Shown: positions 1 through 64,000 of the stretch, piece after piece
Layout: each line of letters starts with the position of its first letter
Position numbering within the stretch: the stretch's first letter is position 1
From: Flectonema sp. DT1601
Taxonomy: Eukaryota
Reading direction: 5' to 3'
NCBI GenBank assembly: GCA_964019425.1
Contig: OZ025784.1
Coordinates: forward strand, 310,001-374,000
DNA length: 64,000 nt
The notes under the pieces: model-generated
The model's input: only the letters and a program-made list of their open reading frames with translations
What the model was told of the DNA's origin: nothing
The model's database searches: none
Position numbers and translations under genes: made by a program

Positions 1-381
1 GTGTACGAGTATCTTCTTAAAAACCGTCATCACATATTTTTCTCCGTGTCATCAGAACTTTCAGAAGTAACTTTAATTATTGTTGCCATCCCTGCCTTTC
101 TGGAACTTTGCTTTTGGCAAACAACGTATTAATTTTTATTAGCGGGTTGGCAAATTCCCTTTTTTTTTTTTGTGGAGTTTTTTTCCTGTTCATTTTTCAG
201 GTTCATCGTTTATCATGTTTGGTAGTTTACGGTTGTGTGAATTATATTATTATTTTTTATTAAACAAACCAGGATGACTAAGAGAAAACAAGAGAAAGAA
301 GGGAATTCTTTGACGGCAGCACACTAATTTAAAATTTCTAATATTTCAAAAAACAGGGTATTTTAAAAAAAAACGACGACG

Positions 382-1416
382 ATGACTGCTGCGGACACCC
401 TCCCTTGGGTTGAGAAGTACCGCCCGAGTACAGTTGAAGAAGTTTTGTCTCATGGAGATATAATTATGACGTTGACGAAGCTTGCTGATGGAAACAAATT
501 ACCGCATTTGTTGCTTTATGGACCAGCTGGGACTGGAAAGACATCGACAGTGATGGCAGTCGCAAAAAGAATATATGGAGATCAAATCAAAAGTAATATC
601 CTTGAACTCAACGCTTCCGATGACAGAGGTATCGACGTCGTCAGACATCAAATAAAAGATTTCGCATCAACTAAACAATTGTTTGGAAATTCACATAATT
701 ACAAATTAGTTGTTTTAGATGAAGCTGATCAAATGACTAACGAAGCGCAAGCAGCCTTGAGACGTGTCATCGAACTGTACACCAGAAATGTTCGATTTTG
801 TATAATTTGTAATTACGTTAATAAAATCTTACCGGCTATACAGTCTCGTTGTACAAGGTTTAGATTCGGTCCTTTACCAAAGAAAATGGTTGTGTCGAGA
901 CTTCAGGAGATTGTGGAAATAGAAAAGATTCCATTTAGCACTGAAGCACTAGGGGCGGTTTATAAATTATCATCTGGGGATATGAGGAAAGGAGTTAACA
1001 TACTACAAGGAGCTTCTATGAGTATTATCGGTGATGAAGAGATTACTGCTGAAGCTGTGTATGATGCGACTGGCTCTCCGTCACCTGAAACAATGAGGAA
1101 GATTGTTGAAGTTACGATGATGTCGTCTTTGAAAGAATCACTTTTGACAATTAGAAATATATTAACAGAGAAGGGTCTCGCTCTTCAAGATGTCATTCGT
1201 GAGATCCATCCATGGATATCTAGAATGGTAATGAAAAACGATCTCAGATGCTGGGCAATCGACAAACTCTCTTCAATAGAACACGAGCTCAGCTTCTCCT
1301 GCAACGACAAACTACAGATCCTATCCCTCGTCTCAATGCTTCAGTTAGTCAGGATAAGCATCACTGAAGACAAACATATATCATCATTATGTGTCAAGGG
1401 ATACATGGAAGAGTAA
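382..1416 (+). CDS. RFC5: Replication factor C small subunit (human RFC5 / yeast Rfc3 type), AAA+ clamp loader
   Basis: PWVEKYRP box, PHLLLYGPAGTGKT Walker A, ELNASDDRGIDVVR, LDEAD Walker B, SRC motif. Confidence 0.9.
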   Translation: MTAADTLPWVEKYRPSTVEEVLSHGDIIMTLTKLADGNKLPHLLLYGPAGTGKTSTVMAVAKRIYGDQIKSNILELNASDDRGIDVVRHQIKDFASTKQLFGNSHNYKLVVLDEADQMTNEAQAALRRVIELYTRNVRFCIICNYVNKILPAIQSRCTRFRFGPLPKKMVVSRLQEIVEIEKIPFSTEALGAVYKLSSGDMRKGVNILQGASMSIIGDEEITAEAVYDATGSPSPETMRKIVEVTMMSSLKESLLTIRNILTEKGLALQDVIREIHPWISRMVMKNDLRCWAIDKLSSIEHELSFSCNDKLQILSLVSMLQLVRISITEDKHISSLCVKGYMEE

Positions 1417-1811
1417 TCAACTGTGTTCATTGTATTATGGTTATTTATTATTAAATATTTTGTGGGAAACGAGTCGGTCAGAGGCTTTTAGCCTAGGAGA
1501 CCTATTGCGGTTAACGGAACGACCTGATGCAAGAGAAGAGATCATTCTGATTGTCTTTAATTTTACTGATGTGTATTTGAACACAATTTCTTTTTTTTGG
1601 TGTCGAGACGTTCGCAATCAGTGTCCTGTTCTTCGTAACAGAGATGAATTAAATAATCATTTCTTGTGTTAACAGTTTTGTATTCTATTTTTTTTTTGTC
1701 AGAATTGAAACCTGAATAAAATGATCCTGATTCTGGATACTACGATCATCAGTTCAAATGTTTATTATTATTATTATTTTTGTTTACTTCAGGGAGGGGA
1801 ATCACAAGAAG

Positions 1812-3146
1812 ATGTCTTCAACAATTGAGAAACCGAAACTAAACATCTGCGTAGTCGGAAGTCCCAGAAGTGGGAAGAGTACTTTGATGGGTCAGTTGAT
1901 CCTTTTGAACGGCGCTATTGACGAAAGGCAGATGAAAATATTTGAAACAGAAGCCAAGAAAAGAGGAAAAGCCAACATGAAGTACGCTTGGATAAGTGAC
2001 TGTTTAAAAGATGAAAGAGAGCAACGAGTTGTGGGAACAGTGAAATGTCACACGTGGAAATTGCGACTCGCGGCGTTTGGTGTGATAATAACCGACACAC
2101 CCGGCAGGAAGAAATATCTGAAAAACATCATCACCGGAGTCCAGAACGCTGATCTCGCCATCGTCGCAGTCTCCTCTATCCCTGGTGACTTGGAAAAGGA
2201 CTTGGGGACCTCATCAGGATTCTTAAGGGATATAATCCTTCTCTTGTACTCGTTAGGAGTAAAGCAACTGGTGGTGGCAGTAACAAAGATGGACGACAAG
2301 ACTGTCGCGTACAATTGGGACAGGTTTAATGAAATAAAAAGAATCTTCCTGGAATACAGTACAAAAGTAGGATTTAGTTCACAGGGAACTACTTTTGTAC
2401 CCGTCTCTGGATGGGTTGGTGACAATATAACTCAAAGATCACCTCGGATGCCGTGGGATGATGGACCTACTTTAGTAGGAGCGATTAACAACGCGGAACA
2501 CCCTCACAGACAGGCATCTCGCCCTCTCAGACTTCCAATTCAGGAATCACATCTCACGAATAATTATTGTATTGTAGTCGGCAGGGTTGAGTGTGGAAGC
2601 GTTGCTGTTGGAGATACTGTTCAAATCATAATTCCAAAAAATCCGAGTAAATTTTCACTTTCTGACACTCGATATAAAATAAGCTCTATTGAGTGCCATC
2701 ACACTTCTGTTTCTGAAGGAAAATCCGGAGACGTTGTTGGAATTTGCGTCACACCACCGATAGAACAAAAAGTCCCACGAGGAACAGTTATTGTATCCTC
2801 TAGTAAAGGATACAAACCTCCTGAGGTAATTGACGTTCAGTTGTTAGTTTTACGAACTCCTGGCTGCAGTTCCATTCGAATTGGATATCAACCAATTCTT
2901 AGTATTCATTCCGCTCATGTTCGATGCTCGCTCGAGGATATTTCTGTGGTATTTGATAGAGACACTGCTGGTATTTTAGAAACAGCTCCGACATCATTGA
3001 AGGCGGGTGATGCAGCAATTGCTAAGATCAGAATTCATACTCCAACTTTAATTGAACCGTTTTATGAAAGTCCTTCGACTGGCAGGTTCATACTTCGGGA
3101 CATGAATCAAATAATTGCCGTCGGTATTGTCAGATCTGTGGCGTGA
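1812..3146 (+). CDS. Divergent EF-1alpha-like translational GTPase paralogue
   Basis: EF-1alpha-like blocks KYAWISDCLKDERE, PVSGWVGDNI, MPWDDGPTL, PLRLPIQ, LKAGDAAI, GRFILRDMNQIIAVGIV. Start set at ATG 1812 because the ORF-track start at 1758 lies in a T-rich tract ending in CAG (1790-1792). Confidence 0.85.
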   Translation: MSSTIEKPKLNICVVGSPRSGKSTLMGQLILLNGAIDERQMKIFETEAKKRGKANMKYAWISDCLKDEREQRVVGTVKCHTWKLRLAAFGVIITDTPGRKKYLKNIITGVQNADLAIVAVSSIPGDLEKDLGTSSGFLRDIILLLYSLGVKQLVVAVTKMDDKTVAYNWDRFNEIKRIFLEYSTKVGFSSQGTTFVPVSGWVGDNITQRSPRMPWDDGPTLVGAINNAEHPHRQASRPLRLPIQESHLTNNYCIVVGRVECGSVAVGDTVQIIIPKNPSKFSLSDTRYKISSIECHHTSVSEGKSGDVVGICVTPPIEQKVPRGTVIVSSSKGYKPPEVIDVQLLVLRTPGCSSIRIGYQPILSIHSAHVRCSLEDISVVFDRDTAGILETAPTSLKAGDAAIAKIRIHTPTLIEPFYESPSTGRFILRDMNQIIAVGIVRSVA

Positions 3147-3799
3147 GGGGCGTGAGGGTAGACCTGTCCCTCACTCTTTTATTATCTATATTAATATTAT
3201 TAGTTTTGTTGTGGTTTTATTTCTTATGATTATCATACCTTGTTGTTGTTGTTGTTGTTATTTGTTTTTTTTTTCTCATATTTCAAATCGCAAAAAGGTG
3301 TCCGACTTTCTACTATTTGTAAGAATGCTAAAAAAGTACACTTTCGGTTTTTTTTTTTTTTTTTTGTACCGATAAGTTTGGTACTCGCAGGTATTCATTT
3401 TCGGTAATCTTCGTGTGGTAAATTATCATCCATACTGATCCATACTAATCTGAATGGTTTTTTTTATTACTTTTGGAGGTCTCTCTCTGAAGTAGTACTT
3501 TCTACTCAAGCCGACACGCTGCGATGGATTTTTCGACGTCAATTTGAGAAACTTGTGTTTCTTCTCAATTTTTGTTTTTTGTTTTTGTTTTTTTGTGGTT
3601 GTTTTTTTTTTTTTTTGTATTCAAAAAAAAAAAAATAAATAAAAAAAAACGAGTATCGTCATGTAGTAGATTAACTGTTTGTACCCAAAACCTGATTAAC
3701 GTGTATTTCGATTCTGCTCCTACTACAGGATCTTATTATGTGAACTGAGGAAGGGAAAAAAATATTAATAAAATTATTTAAGTAGATCAAACAAACAGC

Positions 3800-5392
3800 A
3801 TGCAGGTTGTTCTAACTTGTTCAGAAGGAATTTTTCCAGACGTTCCGTTTACAGTGATTGCGAACACGCTGGTCAAGGATGCGATTAATACTGCAGTGGA
3901 GGAGTGGGGTGTTAGAATCTCAATCAGCGATTTAAAGTTAATGTATGGGGGTGTTAAGATGAATAGCTTATCAACTTTGGTATCACATGGGATTGGAGGT
4001 GGCGCTCATTTAGAAGTTTGTAAAGAGTTGTTGGGATACAGTCTCCAAGAGATGACTGATGGTGGAGGAAAAGTTGAAGAACTACTACAGAGTTGTGATG
4101 ATGATGGATTCTTACCTGTCGATGTGCGGACATTATCGAAGACATCGAAATATGTAAGTAGTCGATTGTCGTCTTTGTCGTTTATCAAAGGTGAGGAAAT
4201 CATCGATGTCCCAAGTGACGTGACGAGTTATTTTAATCAAACTCACCGATTAAAGTTTCCAAGTTTGAGTAAAGTGAAAACCATTGGAAATAATTTCATT
4301 TCTCATTTTACTTCACTCACAGAAATCGATTTCTCAGGATTGTCAAGTGTGGGTTCGATTGGAAACAATTTCCTGTCCGATTCGCATTCCCTCAAAGTAA
4401 TCGACCTGTCTCCGTTTATATATTTAGAGCACCTCGGTGAATCTTCACTGAGTTGCCTTAGTTCTCTTTCGTCACTTAATTTGAATCTTCCTCGTCTCAA
4501 GTCACTTCCAGATTTATTTTTAGAATGTTCAGGTTTTGGTTTTCGTTCAAGATTTGACTTGGAAACCGTGGATCTATCTTACCTCACGAGTTTGACACAC
4601 ATTGGAGGTGGGGTGTTGTCAAGAAGGGGTGGAGTCAAGGTGGTAGAATTCGGTAATGCGATGTGTGGAGTGACTGAGATCGGTTCTTATTTCTTATCAG
4701 AAAGTCTATCACTCGAATCGCTTGACTTTTCAAGTTTTACCAACCTTGATAGCATCTCTCACCATTTTCTTATGAGTTGTACTTATCTAAAATCAGTTGA
4801 TTTCTCAGGTTTTCGAAACCTCCACGCCATCGGTGGTTCATTCCTTTCGAACTGTCCAAAGTTAACAGCTTTAGACTTATCAGCATTTACTAACACAAAG
4901 TCAATTGGTGACTTCTTTTTGACAGATTGCGCAGGTCTTGAAAACGTTAACCTCTCTGGTCTCATTAAAGTAGTTTCTTTTGGATCAAATTGTTTTCAAG
5001 AATGTAGGTCATTAGAAAGAATTGACTTCAGTAGAATGATGTCACTGACTAGTGTGGGTGGTTGGTTTCTTAGAAGATGTAGGAAACTGAAATCTGTTGA
5101 CTTTAGTGGTCTTTGTAATTTTAAGGAGATTGGTCGAGACTGTTTGATAGATTGTGATTCCCTGATTGCGATTGAAGTAACGTCACTTCATTGCGATGTC
5201 AGAGACTCTCTCCTGAGTTACTCAGCGTTACGTCGTTGTATTGTTGACACTCAATTAGAACAAGTGAATGGAACATTACAAAATGTACGAAGTCAGACTC
5301 TGTCTGTGATTGATAATATGAAAAATTTGAATAGTAAAATAGGAACTCTTTCAAAGCAACTCAACTCAAGTACAAATCTACCTTTCGATTAA
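3800..5392 (+). CDS. N-terminal ubiquitin-like domain plus leucine-rich repeat protein
   Basis: N-terminal LKLMYGG..STLVSHGIGGGAHLEV is UBL-like; ~25-aa repeats of the form LxxIDxSxxxxxxxIGxxFL. Confidence 0.75.
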   Translation: MQVVLTCSEGIFPDVPFTVIANTLVKDAINTAVEEWGVRISISDLKLMYGGVKMNSLSTLVSHGIGGGAHLEVCKELLGYSLQEMTDGGGKVEELLQSCDDDGFLPVDVRTLSKTSKYVSSRLSSLSFIKGEEIIDVPSDVTSYFNQTHRLKFPSLSKVKTIGNNFISHFTSLTEIDFSGLSSVGSIGNNFLSDSHSLKVIDLSPFIYLEHLGESSLSCLSSLSSLNLNLPRLKSLPDLFLECSGFGFRSRFDLETVDLSYLTSLTHIGGGVLSRRGGVKVVEFGNAMCGVTEIGSYFLSESLSLESLDFSSFTNLDSISHHFLMSCTYLKSVDFSGFRNLHAIGGSFLSNCPKLTALDLSAFTNTKSIGDFFLTDCAGLENVNLSGLIKVVSFGSNCFQECRSLERIDFSRMMSLTSVGGWFLRRCRKLKSVDFSGLCNFKEIGRDCLIDCDSLIAIEVTSLHCDVRDSLLSYSALRRCIVDTQLEQVNGTLQNVRSQTLSVIDNMKNLNSKIGTLSKQLNSSTNLPFD

Positions 5393-5899
5393 TTTATTTG
5401 TGATAACCTTCCCAGGTCACTCTGGTCACTACCGCGTGGGACTCGTTTAGGGACTCTGCCAATGGCTCTTTACTTGTGCGATATTTACTGCACTTGGTTG
5501 CCAAAAAGACATGTCTTCGTCTGGAGGTACCACAAGACTTGGCACACCTTTGGAATAGAGTTTAGCATCTTGCCACAAACGAAAGCAGGGCAAACGTGAT
5601 GAGGAAGGCAAACCTGACCTGTATTCAATACAGCTTTCCCGTATTTCATTAACTGAAGAGGGCTGGGTAAGGGGAATGGTCTGAAGAAAGGTTTTTAATT
5701 TTAGCCCCCAAAAAATTCCAACGGTTATTTTGGTTGTTTGTCCTTTATGATTTTTTGATTATGAATAATACAAACCAGTGAGAAGTACTGCATTCACACT
5801 TTTAGTAGCATCTGATTGTTTTAAAATCTGATTAAAACAAAATAAATTAATAATTTCCTCCACTCCATAATATCAGTTCAATGTTCTGATCACAAAAAA

Positions 5900-7414
5900 A
5901 TGACGTCACCAGGAACAGCAGTGTATGATGTGCCGGTATCCTATTCAGGTCCTAGTTGGGAACACGATCTCGATGAAGGAACGACAAGTGTGAGTTCAGG
6001 GAACACAAATAGTGATGATAAACCCACGGGTTGTGAAGTAATAAAAGAAGGAATTGGTAAGTGTATAGTAATGGTCGGTCTACCCGGGAGGGGGAAGACC
6101 TTCTTGGCTCACAAAATATGTCGCTACTTGAACTGGATTGGCATGGATGCGAGATGCTTCTTAGTATCTCAATACTTGAGAGACTTCTTCAGCGATCCAA
6201 TCATAGGTGAGAAGAAGTTCTTATCACCTTATTATTCACCAACTAACAGCAGTGGTATAGATGAGAGATTAAATGCTTTAGAAATGGCCTTAAAAGATGT
6301 CAAAGATTTCCTTTTAAATGTAGAGTGTCGTGAACAACACAATTGCTGCAGAAGTTCCGGTAGAATTGCGATAATCGACGGTCAAGCAACTCAAACTACG
6401 ATAAGACAACAAATTCATAACAGCGTATCAGTAGTTATCGGTGCCAGTAATATTATTTATTTAGAAGTGTCAGCTGAACCGAAAGCTGTCAGACAACTAT
6501 TCACATTAAAACACACGATGGCTGAAAACAGTGAATATCACGAATACGCTGGAATGACTGTAGCGAAGGCGCTACAAGATTTTGAATCTCGTGTTGAAGT
6601 TTTTGAGCAAACTTACGAACCTCTAGAATCAGAACACCACATCCACTTAGACATCAGTACCAACACAATTCGAACAAAGGGAGTGACTGGATTCTTACAA
6701 AGTAGATTGTTGTCATGGGTGGCTAACCTTTCACCTTTAAAAAGATTGAAATATCCAATATTCTTTGCGAGACATGGTCAATCAGAATTCAACGTAGAGA
6801 ACCGAATAGGAGGAAATCCAGGATTGACTGACATTGGAAAGGAAGACGCTTCTTTGATTTGTAATTATGTTTTTTCGAACGGATTGAAAAAAGAAGATCT
6901 CGTGATTTGGACGTCGACTCTTCGAAGAACAGTTGAAACAGTCGAACCCCTTCGAGCTGAGGGTTATAATATTATAAAATGGAAAGCACTGAATGAGATC
7001 CATGCTGGTATCTGTGAAGAATTGACCTACGATGAAGTAGAAGAGACACATCCATACATATCTAAGTGGAGAAAGCAATCAAAATATACTTTTCGATACC
7101 CAGGAGGTGAATCTTACCAAGATTTGGTTCAACGATTGGAACCTGTTCTTATGGAAATGGAGTCTTCAAAGGGACCAGTTCTGATTGTTGCGCATCAGGC
7201 AGTTCTTCGTACGCTGTTTGCATATTTTGATGATAAGGCTGCGGAGTTTTCAGCTCATCTCGCCATTCCTCAAGCAACTATCTGGAGATATCACCCGACT
7301 AGTACAGGATTGAGTAAATTAGAAAAGATACCTTTGAGAGCATCCACTCCTCTTCATATTACTGAAATTCAGGAAAGAGATGCGACTTTTAAAGATCTTC
7401 CTCAAACTTCGTAA
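5900..7414 (+). CDS. PFKFB: 6-phosphofructo-2-kinase/fructose-2,6-bisphosphatase
   Basis: VMVGLPGRGKT kinase P-loop; RHGQSEFN histidine-phosphatase motif; LNEIHAGICEELTY, YPGGESYQDLVQRLEP, HQAVLR. Confidence 0.92.
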   Translation: MTSPGTAVYDVPVSYSGPSWEHDLDEGTTSVSSGNTNSDDKPTGCEVIKEGIGKCIVMVGLPGRGKTFLAHKICRYLNWIGMDARCFLVSQYLRDFFSDPIIGEKKFLSPYYSPTNSSGIDERLNALEMALKDVKDFLLNVECREQHNCCRSSGRIAIIDGQATQTTIRQQIHNSVSVVIGASNIIYLEVSAEPKAVRQLFTLKHTMAENSEYHEYAGMTVAKALQDFESRVEVFEQTYEPLESEHHIHLDISTNTIRTKGVTGFLQSRLLSWVANLSPLKRLKYPIFFARHGQSEFNVENRIGGNPGLTDIGKEDASLICNYVFSNGLKKEDLVIWTSTLRRTVETVEPLRAEGYNIIKWKALNEIHAGICEELTYDEVEETHPYISKWRKQSKYTFRYPGGESYQDLVQRLEPVLMEMESSKGPVLIVAHQAVLRTLFAYFDDKAAEFSAHLAIPQATIWRYHPTSTGLSKLEKIPLRASTPLHITEIQERDATFKDLPQTS

Positions 7415-9553
7415 TCTACTACATATTCATATGAACGTCATTATTAATTGGTCTCTTTTTTATTCTGTTTTCTTGGCATTCAGATCATGTCATACCAAGC
7501 ATTACGAGTATTTTTAGAAAATAGGTTTTTTTTTGTGTCCCCCACGGTAATCTCGCAGTGAAAGAGATTTATCATTCGTGTTGTTTATACACACCCAGAG
7601 AGATGTTTGGGCTGAACAGCGCTGATTTCACTCTGCGTGATTCTTGTGGTTGCGCCACCTTTTACCGAGGGGCTATAAAGAAGCGAGATTTTTTTTTTTT
7701 TTACATTTTATTTTTTCTCCTTTTTTTTGTTTTGTTTCATAAATCAACAATTGTATTGAAGGATACTATTTTTTTTTTCAAAAATTTAAAAAAAAAAATA
7801 AGGAAGAAAAAAAAGAGGGAGGCAGGAAGGTTTTGTAGTCGTTAGTCAGTAATTTAGTCCTTTTTTTCTTAAATTTATTATTATTTTTTTAAAATGTCTC
7901 AAGTTTTTGTACACAAGAAGCAAAAATTTACGTTTCATTCATTCATTCCTTCTTTCCAATTTTTTTTCCTTTTTTTTTTTTAAAAATGTTTCTTTTTAGC
8001 GAGTGTTCAGAGTGATGTTCTTAATAATTGTTTTCTCACTAAAACGGATTACTTTTCGTGGAAACGATGCTTTTTTCGATTCCTGTTTGTGTCTGTTTTC
8101 TCATTTCATTTCAAAATTGTGTGACCGAGTGATCGAGTGGTGTTCTTCACGTTCAAAAAAACATCTGAAAAAAGAAAAATTAGTAATAACTCTCTCTGAC
8201 CAGACTGAGTTATTCTTTTGAAAATTAATGCTGTGTTACTCCTGATCGTTTCTTCTCTCTCGTTCGTTTGCGTGATGAGTTTTTTTTGTTTTTTTTTGTT
8301 TTTTGTTTTGTAAAACTTACTTTCTTTTAAAAAAAAGAAGTTTAACGAAAACACCAAACGTGTCTAAATGTGGAAATTTTTTTTTTTTTTTATATTTTAT
8401 GTATTTTCTGTTTAGTTTCGTTTAAGTTTTTTTTCCCCTCGTTTTTTTTGTTTTTTTGTGATCACTTGTTAGCCTTTTTTTTCTTTGTGACAATTAATGA
8501 ATTGGTTTTTCTATTGTTGAGAGTTACTTCCAAAGAGTACACTACTCGTTTAATAATATAGAAGAGTGGTTCCCTTTTCTGAGCTCTGCTAAGGCTAATT
8601 ATCTTCCAGAGACCGAAAGCGAACAACTACAGTGATGGAAAGATACAAAGAGTGGTAGTCCGAAGAAAAGATTTTTTTTTTTTTTTTAAATTTTATCCCA
8701 GAAAAAACCAAAAAAAACCGTTTATTTTGTTCGATGTCCTTATAGGATTTTTTTTTTTTTTGGTTTTAATTAATTTATATATTTGTGATAACTGCCTGCC
8801 ATTCCTTTGGAGTTACATTTTTTTTCACCCTCAAAAAAAAAAAAAAAAAAACGCAAAGTTTTTGCAGACAATTTTTAATGCTGTTTACAAAGTTATCAAC
8901 CAGGACTTTATCTTTCCTGTCGGTAAGGCGATTCAAGAAAAATAAAATAAAATAAGGTTTAGCAGCCAAGTGTTATATGTATCCGTGTCTTAATTTTTAC
9001 CTACCTAGCTTCTGATACAATGTTTGCTAAGAAAAAAAAAGGGGTTTTTTGTGTTTTTAAAGAGAACGGCAAGAAGAATGCTTCAATCCCTCTCTCCTCT
9101 TTTTCTGTGATTGCGTTGTCTACATTTTTATGGAAATTTATGACATGATTGAGAATTATTCAGTAGACTTGACAATATTTGTATTTTTTTTTTTTTTAAT
9201 TTTGTTCTTCCTGTCACCTTTCCTCTGAAAGTGTGAAGGTGATCTGACTGAGAACTTTAAAGACTCAATGCTCTGAATAGTTTTTTTTTTGTTTTGATTA
9301 TTTGAAAAGAATGTGACAAAATGAGAATATACCAAAAATCACATTTCTATTTAATATCCCAAAGCAAAGACAAACTGTTCTAAAAAAAACTAAAAAAAAA
9401 AAAAAAAAAAAAAACTTACTTTTTTTGAGTGAGAGAGGGTCAAATGCTCCCCGAACGCAGGTGATCAAAAAAAACAGCAACATGACAGTTTTTTTTTTCA
9501 AAAAAATAATAAAAATATAATTTTTCATTTCCAGCACAGCAAAAAAGTAAAAC

Positions 9554-10930
9554 ATGAGTAAACAACAACATCCATCTGAAGTTCTTAAGGCGAAAGCTAA
9601 TGCACTGAACTGTGAAGTAACAGCCAGGGAAGTTGCGGAAGCGATGGATGAAGAGGACCCAATAAAAGAATATCGTCAACAGTTTAGAATCCCAAAGGGA
9701 AAAGATGGAAAGGAAATAATTTATCTCTGTGGAAACTCTCTGGGATTACAACACAGTGGAGTAGTTGACTCGGTGAAAGAGCATCTTGACAAATGGGCTA
9801 ATCAGGCTGTTGAGGGTCATTTTCAACAACCATGTCCGTGGTTTGAAATAGACGACATTTTAAGAAAAAGTATGGCATCAGTTGTCGGAGCCTCTGCTGA
9901 TGAGGTCGTTCTTATGAACACACTCACAGTAAACTTACATCTGTTGTTGACTGCTTTTTATAAACCAAAAGGAAAGAAGAGAAAGATTCTGATTGAGAGA
10001 AATCCATTCCCTTCTGACATGTACGCGATTAGATCTCAAATTAAAATGAGAGGGTTCGATCCCGACGCAGACCTAATTGAGATTGGAAGTGAATCTGAAG
10101 TAAAACAGTTTGAAGACGACGATATCATCAAAGCAATTGAAGCCAATCACGAAGAGATCGCAGTCGTTATGATCGCTGGAGTTCATTTCTTAACTGGACA
10201 GTTATTTGATATGAAAAGAATAACTGAAACTTGTAAGAAATACAACATCAGAGTTGGATTTGATCTCGCCCATGCCGTTGGAAATGCCCCGCTCCAACTC
10301 CACGACTGGGGGGTTGACTTTGCATGTTGGTGTACATACAAATATCTCAACTCAGGACCTGGAAATATCGCAGGTGCTTTTATTCATTCTTCAATCAACT
10401 GTGATGAGTTAGATCGTCTTGAAGGATGGTGGGGTCATAAACGTGAAAGTAGATTTCGATTGAAACACGAGTTCGAAGGAACTCCCGGAGTTGCTTCTTT
10501 TCAATTATCAAATCCTGGAGTCATGTGCATGGCCTCGATCAAGCCTTGTCTGGAATTGTTTGAGAAAGTTGGAATGAAATTAATACGAGAAAAATCAGTT
10601 CTTCTAACTGGATACTTAGAACTAATGCTGACTACTGTTTTAAAGGAAAATGTTGAAATCTTGACGCCGACGGATATAAACAGAAGAGGTGCTCAACTCT
10701 CAGTTAGAATAATTGGAGATTTGAAGTCGGATGTCGCTCCTGGATCCCAATATGAGTGTGGAACTAATACTGGAAATAAAGCATCTATTCTGCAAAAGCA
10801 ACTTGAATTCTCTGGAATAACGTGTGACAACAGGCCTCCTGACATCCTCCGACTTCCTCCTGTTCCACTTTATAATACCTACTCTGATGTGTTTACTCTC
10901 GTTCATACTCTTTATAAATTAATTAAGTAG
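9554..10930 (+). CDS. KYNU: Kynureninase (PLP-dependent)
   Basis: IYLCGNSLGLQ, FPSD, FDLAHAVGN, WCTYKYLNSGPG (PLP lysine), GWWGH, RGAQLS. Confidence 0.95.
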   Translation: MSKQQHPSEVLKAKANALNCEVTAREVAEAMDEEDPIKEYRQQFRIPKGKDGKEIIYLCGNSLGLQHSGVVDSVKEHLDKWANQAVEGHFQQPCPWFEIDDILRKSMASVVGASADEVVLMNTLTVNLHLLLTAFYKPKGKKRKILIERNPFPSDMYAIRSQIKMRGFDPDADLIEIGSESEVKQFEDDDIIKAIEANHEEIAVVMIAGVHFLTGQLFDMKRITETCKKYNIRVGFDLAHAVGNAPLQLHDWGVDFACWCTYKYLNSGPGNIAGAFIHSSINCDELDRLEGWWGHKRESRFRLKHEFEGTPGVASFQLSNPGVMCMASIKPCLELFEKVGMKLIREKSVLLTGYLELMLTTVLKENVEILTPTDINRRGAQLSVRIIGDLKSDVAPGSQYECGTNTGNKASILQKQLEFSGITCDNRPPDILRLPPVPLYNTYSDVFTLVHTLYKLIK

Positions 10931-11361
10931 TATTTTTTTTTTTTTTTTTAAATTGGTTGACAGTCTTCATATATCTCATTGTGTTGTACTCGTGTTGTGT
11001 TTGTGACTGTTTTAACGAGCCTTCTTCTTTTTTTTTTATAAAAAAAAAATTGTTGGATGTCAGGGTCATCCTTAAAAATATTATTTTTTTTCATATTTCA
11101 GGGCGAAAACGACTGCCTTGGATCACTACCTTTTTTCGTCTTTTTTTTTTGGAGACCCACCCCCACACTTATCGTTATTATGTAACTTACTGGTGACTGT
11201 TGACTGTTGATTGTCAGTCGGACTCGTGTTTTCGTAGGATTTTCTGATGTGATACTAAATTTATTCACCTGTGATGAACCAATGCTCTGGTTGTCCAGGA
11301 GAAATGGTTTGCCCTGGATGATGTTATGCTTACTTCTTATTTTTTTCTTTTTTTCTTCGAC

Positions 11362-11392
<31 letters not shown>

Positions 11393-11753
11393 CGACAACA
11401 AAACAAAACAAAAAAAACGTTACAAAGCAAAAGCAGCTTTGTGAGGAAGGAAGCATCAAAAAAAAAAAAAATTGAAAACAGGTTTAAAAAAAAAAAAAAC
11501 GTATATTTTTTTGAGAGCAATCCTTCCCAAATGGTGGTGACAGCGTTGTGAATGCTAGCGATTGTCTCTTCTGTCAATTTTATTTCATCGCCCAGCAGTA
11601 CGTCACAACACAAAGTGTGTGAGAATTACTTCAGAAATCATTTTTAACGATCCTTTCCTCAGGACACCCTCCTCATCACTAATTTAATAAAATAAATAAT
11701 ATGAATTCCTGAAGTGTTTTGATTGGATTGTCGTCTTATTCTAATTCTTAATT

Positions 11754-13289
11754 ATGGTACTCCGGTGGTTGGTTGAGAAATTGCGATCAAAACCACAAAA
11801 ACGATCAACTGACGCTGAAAAGACGAAGAAAGAACAACTCGCAAGGGAATTACGAAAATCCATAAACAACCTAATTGATAATAACGAAGAACAATGGAGT
11901 ACTGGTGTTAGATTAAATGTACTCGTCGGGACATACAACGTTGGTGAGAAATTACCTGATTCTGAAGCAAGTGAAGAAGTTTTAAATTGGCTTTCATGTA
12001 ATGGAAGACAAGAAGAGCCCGACATCATTGCTCTCGGTCTTCAAGAAGTTGATATGTCACCGGCTTCTGTTTTATTAGAAACGTTATCACCGAAAGGAAC
12101 TGTTTGGACTCAATTTATCGAATCGTATCTGGGGTTTGGTCTAGAAAATCCTCCTTACACGGCAGCTCAACCAATTGCTGTCGCAGGACTCCTTCTTCTG
12201 ATTTATATAAAAAACCGACCAGAGCTAAAACACACTCCACAAGACATCGCTCACACAGTTGTAAGAACTGGAATCAGAGGACTTGCTAACAAAGGAGGTG
12301 TTGCTGTTAGAATTAGACTGTGTAATAGAACCTTTGTCTTCGTTAATTCACACTTGGAAGCTCATGAGAATCGAAAAGAGATTCGAGATGATAACTATGC
12401 TTCGATACTTCACGGGTTGTCATTCCCTCCAGTTGAGGATGGTGTTGATGCTCTGTGTACTGAAGGAAGTGATTCGATTGCTGTGTCAGTTTGTAATCAA
12501 TTCAGCACATCACATTTATCAAATATTGAAAGTTGGGATTACGCATTTTGGTTTGGAGATTTGAACTATCGACTTCAAGGAAACTCACAATCAATACGAT
12601 CTCGTCTACAACGCGAACAAGCATCTGAACTATTAAGATATGATGAGCTAAGCCACACTACTGCTTGTGGACAAGCTTTCTCTGGTTGGAAAGAGATGGC
12701 TATAAACTTCCCACCGACATATAAATTTGTTGAAGGAACTAACAGATACAGCTCTAAGAGAACACCAGCATGGACAGATCGAATACTGTACTGGATGGGT
12801 AAGAGAGGAAGGTTGAATACCAGGTGTGCTCCGCTGACTATTTCTATTTTACCTCCGAAGACTCACTTAGATCCGAATGGATATATCGACAACAGTCCAC
12901 AAACACAAACTTCATACTTTAGTTGCAGTAATGATGATTCTATCGCTGTCGGTACTCGGAAATTAAAAACAAGTTTTATGAACATTCCACAAGGTGATCA
13001 AAATGGGAATTCTGCTCCGTCGTCGCGACGGGTTTCTGTGACATCGACGTCACCTACCCCTCCTCATACTCCGCGATCACCTCTGACAGAAAATAAATTC
13101 GCATTCTCTCATCTGGTACCTGTTGATAATAGCTACAGTTCTCATCAAATATTGTTATCTGATCACCGTCCAGTGTCTGCAGCATTTTGTGTAAAGGGAA
13201 TCGTTTATGATGTTAAAGAAGCAGTCGATGGGATCGCTTCTGATTCAAAAATCAGATCGATGGTGGAACACATTCAGGAAGTTAGTTGA
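11754..13289 (+). CDS. Inositol polyphosphate 5-phosphatase (IPPc family)
   Basis: TYNV, GLQEV, NKGGV, FVNSHL, WFGDLNYR, FPPTYKF, PAWTDRIL, SDHRPV. Confidence 0.93.
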   Translation: MVLRWLVEKLRSKPQKRSTDAEKTKKEQLARELRKSINNLIDNNEEQWSTGVRLNVLVGTYNVGEKLPDSEASEEVLNWLSCNGRQEEPDIIALGLQEVDMSPASVLLETLSPKGTVWTQFIESYLGFGLENPPYTAAQPIAVAGLLLLIYIKNRPELKHTPQDIAHTVVRTGIRGLANKGGVAVRIRLCNRTFVFVNSHLEAHENRKEIRDDNYASILHGLSFPPVEDGVDALCTEGSDSIAVSVCNQFSTSHLSNIESWDYAFWFGDLNYRLQGNSQSIRSRLQREQASELLRYDELSHTTACGQAFSGWKEMAINFPPTYKFVEGTNRYSSKRTPAWTDRILYWMGKRGRLNTRCAPLTISILPPKTHLDPNGYIDNSPQTQTSYFSCSNDDSIAVGTRKLKTSFMNIPQGDQNGNSAPSSRRVSVTSTSPTPPHTPRSPLTENKFAFSHLVPVDNSYSSHQILLSDHRPVSAAFCVKGIVYDVKEAVDGIASDSKIRSMVEHIQEVS

Positions 13290-13865
13290 TTATCATACAA
13301 CGTCGTAATCCTTTTTTCTTGTAAACTTTTTAATTCTCACGGGTTTACGTGAGAGTTTTAGTTAAAAAGTTTAACAGGTAGACATTGTTCTTCCTCTCCT
13401 CTTGTATTCTGTTTTTTAAAACGTACTGTGGGAAATCACTAGCCTTTTCCTGTTATTTATTTCTAACCAAAAAAAAAGAGAGAAGAAATGTATTATATTC
13501 GTTGGGTGTGTATTCCTATTGATTTTTAGTTTTTTATTATTTTGAGGGTTTCGCTCAAATGTTTTATACTTTTCGTAACCGAACACCGCGGTACGGTAAC
13601 ACAAAAAAAAAAGAAATCTTACTTTACTTTCTGGGATTTCTGAAAGTGGTATTTTTTTCCAGTGATTTCACGTATTTGTTTTTTATTATGAAAGTGGACC
13701 CTTTTTTTTTTCTTTCTTCTTTCCCTTTTTTTTTTTTTTTTTTTGATATGTTTTTTTTTTTTTTCAACCTAATGAATACCTTGAGTGATAAAAACATTGA
13801 CCCCTTCATTGGTAACCGGAACAGATATCATAAAAAAAATTCTTATTCTGTTAAATATCCTCTCT

Positions 13866-13896
<31 letters not shown>

Positions 13897-14471
13897 ACAC
13901 TGATGTCATGTACACTTTATTAGTTAGTTGTGTGTCTCTAACATATTCCCTATTGATCGACCTGTCTGGTGAATTTAGTTTAAATTCGAAAACTTTCAGA
14001 GAATAATTGATGCACGCGGTGGACTTTTTTTTTTTTTTTTTTTTTTTTTTGTTAATTTTGATTCTCCTTTTGAACAAGAAACCCTTTTAGAGGTTTTTAA
14101 AGTTATATTATTTAAGTTATTTCTGTGACTTTGGAATGATTCTCCTTTTTTTTTGGGGGTTGCCAGGTTTCCGTTCTGGCCGCTTTAAAATTATTTTTCT
14201 GTTATATTTTTATTTCCCCCCACACATTTTTTTGTAACAAAAAAAAAAAAAAGGAAAAAAAAGGGGGGGAAAAAAAAAAAAAAAAAATTTTGTGCGTGTT
14301 GATTTTTTGTTTACAAAAAATGTTCTCAAAATGCAACAAGTTGGCAAAAAAACACGATTCTCTTTTTCAGGTTTTTTTAAATTTGTAGTCGGTCTCGAAA
14401 TTCAAAGTAACTCTCATCAGAAGGTAACCAAAATGACTCAAACAAGATGTGAAGTGTAATGCGACAACGTG

Positions 14472-15443
14472 ATGAGGATCCCAAGAATGCCTTTATTCGA
14501 TCCGGGTAGTAGTGAAAGAGATAATAAATTATTCGAAACAACTCTCCACTCCTATTCATCAAATCAAATCACAGATCAACTATCTCTTAATTTTGATGAG
14601 GTTGCATACAGACTTTTAAAGGCTCAAATCAACAGTGATAAAAGAGCATGGAAACCACCCTTAACAACTATATCTGTCAACCAATTGGAAGAAATTTCTG
14701 TAAATGCTTTTTGGTTGCCTGCGTTTATATCATCGTTGCAGAAATCATTGCCGTTCAAGTGTGTGTTGCAACCTGGGAATCTCATTTTCTATGCGAGTGA
14801 CTTGTTCATAACACACGCTGTTGAATTCATAACCACGTTGAGTGAGGTGTATGGTAGAGGGAATGAGGGTAACGGTTTCCTTTTAGTGTCAGCTCCAAAT
14901 TTTCCAATTCAAAAATATCACATAAACGCCGTGATGTGGGAGTCACTTGTATCAAAATGGGAAGGTAGTCAGAATTGTACTAAATTTCACACGACGAGTT
15001 ACTTGCTTGCAATAGAAGCTCGAGAACCTTTTGATGTTCAGTCGAATGGCACTCCTCAAAGTGTTGGAAATGGGAGTAACAACACGTCAATGGAAACATC
15101 AACGGGTTGTGTTGACTGCAGTCGAATCGAACACAGAATCGAAGAATTAGAAAATTTATTTTACAACTCCGGGAGGGTTCGAATACCGTTCAGTCAACAG
15201 CCGACTATTTCATGTCCTTCTTGCAAAACTAACGATATAATGTCTTGGGCTGAGAGATGTCCAAAATGTTCAGTCAGACTAAAGGAAAGTACCTCCTGTG
15301 GAGATTGCAAATCTCTTTTATTCGGAAAATTTTGTCACAATTGTGGAAAGCAATCTCCGAGTGTTGTTGTCAGCAGGGCTTTGACGGCTCCGCTTTCACC
15401 GGAAATGAGGACTCGAATAAAAAATACTTTTTCGAAGAGCTGA
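14472..15443 (+). CDS. Hypothetical protein with C-terminal zinc-ribbon (four CxxC) region
   Basis: Long ORF with CPSC, CPKC, CGDC and FCHNCG motifs. Confidence 0.65.
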   Translation: MRIPRMPLFDPGSSERDNKLFETTLHSYSSNQITDQLSLNFDEVAYRLLKAQINSDKRAWKPPLTTISVNQLEEISVNAFWLPAFISSLQKSLPFKCVLQPGNLIFYASDLFITHAVEFITTLSEVYGRGNEGNGFLLVSAPNFPIQKYHINAVMWESLVSKWEGSQNCTKFHTTSYLLAIEAREPFDVQSNGTPQSVGNGSNNTSMETSTGCVDCSRIEHRIEELENLFYNSGRVRIPFSQQPTISCPSCKTNDIMSWAERCPKCSVRLKESTSCGDCKSLLFGKFCHNCGKQSPSVVVSRALTAPLSPEMRTRIKNTFSKS

Positions 15444-15944
15444 CGACCAAACTGACCTGACCTTTTGTTTGAATTAGAATCCAACAATTCAAAAAATATG
15501 AGGATGAGTAAGCACAGGTGAGTAAACATTCTTTTATTAAATTAAGAATCACTGTGTCACTTCTTTCTTGATTTCTTTGACTGCGAAACTCGCAAGATCT
15601 TTTTTTTTTTTCATTCTTTTGTCTCAAAGACATAGTTTACGAGTGAAAAAGAGAAATTGTGGCAGCATAACGTTAGACATCCTTTACTTTATATAGGTTT
15701 GTTTTTCGGTTGCACACAAACAAAGAGTTATTTAGTGGGGTGTCCATTATTTATTTATTTTTTTTTTTTTTTATTAGTCCAGTTGCCGTTAACTTTCTTG
15801 TTGAAAGAGAAATTCTTATTTGACAGCAGCCCTAGACATTATTTATTTGATGTATTATTTTTTTTTTATATTTTTATAAGTAGCAGTACGTAACTCCTTT
15901 TTTTTTTTTTTTTTCTTTTTACATCTTACTGTAAAAGGAGTAGG

Positions 15945-16048
15945 AAGATCGCGTATCGAGCAAGCTTTTACCCTTATGCTCTACGTGAGATTTCTGTTCT
16001 CACTGAGCTTGCCTTAGGACACCTGCGTTAATGTGTAACAGATGTGCC
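15945..16048 (-). pseudogene. LSU (28S-type) rRNA fragment
   Basis: Reverse strand reads GGCACATCTGTTACACATTAACGCAGGTGTCCTAAGGCAAGCTCAGTGAGAACAGAAATCTCACGTAGAGCATAAGGGTAAAAGCTTGCT, matching the conserved LSU core; isolated in intergenic DNA. Confidence 0.85.
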
Positions 16049-16598
16049 GGTCTATGATATTTTGTTGCAAAAATATTTACTAATTTAGTTGCTCGTTATT
16101 CAGTTACTTCTCTTTAAGAAGTGTTCCCCCTTTCTGTTTTTTTTTTTTTTTTTTTTAGTTTCTTTCAGTTATATCCGACCAAAGCAGTGTGTTGTTCTAT
16201 TTTTTTTTTTTTTTTTTCTCTCTCCCCCCGACTGTGCGACACTTAGTAGAGAGGTTCGAGTACCTCTCTACTTAGTTATCGATACTTGTGGTACTAACAG
16301 ATTATCGTTTTTAGACAATTAACGACCTAACAACAACAAGATTGGATCTACTTACTTTCACCGTTGCCTCCGTCAGCTCTATTGGAGTTAACCTGATGTA
16401 ATGGACTTCCTTATCTATCTTTTTAAAAAGATGAGAGGGATCAAAAAAAGTCTATTTTGAGCCTTCTCCATGATTTTTTTTTCCCTGTTTTTTTTTTTTT
16501 CTTCAAAAATTTGATTGAAGATCGCATGCATTACTTTGAAGGTATTTCTGATTTTTACTAATAAAAAAAAAAAAAAGTCGTCCCCCACAAGGAGGAGA

Positions 16599-16629
<31 letters not shown>

Positions 16630-16773
16630 TGGTGTGGCTTTGTTGACAAAAAAAAAAAAAAAAAAAAAAACCGAATAAAATAATTTTTTTTGAAATTTAA
16701 TTATTAATTTAAAAAACCAAGGTGGAATCAATCAGACAAAACCAAACACACAAAAAATAAAATAAAATAAAAA

Positions 16774-18078
16774 ATGGAAGAATATGAAGGGCTTTCAACT
16801 CTAATGAAGTGCTACGATACAATCCCAGAGAGTGTTAGAGTTATAGAAACAGCTTTACTTCAAGGAGAAGAGTTTCCTAGTCTTTCTCTTGTAATAGACG
16901 AATCCTGGTGTGTAGGAACTCAATTAACTAATTTAATGACTTTGATTGGCGCGGCGGATGATGACGATGATGAAGAAGAAGACTTCTCACCTCCGGATAT
17001 TAGTTCGTTACCCAGCCCTACTAATACTCAATACCCGTGTCTTTCGTTGCTTTCACAGTCTAATGACACAACTAGTGTTGGGATTATGTTGTCAGATCCG
17101 GTGTTCTCTTCTTGTCATACTCTGCAAAGGGTTTTTAGAGGATTTGGTGATCGACTTCGTGTTGGTAGTCAATCTGTAGCATTATCAACAATAAAATCAT
17201 GTTTTAACGGAATGAAATCTCGAATTGAGTTAAAAAATAAATTCACATCTCGTAAACAGAGTTCACTTCAACTACAGCGGATCAGCAGAGGTCTGACTGA
17301 CAGGATCTCAATGAAAAGCATCATATCAACCCTGTCAATACAACGTCTCGGTCGTGGTTTACTGACACGTCAGGGAGCATCAGCTTGTATGACAACCAGT
17401 AGTATAGCTCCGGTGATCGCTGCTGCTGTTGTTTATAATTCAATAAAGAAGAAGATGAAGATTCTCACTCGTTCAGCAGAACGGAGTTGTATTGCGAGCG
17501 CGATAATCGCTGTCTTGGGATCTGGTTTAATAAGAAAACGTGGAACAGGTCCAGTCGTTGAAGGAGGAGGAAGTCATATCAGAAGGGTTCAACGAAGAAG
17601 AAAAGAACAACAGCAACAACAACAGTCAGTAATCCTGCCAGAGAGTAAAGCATCACAGGACACAGACTTATTAAGATATTGGGCTTTTGGTGGTGAGCTT
17701 CCGTCTACGAAGTCATTAGAACTGATGGATGGGATCCCGTCTTTTAGAGGTCTGCAAACACCATCACCGATTAGTAAGAAAAAAACAACCAATCCACTTC
17801 AGAAAGATAGACTCGATTATTATTCAAGTCGACTATCTCGAGGTCCCTCAAATAGAAAACGTCCTCAGTCTGCTGCTGCTGTTCGAAAAAGAGATAGCAG
17901 TCCGTCGAGTAATTTACCATCGTACGCAGACTTCCTTGACGTCATTCATACGGCTGTTGGTCGCCGAAAGGTTTTAACAGTTAGAAAGCATTACCCTGAT
18001 ACTCAACAGGATGTCTTGCTTGGATTCTCACCTAATCGACACTCAGTTTTTGGAGGTCGGCTGTCTGCGATGAGATGA
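16774..18078 (+). CDS. Hypothetical protein with IQ-like (calmodulin-binding) motifs
   Basis: LQRVFRGFGDR, LQRISRGLTDR and IQRLGRGLLTR fit IQxxxRGxxxR. Confidence 0.65.
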   Translation: MEEYEGLSTLMKCYDTIPESVRVIETALLQGEEFPSLSLVIDESWCVGTQLTNLMTLIGAADDDDDEEEDFSPPDISSLPSPTNTQYPCLSLLSQSNDTTSVGIMLSDPVFSSCHTLQRVFRGFGDRLRVGSQSVALSTIKSCFNGMKSRIELKNKFTSRKQSSLQLQRISRGLTDRISMKSIISTLSIQRLGRGLLTRQGASACMTTSSIAPVIAAAVVYNSIKKKMKILTRSAERSCIASAIIAVLGSGLIRKRGTGPVVEGGGSHIRRVQRRRKEQQQQQQSVILPESKASQDTDLLRYWAFGGELPSTKSLELMDGIPSFRGLQTPSPISKKKTTNPLQKDRLDYYSSRLSRGPSNRKRPQSAAAVRKRDSSPSSNLPSYADFLDVIHTAVGRRKVLTVRKHYPDTQQDVLLGFSPNRHSVFGGRLSAMR

Positions 18079-18559
18079 GAGAAACAACAATCAAAATAAG
18101 AAAACACCCCCTCAATTAATACTAAGAGAGGGTAGTGTTATTATTTGTGTTGTAATGTTTTTTTTAAAATCTTGTTCAGCAGTCATCGGAAGAAGACTAT
18201 CAACGAGATGGAGAAAAGGTGAATCAAGTGAGAGTAGTATCTGACCTTTTTCGAAAACCTAATCAACCTCAGCCGTCATCGGAAGAAGACCGCCACTTTA
18301 AATAAATTATATCTCTGAAATTCGGAGTTTGGAAAAAAAAAAAAAGTGAATTCCTTATTATTATTATTATTATTTTTTTTTATTTTAGGTTTCATATTCT
18401 CCCAATTTAAGTTATGATTCCCACCCCCTTTGGCGACATTTATTATAAGGGAAAACCTACAGATCCACCCCCAGGTTTGGGGAAACGTACACTACGGTCA
18501 CGGCCTTGTGTAACTTTTTTGACCCCTGGATATGTGTTTAAATCCGCAAAATCGAAGAC

Positions 18560-18631
18560 GACGCAATTTGTCGAGTGGTATGATTGCAGACTTGCATTCG
18601 CTAGGCTGCGGTTCGAACCCCTGTCGGGTCT
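18560..18631 (+). pseudogene. Degenerate tRNA-like Pol III unit (anticodon TGC) inside left TIR
   Basis: A-box-like TGTCGAGTGG, CT-TGC-AT loop, B box GGTTCGAACCC, followed by a long T run; stems are mismatched. Confidence 0.65.
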
Positions 18632-19178
18632 TTTTTTTTTTTTTTTTTTTTTTCTTCCCAGTGACCAACAGGTACACTGTCTGCACTGGCCGTTCGGTCA
18701 GGAACGCCGCCGCTGACGTCGTGCGTCGTATCCGTACTGCTGATTCGTTCTGTCACGTTCGGACACTCGTCGCTCTGAGACATTGCTTAGTGCAGGTTGC
18801 TGACTAACAACATCGTTTGAAAGTCTTACACCAGAACCTCATTGGTACCTTACAAAGACCCTGCATCAAATTCACACGCGGGTCGTTCTTCAAGGTCAAT
18901 AGTGTAAACTTCCACTCGACTTAGGACCTCGCTTGGAAGCTTCTGTCATCGCGCAATTCTTCCTTAAGTTAAGTTAAACTTAACTTTAACATAAGAGAGT
19001 AATCCATCGTCCTGTTAACCTCTATTCTCTCATCATGGTGTAGAAGTAAGTTAGTCAACTATTGATGTAGTTACTTAATTGTAATGTTCATAAAAAAACA
19101 TTCTTATTGTTGTAATCTTTTGGACGCAAGCCCTAACACGATCAAAAAGTAACCACCAGTGGTGACTAAGTGATCCAG

Positions 19179-19473
19179 TCTGGCTTACTTCAAAGGCTAA
19201 CATAGTCAAGCACAGTCACTGCGGATGTGTTGTGTAGCATCACGGCTCCGATCGGAGAACCGTAGATACCAGGGACTAGAAACGGGAGTTCCTCTCGTAC
19301 TACCCCGTATTGTGGTCGACTTACACTGCCAAGGGGTCTCTCCCCATCAGTAGGTAAAACTTGTCTCACGACGGTCCTGTTAGTGGGTGAACTATCCAAC
19401 CCTTGGACAATTCTGCTTGTCTAGGCTAGGAAGAGCCGACATTGAAGGATCAAAAGCAATGAACGCTTGGCTG
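19179..19473 (-). pseudogene. LSU rRNA 3'-core fragment including the sarcin-ricin loop, internally deleted
   Basis: Reverse strand has CCAAGCGTTCAT..TTTTGATCCTTCAATGTCGGCTCTTCCT, TTCACCCACTAA, GACCGTCGTGAGACA and AGTACGAGAGGAAC (19288-19301). Confidence 0.85.
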
Positions 19474-19751
19474 GGTTTGCAGGCCCCAAAAGCTGAACGA
19501 AAAAATTGGGCCGTTCGAATCACTAACTTGCATGTTGTCGGTTGCAGTCATCACTCACCTGTCAGCATACTCTTTACCTTAATTACGCTTAACCCTAACG
19601 ATGATTTGGCAAATAACAAACCTTGAGGGCATCATTGCGTTGCTACGCTGCACCACGTTGGTAGTATTTAAAAGTTAACAAAGCCTTAAAAAAAATTGAG
19701 TAACAGCGAGATGAACAGATGCCCAGAAAAAAAATCCCGGGAAAAAAAAAA

Positions 19752-19823
19752 TCCCCCCGAGGGACTCGAACCCCGTACCTCCAGGGCTTCAGTCCGGCAC
19801 CAACACCACTGCGCTATCACGGA
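19752..19823 (-). pseudogene. Degenerate tRNA-like Pol III unit (anticodon GAA) inside right TIR
   Basis: Reverse strand has A box TAGCGCAGTGG, CCGGA-CTGAAGC-CCTGG arm, B box GGTTCGAGTCC, then a T run. Confidence 0.7.
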
Positions 19824-20156
19824 TTTGAAAAAAATTTCGCCCAGAATAGAGGGCTGTCGATTTGGAAAAAAGGTCAAAAAAGCTACACAAGGCCGTGACC
19901 GTAGTATACGTTTCTCCAAACCTGGGGGTGGATCTGTAGGTTTTCCCTTATTATAATGTAAAGTATTTACCGTCAATCGCAGAGTGTATACCCACACTAA
20001 CATTACCTTTAGTCAACTGTATGTCAGAACTAATGTTGTTTTATAATACAATACATTTGTATTTTATGTACAAACTCGAACAGTTAACCCCCCCGCAAAC
20101 GTTGGTGGTTAATAAGACAATATTATGGTTCTCTGTTTCTTCGATTGGCAATTTCA

Positions 20157-20413
20157 AAATATATATTTTTTTTCCAGTCAAGTACCCAGGTATTACTAAT
20201 ATCTAAAGTTGTTTTTTCTATTTTTTTTTTTTTTACATTTTTGTTAAAATTTTTCACTCTCTCCCCTCCTTTTTGGTAATTTTCTTTGATTAACAGCTAC
20301 AAATATTTTTTTCAGTCAAGTACTTTGATATTAATTTTGTTTTTAATACCCTAAAGTTGTTACTGTTTTTACATTGTCAAAGTTTCACCCCCTTTTTGGT
20401 GGGTAATTTTTCT
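20157..20413 (+). repeat. Degenerate two-copy tandem duplication (~140 bp)
   Basis: Blocks CAGTCAAGTAC, CTAAAGTTGTT, TTTTACATT and GGTAATTTT recur in the same order. Confidence 0.5.
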
Positions 20414-22137
20414 TCCTCCTCTTTTTTTTTAAAAAACCCAACGAGTTTTTTTTTTTTTGTAAGGGAGGAAAATACTGTCGGAAGAACGCAACGAAATATC
20501 TTTTTTTTTAATACATATATTATGAGTTCTTACTGTATCGCCCTTTACAATGTGGTGTCAGAATAAAGTTCCCTTTTTTTTTTTTTTTTTGATGTGAAAA
20601 TCATAATAGCTGAGAAAAAAAAGGGATTCTTATTTTTTATTATTTTTTCTTAATCCTTTTTTTACTTTATAAGTTGACCTATTTACCAATTTTTTTTTTC
20701 TCTCTCTCTCTTATTTTTTTTTTTGTAAAGTATTATGTCTATGCATACGAAACGAGAAAATTAAAAAAAAAAAAAATGAAAAAAAATTGTAAACAGCGAA
20801 AAATAATTATTTTTTTCATTGCGTTTACTCAAAAAAAAAAAAAAAAAAAAAAGAAAGAAAAAAAAATCATAATCGCACAGTATATATCCAGTGTATGTGA
20901 AATCCAAAATGAGATTGTCTGGGTTGTGGAACTCTCTGTTCTCGGTAGAATGTTTTGGAGACGTGGTCTCACTGTCTGCTTTCCTCGACATCGGTGATCG
21001 GTCCCTCGAAGAAGAAAAAAAACATTAGCCACGCATTAGGGTTAATAAAAAAAGCCAACGTTTTTTATATATATTTATTTTTTTGTTGTTGAAGCTACCC
21101 GCTGAAAAACAAAAAAAAAAAATTATGTCATTTTTCGTTTTCCCCCTTTTCTCTCTGTTATTTTTGTTTGTTCTGATTTGTTTGGTTCGTTCAGCTGTTT
21201 TGTTTTAATTTGAAATTTCTTTTATTTTTATTATTTTTTTTTTAAAATAAAACTAAAACAGACACGCCTCCCTGTGGGTTACAACTATCGTAACTAGCAG
21301 GGCTGTATGACTAGTCACAGAATGTCTTGTTGTAGTTTTTACTTTAACAGTAATTGTTTAGCAACTACACAAACAATTCTCTGATTACGGATTACAGTTT
21401 TTTTTTTTTTTTTTTTATTCGAACGGAGTGTGGTTGCATGTAGAACTTACTTATTATTTTTTTTCCCCCCCCTCCTCCTCCTCCTCCTCCTCCTCCTTTT
21501 TTTTTTTTTTTTTTTTTTTTTCCTTAAACCGAAAAAAAAAAAAAAAAAAACTAAAATTCGAATTGACAACAGCATTAAAGACAAGAAAAAGGATTATTGG
21601 TCGACCTTCAGTTCTTCAGTTGATCTAATCTTTCTTCATTATAATTACCGTAGTTAAGTGATAGCAGGTAGGCGATACGTCACTTGCTCACTCAATACGG
21701 TGACCACTGTTTTTTTGTGTTTTGTGTCAAAACAATTTGCCCTTTTCACTCCCTTTCCTTTATTAGGACTTGATGTGAACCGTGCTTCAAGTTGGTGAAA
21801 GAAGTAAAGGAGGAAAAAAAAAAAAAATGAGTGAGAGTTTTTTTTTTTTTTTTCATTTTTGTAAGCTGTCTTACGCTGTGGCTACACGACGAGTGATTTT
21901 TAATTTTAACGTTCTCTGTGTGAGAGTTTGGTTACTACTAACCAACCTAATCAACGATAGAATGAGAACTAATTGTGTCTACTCGTTAATACTTTTTTCA
22001 TTTCTTATCAAACTTCCGATTCTTAACCAAAAGAAGGAATAAGAATATAAATAAGTACCCGACAATCCTGATGTAGAGGATTACCGGTTTACTGTAACTT
22101 GTTAACCTGCGCGATTTCATCTAATGAGAAACAACAA

Positions 22138-22179
<42 letters not shown>

Positions 22180-24031
22180 TTTTTATCATAGGGGGAACCT
22201 ATAACATTGTATTAGAAATCTATCGCTGTCTTTTGAGGCTGAAAAAAAAACTATATTTTTTTTATAACAAAAATTCTAATTTCTATTTTAAAAAACTTAT
22301 AATTAACTTCGGTTAAAATTGCTTGTCTCTGAGTTTGCTTTGATGGAGATCTTAAAACTTTTTTTTTTTTTTTTTTTTTTGTTTTTTTTTTTTTTGTTTG
22401 AGAAAAATAATATCAACCGAGGGCACGGGATGCTCAACCTGTAGTGTGTGGTCCCCGGGTCAATTTGACTTGACAGCATTTCTTTCTCTGGTAGTTTATT
22501 TAAAGCATGCGATTTTGTGTGGACGGAATCCAGTTATAATGATTCATGTCTAATTTGTTGTTAACCCTTGATTTATTTATCCAAGTCACCCCCCGAGAGC
22601 TTCACCAGAGTACCTGACTTCTATGATTTCAATTAAAGTTATCGTTGCGAACTGTTTTTTTTTTTTTTTTTTTTTTTTTTTTGCGAAAAAAAATTATACT
22701 ATGCAGGGGATGAGTCATCCCCTCGAAAAATCATGTTTTTTTCACTAATGATTTTTTGGTGTCTTTTTACAACAACAAAAAAAAAAAAAAAAAACCAACA
22801 ACTTAAGGAGGAGGAGTGGCATTAGTGATTTACTGTTTGATGCCTTCTTGAGATTTAATATTTATTATTACTATTCTAAAACTATTGATTACTGTTCAAT
22901 ACACTTGGAGGAGATTTGGTTCACCAATCCCGTTAGTCGTGTTAGTGTACTTACATACTATTCTATCCACTGGTGGTCAAACATTATAATATAATAGTGA
23001 CTACCCACACACAGAGGGCACTTGTAGTCTGACCAAATCATGACTCATGGTGTTCGCTCTGTGTTTTCCCCCGTCTCCACCCCCCTCTTCAATAATTCAT
23101 TACTTGCTATATCTAAGCAGTCTTTAGACTCGATACTGACTCGTGTAACAGGACAAGTGTTGGATTGAAAATTTTGTTTTATTTACTATTGTTGCTGCTG
23201 CAAGTGACCCCCTAAGCATAAACAAAAAGTCGGTTAACGGGGGTTTAACTCAAAACAAGCTCGTTTTTACTTTTTTATTCTATTTTTTATATTCCTTAAC
23301 TTGGAATGAACTACATGTTCTTTTTGGGAATGGAGAGGGAAATATCAAATATCACAAATTTAAGTATTTCCCTCTTCCGACCCTATCTTTTTTTTTTTTT
23401 TTTTTTGCAGTCGCATGTTCGATTCCGGCTATCGTCATTTTTTCTGCCAAGCAGCAGAGTTATGATGTGAGGAAAAGCATGATCAATAAAAGAACGATTT
23501 GTTCAAACCATTTATTTGCAACACAAGCCTGTGCTAGCGATTAGTTTCTAGAAGCTGGCAAATCTTATCACGGAATTACTGTTTATCACTTTATCTCACA
23601 AAAAAAAAAAAAAAGAAAAATAGAATAAATACATCTGCTTGTGTAGCCAAAACGTGATTTTTCGCAACAAACTTCACAACAAGAATGTATTTTCAAGGAA
23701 AACAGTGACACTTTCCGAAAGGAATGTCTTCCCACACGAAATCATCCACAAGAGCAGTAATGAATCATCACATCACGAGACCAGTGGAGAACTGTTTTTT
23801 TTATTCATTCCACGGGGCACAGACACTCATCTTTGTTATGCCGATAAGCAGATGACGGAAAAAAAAAGAAAAAAATAAAAACCGTCTCAATGGCAAGACA
23901 AGACCCTATAAGTGACTGAAAAAAAAAATGTTGGTTTGTATTTCATGCTCGACGAGTGTTAAATTATTTTCTTTTTTATGACAGGGAAACAAAAACAACA
24001 ACAACAACAACAACAACAAAAAAAAAAAAAA

Positions 24032-25417
24032 ATGTCAAAGAGAAAGAACCCGATAACATCAAAAAAACAATCAGATGAATCGACCAGCAGATTTAACAGT
24101 AATTACTTAAAAGCAATGCTTGAAGACTTTATGAGTAATTTTGTAAAAGCTCTAGTGTTGTTTATTATGTTTACAATGTTGAGATTGGTAGTTGAGGACC
24201 TTCTTTGTAATATCGAAACAAGTGAATTCAATAAAACAACTCAAACAGATACTTCAACTTCATCTGAGGTATTGTTTAAACTGGCAAACACCCACAGGAA
24301 CGCTGGTTACATCCATAATGCTATGGAACTCTACGACTTAGTCATCGAACAAACAACTAACTCAACTAGTCACAGAGAACAAGGACTCTACTCTGAATCA
24401 TACATGATCAGAGGGACACTTCTATTAGTGTACGCTGCTAAAGCTATGAAACTGGATCCAATTGCAGTTCGAATAGACGTCGATACTCCGATTAATTCGA
24501 ATGTATTTCCTGGTAAGGTTCAAGTATCAGGACCGAGATATCAACGACCTTCATATAATCATCGAAATAATGCAGTCGATCCTACTCGAAAGACTTATTC
24601 ACAACTAATGCCTGATCGTTTACTCGATGAAGCAATCTTATCTCTTTCGAGAGCTGCTCGTATTGGAACAGCAACGAAGGAACGAGCGACTGAATTATCA
24701 TCGAATTTGGGAATTGCTGTTCTCACATCTCAACTAGTTTATCAACCAACTGAAGACAAGGCTTATGATGTTATCAGAGATGTGACTCACAGTTATAAGA
24801 AATACGCTTCTATTTACCTTCATCAGCAGCAATCATCTGATTCAAACAGCGACTCATCTCAAGCAACAAGTGAAGTCGCTACTAACTATTCACAAATGAT
24901 TGAGAGACTAGAAGTACTACTAGCGAGTATTCAAGAAGGTGATAGTTTAGATATCATAAGTAAACTGAGACAGGAGTTGCAAGCCCCTCCAGGGTACTTG
25001 AAACGCCTTCGAGGAGTCAGTCAGTTACTCGATACTATCATCCCTAAAGAAGAAGATATGGATTGGGATGCAATTTCAAAGATCGATGGTGAAGTTGAAA
25101 GAATCGTCGACTTAGACTCTTGCACCTCTCACTCAGACCCAACCAACGGTATCAGAACAGCAATGAAAGCCAGCGATGGGTTTAGAAAATGGCTTCCTCA
25201 GCGGTCGCACTTCAATAGCGTTAAGCTTCTTCTTCCTGTTGGTGAAGACTCGATTGGTGCTTGGGAACAAGCGATTTATGTTGGGAGTAAAGAATATGAT
25301 TTCAATGGAAACATTCACAGAGTCCCAAGTACCTCCGTAACTCGTGAGATTCCTGTCAGAACACGAGGAGAAGGTGAGCGGCAACCAGCCACTCCTCAAG
25401 AGGGTATCGCCGAGTAG
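24032..25417 (+). CDS. Hypothetical membrane-anchored protein, possibly TPR-like
   Basis: Hydrophobic ALVLFIMFTMLRLVV segment; LFKLANTHRNAGYIHNAMELYDLVI is TPR-like. Start set at ATG 24032 after the (CAA)n/A-run. Confidence 0.6.
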   Translation: MSKRKNPITSKKQSDESTSRFNSNYLKAMLEDFMSNFVKALVLFIMFTMLRLVVEDLLCNIETSEFNKTTQTDTSTSSEVLFKLANTHRNAGYIHNAMELYDLVIEQTTNSTSHREQGLYSESYMIRGTLLLVYAAKAMKLDPIAVRIDVDTPINSNVFPGKVQVSGPRYQRPSYNHRNNAVDPTRKTYSQLMPDRLLDEAILSLSRAARIGTATKERATELSSNLGIAVLTSQLVYQPTEDKAYDVIRDVTHSYKKYASIYLHQQQSSDSNSDSSQATSEVATNYSQMIERLEVLLASIQEGDSLDIISKLRQELQAPPGYLKRLRGVSQLLDTIIPKEEDMDWDAISKIDGEVERIVDLDSCTSHSDPTNGIRTAMKASDGFRKWLPQRSHFNSVKLLLPVGEDSIGAWEQAIYVGSKEYDFNGNIHRVPSTSVTREIPVRTRGEGERQPATPQEGIAE

Positions 25418-25749
25418 AACGAAAAAAGTCAAGTCAGATTTTATAATTCACCTGAACGAAAATCCTTTTCAGGTGTGTGACACTTTGGAGTTATTCCGTT
25501 TGTCCTTTTTGGTTAGTTACTTTCTATAACAGAATTGGACTCCACGTTTGGAGTATTCTGTTCCTCTGTTTTGTTTATTTTATTCTCACAACTTCAATTC
25601 ATTAAACTTGATCATTATCTCTCACAGTCAGCCTGAATGAAATACAAAGTGACTGTACTCCCCCACGTGGTAGTGAATTTTCTCTCTAAAAATTCCTTTC
25701 ATATAAAACAGAGTGAGTTGATCAAAAAAAAAAAAAAAAAAATAAGAAA

Positions 25750-28236
25750 ATGCGGGCAGTCCGCCGATCATCGCTAAAACCAAATAAACATCCGTCGTGG
25801 TCATCACGGAGAACTAACTTAACGGCAGCTGTTGTTCCGATTGGTGAGGGGAAGAATTTCTCGCCAATGCCACACGTCAGGACTACGATGGGAAACAAGT
25901 GGATGCCTTTTGGTGATATTGTAAAGTCAACAAGCGATAAAGAAACAATCCTTTCAAAGGCAGTAGTAAACGACTTGTTTAAGAACGTTGGACTTGACGT
26001 TACGGAATTCGCTAATCTAGGACAACACAAGGAATTTGGCTTTAGAAATTTATATATCGGAGTCGGTACCGACCTCGGATCTGTTCTTCTATTGACTACC
26101 TGTCGGAGGTGGTTATTAGAAACAAAAGAACCGATTAAACTGCAGCCTCTGATGGTGAAGTTGAACTTTATAAAGGGACACAGTGCTGTTGAGAATGTTG
26201 TTCTTGAATACTTGAGAACAAGATCGATATCGGTAAGGATAATATCACCCAGCAGCTACGACTTCGCTCAAATTGAATCTGCGTTCCCTGAAAGAACTAT
26301 TGTGTGGGAGAGTCTAACAACAGAATCAGAAGAGGTCAAATTATTAATAAAATGGATACTTTACAGTAGTACTAAAACTCAAGAACGACATCCGTTCGGT
26401 GGGAGTATTCTTCTCGGAACAAATTTAGATTCTCAACTTCAAAAAATAGCAAAATTTATGTCACCATACGACCGTGAGTTAAACAGGTGTAGATACCCTC
26501 ACGAGCTGTGGGATATGTCGATGGAACCAGCGACGCCACAACTTCCACTTATTGATACTTGTAATGCCGATTGGAAGATTGGCTTAATCAAATTTCACAA
26601 ACCATTAGTGACTCTCAAATCTGAGATCCTTGTAGAAACTGCCATCAGAAATGGAATGAAAGGACTCGTTACGTTATTATCAAAACCTCCTCCTGTTTCG
26701 TCTCGTCTTCAAAATAATCAAATACGTATGATGTTGGATGTGGTGACCGATTGTCATATTCGCATCAGAGGTGCTAGAAAAATAGCATGCGATTTTATAA
26801 AAAAATCATGTAGGCTTGATTACCGTCTGGGATGGTGTACTATTTCAACCAAAGACATATCAACATTACCAGAAGAAGCGTTGAGGATAGTGGTGTCAGC
26901 AGTGGTTGCGTTTTGTTCGAATAAGTCTGATGTTGATTGGTTGAAAACTCCTCCAGATTCAGTGATTAAAGTAATCGATTACCTCACTCACAAATGTAAA
27001 CTCCCACCCAAACCAATCGTTGCGATACCTGGAACGAGTGTTTCACTGGTGTACGGAGTACCTTACAATCCGGTTCTGTCGATCGAACAAAGAGTTTTTA
27101 GTTTTATCGCAACACCCGAAGAAGAATTACCGTCAGTAGAATTTTCCGATTGGAAATGCAAATCAGACAGACACACTCATGTCCCTACAAAGGCTTTTTC
27201 AAATGCTCAATACGGACGTTGGTATTGTCAACTATTCACGACTGAGGAATTAAAGAACACTGTTGAAAGTCAAAACACTACTTTCTATGTAACAAGACTG
27301 AGAGGTTTAGATGATCCTTGGTGGGGACAAGTGATAAACGCGAATTCGTTTTTGGCTTATTTGAAAACAGAAATTCATGATCCGGAGTTGGCAAGCAATA
27401 CGCAGATTGAAAGACCAACGAGACCGGATGCGAAGATGCTTTTGGATATTCCGATCATCCTTTCTGGGAAGAAAGGATTGGCTCCACCCTCTGAAGATGA
27501 TGAGGAAGTACCTGAAGCATGTCACTTAGAAGTAGTCGGATGTCCACCCTTTGGATACTGGGCAAGCCTACTTCGTAATCACGTGTGGCAACGTACCACC
27601 CAAGTTCTTCATCGATCCCCCGCCTACCTTCTGAAACCGCAATGGCTCCTCGACTTCCTCCCTCCACCTGGAATGCTTGGACCGCTCTTTGTCCCGGCAT
27701 CCAGACAGGTTCAACAGCAATTAAAATCATCCATGTACCTCCGAAAAACAAAAGAATTCGCGGCTCTTCCTGAAGAACTATCTAGTGAGCAGTACAAAAG
27801 GATTAAAACTCACGTCATCAACAACATTACGAATGTCGACAAGTCCGTTCAAAAGGAAAAGAATTACACACACGATGCGTTTGCCTCCAGCACCAAACTA
27901 CTACGAAGTCAAGGAAGGCTGAATGATCCCAAAGAGGAGGTAGCCGAGGAGGAGAGTTTCTCAGATAATGAAACCGCCATTTGGGAAGACGAAGCCATTA
28001 GCTCTCCTCCTTCAGTTCCGCGACATGTTGAACAGCCGATGGAGTCCATTCCCGAAATTAAAAGACTTTCAGCAGCCTGGAATTCAGTTAAACCTGACAA
28101 ATGTGACCTTCACATCACAAGACCTATTCGGAGTCCCCGTAGATCCAGCGCTCTGACCCGTGAAGGTCCGTGGAAATTACAAACCGAACATGGACAGCTT
28201 TTTGGTGGTTCAGTGAAACCCGGTGTTGAAAACTAA
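25750..28236 (+). CDS. Hypothetical protein with a possible degenerate TilS/PP-loop-like N-terminal half and an Arg/Ser-rich presequence
   Basis: 828-aa ORF. Ordered weak similarities: YIGVGTDLGSVLLL, ILLGTNLDSQL, FHKPLVTLKSE, QNNQIR. Confidence 0.6.
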   Translation: MRAVRRSSLKPNKHPSWSSRRTNLTAAVVPIGEGKNFSPMPHVRTTMGNKWMPFGDIVKSTSDKETILSKAVVNDLFKNVGLDVTEFANLGQHKEFGFRNLYIGVGTDLGSVLLLTTCRRWLLETKEPIKLQPLMVKLNFIKGHSAVENVVLEYLRTRSISVRIISPSSYDFAQIESAFPERTIVWESLTTESEEVKLLIKWILYSSTKTQERHPFGGSILLGTNLDSQLQKIAKFMSPYDRELNRCRYPHELWDMSMEPATPQLPLIDTCNADWKIGLIKFHKPLVTLKSEILVETAIRNGMKGLVTLLSKPPPVSSRLQNNQIRMMLDVVTDCHIRIRGARKIACDFIKKSCRLDYRLGWCTISTKDISTLPEEALRIVVSAVVAFCSNKSDVDWLKTPPDSVIKVIDYLTHKCKLPPKPIVAIPGTSVSLVYGVPYNPVLSIEQRVFSFIATPEEELPSVEFSDWKCKSDRHTHVPTKAFSNAQYGRWYCQLFTTEELKNTVESQNTTFYVTRLRGLDDPWWGQVINANSFLAYLKTEIHDPELASNTQIERPTRPDAKMLLDIPIILSGKKGLAPPSEDDEEVPEACHLEVVGCPPFGYWASLLRNHVWQRTTQVLHRSPAYLLKPQWLLDFLPPPGMLGPLFVPASRQVQQQLKSSMYLRKTKEFAALPEELSSEQYKRIKTHVINNITNVDKSVQKEKNYTHDAFASSTKLLRSQGRLNDPKEEVAEEESFSDNETAIWEDEAISSPPSVPRHVEQPMESIPEIKRLSAAWNSVKPDKCDLHITRPIRSPRRSSALTREGPWKLQTEHGQLFGGSVKPGVEN

Positions 28237-28471
28237 GAATACCAGTTGCTTCCCTTCGAAACTCTACTGTGTCGTCTGGTAAGGAAGTGAATCCACAGCT
28301 GTTTTGTAATTTTATTTACTTCCTTCAATACTGACTCATCAAAAAAAAATAAAAATAAAATAAAAAAGAAGATAAGGAGAAAATAACGCTTATTTTCTAA
28401 AACAGGTATGGGGGCCCTCCACTACATGAAATAAAAAAAAAAAAAAAAAAGTAAAAAAAATAACAACAAGA

Positions 28472-31400
28472 ATGAGGTTGCCGTTGCTGTTGTTGTTAAC
28501 ATTTCTATCGCCGGTGTTGTCGGCAGCGTCTCGGAATCCGTCAGCGACGCTGCTGCTGTCGGAGAACTTGCAATCATTAGAACCAGATTTCGATACTTTT
28601 GAATATAAAATAAATATTTACCCTTCTGACGTTGATTACTATACTTCAGGACAGTACGTTAGATTACGACTCTCAGTTTCTGGGTATCTGAGAGACGGTT
28701 CTGCCTTGAGTTCTCAGGAAGGTAAATGGCAATGGCTGAACACTAGTGAGGATCAAGCAGGAATAATGATCGTAAAACACTTCGTTGGAGGTGATTCTTC
28801 ATCTGGTGTTAATTATTGTAATACGACAGCTGACAGTGACGTCATCGATTGGACGACTGATCTGAGTTCAGCAGGAGGAAGTGACCATGTTCCATCTCAC
28901 ACTGTGAGTGATTCGAATATCGAATGCGGGATATCAGACAGCAGTTGTATCCGAGACAGCAACGCTCAAGCTCTCGATGCGTTCGCAACTTTTGAACTTC
29001 CATTTAATTTCAATGGTCTGTTTAGACTGTGCTATCGGAGATCACAATCTTATTTCATGAACTCGACATCAGAACTCGGATGGTTTAATCCTCGAGAATC
29101 TCAGGAAGTGAATTCCCTCTCATCTGGTGATTGGTCAGCACCTGACCACTATGCTCGTCATCAGTGGCAGGATCCAACTGGTGTTGTTGATAGTGATTAT
29201 TTAAATTTTACGACCTATCGAATACTACCGTCTGGCTACTATTGGGAAGCTGCGGGTGATCCGAAATTTCAAAACGGAGACCACATGGTGATGGGAGTAA
29301 AACAGACTAATTGGTTTGGTGCCAGTCAGGTAGCATCAACAGACAAGACTTACAGCGATCAGATCAAACTAGTTCCAACCGGAACTAAATGTATTGAAGA
29401 GGTTGACATCGGAAGATATCCCGGAACGGTATTGTCCAATACTGTTGGTGTTTGGGCTGATGGAGCATTTGACATGGGCGTCACAATCAACTCTGGTAAC
29501 GGAACGATGTCGAGTACTGTTGGTTATCACTCAAATGGAACTGATTGGTGTCCATTTATTGCTTCTTCATCACCGTCATTCACGACGTCACTGACATCAT
29601 CATCAGATTATATTTTAGCCTTCACAGTCTTACAAGAAGGGGATTGGGATGTTTGCTACTCTTCGAGGTACGACAGGACTATCGGGTCAGCTTTCTACTC
29701 ATCGGATTCAAAGATCTCAGCGAAGATTCAATCTCCGGGGGGTTGGAGGAAGATTCCACGCGGTTCTGGAGGAACTATCTCAAAGTTAACAGTTGCGGTG
29801 TACTCACCCACTGTGACTTGGAGTGCTGTTGATCGGACAAGTGACTCGTGGGGGGAGATCGAACTGAAGGAGTTGGGGTCTGGCACCACACTTCAAACGT
29901 CAGCAGCAACTCTACACGATGAGATTACTTCTACAAGTGGAAGATCTTATCAAACATTATCAGGTGGGGATCAGGTTCGTGTTGTCGAATCATCTTTATT
30001 GACATCACTCGACTCGGAGTCACCTGATGGCTGTTGGTCGACATTCTTACCAAAAACTTCAACAACAGACTTACTTGGAACAATGACCTTCTCATCAACG
30101 AAGGAAACGTTTTGGTCTTCAATCCCAAATTTAAATAATAATATCGATGATCGATTCCTCCATCTTCAGTTCCCATCATCCGGATCGTATGTTGTTTGTT
30201 ATCGAAGTGTTGGAGAGTGGTGGAATACGATCGGTAGTTTATTAATAACTGAATCTGGTCAAACTAACATAAGTTACCATCTCAACGATACCAGAGAAGG
30301 GACTTGGGGACCTCTTCAGATCATATCTCCGATATTCGATTTGACGACACAACCGTATTCAGGTAGTGAATTGAGTATTGCTGTTACTGTAGTTGAAAGT
30401 AGTATTGGAGGATGTCAACCTCACAGTGATGCTTTTAAATATTCTCAGCATCTGGTGTGGGTGTCTGTTGATGTTGGTACTTTCACAGATCGATTCGCGT
30501 CAGATCAAATCCGGAGAGACAGGGTTTCTGTTTGGATGAATGTTCCAACAGCAGCCAGCAGCTACTATGTCTGCATTAAACACGGTACTAAGAATTGGCA
30601 ATCACTAACATCGACGGGGTTACTCTCACCTACAACAAAACCAACAATACTAATCGAAATGTTAGACAGGAGATCTCTAACTTTTGGGTCCTTCCGACTT
30701 CAAAGCCGAGTCAGTAAAACTTCGACAACATTAGTAAACGACTTAGGTACTAAAGATGAGTTCATGTTGGTGGCTAACAACTCTGCCGGAGATAATTTCT
30801 TTTGCGGAGATAACTCAACTCACGTGATGAACTTATTCCCAACCACTTTCACTGATCTCATCGTCAAGGAAGTTGAGTACAGCGCTGCGTACTGTCCGAG
30901 TAATTCAAATAATGAAAACGATCCTTGTTACAACTCATTAGATCAAATTGGATTCAAAGATGGATTTAATACAGACCTGTACACCAGTACGGTATTTCAC
31001 TTGGTAACAATACCGAATGTCGACACGTCAGGTTACTTTATATGTTATCGACAGCTGTTGATGAACTGGATTAAAATAGAACCGATTTCTGTAGAACCTC
31101 CTCATGGAGTTAACCTTATAAATCCGATCGTGGAATTGACATCTGGGAGATGGTTTGATTTTCATTTTAATGTGACTGGCGGTACTAAATTTAATCTCTT
31201 ACCAAATAAAGATGTTGTTAAACTTGTGTTGGAGGAAGATGGTTGTCACCAACCTCATTTTCAATCGGCTATTTCAACGGATTTATTTCACCCAACAAAC
31301 TCAACTCTGAGCGACTCATTCAATCAAATGTTCGCTGCGGCGGGTATCTCAATACCAGTTGTTAAGTTAAAGGTAAACATCAGCATCTGTCTTCGACAAC

Positions 31401-34400
31401 ACAGCGAATTCGGTTTTATGAATTGGATTAGACTCCCGAACACTATTTTAATAAAACCGTCTGGAGTTTCATTCAGTCTCAGCACTTCTCTTGTCAGTTC
31501 TGGTTTGGCTCATTTTAGATTTATTTCAAAGGGATTGTTTGACACCAGACCTGGAAAGGATGCTTTTTCTCTCATACTCCACACGTCATATTGTAAAAAC
31601 CAAACTGGTATTTCTGACTTGGGACCGTCGAACTCCAAGGGTGTTGCTACTGCAGAAGCCCTCACAACTCTGAAAACCTCATCAACAGAATTACAGTACC
31701 GAGTGTGTTATTTGTTGTCGAGTGGTGAGTTCACAGGTTGGATTCAAATTCCAGAAGAAATTGATAATAATATTCTGAGGTCATTCGGGTTATCAGATAA
31801 TGGTATTGATTCTGGTAGTCAGAATGGTATTATTAAAGTATCAACTACCACCATTGAGGGAATCTTTATCGGAAGAGACTTGTTCAGTCCTGAAAACATA
31901 AAAACGCTAAACACTTATCCTTTGGTTGGAGGGATAGAAACGAGTACCTCACTCACTTCATACCAGCTGTCAATTATTGGAAAAGGTTTTGACTCTTCTA
32001 AAGATAAATTTAAATTCGTTCAAAACACGGGAACGGATTCATGTGCTGCGGAGGCTTCTATTGGAACTCTGACTGATAATTTATATCAAATAGGAAGTAA
32101 TCCTTCTTGGATAGTTCCTGTTATGACTTTACCATTTGAAACTGGATTGTACTCAGCTTGTTATTTATGGGGATCTCTTCCTGGTCCTATTTGGATCAGG
32201 GTTCCCATAACCACCCTGTCAGATGTGTCTCCGTATAGTGACATAAGAGAAACCCGTGATGTGATTGGAATTGTTAAAAGTGATATTTACTTTTCTCAAA
32301 TTGGTAGTGGAGGTTCATTAATCGTTATTGAAGACCACTACCCGTCACCTTCACTGTCAGCTGATTCGTCGTCACGTGCTGATGCTAGTGACTCAGCGAG
32401 AATCATTGCCAGCAACGGACTTTGTCAAAACATCACAACTACCACTGCCAGGAGTAGTACTTCAGTCAGCAATCACACTCTTCTTGTGATGCCTGTCGAT
32501 GATTCTTTTACAGGATCTTCATCTTCATTCAGTTCTGTGAAACTTCCGCAACTAGAAGTCGACTGGCCTCCTTCAGGTATTCATCCTTTAAAGTTATGTT
32601 ACAAAAAACAAGTCTCATCTGGTAGAGTCAACAGAGGTATTTGGTTAGTTGTTTCAGGTGTTGTGGGTAATCAGTTTTATATAACACCTGCGGTACCTCA
32701 TTCTATTAATATAGTTGGAGGGTCTTTACTGACTAATGAAAATAAAACTTTAATTGGATCAGAATTTACTGTCAAGTATCAAGTTGTGGGAGAAGGTGGT
32801 GAGGCTGTTAGAGGTAATCGTTTTATAGCAGTCATCGGACGTGGTGAGTTCGGGATAGGAAGTCCTGTCACTGCAAGTGACTGCACTTCGAGTGAAGTAG
32901 CTTCTCAATATGGATGGCCGTCTAATAACACGATCATAAGAACAACTTCTGAAGGGATTGCTGTCGCTCAATTAACTTGGACGTCTTCATGTTCCCAATG
33001 TTGGGTTCGACCATACCTGTTAGACACACCCGATGTTACTGGAGAATATTTCCAGTTCGAGTCCCTGTCAAGTCCAATTTCAGAGTTTTCAACTCTTCCT
33101 GGGAAATCATCATCCGGGTATCTTGAAGGAGCGGTGCCGGGAAATCCAATTTATTTACACGATGGAGTTTCTTATAATTTTACGGTTGTTGGATTGACGG
33201 CTTCGGGTCGTCGAGCCCTGGCTAGTGGAGGTCACGCTATTAATATAAACATCACTGAGGGGGGGAATATTTTATCTTTTTTTGGGATTTCAACATCGGA
33301 GACTTATGGAAAACTGTTGAGAACCGTAACTAGTGGAGGACACACATATCAACCATCTTTAGACTCAAGCGGGAGATTAGAATTGATGCTTCACATGAAA
33401 CCCGCTTCGACATTTTCAAGTTCAACTGGAGGAAGAATCACATTAATGATTTCTAGTTTGGGGCAGTCAAATCGACCGAATGCTATTTCTGTTAGTTTTT
33501 GGGTCGTTCCGGTTCTGCCGGTGTTTTTAAAAGTTGTTACAATAGAACCTGTCACGTCTCATATCCTTCCTCAGATATGGAGACCAGAAGACTGGCCTTT
33601 TCCATTAATTGTGTCATCAAGTACTTCTTACCCACGTAATTATTCATTATCGAAATCAACTGCGGCACCAGGACATTATTTACTCAGAGGAAGTAGGTAC
33701 ACAGTCAGAGCTAAAGTTTATGATGGTCTCGGTAGGGTTGTATCTCCCGAGCACTACGCCAGTCGCGCGAGGGCTAATTTAGCTAAACTTTCGCTCGTTG
33801 ATTCCGCTGGTGGGATCGTTGTGGGAATTCAGTTGTTTGGAGTGTTCGCAAAGAACGGTCTAATTAGTATCGTCTTGGGGATTAATATCGGTTTCAACCC
33901 AGAGAAACCCTGCACTGTCTCGTTGACTATCGCGGGTGCTACTGGAGAGTTCACCACTCCAGTCAGAAGCACAGCCAACGCTTTGAGAATAACGTCTGCC
34001 ATTCCTTCTCATGTAAATGCTGGTGAAGACCTTCCAGATATCGTCATTGAGGCAGTCGATAGAGAAGGGAATGTCGATCTGTGGCATTCTTGTTATGTTT
34101 GGCCTCTCCTCTCCAGTTTGAATTCCCGTCGTCGTTTATCAATAGAAAATAACAACAGACAAGTCGGATACTCAGCGAGACAGCTCCTAGTCAACGGTCG
34201 AGTTACTTTTAGTAAATTGAAATTTACATCACCCGCGAGTGATGGAATTTCATTGTTGTCGGATTCTGGATTAGAGATTTTTGAAACTAATAAAATAACA
34301 GTTTCAGACAACGCTCACAAACTAACTGGTAGCGTTAGCATATCGTCAACAAGTGTTTCAGCCCGTCACAAATATACAATTACACTAACTGTACTGGATA

Positions 34401-37400
34401 AGAGTGATGTGAATACTACTTGGGTTAGAGAATGGGTTTCAATATCTCAAATATCTGGTTCATCTCCTGTTGTAATTGATGGAGGAGGATCACACAGAAT
34501 AATCAGATCAAAACTTTCTGTTACCATTCAATGGACTCACAGCTGTAAACAATGTCAGTTACAGTTCACAGCACACTACCGTGATGACTGGTGGACTAAC
34601 AACACAGTAAGAGCTTCATGGGTCACTCCACCTATTGCGGTTGTCGCAAAACCGATTCCGACGCAAATTGCTCATTATGGAAGACCTGCTTATGATAGTG
34701 TGACTGCAAAACCTTTGAAAAAAGTTGAGAATTCGAATGTTCACGAGACTGGGAATCGAACTTGGTATGAAATAGATCGTGGGACTGAAATATCAATACC
34801 GATAGCAGCTGTTGATGATTTCTTTACTTTGGGTGATGGAAACTCAACTGCCGCACAGAGAACTATCTCACTGACAATATCAAAACAAGTTGGAGACGAC
34901 GTATACGATGGTACTGGCGGGGCATACGTCACGACTCCGTTATCTGTTAGACAAGTTGGATTAAAACTTGAAAATGCGAAGGGAACGATCACCGTCTCCT
35001 TTCCGAGACCTTGTCTTCAATGTTTAATAACTTTAAGAGATTTTGATATCGCCAGTCCAATGCTGCGAACACTTGAAATTCTTATCACCATAAAACCGAT
35101 ACCTACTTCTATTAAGTTATGGTCTGCAGTGAATCCAGAGTTTAGTAATTTACTACCAAACGATGGTATCTCGTCAACGTCAGATTCCATGAGATGGGTG
35201 AATCAAACATTTGTTATTGTGGATGGTGAGTGTATTGCTTACTTAACTACTGCTACTCCAACAGCATATATTGAAACAAGTCCCTGGATAGACAGGTCTA
35301 AACCCGCACCTATTCAACAACAGATTCTCTGCAGCAGTTCTGTTTGTGAACCAAAATTAGGATCAGCGATTGGTTTCTTTATAAAGAATACGACGATAGT
35401 CGATCAGATCACTTCTCGACTGAAGAAAGAAGTATCGCCTTCTGCGGTACTTTTACTTTCTGGATTACTACCAAATGTAAGAGGGAGAATGACTGTTCTA
35501 AGTGAAGGTCTTACAGGTTACTCGTCGACTGTATCGACAACGTGGGGGAATGATTCTCAAGCGGAGAAGTTTGTTATATTGTCTGCGACTACTCCGATGC
35601 CTCCGTGGAGTGGATTTGAATCGAAATCTGTTGATGAGGGATATCAGAGAAAACAAAACTTTCCAACATACGAACTTAACAATACCATACCACCAGGGAG
35701 ACCCTTTCCAATCACAGTTCAGGTTCAGGATTCCATTGGGAGAGTTGTTCGTGGATCAGGTGGGACAGTAATAGCAACACTGCTGACTCCAACAGGTTGT
35801 GGTGATGGTCAGCCGTTCAATCAATTTGGAACCGTTCTGGAATATGGAAATCTCACTACTTGGATTCAGATAGGAAGTCCGTGTGAAAATTGTGTCGTAC
35901 AACTTCAGTACAATCCGTCATGTATGCCCAGCGCATGCTCAAACACTACTTCAGTAACTGTCCCCATGTCACAAAGAGTTAAAAATACTCCCACACTAAA
36001 CATTGCTACTCAGACATTCACTTCTTTATTAATCGATACTTCTAAATCAGTGATTCAGGAATCTGTGTATGTTGGTGAGACCTGCAGACTTGTGGCAGAA
36101 TCTGTTTATTCTCGTTCAGGGATACTAATAAGGGATTCACAGTCAGATGTTGATGCCTACTTGTACAATGCTGTGATCTCTTCTGAGAATAATTTCGGTA
36201 CCGCGTCATCTAAATTAGACTCTGTTGGGGAAGGAGGTTACATTACTTCACAGGACGGTCTCGGAGTGTTGCCGCTTCGATTTGTTAACGGGAGGTTGGA
36301 CACTGAGTTTCGTTTTTCACGAATCTGCTCAGCTTGTGTTCTGATGATTAATATTCCTTCTCGCAATTTAACGTTTCCTTTATTGACAACTACTCCACAA
36401 AATCAACTTTCTAAGAATACCAAAATAAAAGTTCACACGAGAGGTGTTCGAAAGGTATTGGCATCCTCCCTCCCGTCATCAGTGTGGAGGTTGAAGAACT
36501 TCCTTGTGACTCAATGGAATGTAGACTCTGTGGGTGATAGAGATTATGTTTCGATACCGTCAATGTCATTTATAAAAAGAGTTAATTCCGGTGGAAATGG
36601 AAACGGAGGAACACTTTCACACACGAATGATGGATTAGTTCACAATGAAAGTAATTGGAATAATGGAGCCTTGACATGGAGACTTCAATTCTCATCAGCG
36701 TGTCTGCTTTGCCAAGTTCAAGTTGATTCTATCGTAATTTCAATACCAGTTTTGTCACCAGCAGTTGGGATCGCAGTTACGAGTATGATTCCTAACTCTG
36801 GTTTATTTGATTACAATAAGAGGTTAATAGTCTCACTTAAAACAATTGATAATGAAGGTAACACGGATTATTCACTCTCTGGGATTGGAATCCTTCGACT
36901 CTCTCCTTCTGCATTTGAAATTAAACAGCCGTTGTTACCACAGCTGGGGGATGGCGGAAGGATTCTGTACAACGAAACTAATCAATTTAAAATTACCAAT
37001 GGTCTTTCTGAAAATATAAATATCTCTTTTGGAGAACCGACTTTTTCGAGTTTCCTTCACTTTGCTCTCCTCCCGACGTCATCGAATATCAGTTCGAAGA
37101 GAGACGATCGGATTAGAATTTCATCACCACCTCAGATCACAATATTAGTTGTCCCAAATAATATTTCTGTTCTTAATAAAAGTTCTGAAGAAATATATGT
37201 TGGGAATGTATTCAGACTGTGGATTGGTATCGTGAGTATCGATAATTGGGTTTCGACATCCTCAAAAGGATTTGTTGACATCAGTTTTTCCGACTCAACA
37301 GGAGCAGCCAACGTTACGATCTCTGGTGGGAACCGCCACCGATTAGTAGACGGGTTGGTAATGATAGAAATCATTGCTCAGTCTCTTCCTGTTGATGTTA

Positions 37401-39532
37401 ATTCATCGAATTGCACTTTTGAATTCCGCACAGATTCCGCTACGAATATCTCTACCACGTCACTGACGATCCCAATATCACAGGTCTCCCCATCGGAGAT
37501 CAGTTGGGTGAATTCCGTACCTCCTTCGTATGCAATTCAAGATCGAGTTATTAAAATAGAAGTCGCTGTCTTCAGTGACAATGGTTTGCGTGCTACCAGA
37601 TCATCTGGATGGGTTGGGTTAAAACAGATCTCGTGCACCTCAGGTAGGATGTCAACACAAAATCAAACTCTCGATTCAACTGGGACTGCGACATTCGCTG
37701 TGACGTTCAGTGGGGTTGGAGAATGTGTTGTTAAATTACTTTCTGGTAGTTATTCGGTTTGGACAAATTCGAAGGGGACCTCGGAGTTCACAGTCGTCAT
37801 TCAGAAACCTGATGATGTTAGATTCGTGTCAAACATCACTTCAGATGCAACACCAATTCTAAGAACAGGAACAGCCTACCCGTTAGTGATTGAAATCATT
37901 GATAAAAATGGCAATGTTTGTCTTGGAGATTACGACACTTTACTTTCTGTTGAAGTTGTAGGTGGTCCACAAACACTTCAAGTGTTCAACGCGAATACTT
38001 CTGCTTCTGGATTGGGGTCCGTCATTACTGTTTCGGGACCCTATTCGGATAAAACACCTTTTGTCGCATCATCATCTGGTGGGTTTGTATTCCAACTCGC
38101 GTTTTCTAAGAGTACGTCTGATGAGTTGTTGCAATTTCAACTCTTCGCTGACTTTCGTCTGCCGGGAGTCCCACCAGCCACACTCAGCAGTGAGCTCATT
38201 ACAGTCACCGTAGCCGTTACTCGAATTGTATTCAATCCTGTACCTCAAGGGTATCATGTGGGAGGACGTCCCTTTTCGTTATCAATTCTGATAACTGACG
38301 ACTTACAGAATATCCCAAAGTATGACTCTGAAGTTGAATGGAGGGCTACGTTATCAGTCATAAGCCAGCCTTCGCTAATCTCTAGATTTATACCGATTGG
38401 GAGAACAACATCATTGAGTGTGATGACTCATCTACCACAAGTAGTGTTTGAGCTTCAGTGGAGTGGGAGGGATATTCCTGTCGAAGTGGAAGTATCATCG
38501 TCTGGAATCGAACCCGCGACTGCTTGGCTGTCATTTCAAAGAGTTTCTAGATTACGATTGTTAGAATCTGTAGTATCGAATGACATTGCAACAAACTACG
38601 TGTTGGTATTGGGTGTCAGAGTTGTTGATGCGATTGACCAAACTGTATTGGGAGATTCCCTTTCAAATATCACGGCAGTCGTACAAAACAATAACTTTGC
38701 CTTCCCCATTCAAACTAATCAGGTCAGCAACGGCATAACGTCTTTTAAATTTTTATTCTCTCAGCCAGAGCTTTTTATTAATATTTCAATCAGCCTTGTT
38801 GGAAGTGATCTCAACCTGACCTTCGGGCCATTTTCAGTTGTGAATCAGGGACCAACTCTACGACCGGCTCCATTAGTGGTGTACGTCCCACCAGTTGCGT
38901 CTGTTTTATTAAGTGCGTCTGTTAGAGGGTTCGATGTAAATAAATTCGTTGTATCTGTGGGGCAGGCGCTGGGGTTGTCATCAGCCAACTTGAACGTCAT
39001 TAAAATATGTGAAGTTCCCAACGGCAGCAGCTGCCGATACTATTCAACAGCAAAGAAGGTACTCGTTGGGTCTGATGCTGACCAATATAGGGATATCGCA
39101 ATACAACAGACTGGTCAACAGACTGGTGGTGGTGGTGGTGGTAGTGAGACTGCTGCAGCTGTTGTTGATTTTCAGGTGGTTTTGACTCCGTCTCAGGGTC
39201 TTGTTGGGTCATTCGCATCTGCGGATATTGCGACAAAGAATATAATCAATTCTCTGAGCGATATCTTACAAAATAGCAGCAGCGTCTTGAGTAAAGACAT
39301 CCACGCAATACCTCAGACTATCACTGTCACTGACCTTCAGGTCATTCCAACTCCGAGACCCGCGGTGCCGAAACCAACGCCCATGCCTTGGACTTCAACC
39401 CCTCGCCCTCTGGAAGCACCAATCGAGATCATTGGACTCCCTCCTTATGAGTCTTATGCATCAACTGCTGTGATGTTGGAAAACTTTGTCATGTTTCAGG
39501 TAGTTGTTGGATGTTTATTATTGCTGTTGTGA
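28472..39532 (+). CDS. Giant secreted or surface protein (3686 aa)
   Basis: Signal peptide MRLPLLLLLTFLSPVLSA; repeated (Y/F)xxCY and CxxC beta-rich modules; Pro/Thr stalk; hydrophobic C-terminus (GPI or TM anchor). Confidence 0.85.
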   Translation: MRLPLLLLLTFLSPVLSAASRNPSATLLLSENLQSLEPDFDTFEYKINIYPSDVDYYTSGQYVRLRLSVSGYLRDGSALSSQEGKWQWLNTSEDQAGIMIVKHFVGGDSSSGVNYCNTTADSDVIDWTTDLSSAGGSDHVPSHTVSDSNIECGISDSSCIRDSNAQALDAFATFELPFNFNGLFRLCYRRSQSYFMNSTSELGWFNPRESQEVNSLSSGDWSAPDHYARHQWQDPTGVVDSDYLNFTTYRILPSGYYWEAAGDPKFQNGDHMVMGVKQTNWFGASQVASTDKTYSDQIKLVPTGTKCIEEVDIGRYPGTVLSNTVGVWADGAFDMGVTINSGNGTMSSTVGYHSNGTDWCPFIASSSPSFTTSLTSSSDYILAFTVLQEGDWDVCYSSRYDRTIGSAFYSSDSKISAKIQSPGGWRKIPRGSGGTISKLTVAVYSPTVTWSAVDRTSDSWGEIELKELGSGTTLQTSAATLHDEITSTSGRSYQTLSGGDQVRVVESSLLTSLDSESPDGCWSTFLPKTSTTDLLGTMTFSSTKETFWSSIPNLNNNIDDRFLHLQFPSSGSYVVCYRSVGEWWNTIGSLLITESGQTNISYHLNDTREGTWGPLQIISPIFDLTTQPYSGSELSIAVTVVESSIGGCQPHSDAFKYSQHLVWVSVDVGTFTDRFASDQIRRDRVSVWMNVPTAASSYYVCIKHGTKNWQSLTSTGLLSPTTKPTILIEMLDRRSLTFGSFRLQSRVSKTSTTLVNDLGTKDEFMLVANNSAGDNFFCGDNSTHVMNLFPTTFTDLIVKEVEYSAAYCPSNSNNENDPCYNSLDQIGFKDGFNTDLYTSTVFHLVTIPNVDTSGYFICYRQLLMNWIKIEPISVEPPHGVNLINPIVELTSGRWFDFHFNVTGGTKFNLLPNKDVVKLVLEEDGCHQPHFQSAISTDLFHPTNSTLSDSFNQMFAAAGISIPVVKLKVNISICLRQHSEFGFMNWIRLPNTILIKPSGVSFSLSTSLVSSGLAHFRFISKGLFDTRPGKDAFSLILHTSYCKNQTGISDLGPSNSKGVATAEALTTLKTSSTELQYRVCYLLSSGEFTGWIQIPEEIDNNILRSFGLSDNGIDSGSQNGIIKVSTTTIEGIFIGRDLFSPENIKTLNTYPLVGGIETSTSLTSYQLSIIGKGFDSSKDKFKFVQNTGTDSCAAEASIGTLTDNLYQIGSNPSWIVPVMTLPFETGLYSACYLWGSLPGPIWIRVPITTLSDVSPYSDIRETRDVIGIVKSDIYFSQIGSGGSLIVIEDHYPSPSLSADSSSRADASDSARIIASNGLCQNITTTTARSSTSVSNHTLLVMPVDDSFTGSSSSFSSVKLPQLEVDWPPSGIHPLKLCYKKQVSSGRVNRGIWLVVSGVVGNQFYITPAVPHSINIVGGSLLTNENKTLIGSEFTVKYQVVGEGGEAVRGNRFIAVIGRGEFGIGSPVTASDCTSSEVASQYGWPSNNTIIRTTSEGIAVAQLTWTSSCSQCWVRPYLLDTPDVTGEYFQFESLSSPISEFSTLPGKSSSGYLEGAVPGNPIYLHDGVSYNFTVVGLTASGRRALASGGHAININITEGGNILSFFGISTSETYGKLLRTVTSGGHTYQPSLDSSGRLELMLHMKPASTFSSSTGGRITLMISSLGQSNRPNAISVSFWVVPVLPVFLKVVTIEPVTSHILPQIWRPEDWPFPLIVSSSTSYPRNYSLSKSTAAPGHYLLRGSRYTVRAKVYDGLGRVVSPEHYASRARANLAKLSLVDSAGGIVVGIQLFGVFAKNGLISIVLGINIGFNPEKPCTVSLTIAGATGEFTTPVRSTANALRITSAIPSHVNAGEDLPDIVIEAVDREGNVDLWHSCYVWPLLSSLNSRRRLSIENNNRQVGYSARQLLVNGRVTFSKLKFTSPASDGISLLSDSGLEIFETNKITVSDNAHKLTGSVSISSTSVSARHKYTITLTVLDKSDVNTTWVREWVSISQISGSSPVVIDGGGSHRIIRSKLSVTIQWTHSCKQCQLQFTAHYRDDWWTNNTVRASWVTPPIAVVAKPIPTQIAHYGRPAYDSVTAKPLKKVENSNVHETGNRTWYEIDRGTEISIPIAAVDDFFTLGDGNSTAAQRTISLTISKQVGDDVYDGTGGAYVTTPLSVRQVGLKLENAKGTITVSFPRPCLQCLITLRDFDIASPMLRTLEILITIKPIPTSIKLWSAVNPEFSNLLPNDGISSTSDSMRWVNQTFVIVDGECIAYLTTATPTAYIETSPWIDRSKPAPIQQQILCSSSVCEPKLGSAIGFFIKNTTIVDQITSRLKKEVSPSAVLLLSGLLPNVRGRMTVLSEGLTGYSSTVSTTWGNDSQAEKFVILSATTPMPPWSGFESKSVDEGYQRKQNFPTYELNNTIPPGRPFPITVQVQDSIGRVVRGSGGTVIATLLTPTGCGDGQPFNQFGTVLEYGNLTTWIQIGSPCENCVVQLQYNPSCMPSACSNTTSVTVPMSQRVKNTPTLNIATQTFTSLLIDTSKSVIQESVYVGETCRLVAESVYSRSGILIRDSQSDVDAYLYNAVISSENNFGTASSKLDSVGEGGYITSQDGLGVLPLRFVNGRLDTEFRFSRICSACVLMINIPSRNLTFPLLTTTPQNQLSKNTKIKVHTRGVRKVLASSLPSSVWRLKNFLVTQWNVDSVGDRDYVSIPSMSFIKRVNSGGNGNGGTLSHTNDGLVHNESNWNNGALTWRLQFSSACLLCQVQVDSIVISIPVLSPAVGIAVTSMIPNSGLFDYNKRLIVSLKTIDNEGNTDYSLSGIGILRLSPSAFEIKQPLLPQLGDGGRILYNETNQFKITNGLSENINISFGEPTFSSFLHFALLPTSSNISSKRDDRIRISSPPQITILVVPNNISVLNKSSEEIYVGNVFRLWIGIVSIDNWVSTSSKGFVDISFSDSTGAANVTISGGNRHRLVDGLVMIEIIAQSLPVDVNSSNCTFEFRTDSATNISTTSLTIPISQVSPSEISWVNSVPPSYAIQDRVIKIEVAVFSDNGLRATRSSGWVGLKQISCTSGRMSTQNQTLDSTGTATFAVTFSGVGECVVKLLSGSYSVWTNSKGTSEFTVVIQKPDDVRFVSNITSDATPILRTGTAYPLVIEIIDKNGNVCLGDYDTLLSVEVVGGPQTLQVFNANTSASGLGSVITVSGPYSDKTPFVASSSGGFVFQLAFSKSTSDELLQFQLFADFRLPGVPPATLSSELITVTVAVTRIVFNPVPQGYHVGGRPFSLSILITDDLQNIPKYDSEVEWRATLSVISQPSLISRFIPIGRTTSLSVMTHLPQVVFELQWSGRDIPVEVEVSSSGIEPATAWLSFQRVSRLRLLESVVSNDIATNYVLVLGVRVVDAIDQTVLGDSLSNITAVVQNNNFAFPIQTNQVSNGITSFKFLFSQPELFINISISLVGSDLNLTFGPFSVVNQGPTLRPAPLVVYVPPVASVLLSASVRGFDVNKFVVSVGQALGLSSANLNVIKICEVPNGSSCRYYSTAKKVLVGSDADQYRDIAIQQTGQQTGGGGGGSETAAAVVDFQVVLTPSQGLVGSFASADIATKNIINSLSDILQNSSSVLSKDIHAIPQTITVTDLQVIPTPRPAVPKPTPMPWTSTPRPLEAPIEIIGLPPYESYASTAVMLENFVMFQVVVGCLLLLL

Positions 39533-40645
39533 AATCTTTCCCTTCAATTTACCAAGTTGAGAGTTGACATATTTTTACATTTCTTTTGAAGTAAAAAAAT
39601 TCTTATCGTTCCTATTTTGTTTTTAATTCTCTATAAAACCATATCAGGTAAAGCTGGTATTTTTTTTGTCAAGTTTTCTTCTAATCGCACGTTTACATAA
39701 AAAATCATTCGGTTGCTGTACTCGTTAGTGAGCCTTGTCTTCCGACTATGCACCTTTCAGTTACACAAAGAAAACTATTTTTAAAATCACTGTAAACTAA
39801 TTCAGTTTTCTACTCCTTTCATTTGGTTAGCTGTTCAGGTCTTACGACCTCGCTCGGGTTGGTTGCAGTTTCTTTACAAACATTATCACTAATTACAATC
39901 AGGTTATATATTTAAATCTGTACTTGATCTGGATGAAGTCCCCAAGAACTGAAGGCCTAAAAAAACAAAAAGCCCTGTGTTTTTTAAGTCCTTCTTGTTG
40001 TTTAATTTGGATTGATTGACATGTGGTGACTTTTTGCCATGGCGTCGGTCTGCTGAAACTCTACTCCGTAGAGAACTGTGGTTGTAGACAAGGAGCACAT
40101 GAAGTCGGTTTGAATGACATATGGACTGGTGACTTTTGGCCACGCTTGCTTTGTTAGTCATGACAAACAGAAGCGAGAGATGAGTTTTGCTAACATCTTT
40201 CTTTTTTCAGGGAGTCTTACTGTGGGACTTCTCTTGTTGTTGTTAATTTCCCATCCGCCTGAGGGAATCCATAAACCGCTGTCACTCACCAGTGTGTTTA
40301 TGACCTTCGTCGCTCTATGCCATAGAGCGACAAGTGATTAATGGATCATAGTTGTCTTTTCTGTCTTTTCTCTTGACTGTTTGGTGTCACCGGGGTCATC
40401 TGTTGATGTAATGGAGTCTGCAGTTGTTCGTGAGACTCTGAAGGTATGTCTGCTTGACGTTTTGGAGTGTCAAACTAGCATCTTCTGTTTACATCGCTTG
40501 TCTCTTCATCTGGTATTGCCGCGCGCTCCCGTTTTCATTTGGCTGCCGGGTGACTTGTGCCTAAGAAGCGATTCACGTTCCCTAGTATACCAACTGCATC
40601 TAATAACACTGGAGAAACTTGCGAAGGTAACTAAAAAAGGAAAAA

Positions 40646-40717
40646 TGGAGAATGAGGGGTTCGAACCCTCGACCTCCCGTATGCAGAACGGGCGCTCTAC
40701 CACTGAGCTAATCCCCC
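40646..40717 (-). tRNA. trnA-UGC: tRNA-Ala(UGC)
   Basis: GGGGGAT TA GCTC AGTGGTA GAGC G CCCGT TCTGCAT ACGGG AGGTC GAGGG TTCGAAC CCCTC ATTCTCC A forms a full cloverleaf with the G3:U70 Ala identity pair, followed by a T5 terminator; C at position 33. Confidence 0.93.
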
Positions 40718-40741
40718 GATGTAAAAGAAGAAATCTTTTAA

Positions 40742-40802
40742 GGGACCACACAAAATGCCTCCACGCGGCGGTCTCGGACGGCTGCGGCCGACAAAAAATT
40801 GT
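40742..40802 (+). ncRNA. HDV-like self-cleaving ribozyme candidate at the 5' end of retroelement family A
   Basis: P1 GGGACC/GGTCTC, P3 GCC/GGC, L3 TCCACGC, P1.1 CC/GG, P4 CGGC/GCCG, catalytic C40792 followed by AAA; P2 ACAAAAT/AAATTGT has 2 mismatches. Confidence 0.7.
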
Positions 40803-40900
40803 AGGGATGAAGCGATATCAACGGACATCATGAGATCTGGTCAAAAGGAAAGACGAATTCAGCAGGAACAAGCTTCTATAATTGGTCATTAGAAGCTGCC

Positions 40901-43900
40901 ATGGAAGTATTAAACGAGCCCCAGCAGATAACGAGACCATTGAGCTCATCCTCCCCAGATATTATTGCTCTGGATAATTCAATGATGGCAAACATAGGAC
41001 TGCTAAATGGATGGAGTAGCGACCATCTTCCAATAAGTGTAAAGATTGAAAACATACACTTGACGAAAACCAAACCACAATCGAACGAGATGTGGCAATG
41101 GAAATGGAAGTGTGCAAAGTGGCATGCATACTCGGAGGTTTTAACGACGGCGGCAACGAAGTTAAAGAATATTGAAACAGTGCAAAAACTTGCAACAAGG
41201 ATCTCTGTAGAAATTCTGAAGGCTGCGAAACAAACCATACCGGGCTATAAGAAAAGGACGCAAACCACCTTCTCAGTGAGGGATCCAGAAATAGAAAGAC
41301 TGCTTGATGAACCCAACCAGGACAAAGTTGACAAGGATGCCATTGCGGAAGGCATCAGAAAAATTAAAAGAAACATCATCGAATGTGACATGACTGGGAT
41401 GGACTACCAATGGGCTTTCAGAAAAGTAAAGCAACTTGAAGGGGGCATTGTTGATAATAACATTAGCGAATTAGAACATGAAGGCAGTACAACAACTGAT
41501 CCAAAAGAAATGGCAGACATATTTACCACGGCATACGCGACACAATTCAATCTGGTAGACGACGAAGTGCCCTCCTTGGTATTTGAGAACAAACCAGGGG
41601 ACGAAGGCAATGAAGAATTCACAATGAGAGAACTAAAGCGACAGCTCAAGAAATTAAAAGACAAGAAAGCACCCGGGTCGGATGGGGTGTGGAACACTAT
41701 GTTAAAGAAACTCCCAGAAACATTTATGGTGCAACTCTTACGGCTGTTCAACATGACTTGGGAAAAGTCGGCGGTTCCGAGATCTTGGAAGTATGGGATA
41801 GTAGTTCCAATCTTAAAATCGGGAAAAGACAAGAAACGTGTACTCTCTTACCGACCAATAACATTGACGTCAGCAATAAGCAAGTTGTTTGAGAAGATGA
41901 TGGCAGAAAGGATGCATCATTTACTTGGAGACAGAATGAGTGCGCGGCAAGCCGCATATAAAAGAGGGCGCAGTGCCGTAGAAAATCTCTGCATGATAAC
42001 AGAGAGACTACTAGATGGAAGGTACCGAGGTAGGGAATCGATGTTAATGACGTTTGACCTGCAGAAGGCATTCGATGCCGTCCAACCGAAAATTCTACTG
42101 AAGAGGATGTCTGAAGTTGGGATACCGGCGAAATACACAAGATGGGTCCAGAGCTATTTGACTGGGAGAAAGATCACAACCAGAGTAAACGGCGAAAAGG
42201 GAACATTCAAACACATACAAGTTGGAGTACCCCAAGGAAGTGTCCTAGGACCACAGCTATTCTCGATATACATCGAAAGCCTTATACGAGAATTGAATAG
42301 GTATAAACCAGCAGTCTTTGCAGATGATGTTGGGCTCGTGATGACATCTCCAGATGTTAAAGGACTGGAGGACAAAGCTAACACAGCAGTACGCATCTTC
42401 TCAAATTGGGCCGCGGCATCCCACATTTGTATAAACAAGAGCCCGGGTAAAACAGAGTTCATACATGTGAGGCCGGATACCGATAGCCAAGAAAATAAGT
42501 CTCCACAAGTGCTATACCCGGAGGGGCACACCTTCAAATATGTCGTCACAACAGCAGAGGCCATCCGAAAAATGCTAAATAATCAGGACTCAACTACTAT
42601 AGGCAATTCTAAAAAGGCGATAACACATTTCTATGTGGTTCCGCAGCATAAAATAAAACGAAAATTACCGACGACAGAAACTGTATTGGTAGACATGCAG
42701 ATGGAACCTAGTAAATGCTCACAACTGCAAAAGGTTCGCACCAGAGGAGACATCCTGAGGATGCTACAAGGAACTGGATCTGGTCTCAAGGCTTTTGCAT
42801 TTTCGGTGGTGGACAAACTACATGAAACGGATGTAGTAAGATACTTGGGAGTTCTGTACGACAAAAACCTCGACTTCAAAACTCACATGCGAAAGATGAT
42901 GACGGCAGCCTCCAGAGGACTGGGGCTCCTGCTAAGACTCTCCAGGATGGGATGCAGGAAGAGAACCCTCATCTGTGTGCTGGTGACTGTTGTAATGGCG
43001 AGAGTGCTCTATGGGGTTGAAAGTTTTGCCTGGCTGCTGCCAAAGAGAGGTGACGTCAGTCTTGAGAGGCTAAACATCTTAATAAACAGAGCCGCTAGAC
43101 AGGTAACGGGATGTCTGCCAAGCACCAGACTGAGGAACTTGTACCATGAAGCAGATATGCCGAAATTACAAGAACACATACGCTACAAGATGTGTAGGGC
43201 CTATGAAGAATTCAAATTAAGTCCCCACCTACCAGCTTGTAGCCTCACAATGACGGAGGGAGGCCTAAACTACCCACCAAAAACAGCTTGGGGTCGCATA
43301 GTTTGGGATGAATATGTGTCGGGGATCCCGGGACTCGACAAACACAGAAGCTCGTATCACTCGGAAATCAATCCAAAGCACTATAAGATGCGATCATGGA
43401 AGGTAACTAATGCAATGGAATTCAATTACTGTTTTGGAAAAGAAGAGGCAAAAGACAAAGAAGCCGGTCTACCAATTGAAGACGTGAAGGTGTACACAGA
43501 TGGGTCTATTAGACATAGGACGAAGACGTACATGACCAAGTCAGGAGCATCTGTGATAATAGTGAAGGGTAAGGAAGTTAGCATGACCGGATTCAGAATA
43601 CCTGTAGCAGGAAGCTCCTACAGAACTGAACAGATAGCCGTGGAACAAGCGATGAGAATACTCCTGAAAAACAAAAAGGCATCCGAAGGAATACTTCCCA
43701 CAACAAAGACGCATATTCTAACTGACTCAATGTCGCTAATACAGGCACTTGAGCGAGGACCTGAAGAACAGAAATCTGCTACAAATGCATCAATCTGGAA
43801 GTTAGCACTGAAACTGGAACACAGAGGTGTTAATATTAACATGCAGTATGTCCCGGCACATATGGATGTGCTGTATAATGAAATAGCAGACAAGGTGGCA

Positions 43901-44386
43901 AAACACGCTGCAGGTACGATAAAGAAACCTCCAGATGACAGTGTGGTACTCGAGAGTTTAGTTACTAGACTGGATATGGGAACCCTTATGACTTTTCACA
44001 AGAGAAGAAAACGAGAGGAGTGGATTGGAGCCGGCGAACAGAGGCATCCACCTTTTGTAGAAGAACTGACGAGACCACAAGAAGTCCTAATGTCCCGCTT
44101 CAGAGTTGGACACTGTAGATCTCTTAAACTAAAAGGAATAAACGAACAGTGCATCTTCTGTCATGGAGATACTGCAACACCGCATCATGTGCTTTTCAAG
44201 TGCAACCACTGGTGTATCCAAAAGATGAGATCATTGTACATACACAGCATGATTAATACCGAAACTGGTGAAGTAGTGAGTAAAGTAGTGGACTGCTTCT
44301 TAAAGGAGAATCAACGCAGCATGTCCAACTTTGTAGTGGTACTGGACCAAATAGCTGAAATGCTCGGAAGACCTGGAAATCCATAA
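40901..44386 (+). CDS. Family A Pol: partial APE + RT + RNase H + Zn finger (Ingi/I-group-like)
   Basis: SDHLPI, KAPGSDG, SYRPITLTS, GVPQGSVLGP, FADD, RYLG, VYTDGS, YVPAH, RFRVGH..CIFC..HVLFKC. Confidence 0.92.
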   Translation: MEVLNEPQQITRPLSSSSPDIIALDNSMMANIGLLNGWSSDHLPISVKIENIHLTKTKPQSNEMWQWKWKCAKWHAYSEVLTTAATKLKNIETVQKLATRISVEILKAAKQTIPGYKKRTQTTFSVRDPEIERLLDEPNQDKVDKDAIAEGIRKIKRNIIECDMTGMDYQWAFRKVKQLEGGIVDNNISELEHEGSTTTDPKEMADIFTTAYATQFNLVDDEVPSLVFENKPGDEGNEEFTMRELKRQLKKLKDKKAPGSDGVWNTMLKKLPETFMVQLLRLFNMTWEKSAVPRSWKYGIVVPILKSGKDKKRVLSYRPITLTSAISKLFEKMMAERMHHLLGDRMSARQAAYKRGRSAVENLCMITERLLDGRYRGRESMLMTFDLQKAFDAVQPKILLKRMSEVGIPAKYTRWVQSYLTGRKITTRVNGEKGTFKHIQVGVPQGSVLGPQLFSIYIESLIRELNRYKPAVFADDVGLVMTSPDVKGLEDKANTAVRIFSNWAAASHICINKSPGKTEFIHVRPDTDSQENKSPQVLYPEGHTFKYVVTTAEAIRKMLNNQDSTTIGNSKKAITHFYVVPQHKIKRKLPTTETVLVDMQMEPSKCSQLQKVRTRGDILRMLQGTGSGLKAFAFSVVDKLHETDVVRYLGVLYDKNLDFKTHMRKMMTAASRGLGLLLRLSRMGCRKRTLICVLVTVVMARVLYGVESFAWLLPKRGDVSLERLNILINRAARQVTGCLPSTRLRNLYHEADMPKLQEHIRYKMCRAYEEFKLSPHLPACSLTMTEGGLNYPPKTAWGRIVWDEYVSGIPGLDKHRSSYHSEINPKHYKMRSWKVTNAMEFNYCFGKEEAKDKEAGLPIEDVKVYTDGSIRHRTKTYMTKSGASVIIVKGKEVSMTGFRIPVAGSSYRTEQIAVEQAMRILLKNKKASEGILPTTKTHILTDSMSLIQALERGPEEQKSATNASIWKLALKLEHRGVNINMQYVPAHMDVLYNEIADKVAKHAAGTIKKPPDDSVVLESLVTRLDMGTLMTFHKRRKREEWIGAGEQRHPPFVEELTRPQEVLMSRFRVGHCRSLKLKGINEQCIFCHGDTATPHHVLFKCNHWCIQKMRSLYIHSMINTETGEVVSKVVDCFLKENQRSMSNFVVVLDQIAEMLGRPGNP

Positions 44387-44617
44387 TTTAAAGATGCGGT
44401 TCTTAGACCAAATGAGGAAGTAAACTGAACTCTTTAGTAATTGATAAACAAAGAAAACAAAGAAGATACGAAGCCTACGGGAACCCCCCATCCCATCCCC
44501 AATCCCCACAAAAAGAAAGTTTACAGAAGAAAGAAAGAACAACCGCGCCTAACAGCGCAAACAGCAAAGCAGGTCGAAGGAACCTGCTGTGCACACAAAA
44601 AAAAAAAAAAAAAAAAA

Positions 44618-47600
44618 GCAAGAGGACGACCAGCTAACCGGACGCTCTCTAGCAAACAAAGGAACAAGCTTGCTCACACGATCAACGGAAATGGGCCTAA
44701 GATAGAAGAAAGGGAAAGGCTGGACCGAGACAACACCCGGGTAGACCGGGGAGAAACGAGGAAGAAACCGGCGGAGAGGAGACTCAAGAAGCAGCAAGAG
44801 GACCAGGAGGAAGAGAGGAAGGAGCTGCTCAGCAAACATGAGCTCCTTGAAGCACAACAAAAGAAGCTGGACGAGCAGCACAGGCAGCAACAATTAGATC
44901 TCTTTCAGGAAAAGCTCCAACTGGAACAAGACTTGGAGGATCACAAGAATCAACAAGTGGAGAAACAACAACTACTGGAACAACAACACCAGCAGCAGCA
45001 GCTTGAGCTTCACCAAACGAAGCATCAGATGCAACAGGAACTGGAGAACCAACAACAACAACAGCATGAAAAGCAACAACAGCAGCAACAGCAACTTGAT
45101 CATCAAGTCCAACAGCAGCAGGAAATTCAACAGCAGCAGCAACAGCAACTTGATCATCAAGTCCAACAACAGCATCTAAACCATCAACAGAGCCAAGAAC
45201 TATTTAACCAACAACAGCAAGAATTGCTTAAGTTCAAGGCAGACCTCCAACAAAAACAGGAGATAATCCTGAACCAACAGCAGCAACTCGAACAGCAGCA
45301 CAGCAAGGAGAAGGATATCGAGAGAGAGTCTCTCCGCAGGAGAAGATGTCAACTCGAGGAAGACCACCGTCAACAGCAACTTGAACAGTCCAGGATTCAA
45401 CAGGAACTGCAACTGCAACAGACAAGCCTGGAGGAAAAACAGCATCTGCTACAACAGCAATTTAATGTGGAATTGGAAAAGGGTAAACTGGAGTTACTGG
45501 ACTTACAGCAACAACTGGAGAAGAAAAACCAGGAAGGTCTGAAGGAGCAGGAGGTGGCTCTACAGCTTAAACAACGGCTGCTTATCGAACAGCACAACAA
45601 GGAGAAGGAGGACGGGAAGCAGGAGTTATTGGTCCTGCAACAGCAACTAAGCGAGCAACGTCTGCATGATCAGCAGCAACAGCAACAGAGAAGCGAGGAG
45701 TTAAAGAAGCAAGAAGAAGACCTCGAACTTCAACGACTCCAACTGCAACGCCAGCAGGAGGATGAAATGGAGAAGGGCAGATATGAGCTCCAGAGTCTCA
45801 GGGACATGCTGGGTATGGAGTTTGAGGAACAGAAGACGTCACTAAAAATCCTAGGGGATAATCTTCGCCATCAGCAACAACAGCTCCAGCAACAACAGCA
45901 AATCTTCCAAGAAAAAGAAGAACGACTTGATCAGTACTACGTACACCAGCCTTATGCCACCGACACCAACTCCCACTACCAACTTCCTCAAGACCCCCGG
46001 TTTGATGAACTTCAGAGGGAGCTACGTCAGGAACGGGCTGAGAAAGGAGAACTTAGGGAGCTGCTGAGATCTCTTCAACACCAACTGAAGGAAATGACGC
46101 AAGAACTTAACTTGCAGAGAATGGAAGCTCAGGAGCAAAGGGAGGCTGCCAAGAAAGAGTCACTAGGAATGCAAGCCCGCTACCTGCAGGAATTACAAGC
46201 GGAGAGAGCTCAGGTGAAGGAGCTCAATCACTTGAGGGCGGATGAAGATGATGTTGCGATGGCAGTCGTACAACGGGAAGTCGCATCGGATGAGAATCTC
46301 CATCTGAATATGATGCGTGAACTGGAAGGGGACAGGAAAAAGAGCTCGAAGGTAATTACTGAAGCTCAACTGTCTGAGAGGGAGGGTCTTAGGACTCAGA
46401 TGACGAAGGAGGAGGGTAAGCTTGCACTCGTTCAAGGCAAGTTCGAAAATGATGCCCTGAAGGAGGAGGCTTTGGTGACGAGACTGGAGCTGGTGCCGGA
46501 GTACTGGCCGGATAACATGGTGTTATCAGAGGCTAGCTACAAGGCTGGTGGGAGAGGAGTGTACCTCACAACCACGAAGGAAGTAAGAAGGAGAATGGCT
46601 GGGGCTGAGCTGGGTGCCTGGGAATCGCTGACCTTGGTCACGTTGTTTCCCCCTACGGATAAAGCGAAGGAAGTGCAGGTCGTGTTGAAGGTGAAGACTG
46701 ACGATGGGGTGAAGAGATCTCTGAGGAGGCTGTGGCTATCAGCCCTGGGTAGGGAGGTCCTCCCAAAAGGAACGGATATCAGTGCGACGGTGAGAACGAG
46801 GGAACTGGTTGCTCGGTTGGACAAGAGATGGGCCGAGGAGAAGAGATGGTTGGAGGTGAAGCGTTCTCCGATGAAACTATCCCAGGAACTGAAGAAGTTA
46901 CCGGGGTACGTTGATACCTACAACGCTAGAGTAGGTGATCAACAAATAACGGTCATGCTGCGGGTAAAGGAAACGGAGGTGAAGAACTTCCTCAGGGAGT
47001 CAGGGAAGGAGGGCACCTTTACCAAAGAAAGAGATCACCTGGATGAGAAGGCAGTGAAGGCATCTGTTCTGTGGCTGCCGAAGGATGACACCCTCAGTTT
47101 GGCGAGAGACAAGGCGGAAGAAGTTGAGGGAGGTCTAGGGTTAGTGCTTAACGAGTATGGCCTTGGTATAAGGGTTAACAGTTGGCATGAGAAGGCTGCG
47201 AGGGAGATGTTGCACCTGCCGGCGAAACTTCCGGAGACCAGGATCTCGGGAATCCCAATAGGAACTTCGACGGATGAAGCGGTGAAATACCTCATCTCGA
47301 GGGAAGGATGGGAGGTGAGGAAGATGAAGGATGGTGTTCGGAACGGGATGCGGTGGATGGTCGTGCGTGGTCCCGAGAGGGATGGCGAGACTGTCACCAT
47401 CGACGGAGTCCTTTGTCTACTCGAGCCGATGAAGAAGAAGGTGGTTGCTCCTGTGAAGTCGGTCAAAGTAGCCCCGAAGGTGAAGGAACAGAAGCCGGAA
47501 AAGCGAAGGGATCCTTCGGAGGGCACGGACAAGTGGTATACGCGTGTGGAATTCATTGCGTACCACGGTAAGAAGAAGGGAATCCGTCTGTGGGGGGAGG

Positions 47601-47782
47601 CATCGCAGAACGCACAGGAAGCTTCGGTGAAGCTGGAATCGGTATCGACCCCTGAACAGCAGAAACAGAACAAGAAGGAAAAGAATACACCTCCAAAGAA
47701 TGATGAACGGAAGAAGTGTTCAGTCGAGGATAGACTGGAACGTCTTGAGCGTCTGCTCTTGTCGCTTGTAGGGAGCAAGTGA
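44618..47782 (+). CDS. Family B ORF1 (Gln-rich coiled coil, gag-like C-terminal half); 5' start unclear
   Basis: Frame is open from the junction with no ATG for >130 codons; long Q/E-rich region; ends in TGA at 47780-47782. Confidence 0.8.
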   Translation, partial: ARGRPANRTLSSKQRNKLAHTINGNGPKIEERERLDRDNTRVDRGETRKKPAERRLKKQQEDQEEERKELLSKHELLEAQQKKLDEQHRQQQLDLFQEKLQLEQDLEDHKNQQVEKQQLLEQQHQQQQLELHQTKHQMQQELENQQQQQHEKQQQQQQQLDHQVQQQQEIQQQQQQQLDHQVQQQHLNHQQSQELFNQQQQELLKFKADLQQKQEIILNQQQQLEQQHSKEKDIERESLRRRRCQLEEDHRQQQLEQSRIQQELQLQQTSLEEKQHLLQQQFNVELEKGKLELLDLQQQLEKKNQEGLKEQEVALQLKQRLLIEQHNKEKEDGKQELLVLQQQLSEQRLHDQQQQQQRSEELKKQEEDLELQRLQLQRQQEDEMEKGRYELQSLRDMLGMEFEEQKTSLKILGDNLRHQQQQLQQQQQIFQEKEERLDQYYVHQPYATDTNSHYQLPQDPRFDELQRELRQERAEKGELRELLRSLQHQLKEMTQELNLQRMEAQEQREAAKKESLGMQARYLQELQAERAQVKELNHLRADEDDVAMAVVQREVASDENLHLNMMRELEGDRKKSSKVITEAQLSEREGLRTQMTKEEGKLALVQGKFENDALKEEALVTRLELVPEYWPDNMVLSEASYKAGGRGVYLTTTKEVRRRMAGAELGAWESLTLVTLFPPTDKAKEVQVVLKVKTDDGVKRSLRRLWLSALGREVLPKGTDISATVRTRELVARLDKRWAEEKRWLEVKRSPMKLSQELKKLPGYVDTYNARVGDQQITVMLRVKETEVKNFLRESGKEGTFTKERDHLDEKAVKASVLWLPKDDTLSLARDKAEEVEGGLGLVLNEYGLGIRVNSWHEKAAREMLHLPAKLPETRISGIPIGTSTDEAVKYLISREGWEVRKMKDGVRNGMRWMVVRGPERDGETVTIDGVLCLLEPMKKKVVAPVKSVKVAPKVKEQKPEKRRDPSEGTDKWYTRVEFIAYHGKKKGIRLWGEASQNAQEASVKLESVSTPEQQKQNKKEKNTPPKNDERKKCSVEDRLERLERLLLSLVGSK

Positions 47783-50700
47783 CTTGATGGGCGGGATTGG
47801 GCGGAAACGCGAAGGCGTCTTCTGCTACTGGCGGGTGACGTAGAGAGGAATCCGGGACCGAGACGCCGTCATGATGGACCCACTTCGGAGCTGCGAGTTA
47901 TCAGCTGGAACTGCAGAACGATCAACGGAAGAGAGGAGTTCATAGGAAATATCCTGGGAAAGTACAACCCTGATGTATTATGCCTGCAGGAAACCTCAGT
48001 TCGGAAGCCTCTATATCACTGGAATTACATCACGTACAGGAGAGATAGACCGGGTAGAGGTGGCGGTATAATCACCATGGTGAAGAGAGGCCTTCAGCAT
48101 GCTTGCTATGAAGTCTGTATCCCTTCGGTTAGAGGAATTGTTGAGACATTGGGTGTCAGGATTAATGATGAGATAAATGTTCTTAACGTGTATTCGCCGC
48201 CAAGTTCTAAGATAGATTTTGATCTCTTCCCTTTGAAGCGTGATGAAAGGTTTATATTTGCTGGTGACTTCAATGCTCATCATAAACTCTGGTCGAAGAA
48301 GACGGATACGAAGGGCTGCCAGCTTCTAGAGTGGTGCAGATCTAATAACCTTCTAATTGCAAACGATCCGGGATTTGTGACGTTGCCGAGACACGGTACT
48401 TCGCCGGATGCAATCCTACACCACGAGGAGTTACTACTACTACACTTCGGGCTAATAGGTGATGGCTCTGAACATGGATCTGATCACTTACCTCTTGCTG
48501 CTGTCTTTGATACGTTCTCACCTCTGGAAACAGTTAACAACCAGGCATCGAAAAAATCAGTCTGGGACTTTAATACAGCTGATTGGTACTCGTTCCGTCA
48601 TGATTTGGATTACCGATTTAGCAAGGTGAACAGTCCTCCGAAGGTGGGTATCAGGGCGGCAACATTTAACCGTATCCTGCTTCATGTGGCGAAGAAGAAC
48701 ATCCGCAGAAGGCTCAGGATCCAGGGTAAGAGGAGGAGAATGTGGAATTCCTCAACCCCTGAGACCAAACAAGCGAAGGGAAAATTCGTTGCTGAGAAAC
48801 TTGCACAAGGTGAAGGTTTTGCATTCGCCTTTAAGAAGATAAAGGACTTGGATGCCGATGGGGGACAGGACGTCCAAATCCCTGAATTCAGTGAGGACCA
48901 ACTCCCCAGTAAATTTCTCGATCAGTTCGTTAAGACCTCTGTCAGGAAACGACTGAAATCTCCGAAGCTGAAGCCAAGTGATTACGTAGGTGCTTGTGGA
49001 CCTCTGGTGATGTCTGAGCTTGAGCGCGCCATCAAGAAGGTTAAAGCTGGTAAGGCTCCTGGTCCTGATGGAATCCACGGGGCGATGCTGAAGAACCTTT
49101 CTGCAACCGGTAGACGTTTTCTCTTAGCGGTGTTCAACGACTCCTGGCTCTCAGCTAGAGTTCCGAAGGTCTGGAAAGAGGGTATGATCAAACCGGTATA
49201 CAAACCGGGTAAACCCAAAGAAAAGCTATCCAGCTACAGACCGATCACGTTGACATCTGTAGTCGGTAAAATGCTTGAACGGATAATTTACGACAGGCTA
49301 ATGTATTGGTTGACGTCAAATAATGCCTTGTCCTCCATTCAGGCAGGTTTCAGAAGGGGTAGGAATACTTGCGAGCAAATCTCACTGCTGGTCAACGCGC
49401 TTCATGGTGCGAGAAAAGGTGGCAAGAGTTCGATACTGCTCTCTTTCGACTTCACTGAGGCATTTGATAGGATAAATCATGTTAAACTGATTGCTAAAAT
49501 GGTGGCGATGGGGATTCCTTCACCATTCATCGGATGGGTCGCTAACTTTCTGACGCGAAGGAAGGCAAAGGTTAGTGTCAATGGCAATCTGAGCGCATAC
49601 AGAACTGTGACGAAAGGTGTTCCGCAAGGGTCGATTGTTGGGCCTCTCCTTTATCTGATATATGTCGACGACCTGGCTAAGAAACTTGAGAAGACCGGAT
49701 GTGTTTCAGCACTCTACGCAGACGACACAGCTTGTGTGGTTTCGAATAAGGATTTTAAAGTAACTTACCGAATGGCGCAATTAGTCCTTGGGTTAGTAGA
49801 TCGTTGGTGCAAAGATAATGACATGGCACTGTCGGTTTCGAAGACCTGCGGGATGCCGGTGGACTGTCCTAGGAATATGTATTGGAGGCTGGGATTCCCC
49901 AGAACGTCAGGAGAGAACTTCTTTCGGATCAGTAGGGAGGAACTGGCTGGGATGATTCGGTCAAATGAAGAAGGTAGGCCATTACTTGGAAATGGGGCGA
50001 TGATCCTCAAGCTGGGTGATACGGAGGTTACGAAGGCAAGTGAACTTCTTGAACTGATGCCAGTGGGTCCGGATCCGACCTGGGTGAAGTTGCTGACTGC
50101 CGTACTCATGCCGATGGTGGATAGTGTTAAGTACTTGGGTGTACATATTGACGATGACCTTACATATGGTACACAAGTGGATAAACTACTGGATGAGACG
50201 AGGAAGGGACTTGTTCTGCTTCGAAAGTTAGAGCCATTCAACTTTGATTTCAAAACGCTGAACATGATCAAGAACTTATACATCCTCTCAAGGATTCTGT
50301 ATGGGCTTGAGAGCTATGGACCTTTCCTGACAGATGAACAGCTTAAACCTATTGACCTGAATCTGAGGAAGATAGCTAGAAAGATCACCGGCTGCGGCTT
50401 CAACACAAGGTCCCTTCCGTTACTGTGGGAGGCGAACATACTCCCGATGAGACTGCAGATTGAGAAGCAAGCCAGGATTGCTCTATTCAGGTATCGGTCA
50501 CTGGATTGGGTTCCTTCTACGAAGGGAATCGCTAGTGGAACTTGGAGTTCAACTTTACCGGCCGAGGACCGAAATATGGAGATCCAGGGGATTGTCATGC
50601 CTGACAGCATCGAGCCATGGATAGATGTTCCGAACCTGGAGATATCTTGCGGATATGGACATTCGAAGACCGGTGTTGCTGAAGTGGACAAGGCTAAGTT

Positions 50701-51646
50701 CGAGGAGTACTGCAGCGAACTTAGGCCTTGTACCTCGTCCATTTTTGTTGACGGATCCCACGACCCTGTCAACTACACGGCAGGCGCAGCGGCAGTGCAG
50801 ATCACGCCGTGTGAACGGACCATGGCATCGAGACTTGTTGCAACGGAAAGTAGTTATAAAGCTGAACAGGTAACTCTGAAGCTGTTAATAAGTGAATTTG
50901 GAAAAGCAACCTCTGTCTTGGGTCCCAGATCTGGAATCACGAGAGTCTTCAGTGATTCTAAATCCAATCTGGATGAGCTGCGTGGTGGAATTGCGGCTCA
51001 GAGGAAGCTGAACTCTCTCTCGATACTAGAAGGGATAAGAAAATTAGACTCATTCGTACACCTTCAATTCATCCCAGCTCACGTGGGAATTGAACCGCAT
51101 GACAAGGCAGATGAACTGGCGAAAAAGATCTCAAAAGATGTTAAGAGCAAGCCGGTGTCAACGACTATGGACTTCTTCGCACATAAGTCAAGGATAGTGA
51201 GGGAAGCTAACAGAAAGCTGTTTGGTAAGATTATGGAGGGTTCAACAAGGGCGAAACCACCGATCAAACGGGTGATGCTTAGGCAGTATCTTGATGCTAC
51301 CGGAGGCCTGAGAGCGGCTCGATACCCCAAGGACATGCTGAGAGAATCAGAGATAAGGATAGCCAGGTTCAGAACGGGCTCTCACCCCCTGCTCAGGGTA
51401 AATGAACTACCGATAAAGTGCCCCTTCTGCAAAAGAACAGACTCTACTGCCAGACATCTAATATTTGATTGCGAGGATGGTGACGTGGTCCGCATTAGAG
51501 AAGGAACAATAAGATCAAACATTCAGGAAGCGAGAATTTCCGAGACCAAACTGAATCTTTCAATAATGTTTGCGACGAGAAATCTTCACGCCCTAGCAGG
51601 CTACTTATGGCATTTGGAACAACGAACAGGCTTATCAAACTGTTAA
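47783..51646 (+). CDS. Family B ORF2: 2A-like peptide + APE + RT + RNase H + Zn finger
   Basis: In frame with ORF1 and open from 47783: LLLLAGDVERNPGP, ISWNCR, LCLQET, GDFNAHH, SDHLP, GVPQGS, YADD, KYLG, FVDGS, FIPAHVG, CPFC. Confidence 0.92.
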   Translation, partial: LDGRDWAETRRRLLLLAGDVERNPGPRRRHDGPTSELRVISWNCRTINGREEFIGNILGKYNPDVLCLQETSVRKPLYHWNYITYRRDRPGRGGGIITMVKRGLQHACYEVCIPSVRGIVETLGVRINDEINVLNVYSPPSSKIDFDLFPLKRDERFIFAGDFNAHHKLWSKKTDTKGCQLLEWCRSNNLLIANDPGFVTLPRHGTSPDAILHHEELLLLHFGLIGDGSEHGSDHLPLAAVFDTFSPLETVNNQASKKSVWDFNTADWYSFRHDLDYRFSKVNSPPKVGIRAATFNRILLHVAKKNIRRRLRIQGKRRRMWNSSTPETKQAKGKFVAEKLAQGEGFAFAFKKIKDLDADGGQDVQIPEFSEDQLPSKFLDQFVKTSVRKRLKSPKLKPSDYVGACGPLVMSELERAIKKVKAGKAPGPDGIHGAMLKNLSATGRRFLLAVFNDSWLSARVPKVWKEGMIKPVYKPGKPKEKLSSYRPITLTSVVGKMLERIIYDRLMYWLTSNNALSSIQAGFRRGRNTCEQISLLVNALHGARKGGKSSILLSFDFTEAFDRINHVKLIAKMVAMGIPSPFIGWVANFLTRRKAKVSVNGNLSAYRTVTKGVPQGSIVGPLLYLIYVDDLAKKLEKTGCVSALYADDTACVVSNKDFKVTYRMAQLVLGLVDRWCKDNDMALSVSKTCGMPVDCPRNMYWRLGFPRTSGENFFRISREELAGMIRSNEEGRPLLGNGAMILKLGDTEVTKASELLELMPVGPDPTWVKLLTAVLMPMVDSVKYLGVHIDDDLTYGTQVDKLLDETRKGLVLLRKLEPFNFDFKTLNMIKNLYILSRILYGLESYGPFLTDEQLKPIDLNLRKIARKITGCGFNTRSLPLLWEANILPMRLQIEKQARIALFRYRSLDWVPSTKGIASGTWSSTLPAEDRNMEIQGIVMPDSIEPWIDVPNLEISCGYGHSKTGVAEVDKAKFEEYCSELRPCTSSIFVDGSHDPVNYTAGAAAVQITPCERTMASRLVATESSYKAEQVTLKLLISEFGKATSVLGPRSGITRVFSDSKSNLDELRGGIAAQRKLNSLSILEGIRKLDSFVHLQFIPAHVGIEPHDKADELAKKISKDVKSKPVSTTMDFFAHKSRIVREANRKLFGKIMEGSTRAKPPIKRVMLRQYLDATGGLRAARYPKDMLRESEIRIARFRTGSHPLLRVNELPIKCPFCKRTDSTARHLIFDCEDGDVVRIREGTIRSNIQEARISETKLNLSIMFATRNLHALAGYLWHLEQRTGLSNC

Positions 51647-51952
51647 CTGATTGGTAGTTGCTAATTCATTAGTATCATTCTCCCTTATCACACTCCTTAA
51701 TCATCTCCTAATTTCTCTGAGGACATCCACAGAGCTTCATGGCTCGTAGGTAACCCAGTGGTCTTTGGCCACCGTCCCTGTACTGATCCTTCGCTTTATA
51801 TTAACTGTGTCTTGAGATTCCTATCCGGGGAAGTCCTCCAACGGACTCAGGACAGTTGCGCTTGTTTTTACTTGTTTACTTTATCAAAAAATAAGAAGGG
51901 CAAGAATGCTCAGAACGAAGAAAAATAAAGTGGAAAGACAGGGGGGATGTGA

Positions 51953-51988
<36 letters not shown>

Positions 51989-52008
51989 AGAAACTTTTTA
52001 TTATTATT

Positions 52009-52606
52009 GGATCTCATCACTTACTTAGAATTAAAGAAGTTCCTCGGATGTGTCTCTTTTGTCAAAGAACGGAGTCTTCACCACGTCATCTGATACTGGA
52101 ATGCACTGCTGCGGCGCTGATGTACATTCGAAAAGGAACTATTGGTGAAATTATTGAGGAAGCAAGAATCTCGAAGACTGCCTTGAGTCTTCCGTTCATG
52201 TTTGCTACACGTAACTTGCATGCCCTTGCCGGATTCATATGGAACATGGAGCAATGGGTTCAAACCTGACAGCACTCAGCTGTAGTTAAACAAGTCAATA
52301 CTATTATCTTTTAGTATACATCTTCTCCATTCTTTCTCCTTATCTCCTAATTCTATGAGGACAACCGTAGGGCCCTTTCGGCTCGCAGGTGACCCAGTGG
52401 TCTTTGGCCACCGTCTTTACGTTGATCTCTCGCTTTGCAAGCACAGTGTCAGGAGCTGCCGATCCGTGGAGGTCCTCTAACGGACTCCTGACAGTTGCAC
52501 GCGTATCTTTGTCTTGTTAAAAAAAATAAGAAGAGCGTTGGTGCTCAGAATATAAAAAAAGCAAAATGAAAGAGAGACAAGAAAGATGTGACAAAATAAA
52601 AAAATA
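52009..52606 (+). mobile_element. 5'-truncated copy B2 of a B-related subfamily
   Basis: GSHHLLRIKEVPRMCLFC..MFATRNLHALAG matches the B1 C-terminus; homologous 3' UTR and A-rich tail. Confidence 0.85.
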
Positions 52607-52671
52607 AAGAAATCTTTAATTTAAATTCTAAAGAAATAATATTTCTTTTTATTATTATTTTCTTTTTTCTT

Positions 52672-54288
52672 GGTGTTGAAAGCTTTGCTTGGATGCTACC
52701 AAAAGAGTGCTTCGAACAACTGGAATTACTGGTAAACAGGGCAGTGAGGCTGGTAACTGGATGTCTGCGGAGCACCAAACTACAGAGACTTTACAAAGAA
52801 GCCGATACGCCAAGACTAAAGGAACACATCCAGTATAAGATGTGTAGAACTTACGAACGTTTCAAATTGAGTCCGTTCCTACCGACTCGCAAGCTGACGA
52901 GAACAGGGAGTTCAGAATTATACCAAAAATCAAAATGGGGATGGAATGTCTGGATAGACTATGTCTCTGGTGTCCCTGGCCTTGACAATTACCGGAGCAT
53001 TACCAACCTGGAAGTGAACCCAGAACACTACACTCTCCCTCCATGGAAAAGTACTAGTGCGATGAGATTCACATATTCAAGTAACAAGGAAGAGGCTGAA
53101 CAGCGAGAAGCTGAACTACCAACTCACGAGATGAAAGTCTACACTGACGGGTCGATAAGACACAAATCCGAGACTTACATGACAGACTCGGCTGCCGCTG
53201 TGGTCATAGTAAAAGAAAGCAAGATGCGTCTACTTGGATATAAAATACCAGTAGCGGGTTCCTCTTATAGGACCGAGCAGATTGCAGTAAAACTGGCGTT
53301 GGAAAATTTAGTTCAGGTGGCGGAGGATGAACATGAATCTCTAACAACAACGACGCACCTGTTGACTGATTCGATGTCAGTCATGCAGGCATTGGAACAA
53401 GGGCCATATAAACAAAGGTCCCCAATGAACAAAAAGATCTGGAAGTTGGCAATGAAACTGGAGAAGAAGGGAATCCAAGTCAACATGCAGTATGTACCGG
53501 CACACAGAAACGTGCGGTACAACGAAGTAGCGGACCAACTGGCGAAATTCGCTGCAGGCCTGAAGGAAGATCCACCTCACGAAGATGTTATTATTAAACA
53601 ACTGCCGACTCAACTTGACATGGGAACATTGATGACGTTTCACAAGCGGAGAAAACGGGAGAACTGGATCGGACCGGGAGAGGTAAGACACCCTCCGTAC
53701 ATCGAAGCTCTAACACGACCAGAGGAAGTACTGATGTCACGCTTTAGAGTGGGACATTGCAGATCTCTGATAATCAAAGGACTGAACGAGATGTGCTTTT
53801 TCTGTAAACTTGGAAAGGCGACAGCACATCATGTATTATTTATATGCGAACATTGGTGTATAGAAACCTTGAGAGAAAAATACATCAGTCACATGATGAA
53901 TGACAAGGGAGAGGAAGCATGCCAACTGGAGGACTGCTACTTACCTGCGAATCAACAGCAGATGACTGGTTTTGTCACAACCTTAGACAGACTGGCACAA
54001 TTATTAGGACGGTAGTATTATTAAAACATCGACATTTCGAATATCAACATTGAAGGCATCATTGCAACACATCTGAAGTCGTCCAAGTGGACAAATTATT
54101 CTGTAGTATTAGTTTTAAGTTATCAAAACAAAGAAAGGAGATACGAAGCCTACGGGATTCCCACCCCCAACCCCCAAAACAAAGAAAGTAAGAAAGAAAG
54201 AAAGAAAAAGAACAGCCGCGCCTAACAGCGCAATCAGCATCACAGACTCACGGGTCGTGGTGCACTCAAAAAAAAAAAAAAAAAAAAA
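52672..54288 (+). mobile_element. 5'-truncated retrotransposon family C (A-related); coding remnant 52672-54015
   Basis: GVESFAWMLPK..VYTDGSIRH..RFRVGHCRSL is colinear with family A; shares 3' UTR motifs; poly(A) at 54268-54288. Confidence 0.88.
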
Positions 54289-54317
54289 TCTTTTTTCTTT
54301 TAAATTTATAATAAATA

Positions 54318-55231
54318 ACAACAAAGACGCATATTCTAACTGACTCAATGTCGCTAATACAGGCACTTGGGCGAGGACCTGAAGAACAGAAATCTGCTAC
54401 AAACGCATCAATCTGGAAGTTAGCACTGAAACTGGAACACAGAGGTGTTAATATTAACATGCAGTATGTCCCAGCACATATGGATGTGCTGTATAATGAA
54501 ATAGCAGACAAGGTGGCAAAACACGCTGCAAGTACGATAAAGAAACCTCCAGATGACAGTGTGGTACTCGAGGGTTTAGTTACTAGACTGGATATGGGAA
54601 CCCTTATGACTTTTCACAAGAGAAGAAAACGAGAGGAGTGGATTGGAGCCGGCGAACAGAGGCATCCACCTTTTGTAGAAGAACTGACGAGACCACAAGA
54701 AGTCCTAATGTCCCGCTTCAGAGTTGGACACTGTAGATCTCTTAAACTAAAAGGAATAAACGAACAGTGCATCTTCTGTCATGGAGATACTGCAACACCG
54801 CATCATGTGCTTTTCAAGTGCAACCACTGGTGTATCCAAAAGATGAGATCATTGTACATACACAGCATGATTAATACCGAAACTGGTGAAGTAGTGAGTA
54901 AAGTAGAGGACTGCTTCTTAAAGGGGAATCAACGCAGCATGTCCAACTTTGTAGTGGTACTGGACCAAATAGCTGAAATACTCGGAAGACCTGGAAATCC
55001 ATAATTTAAAGATGCGGTTCTTAGACCAAATGAGGAAGTAAACTGAACTCTTTAGTAATTGATAAAGAAAGAAAACAAAGAAGATACGAAGCCTACGGGA
55101 ACCCCCCATCCCATCCCCAATCCCCACAAAAAGAAAGTTTACAGAAGAAAGAAAGAACAACCGCGCCTAACAGCGCAAACAGCAAAGCAGGTCGAAGGAA
55201 CCTGCAGTGCACACAAAAAAAAAAAAAAAAA
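54318..55231 (+). mobile_element. 5'-truncated family A copy A2
   Basis: Near-identical to 43700-44613 (about ten substitutions counted by eye); poly(A) tail. Confidence 0.92.
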
Positions 55232-55273
55232 TAAAAAAAGAGAGAAATGATCTTTGTCAAAACCTTTTATTTA

Positions 55274-55288
55274 TTCTGTACTTTATTG
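55274..55288 (+). other. Spliced-leader (SL) relic
   Basis: TTCTGTACTTTATTG equals the 3'-terminal 15 nt of the kinetoplastid/diplonemid-type SL exon; lies 20 nt before ATG 55309. Confidence 0.75.
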
Positions 55289-55308
55289 ATTTCCAATAAT
55301 TAACAACT

Positions 55309-57010
55309 ATGACATTGGATCCAGGCCTATTTGGCCTGATGCTGGAGAAGATGGTGGGCATGCTCGGTGAGATGCAGAAGGGTTTGAATGTAAAGGGGTT
55401 ACTAAACGCAACGGGGGAGAGAAGCCATCGGTGGATTTATCGCCGATGAATGAGGAATGGGCGAGGGTTTGCGGCCCAAGGTAGTGAAGCGCAAGCCTGA
55501 GCCGGCTCAAGCGCTGAATTCGTTTAGTGGACTGAAGGAGGTCCGATGTGATGGGAAGGCAGCAACTAATTTACCGAATGTGCAAGAGAAGCGGTGGGAC
55601 TGCCAACTCCGTGATGATGACTGGTCTGTTCCAATAATTTCGATGTCAGGCGTGTTTAACACGTCGATTACGTGTGGTGTGTCACTGGGCACGGCCTCTG
55701 ATGTAGATGCGATGATTAAACTCCGACCGGGAAACCTCTCGGTAATTTGCAAGAAAAACCCTGGGGGCGGTAAGAAGATACAGTTCCCGGCGGTGGTAAA
55801 CGACGGTGTGCTGACACATCGGACCGGTTGGATTGTATCAACCGGGAAACCAGCTACCCTCTTCCGTGGAGACGCTCTGACTGCCGGTGACAATCGAGTG
55901 GTATTGTTCCACCACCACGCGCTCCACTCCAACGACAAGGTACCTTCACCTAATGAGTTGTGCAAGAAGGCTTCTGACTACTACACAGCAGTCACGAACA
56001 TGCCCATCGAGCCGCACCTCTTGTGGCCTGCCAACAAGAAGGAATCAGACCCTCATGTTAAGTCTGTGAACATGAGGGTGCCAGCAGACGCTGTTGACGC
56101 CTTGAGAAGGGCAAGTGGGAGTGGTGGGTACTTCTTATCAGTGCCGAATTTCGCAGACACAGCACCGTGCAGGTCGTCAATCCAGCTCACGGTGGATTTT
56201 AAGTTAGCCTCATCGCTAGCCGGTGAACTCCGGTTACCTCTGAGGTTCTACCGCCACTCACGCAAGCTGGGGATTGTGTGTCTGAAGACCGACGAAGATT
56301 ACGTGCGATCGAAGCTGGGTGAGAATGCACTGCCGCCTCCACCTGAAGGCCTCAAGTTCTGTTTGAGGAGCCGAGCAATTGATGCGATGAGTTCGCTGGA
56401 AGTAGTGCAGGTCTGTGCTCACCAAGGGTGGGAGATTAACGTCGTTGCTCGGTACAGGGGCAGAAAGGAGCTTCCTAAGATGATTGTAGTGGCCAAGGAG
56501 AAACCCAAGAGTAACTTCATCATTCTTCGTGATGACATGATCACAATCAAAGAGGTGGGTCTCGGCAAGCAGAATCCCGATAAGATGGACCTGGACGAGT
56601 TTCCTCACCTCTGTCAACCTAACGCTGCGCCATCTGTTGGAATTGATTTATCACCACCGCCTGTTTCTCAGCAAAATCAGCAAAATCAGCAATATCTGCA
56701 GACGCTACAATCGAACAAACAGCAGCTGCCCCTACCGCCTTCGCAGTACAACTGTCAACAATCCGACATTTCTAAATTGGTATCGCAGGTTACTGAACTA
56801 ACGGCTGCTGTGAAGAGTCTACGGCAGGACCTTGCTGAAGAGAGGGATGCGAATAGATGTCTTCGAAAGGAGATTGAGTCCCTGAATAACGATAAAGGAT
56901 CGGGTTCTCAGAGGCTGACGGTCTCAAGTAGGCAACGAGCTAACTCTGTTGCTGCTACTAAGTCTGAAATGGCTGACCGGAATGAGAAACGGGACTACTC
57001 GAGGAATTAA
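55309..57010 (+). CDS. Family D ORF1 (main open part 55457-57010; N-terminus probably frameshifted)
   Basis: 517-aa open frame with C-terminal coiled coil; ATG 55309 follows the SL relic but is out of frame with 55457. Confidence 0.7.
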
Positions 57011-57027
57011 CAACCACTTCCAATTGA

Positions 57028-60000
57028 CTCTTTATTGGGCCGTCCTTGGAGTACTATTATTCTGTGAGTGGGCTTCTGGAACTCTATCGTAGTGGTTTTC
57101 CGAGACACCCTGGTCCGATGTCTGATATATCGCCGCTGAGAATACTTAGTTGGAATGCGCTGTCGATGGTAAAGCACCATGAATCTCTGGTACGGCTCGT
57201 TCAATCGGCTAATCCTGACATCCTCCATATTCAAGAAACTTGGCTCACTGATCTGGTTCTTGATGAACAGATTCAACTTCAGGGATACACCTGCTTCCGT
57301 AGGGACAGAATCAGATTAAATTTTGATGGCAAGGCAAAACGCGGTGGTGGACTGGCGACTTTCTGCAGGGACTCCCTTGTGGTCAGGAGATTATCGGATC
57401 CAACTGAGCGTAATTCACCGTTTGAGGTGTTAGTTGTCGAGGTAATGACAGATATCGGTCCGATTACGTCTTCTAATGTGTATATTCCGCAGAATTTCTT
57501 GGTGCCGACCTCTGTTGTCTTCGGTGAAGTAGTATGTGGAGATTTCAATGCTCACCATCGGTCGTGGTCGAGGGTGGTTCCAACAAGTAGTTCGTCGCGA
57601 GGTCTGTCAGTTCTTGATTGGATTAACGGAAATGGACTGCAGATTTGCGATGTTCCGCTGGATACAAGACCTTGTTCAGAGACTTCACCTGATTTGTTTC
57701 TTGTCGACAGCAATATTGAGGTGTTGAATGTACACCAGTACAGTGCGTCTGATAGTGGGTCCGACCACACGCCAATAGTGGTTGACATCTCGGTATATCC
57801 GGGCTGCTCACAAATTACCACTCCCGCTCACCGCCGCTGGTTCTACAACAAGTTCGAGGATGAGCACTGGGTCTCATTTCGCGTGCTAACTGAAGCGCGA
57901 GCTCATCGTTTGGAGGGGATGTCTAATGTGAACAAGCTTGGATGTGAATTTATTAGTCTAATTGAGGAGGTGGCTATTGAAACGCTTCCAAACAAATGGT
58001 TCAAATCTGATACGAAGCGGAGGAAGAAATTACCTAAGCTGAGACCTGATCTTATTGCGAAAATTGGTTCTTCAAAAGGAGCGGCCTGGGCCTTCGACAA
58101 GCTGCGGGAACTCAGGGGCGGTCGGTCCAATTCAAAGGAAGTTCCGGTAGCTGCTGATGATTTACTCGACCATTTCTTTGGTGATTCAAAATCCTCACCG
58201 TTATTAGTTCCTGATTCGAAGCCTGCTGATTATGATGACTCAAGCTGTGGTTCTTTTTCGATTCATGAGTTATACACGGTACTGAAGTCATTGACTCCCT
58301 CCCACGGGTCTGGTTTAGATTCTGTTTCTAATAATATGCTGCTTAACTTGGGTCCCCGTATGCTCCTACTATTGCTTAGACTCGCCTCGCTATCTTTCAG
58401 GAGGGGTATCTTTCCCTCTTGCATGAAAAAGGCCAAGGTGATTATAATTCCGAAGGGAGGGGATCGTGACCCGCTTCTTCCGTTTTCTTACAGACCAATC
58501 TCTTTGACGTCAATTGTTTCGAAGTGCTTGGAGTCGCTTGTGGGTAATCGATGTGAACATTTGTTGGAGGGGAAGTTGGACCCTAGGCAGTCTGGTTTTA
58601 CGCCGGGCAGAAATGTAGAAGAGAACATCTCGCTATTGGTGGATGCGGCTTCCGGTGTGCAGAAACTCTATGATGGTTATGGAGCGATCATCCTCTTTGA
58701 TATCTCTGGGGCATTCGATAACGTGGATCATCAAATACTCGTTGATAGATTGGTAGCTGTCCTGCCGGTTCCGTATGTTAAATGGCTTGCGAACTATCTT
58801 TCGGATAGAAATGTGAGTCTGTCTCTGGGATTAGATAGTGGATCCAGATCGTGTACGAAGGGGGTCCCTCAAGGATCTGTGCTTGGTCCTCTCTTATTTC
58901 GGATCTTTGTCGACTCCCTGCCAGGTCTAATAAGTGATGCTGATCTCAGTGTTCTGTTTGCTGATGATCTTGCCGTGTTTCTGCAACATGAGAAGATAGA
59001 TGGGATCGAAGCGAAGGGCCTGTCCGTCATCTCTCAGATAGAAGGTTGGATGGTTTCCTCTAAGATGGAGGTAAACATGAAGAAAACAGAGTACGTTGCC
59101 TTTGGTAAGCGCATCTCTGGCTCCGATGTCGAATGGAGTAGGGCACCTCGCTTTTACTTCCCATCGTCTGTTGAAGAGTTACACATGCCTACAGGCTCTG
59201 CCGGTGCTCTCACTGAGAAGCTTTCTCCATCAATAGGGGCAGTTCTGGATCTCGCTGATGCTTTGCTGCCACTGGAGATTGATGGTTACCCGGTGACGAG
59301 ACGTTCTGACTTTGTCCGACTGGCCTGTGCTCGTAAGAGCAAAGGGTTCAGGCTGAAAGCAGCGATCCCGCTGAAACGTGTCAGGAGCGCGAAATACCTA
59401 GGAGTTATCATTGATGACTCGCTATGCTTCGACGAACAGGTGGATAAGATTGTGAAAACAATTCGAGCTGGTTGCGGTTTACTCAAAATGTTCTCTGCCT
59501 ATGAGGTCAAAACTGATACCCTTCGTCAGCTTGTAGATGGTGCAGTGTTATCTCGAGCGTTCTTTGGACTAAAGGCCTTTTCTCCCTTTTTGTCTGATGC
59601 TCAGATCAAGCGGATCGAAGCGTGCTTGCGTCATCTACGGATAAGACTCACTGGTTGCTCGTTCTCGACGAAGGATGTGGTGCTCACAGTTGAGTCGCGA
59701 ATTCCACCGCTGCAACAAACGATATCTAGGCTCCTTGCCCTAGTTCATGAAGATTTGCTAAGGCGACAACCTGAATGTCCTTCATGGAGGCTGTTTAACG
59801 GTGGTGAGAAGAAGAGACCATGGCAGACTAGAGTTGAAGCCTGTTCCTCGGAATTTTCTCTGTCAGAGCTTAGGTCCCAGAAAGTTCTGCCACATCAGTA
59901 CCCTCCGTGGTCGAAGCATCCTCCTTTGGTTGTAAACACGTCCTGCGGTTATGACAAGACTGACACACCTGAGGAGAAGTATACTGTGGCGATGACGACC

Positions 60001-61165
60001 CTCAATGAACTGCCCCCGTGTGTTGCTGAAGTCTACACTGATGCCTCGGTCTTCCATGACGAGGAGCGGGGATTATTATGTGGGGGGGCTGCTGTTCTGC
60101 TAGTTGCTGGCAAGGTCATTGAGAAGCTCTCCAAGTTCCAACCGTCCCTCACGATTTACAATGCAGAACAACTAGCACTATTGTCAGCCCTTGAACTACT
60201 AGAGGAGAATCTTCATGTTGTTTCGCATGGCGTGATTCATATTTTCAGTGATTGTCAGTCGGCGCTTGCCTCCCTGCATAGGGGGCCATCCAGGCAGTCA
60301 TCATCAACAAATCGTGAGATTTTTGAACGCTCAGTGCTTCTTGATAGGCCGTTGATTTTCCAACATGTCCCATCTCATTGTGGCATTGCAGGGAATGAAC
60401 TGGCTGATACACTGGCAAAGAAGGCAGCCTTGCAATCAGTTGACCCTGAAAACTCCGTATGATTTCAGGATGGCTCAATGTTGTATTAAGAAACAAGCAA
60501 ATTGGAAGGCTATGGGTACTGTGGACTCTTCGCATTCATACAGCAAAGCGACTCTAGGATCTGGCCCTCAGCGTTTCCTTCCCTGTCTCACTAGGGGGCA
60601 GGAGGTAGAATTGTCTCGTCTGCGAACCTCTCACCACAGGCTTGTAAAGCTACCGAGGGTCACTGCGGGCTTTAAATGTTGTCTGTTTTGTGGCTTTCAG
60701 GATACCTCAACTGAGCATCTGCTGCTTGAATGCGTTGAGACCAGGGAATTAGTAAAGCAAACCATGAGATTTCCGACACCTGATGATGAGCTATCTCTGG
60801 ATATGTTCTTTCGAACCGAATGGCAGCCTTTCACGTTGTTATTGATCAGCAAGCTTGATAATCATCTTAAAGAGTTATCTGACAATCCGTTGTTGTTGAA
60901 GTTTCCGCTTCAGGGTATTTTTGTGAGGAAGAAACTAATCACACACATCGAAAGGAAGACAAGTTTCTCGCTACTGGGTTCTGATGTGAAGAAATATGTT
61001 ATGGAACTTATTGATAACGCTTATAAAGCTACCGATTTAAATGTTGTTATTGACGACCTTTCTATGGTTAATGTGCTGGTCAATCCTAGCTGGTCGGAAT
61101 CCAAGCTTTCTAAGTTCCTCTCTCGCCTAAGTCGCCTCCTGCGAAGTAATCCCCGAGGTAGATAA
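57028..61165 (+). pseudogene. Family D ORF2: APE-RT-RNase H, frameshift at ~60450, then Zn finger and C-terminal extension
   Basis: ILSWNA, IQETWL, GDFNAHH, SDHTPI, GVPQGSVLGP, FADD, KYLG, VYTDAS, HVPSHCGIAGNELAD; RLRTSH..CLFC..EHLLLEC continues in the +1 frame after the A-run in GAAAACTCC. Confidence 0.85.
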
Positions 61166-61464
61166 TGAACGTCTCTTTCCTCTGGTGTAATTTCTTATTT
61201 TATTTATTAGTATCATTTCTATTACTTATCATTACTTTATTTCTTATTTTCTGATCTAATGTGGCGTGTTCTCCCTCTCTTTGGCGAAAATTGGCGTTAT
61301 CAGCCGTCTCTAACACTGTCTGCTCGCGTGGACGGTGGGTTTAGGTAGTCATTTGTTCCAGGTTATTCTACGTCTCTTATCGTCTGTGAGAGTCTCACGG
61401 TTGCTGGTAGCGATATAACTGTTACTCTGTGAGCTTTTCCTGGCTTTTGGCTTCCTAGGCTTCG

Positions 61465-61497
<33 letters not shown>

Positions 61498-61499
61498 CA

Positions 61500-61761
61500 G
61501 GGACCACACAAAATGTTTGCTCGGAAGACCTGGAAATCCATAATTTAAAGATGCGGTTCTTAGACCAAATGAGGAAGTAAACTGAACTCTTTAGTAATTG
61601 ATAAAGAAAGAAAACAAAGAAGATACGAAGCCTACGGGAACCCCCCATCCCATCCCCAATCCCCACAAAAAGAAAGTGTACAGAAGAAAGAAAGAACAAC
61701 CGCGCCTAACAGCGCAAACAGCAAAGCAGGTCGAAGGAACCTGCTGCGCACACAAAAAAAA
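61500..61761 (+). mobile_element. Mini family A copy A3: first 16 nt of the ribozyme fused to the 3'-terminal ~240 nt
   Basis: GGGACCACACAAAATG (same as 40742-40757), then near-identity to 44361-44596, then A8. Confidence 0.85.
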
Positions 61762-62024
61762 TTGGAGAGCCAACAACAGCAACAGCAGGAAAAAAAACTG
61801 CAACAGCAGCAGCAACTTAATTATCAAGTCCAACAGCAGAAGGATAAACATCTACAACAGCAACAGCAACTCGATCATCAAGTCCAACAACAGCAGGAAA
61901 GCCAACTACAGAGTCAAGAACTGCTACACCGTCAACAGCAGGAGCTGCTTCGGTACAAGGAAGATCTCCGTCAGAAACAGCAAGTAATAATTGCACAGCA
62001 ACAACAACTGGAACAGAAACACCA
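61762..62024 (+). pseudogene. Fragment of B-related ORF1 (Gln-rich region)
   Basis: QSQELLHRQQQELLRYKEDLRQKQQVII versus B1 QSQELFNQQQQELLKFKADLQQKQEII. Confidence 0.8.
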
Positions 62025-62349
62025 CCTGCTATTGGCTATTCTGATTTCGCTCCTTTTCTATCCTCTCCCTCTCTTCTCCCTTCCTGTACCTCCTCGCCTG
62101 CCGTTCACCTGGGCTCCGGGTGGATTCTCCCATTTCCGCCCTCAGCACCTGCGGACTTGGGTTCCTCCTTTCCGGCCCGTCTTTGCCTTCCGGCCTCTCG
62201 TGTGTCCCCTTCCCGTATTTGTCTTCACCAGCTTTGGAAGGGGGTCCGATTGGCCCTCCCGTCGCGTATCCATGTTCCGTCATGTGTGTTCTCATCCCCT
62301 CTGGCATCTCCACCAGCGTCGTACGCCTCCCCATCAACTCCAGCACCTC

Positions 62350-63198
62350 TCATGGAGGCGGCTGGTGGCGAAGATCTCAAAATTCCATTTAGGTAATTTG
62401 CATGGGCATTCAGGTCCCAGGCTAGGAGCTGGGGCGGAGCGCTCTTCGCAGAGGTGTTCGAACTTTGAACTCGAACACCTTCAACAGGGCGTTCTTGGAT
62501 TCGACGAGGATACCCTGGGTCAGCTGGTGTTACGGGGCGCCGACATGTTTGGGGGAGAGGCTGGGCTTGGAGGCGGATCCGTTGGGTCCCTTGCTGTTCT
62601 CGTTGGCAACCAAGCCGGCGCTGCACAAGGTGTTCGAGGCGAAGCTGGGGTTGGCTGAGGCCGGGCAAGTGCACAGACGCACATGCTCGACTCAGCCCGC
62701 AGGAGTTCGTCGACAGGAAGGTGGCGCAGTTGGGGAAGAAAGCGTAGAGAGGTGGCAGCCGGGGGCCAGGGAACCGACCGGGAGTCAGCCCACACAGGCC
62801 TGTTCCAGTGCTGGAACGAGGCGAACTCGATGGTGTCAGGCTACGCGGCGGCGAGACACAGCAGGGGATAAACCCGCAAAGCCAAGGGAGGAGTGTTAAC
62901 TGCTGCGAGGAAGCACGACACACTGGTCGACGAACCCGCAAACCCACCGCGTCGCCCCTGCCAACAGCGGCGCTACCTCCCGCGCGCCCGGAGTCAGCCC
63001 ACACAGGCCTGTTCCAGTGCTGGAACGAGGCGAACTCGATGGTGTCAGGCTACGCGGCGGCGAGACACAGCAGGGGATAAACCCGCAAAGCCAAGGGAGG
63101 AGTGTTAACTGCTGCGAGGAAGCACGACACACTGGTCGACGAACCCGCAAACCCACCGCGTCGCCCCTGCCAACAGCGGCGCTACCTCCCGCGCGCCC
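62350..63198 (+). pseudogene. Decayed CRE/SLACS-like (RLE-type) RT fragment
   Basis: RRLVAK, NTFNR, PWVSWCYGAPT and DPLGPLLFSLA lie in shifting frames; GC-rich. Confidence 0.6.
62781..63198 (+). repeat. Two-copy 209-bp tandem repeat
   Basis: 62781-62989 and 62990-63198 appear identical by eye. Confidence 0.92.
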
Positions 63199-63315
63199 TC
63201 CGTTTCGCCCATTCCAGGAGGCTTGGGCTGTTCCCTGTTCACTCGCCGTTGCTGGGAGAATCGCTGTTGCTTTCTTTTCCTGTGCTGAGTGATATGCTTA
63301 AGTTCAGCACGTAGA
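63199..63315 (-). pseudogene. LSU rRNA 5'-end fragment
   Basis: Reverse strand reads GTGCTGAACTTAAGCATATCACTCAGCACAGGAAAAGAAAGCAAC..AACGGCGAGTGAAC. Confidence 0.85.
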
Positions 63316-63329
63316 TCTTCAACTGCTGG

Positions 63330-64000
63330 GGTCAGTAAGAAATAAATTGCAACCGCATTGGCCTACCGTAAGATGAGTCCCACAAGACCGACCACGTGTG
63401 GTCGCTCAAAGGTCCGAGGGCCCTAACCTCATGTAAACATAAAAAGCCAGAGGATAAGGTTTGTAAGCGACACTCGGCAACTGATGGGATAGGCGAACCG
63501 CAAGTTGCGGGTTTTGCGGGTTTGCAAGTGTTCGACGACCTGATGAGTCTCATGCTTCTGCAATTCCCATTGAATATCGCGTCTAGCTGCCCGTTTGCCA
63601 GAATCCTCACCACCTCCGTGATCGAGGCTATCAGCCCGAAGGCCACGTTGAATTGCCCTTGCGGGTTTGCCCAACTTTCGAAGCAGAACAAGTCCCTTCC
63701 TCGTCTCATCCAATAGTTTAGCCACTTGTGCACCATATTTCAGGTCGTCAATATGGGCACCTAAGTACTACACTCTCCCTCCATGGAAAAGTACTAATGC
63801 GATGGGATTCACATATTCAAGTAACAAGGAAGAGGCTGAACAGCGGAGAAACTGAACTACCAACTCACAGGGATGAAAGTCTACACTGACGGGTCGATGA
63901 GCAAAATACAAAACAACTGGGGACCTCATCCCATCGCATGTAGGGATTGATCCTCTCACGACATGGCTGATAAACTGGCTAAGGCAGCTTCTAAAGATTT
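63330..64000. mobile_element. Mosaic of retroelement fragments (inverted B-like RT piece, C-like piece, B-like RNase H piece)
   Basis: - strand ~63670-63766 KLLDETRKGLVLLRKL; + strand 63767-63898 matches 53028-53157; + strand ~63927-64000 IPSHVGID..DMADKLAK. Confidence 0.75.

What the first reader, a model, noticed from the sequence alone, without database searches (positions are those of the whole stretch)
40718..61761. tRNA-gene-anchored stack of diverse non-LTR retrotransposons (candidate new tRNA-targeting system)
Seen: starting 24 bp upstream of the tRNA 5' end and pointing away from it, seven copies (A1, B1, B2, C, A2, D, A3) sit head to tail without nesting, while no such element is recognisable in the preceding 40 kb. 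Established: position-specific insertion upstream of tRNA genes is known for Dictyostelium TRE5 and yeast Ty1/Ty3, and Ingi/L1Tc-type APE-RT-RNase H elements are not known to me as tRNA-targeted. Inference: several divergent families repeatedly insert at the same Pol III-defined site, pushing older copies outward, which fits the decay at the distal end.
Basis: partly seen in the sequence, partly recalled or inferred. Interest (0 to 1): 0.9.

Follow-up and report, generated by a model that had tools for sequence, protein, structure and literature searches.

The report
Retrotransposon stack beside a diplonemid tRNA
Eight copies of LINE-type jumping genes from three distant lineages sit in one direction right in front of an alanine tRNA gene in a likely diplonemid (marine flagellate), and their duplicated landing sites show that they arrived one after another at nearly the same spot, likely guided there by the tRNA gene as known for social amoebae.

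Summary
The host is probably a diplonemid. Eight same-strand APE-RT-RNase H non-LTR copies lie in 40742-62022. The head 24 bp from tRNA-Ala is the HDV-like-ribozyme 5' end of B1, not of A1. A1 is nested 72 bp inside B1, and A3 is nested in a missed eighth copy, B3. Target-site duplications (B1 16/17 nt, B2 15 nt, C 11 nt) come from the tRNA flank, not from poly(A). Peeling them back gives the order A2, C, B2, B1, A1, at 62, 44, 32, 22-24 and 93-96 bp from the tRNA. That is a window, not one fixed site. Junction-spanning proteins show similar stacking on 7 other contigs, twice into a B1 head. It works like Dictyostelium TRE5/NLTR-B but uses ingi-related lineages. Whether the tRNA is the anchor genome-wide could not be tested (no genome held), and a sister family sits in LRR genes. 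My searches found no report of this for Euglenozoa. This scan noted similar stacks in fungi, on other DNA. New variant of a known kind; interest 0.6.

The parts
40646..40717 (-). tRNA-Ala(TGC) gene with A and B boxes and a T5 run after its 3' end; the proposed anchor
40718..40741 (.). 24-bp AT-rich flank; 40723-40739 is the 5' copy of B1's target-site duplication
40742..40813 (+). 5' head of B1: predicted HDV-like ribozyme overlapping ORF1 codons 1-20 (ATG at 40755)
   Evidence: only hit of a strict HDV-type descriptor on both strands of 64 kb; weak Rfam CPEB3 match starting at 40742, 17.2 bits, E 0.22, below gathering; 100% to P0503 residues 1-20
40814..44617 (+). A1: 5'-truncated A-family copy (lacks residues 1-131 of 1321; part APE, RT, RNase H, CCHC-type motif), A21 tail, nested in the B1 head with a 4-nt duplication (40810-40813 / 44616-44619)
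44618..51986 (+). Body of B1: Q-rich ORF1 to a TGA at 47780-47782; in-frame ORF2 47783-51646 with a 2A-like motif (47837-47860), APE, RT, an RNase H-like region and a CCHC-type motif; A32 tail
   Evidence: Pfam RNase_H was not scored for this ORF2 but was for its Flectonema relatives
51983..52008 (.). 3' copy of B1's duplication (51983-51998; 16 of 17 nt, partly overlapping the tail) and 5' copy of B2's duplication (51994-52008)
52009..52644 (+). B2: 5'-truncated copy of a second B-group family (100% to P0244 residues 1163-1248), with its 3' UTR and an AT-rich tail region
52645..52671 (.). 3' copy of B2's 15-nt duplication (52645-52659) and 5' copy of C's 11-nt duplication (52661-52671)
52672..54288 (+). 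C: 5'-truncated C-family copy (residues 859-1305), A21 tail, followed directly by its 11-nt duplication at 54289-54299
54318..55231 (+). A2: 5'-truncated A-family copy (residues 1094-1321), A17 tail; only a weak 5-6-nt duplication
55309..61492 (+). D: near-full-length two-ORF copy (ORF1 from ATG 55309, with frameshifts; ORF2 57118-61165, one frameshift near 60451), (TAAA)7 tail; its true 5' end (55232-55308) is not resolved
61500..61515 (+). First 16 nt of a B-type ribozyme head (B3)
61518..61761 (+). A3: last 244 bp of an A-family copy, A8 tail, nested in B3 with about 480 bp of B3 missing
61762..62022 (+).

Best explanation
Eight non-LTR retrotransposon copies from three distant lineages lie in one orientation upstream of a tRNA-Ala gene, their duplicated target sites show successive insertion 22-96 bp from its 5' end, and they were likely steered there by the RNA polymerase III machinery bound to the tRNA gene. 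Shown: the anatomy, the orientation, the duplications of B1, B2 and C, and the nesting of A1 in B1's head. Deduced from those duplications: the order A2, C, B2, B1, A1 and the distances 62, 44, 32, 22-24 and 93-96 bp. Each new copy lands either in the short flank (pushing the stack outward) or in the first tens of bases of the resident copy (nesting). Inferred from general non-LTR biology: integration by target-primed reverse transcription, and release of B-type RNA from a host read-through transcript by the 5' HDV-like ribozyme. Inferred by analogy with TRE5-A and untested: tethering to TFIIIB/TFIIIC. B-group copies sit closer (22-32 bp, n=2) than A/C-group copies (44-96 bp, n=3), which would fit lineage-specific offsets.
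For: (1) The duplications abut 5' ends that tblastn with intact proteins fixed independently: B2 starts at 52009 and C at 52672. B2's 15-nt exact match has an empirical null frequency of about 0.003, C's 11-nt match about 0.01. (2) 3 of 7 post-tail junctions resemble the tRNA flank (score 18 or more) against 4 of 118 host poly(A) runs (Fisher p 0.003). (3) At each of five steps 6.8-17.5 kb of resident element DNA was available, yet the insertion fell within about 100 bp of the tRNA; the uniform-null product is about 1e-10 (the window was chosen after the fact). (4) C, B2 and B1 landed in front of 5'-truncated, headless copies in AT-rich DNA, and A1 landed in the more GC-rich head sequence. Neither an element head nor one shared sequence motif that I could see explains all five; distance from a fixed left-hand landmark does. 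(5) Among 144 same-assembly family proteins checked, 21 have a foreign N-terminal extension. Five records from other contigs read through a poly(A) tail into the next element (P0222, P0236, P0247, P0494, P0508), and three more appear by eye to start in another element's 3' UTR (P0440, P0277, P0512). These eight lie on 7 other contigs, told apart by length. (6) Of 12 B1 ORF1 records, 7 reach the N-terminus. Three of them, this window's included, are cut by another element's tail at codons 8, 9 and 20 of 1073, and one has repeated heads. (7) Precedent with the same geometry: TRE5-A, 5' end facing the tRNA 5' end, window 23-181 bp, TRE-TRE tandems (PMC5391098 passages).
Against: One tRNA locus only. 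No genome is held, so no second tRNA-element junction was seen, and none of the 21 N-terminal extensions matches the translated tRNA region of this window beyond 4-5 residues. The tRNA also sits at the end of a run of 11 of 11 long + strand ORFs, so position and orientation fit a polycistron-end landmark as well. A sister family (ORF1 55% identical to B1's) is fused, ribozyme-like head first, into BspA-type LRR genes in 2 of its 6 records (P0498, P0521), so not the whole group is tRNA-bound. The A1 and A2 duplications are only 4-6 nt, and the 5' ends of D and B3 cannot be placed (62 to about 135 bp). In the protein collection the host RFC, the 3.7-kaa gene, A1 and B1 ORF1 are on record on a 367,346-bp contig, while C, A2 and D are on a 1,369,261-bp contig. 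The join across B1 therefore rests on this window and on B1's 16/17-nt duplication.
Confidence: 0.6

Rival explanations
1. The landmark is the end of a polycistronic transcription unit, or the open AT-rich chromatin there. The tRNA merely marks the same boundary, and orientation reflects co-transcription with the upstream unit.
For: 11 of 11 ORFs of 300 aa or more in 1-40 kb are on the + strand, like the elements. In D. papillatum, gene clusters are separated by TE-rich repetitive regions (PMC10161547 passages). The ribozyme head suggests processing from read-through RNA. 62-64 kb is a mosaic of repeat fragments.
Against: The 1.1 kb between the last ORF (ends 39532) and the tRNA 3' end holds no element. 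The five placed insertions cluster within 22-96 bp of the tRNA's first base, on its promoter-upstream side.
Confidence: 0.25
2. A sequence- or structure-defined hot spot, as for ingi/L1Tc in RHS genes: the endonucleases prefer a local motif or the ribozyme heads of resident elements.
For: Two B1 heads on other contigs are hit at codons 8-9. A sister family joins two LRR genes at the same repeat position. L1Tc has an upstream consensus, and RHS genes carry one or more elements at a hot spot (PMC5814959 and PMC7563717 passages).
Against: The five duplications start in different sequence contexts (compared by eye, no motif search run), three insertions preceded headless copies, and RTs only 34-38% identical share the site.
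Confidence: 0.1
3. Elements insert into the poly(A) tails of older copies, or the stack is an assembly chimera of repeats.
For: A second record of these proteins splits the stack between two contigs at B1. Several junction proteins elsewhere run straight from poly(K) into an element.
Against: B1, B2 and C are each bracketed by flank-derived, non-poly(A) duplications that chain the tRNA flank to B2, C and A2. A1, C, A2 and D, frameshifted D included, are on record letter for letter as proteins.
Confidence: 0.05

Closest known systems
TRE5-A (Dictyostelium discoideum)
   Same: Non-LTR element upstream of tRNA genes, 5' end facing the tRNA 5' end; window 23-181 bp with a peak at 47; later copies form tandems (PMC5391098 passages).
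   Different: TRE tandems typically do not nest (same paper); here 2 of 8 copies do. Here three lineages at 34-38% RT identity share one site, with RNase H, a ribozyme head and a 2A-like motif. The host is a euglenozoan. Dependence on the B box or TFIIIB is untested here.
NLTR-A (D. purpureum) and NLTR-B (P. pallidum)
   Same: Non-LTR elements with RNase H downstream of RT, 2-6 bp and about 50 bp upstream of tRNA genes (PMC5006619 section 9).
   Different: No NLTR sequence was available, so relatedness was not tested. The section read reports no deep multi-family stacks.
ingi / L1Tc clade (trypanosomatids)
   Same: APE-RT-RNase H with a C-terminal Cys/His motif, a 5' HDV-like ribozyme, a 2A sequence, poly(A), target-site duplications and tandem clusters (PMC5814959 passages). 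An Angomonas APE-RT protein falls in the same part of the quick RT tree.
   Different: Ingi-clade elements lack ORF1 (PMC3894237 passage), while B and D have one. The C-terminal motif here is CCHC-like against C2H2 in L1Tc. The passages read describe insertion by a sequence motif and RHS hot spots, not tRNA position.
Ty3 / DGLT-A and Ty1 (LTR elements at tRNA genes)
   Same: Position-specific insertion upstream of tRNA genes through Pol III factors (PMC5006619 section 11).
   Different: These are integrase-based LTR elements; the copies here are poly(A)-tailed with an APE endonuclease.

Membership tests
APE-type non-LTR retrotransposons | APE endonuclease plus RT, 3' poly(A) or simple-repeat tail, 5' truncation, target-site duplication | tested here: met
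   Pfam on window ORFs and intact copies; tails and duplications
tRNA-upstream-targeted non-LTR elements (TRE5/NLTR-B behaviour) | 5' end faces the tRNA 5' end | tested here: met
   all element matches in 40742-62022 are on the + strand, the tRNA on the minus strand; one locus
tRNA-upstream-targeted non-LTR elements (TRE5/NLTR-B behaviour) | Repeated insertion in a narrow window upstream of the tRNA gene | tested here: met
   5 of 8 copies placed, at 22-96 bp; D, B3 and A3 not placed exactly
tRNA-upstream-targeted non-LTR elements (TRE5/NLTR-B behaviour) | Genome-wide association of copies with many tRNA genes | not testable with these tools
   no genome held; run X1 does not cover the unique flank; 68 metagenome loci are only 26-42% identical
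tRNA-upstream-targeted non-LTR elements (TRE5/NLTR-B behaviour) | Dependence on the B box / Pol III factors | not testable with these tools
   needs a retrotransposition assay
TRE family (descent) | RT groups with dictyostelid TRE or NLTR elements | not tested
   no TRE or NLTR sequence was among the fetched proteins used in the tree
Ingi/L1Tc clade | APE-RT-RNase H architecture | tested here: met
   A, C and D score Pfam RNase_H; B1 ORF2 does not reach it but its Flectonema relatives do
Ingi/L1Tc clade | 5' HDV-like ribozyme | tested here: inconclusive
   B head fits the descriptor and weakly matches Rfam CPEB3, below gathering; P2 has two mismatches; 5' ends of A and C are absent and D shows no hit
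Ingi/L1Tc clade | 2A-like sequence before the APE domain | tested here: inconclusive
   present in B1 (DVERNPGP) and in P0125; degenerate in D; not seen in called A and C proteins; activity untested
Ingi/L1Tc clade | Single ORF, no ORF1 | tested here: not met
   B and D have an ORF1; unknown for A and C; feature taken from PMC3894237
Ingi/L1Tc clade | RT groups with named ingi/L1Tc | tested here: inconclusive
   no named ingi or L1Tc sequence at hand; the three lineages share an SH-aLRT 88 group with a long-branched Angomonas protein in a quick tree, and the careful tree did not finish

The most novel reading that the evidence does not exclude
Diplonemids harbour a radiation of ingi-related retrotransposons in which three anciently split lineages all dock on the Pol III complex of tRNA genes, each at its own offset (B about 20-30 bp, A/C about 45-95 bp), and build multi-family stacks of 20 kb or more. 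This would be tRNA-gene targeting by non-LTR elements in Euglenozoa, with a sister family retargeted to LRR genes, and with B making ORF2 by UGA read-through followed by 2A release.
Probability: 0.3. Interest if true: 0.8.

Novelty: new variant of a known kind. Interest (0 to 1): 0.6.

Why it matters
Position-specific tRNA-upstream targeting by non-LTR elements is described in print for dictyostelid amoebae (PMC5006619, PMC5391098). Eight literature searches returned no report for diplonemids or other Euglenozoa; the library lacks most subscription papers. A case in a distant supergroup, in relatives of the trypanosome ingi/L1Tc elements, would be a further independent origin. It would also let one ask how elements with unrelated ORF1s (B versus D) reach the same target. 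The chain of duplications is an unusually readable record of insertion order at one site. Safe-harbour targeting by non-LTR elements is also of interest for gene insertion tools.

Tried and rejected
Own genome: not held. Sequencing runs: one holder, X1; no RNA holder listed. X1 contigs cover element parts at depth about 1-3 and not the unique flank or any junction that names a neighbour, so this says nothing on expression or empty alleles. Metagenome scan: 68 loci at 26-42% identity, with 0 tRNA genes in the 60 of 68 scanned; they are distant and mostly short, so not informative. Viral contigs: no relative; the exact B-head pattern is absent from viral and prokaryote collections. The protein atlas gave no answer. 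The fold of a B-group ORF1 C-terminal part from an 8-row alignment had mean pLDDT 41, so no fold search was run. B and D ORF1s show no similarity and no Pfam family above its cut-off. The careful RT tree did not finish; 2 of 64 rows were dropped for short RT matches. Rejected: my own first reading that A1 and A3 are internally deleted A elements keeping an A-type ribozyme head; searches show the head is B-type.
Full report
Host and setting. The first 39.5 kb carry 11 uninterrupted ORFs of 300 aa or more, all on the + strand. Among them are RFC, an EF-Tu-family GTPase, a BspA-type LRR protein, 6PF2K and kynureninase. The best RFC relatives are Diplonema ambulator (70%) and D. papillatum (66%), and the closest outside relatives of the elements come from the Flectonema neradi transcriptome. 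The host is therefore probably a diplonemid (inference). The window's only tRNA gene, Ala(TGC), is at 40646-40717 on the minus strand.

What is there. Intact family proteins from what appears to be the same organism (ENA records without names; 90% clusters of 39 for A, 74 for B1, 26 for the B2 type, 91 for C and 25 for D) let me set boundaries independently of the junction sequence. From the tRNA outward: B1 head (40742-40813), A1 (40814-44617), B1 body (44618-51986), B2 (from 52009), C (52672-54288), A2 (54318-55231), D (ORF1 ATG 55309, tail to 61492), B3 head (61500-61515), A3 (61518-61761) and a B3 fragment (61762-62022). Intact B1 ORF1 starts with the 20 codons found at 40755-40814 and continues with those at 44618. 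So A1 is nested in B1, and A3 in B3. All pieces are on the + strand, and no such element is found in 1-40,700.

Order and distance. B1 is bracketed by a 16/17-nt duplication of the tRNA flank (partly overlapping its tail), B2 by an exact 15-nt duplication and C by an exact 11-nt one. The B2 and C copies end at the base before the element. The empirical null gives about 0.003 and 0.01 for matches of 15 and 11 nt. A1 and A2 have only 4-6-nt duplications. Each 3' copy chains into the next element's 5' flank, so removing elements in turn gives the order A2, C, B2, B1, A1 and distances of 62, 44, 32, 22-24 and 93-96 bp from the tRNA's first base. D's 5' end is unresolved, so D, B3 and A3 are placed only between about 62 and 150 bp. 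With 6.8-17.5 kb of resident element DNA available at each step, a uniform null gives about 1e-10 for five hits in a 100-bp window (window chosen after the fact). Insertion into poly(A) tails is excluded for B1, B2 and C.

Elsewhere in the genome. No genome is held, so I read junctions through mis-extended gene calls. Of 144 family proteins, 21 have foreign N-terminal extensions. Five from other contigs read through a poly(A) tail into the next element, and three more appear to start in an element 3' UTR; together they lie on 7 other contigs. Of 7 B1 ORF1 records that reach the N-terminus (12 in all), 3 are cut by another element's tail at codons 8, 9 and 20 (the last is this window), 1 has repeated heads and 3 are intact. 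Stacking and head-nesting therefore recur, but none of these records shows a tRNA. Only 15 members per large cluster were listed, so these counts are a sample. Against generality, a sister family sits head-first in BspA-type LRR genes in 2 of 6 records. The collection also places the left part of this stack (RFC, the 3.7-kaa gene, A1, B1 ORF1) and the right part (C, A2, D) on different contigs. I cannot explain that; B1's duplication supports the join in this window.

What the elements are. A, C and D score APE, RT and RNase H. B1 scores APE and RT, its Flectonema relatives also RNase H. All five end in a CCHC-like motif. RT identity is 64% for A-C, 77% for B1-B2 and 33-38% between the A/C, B and D groups. 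In a quick tree of 62 rows the three groups lie with an Angomonas protein (SH-aLRT 88; long branch), and A/C and B each have Flectonema sisters. The B head is the only match in 64 kb to an HDV-type descriptor and gives a weak CPEB3-ribozyme match starting at 40742. B1 ORF1 ends in TGA; in frame follow a 2A-like motif and APE, with no in-frame ATG, GTG or TTG until residue 99. All 12 B1 ORF1 records end at the same stop. These are ingi-like traits, but B and D have an ORF1, which the Ingi clade lacks (PMC3894237). I therefore call them ingi-related, not members.

Mechanism. The fixed landmark lies to the left of the stack. Insertions preceded headless copies and also entered a GC-richer head, so neither element heads nor one visible motif explains them. 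The most likely landmark is the Pol III complex on the tRNA gene, as for TRE5-A, which needs the B box and whose ORF1 binds TBP in vitro (PMC5391098); I put this at 0.6. The main rival is the end of a polycistronic unit that coincides with the tRNA (0.25); one locus cannot separate the two. Tethering, ribozyme activity, read-through and 2A skipping are inferred, not shown.

Literature seen. PMC5006619: abstract and sections 9 and 11. PMC5391098, PMC10161547, PMC5814959, PMC3894237, PMC7563717 and bioRxiv 10.64898/2026.07.29.740908: passages found by term. PMC3185411 and PMC4035085: search listing only. Supplements were not read; the repeat section of the D. papillatum supplement could bear on novelty. 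HDV ribozyme element names (P1, P2, P3, L3, P1.1), the 2A consensus and CRE/SLACS motif resemblances are recalled, not from a call. Searches gave no report of tRNA-targeted non-LTR elements in Euglenozoa. Four unchecked notes of this scan describe similar LINE stacks in fungi; I did not test them and do not count them as support.

Verdict. A real, well-documented serial-insertion site with TRE5-like geometry in a new supergroup and element group. The genome-wide test that would make it a tRNA-targeting system is still open. New variant of a known kind; interest 0.6.

Noticed in passing
window 47780-47860: B1 ORF1 ends in TGA-C followed in frame by a 2A-like motif and APE with no in-frame ATG for 98 codons; the stop is shared by all 12 B1 ORF1 records. 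This suggests stop read-through plus 2A release, or a non-AUG restart. Related families P0125, P0272 and Flectonema P0124 have a called Met start before the motif.
   Followed up: partly
P0498 and P0521 (other contigs): A sister family is fused, ribozyme-like head first, to two different BspA-type LRR genes at the same repeat position: a possible RHS-like coding hot spot, or one insertion followed by gene duplication.
   Followed up: partly
window 62023-64000: Mosaic of short repeat fragments in both orientations: a roughly 210-bp tandem duplication (62778-63198), a degenerate rDNA piece (63219-63590), B-type, C and B2 fragments, and a minus-strand RT-like piece at 62426-62899 resembling CRE/SLACS by recall with no Pfam hit. 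A repeat graveyard or assembly noise.
   Followed up: partly
window 40742-40813: The predicted ribozyme overlaps the ORF1 start codon and first 20 codons, so the same bases serve as RNA structure and coding sequence; the N-terminal peptide is conserved in P0496 and P0497.
   Followed up: partly
window 28430-39532: A 3,700-codon uninterrupted ORF with a signal-peptide-like start and hydrophobic end, no Pfam family, and a singleton 90% cluster: a giant surface protein of unknown family.
   Followed up: no
window 18440-18524 and 19872-19956: An 85-bp inverted repeat pair at 95% identity about 1.35 kb apart, around a more GC-rich stretch without a long ORF; possibly a non-autonomous DNA transposon.
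   Followed up: no
window 367-44383 versus 52693-60459: The protein collection records the left and right parts of this window on different contigs (367,346 and 1,369,261 bp), with B1 ORF2 on two contigs.
   Followed up: partly
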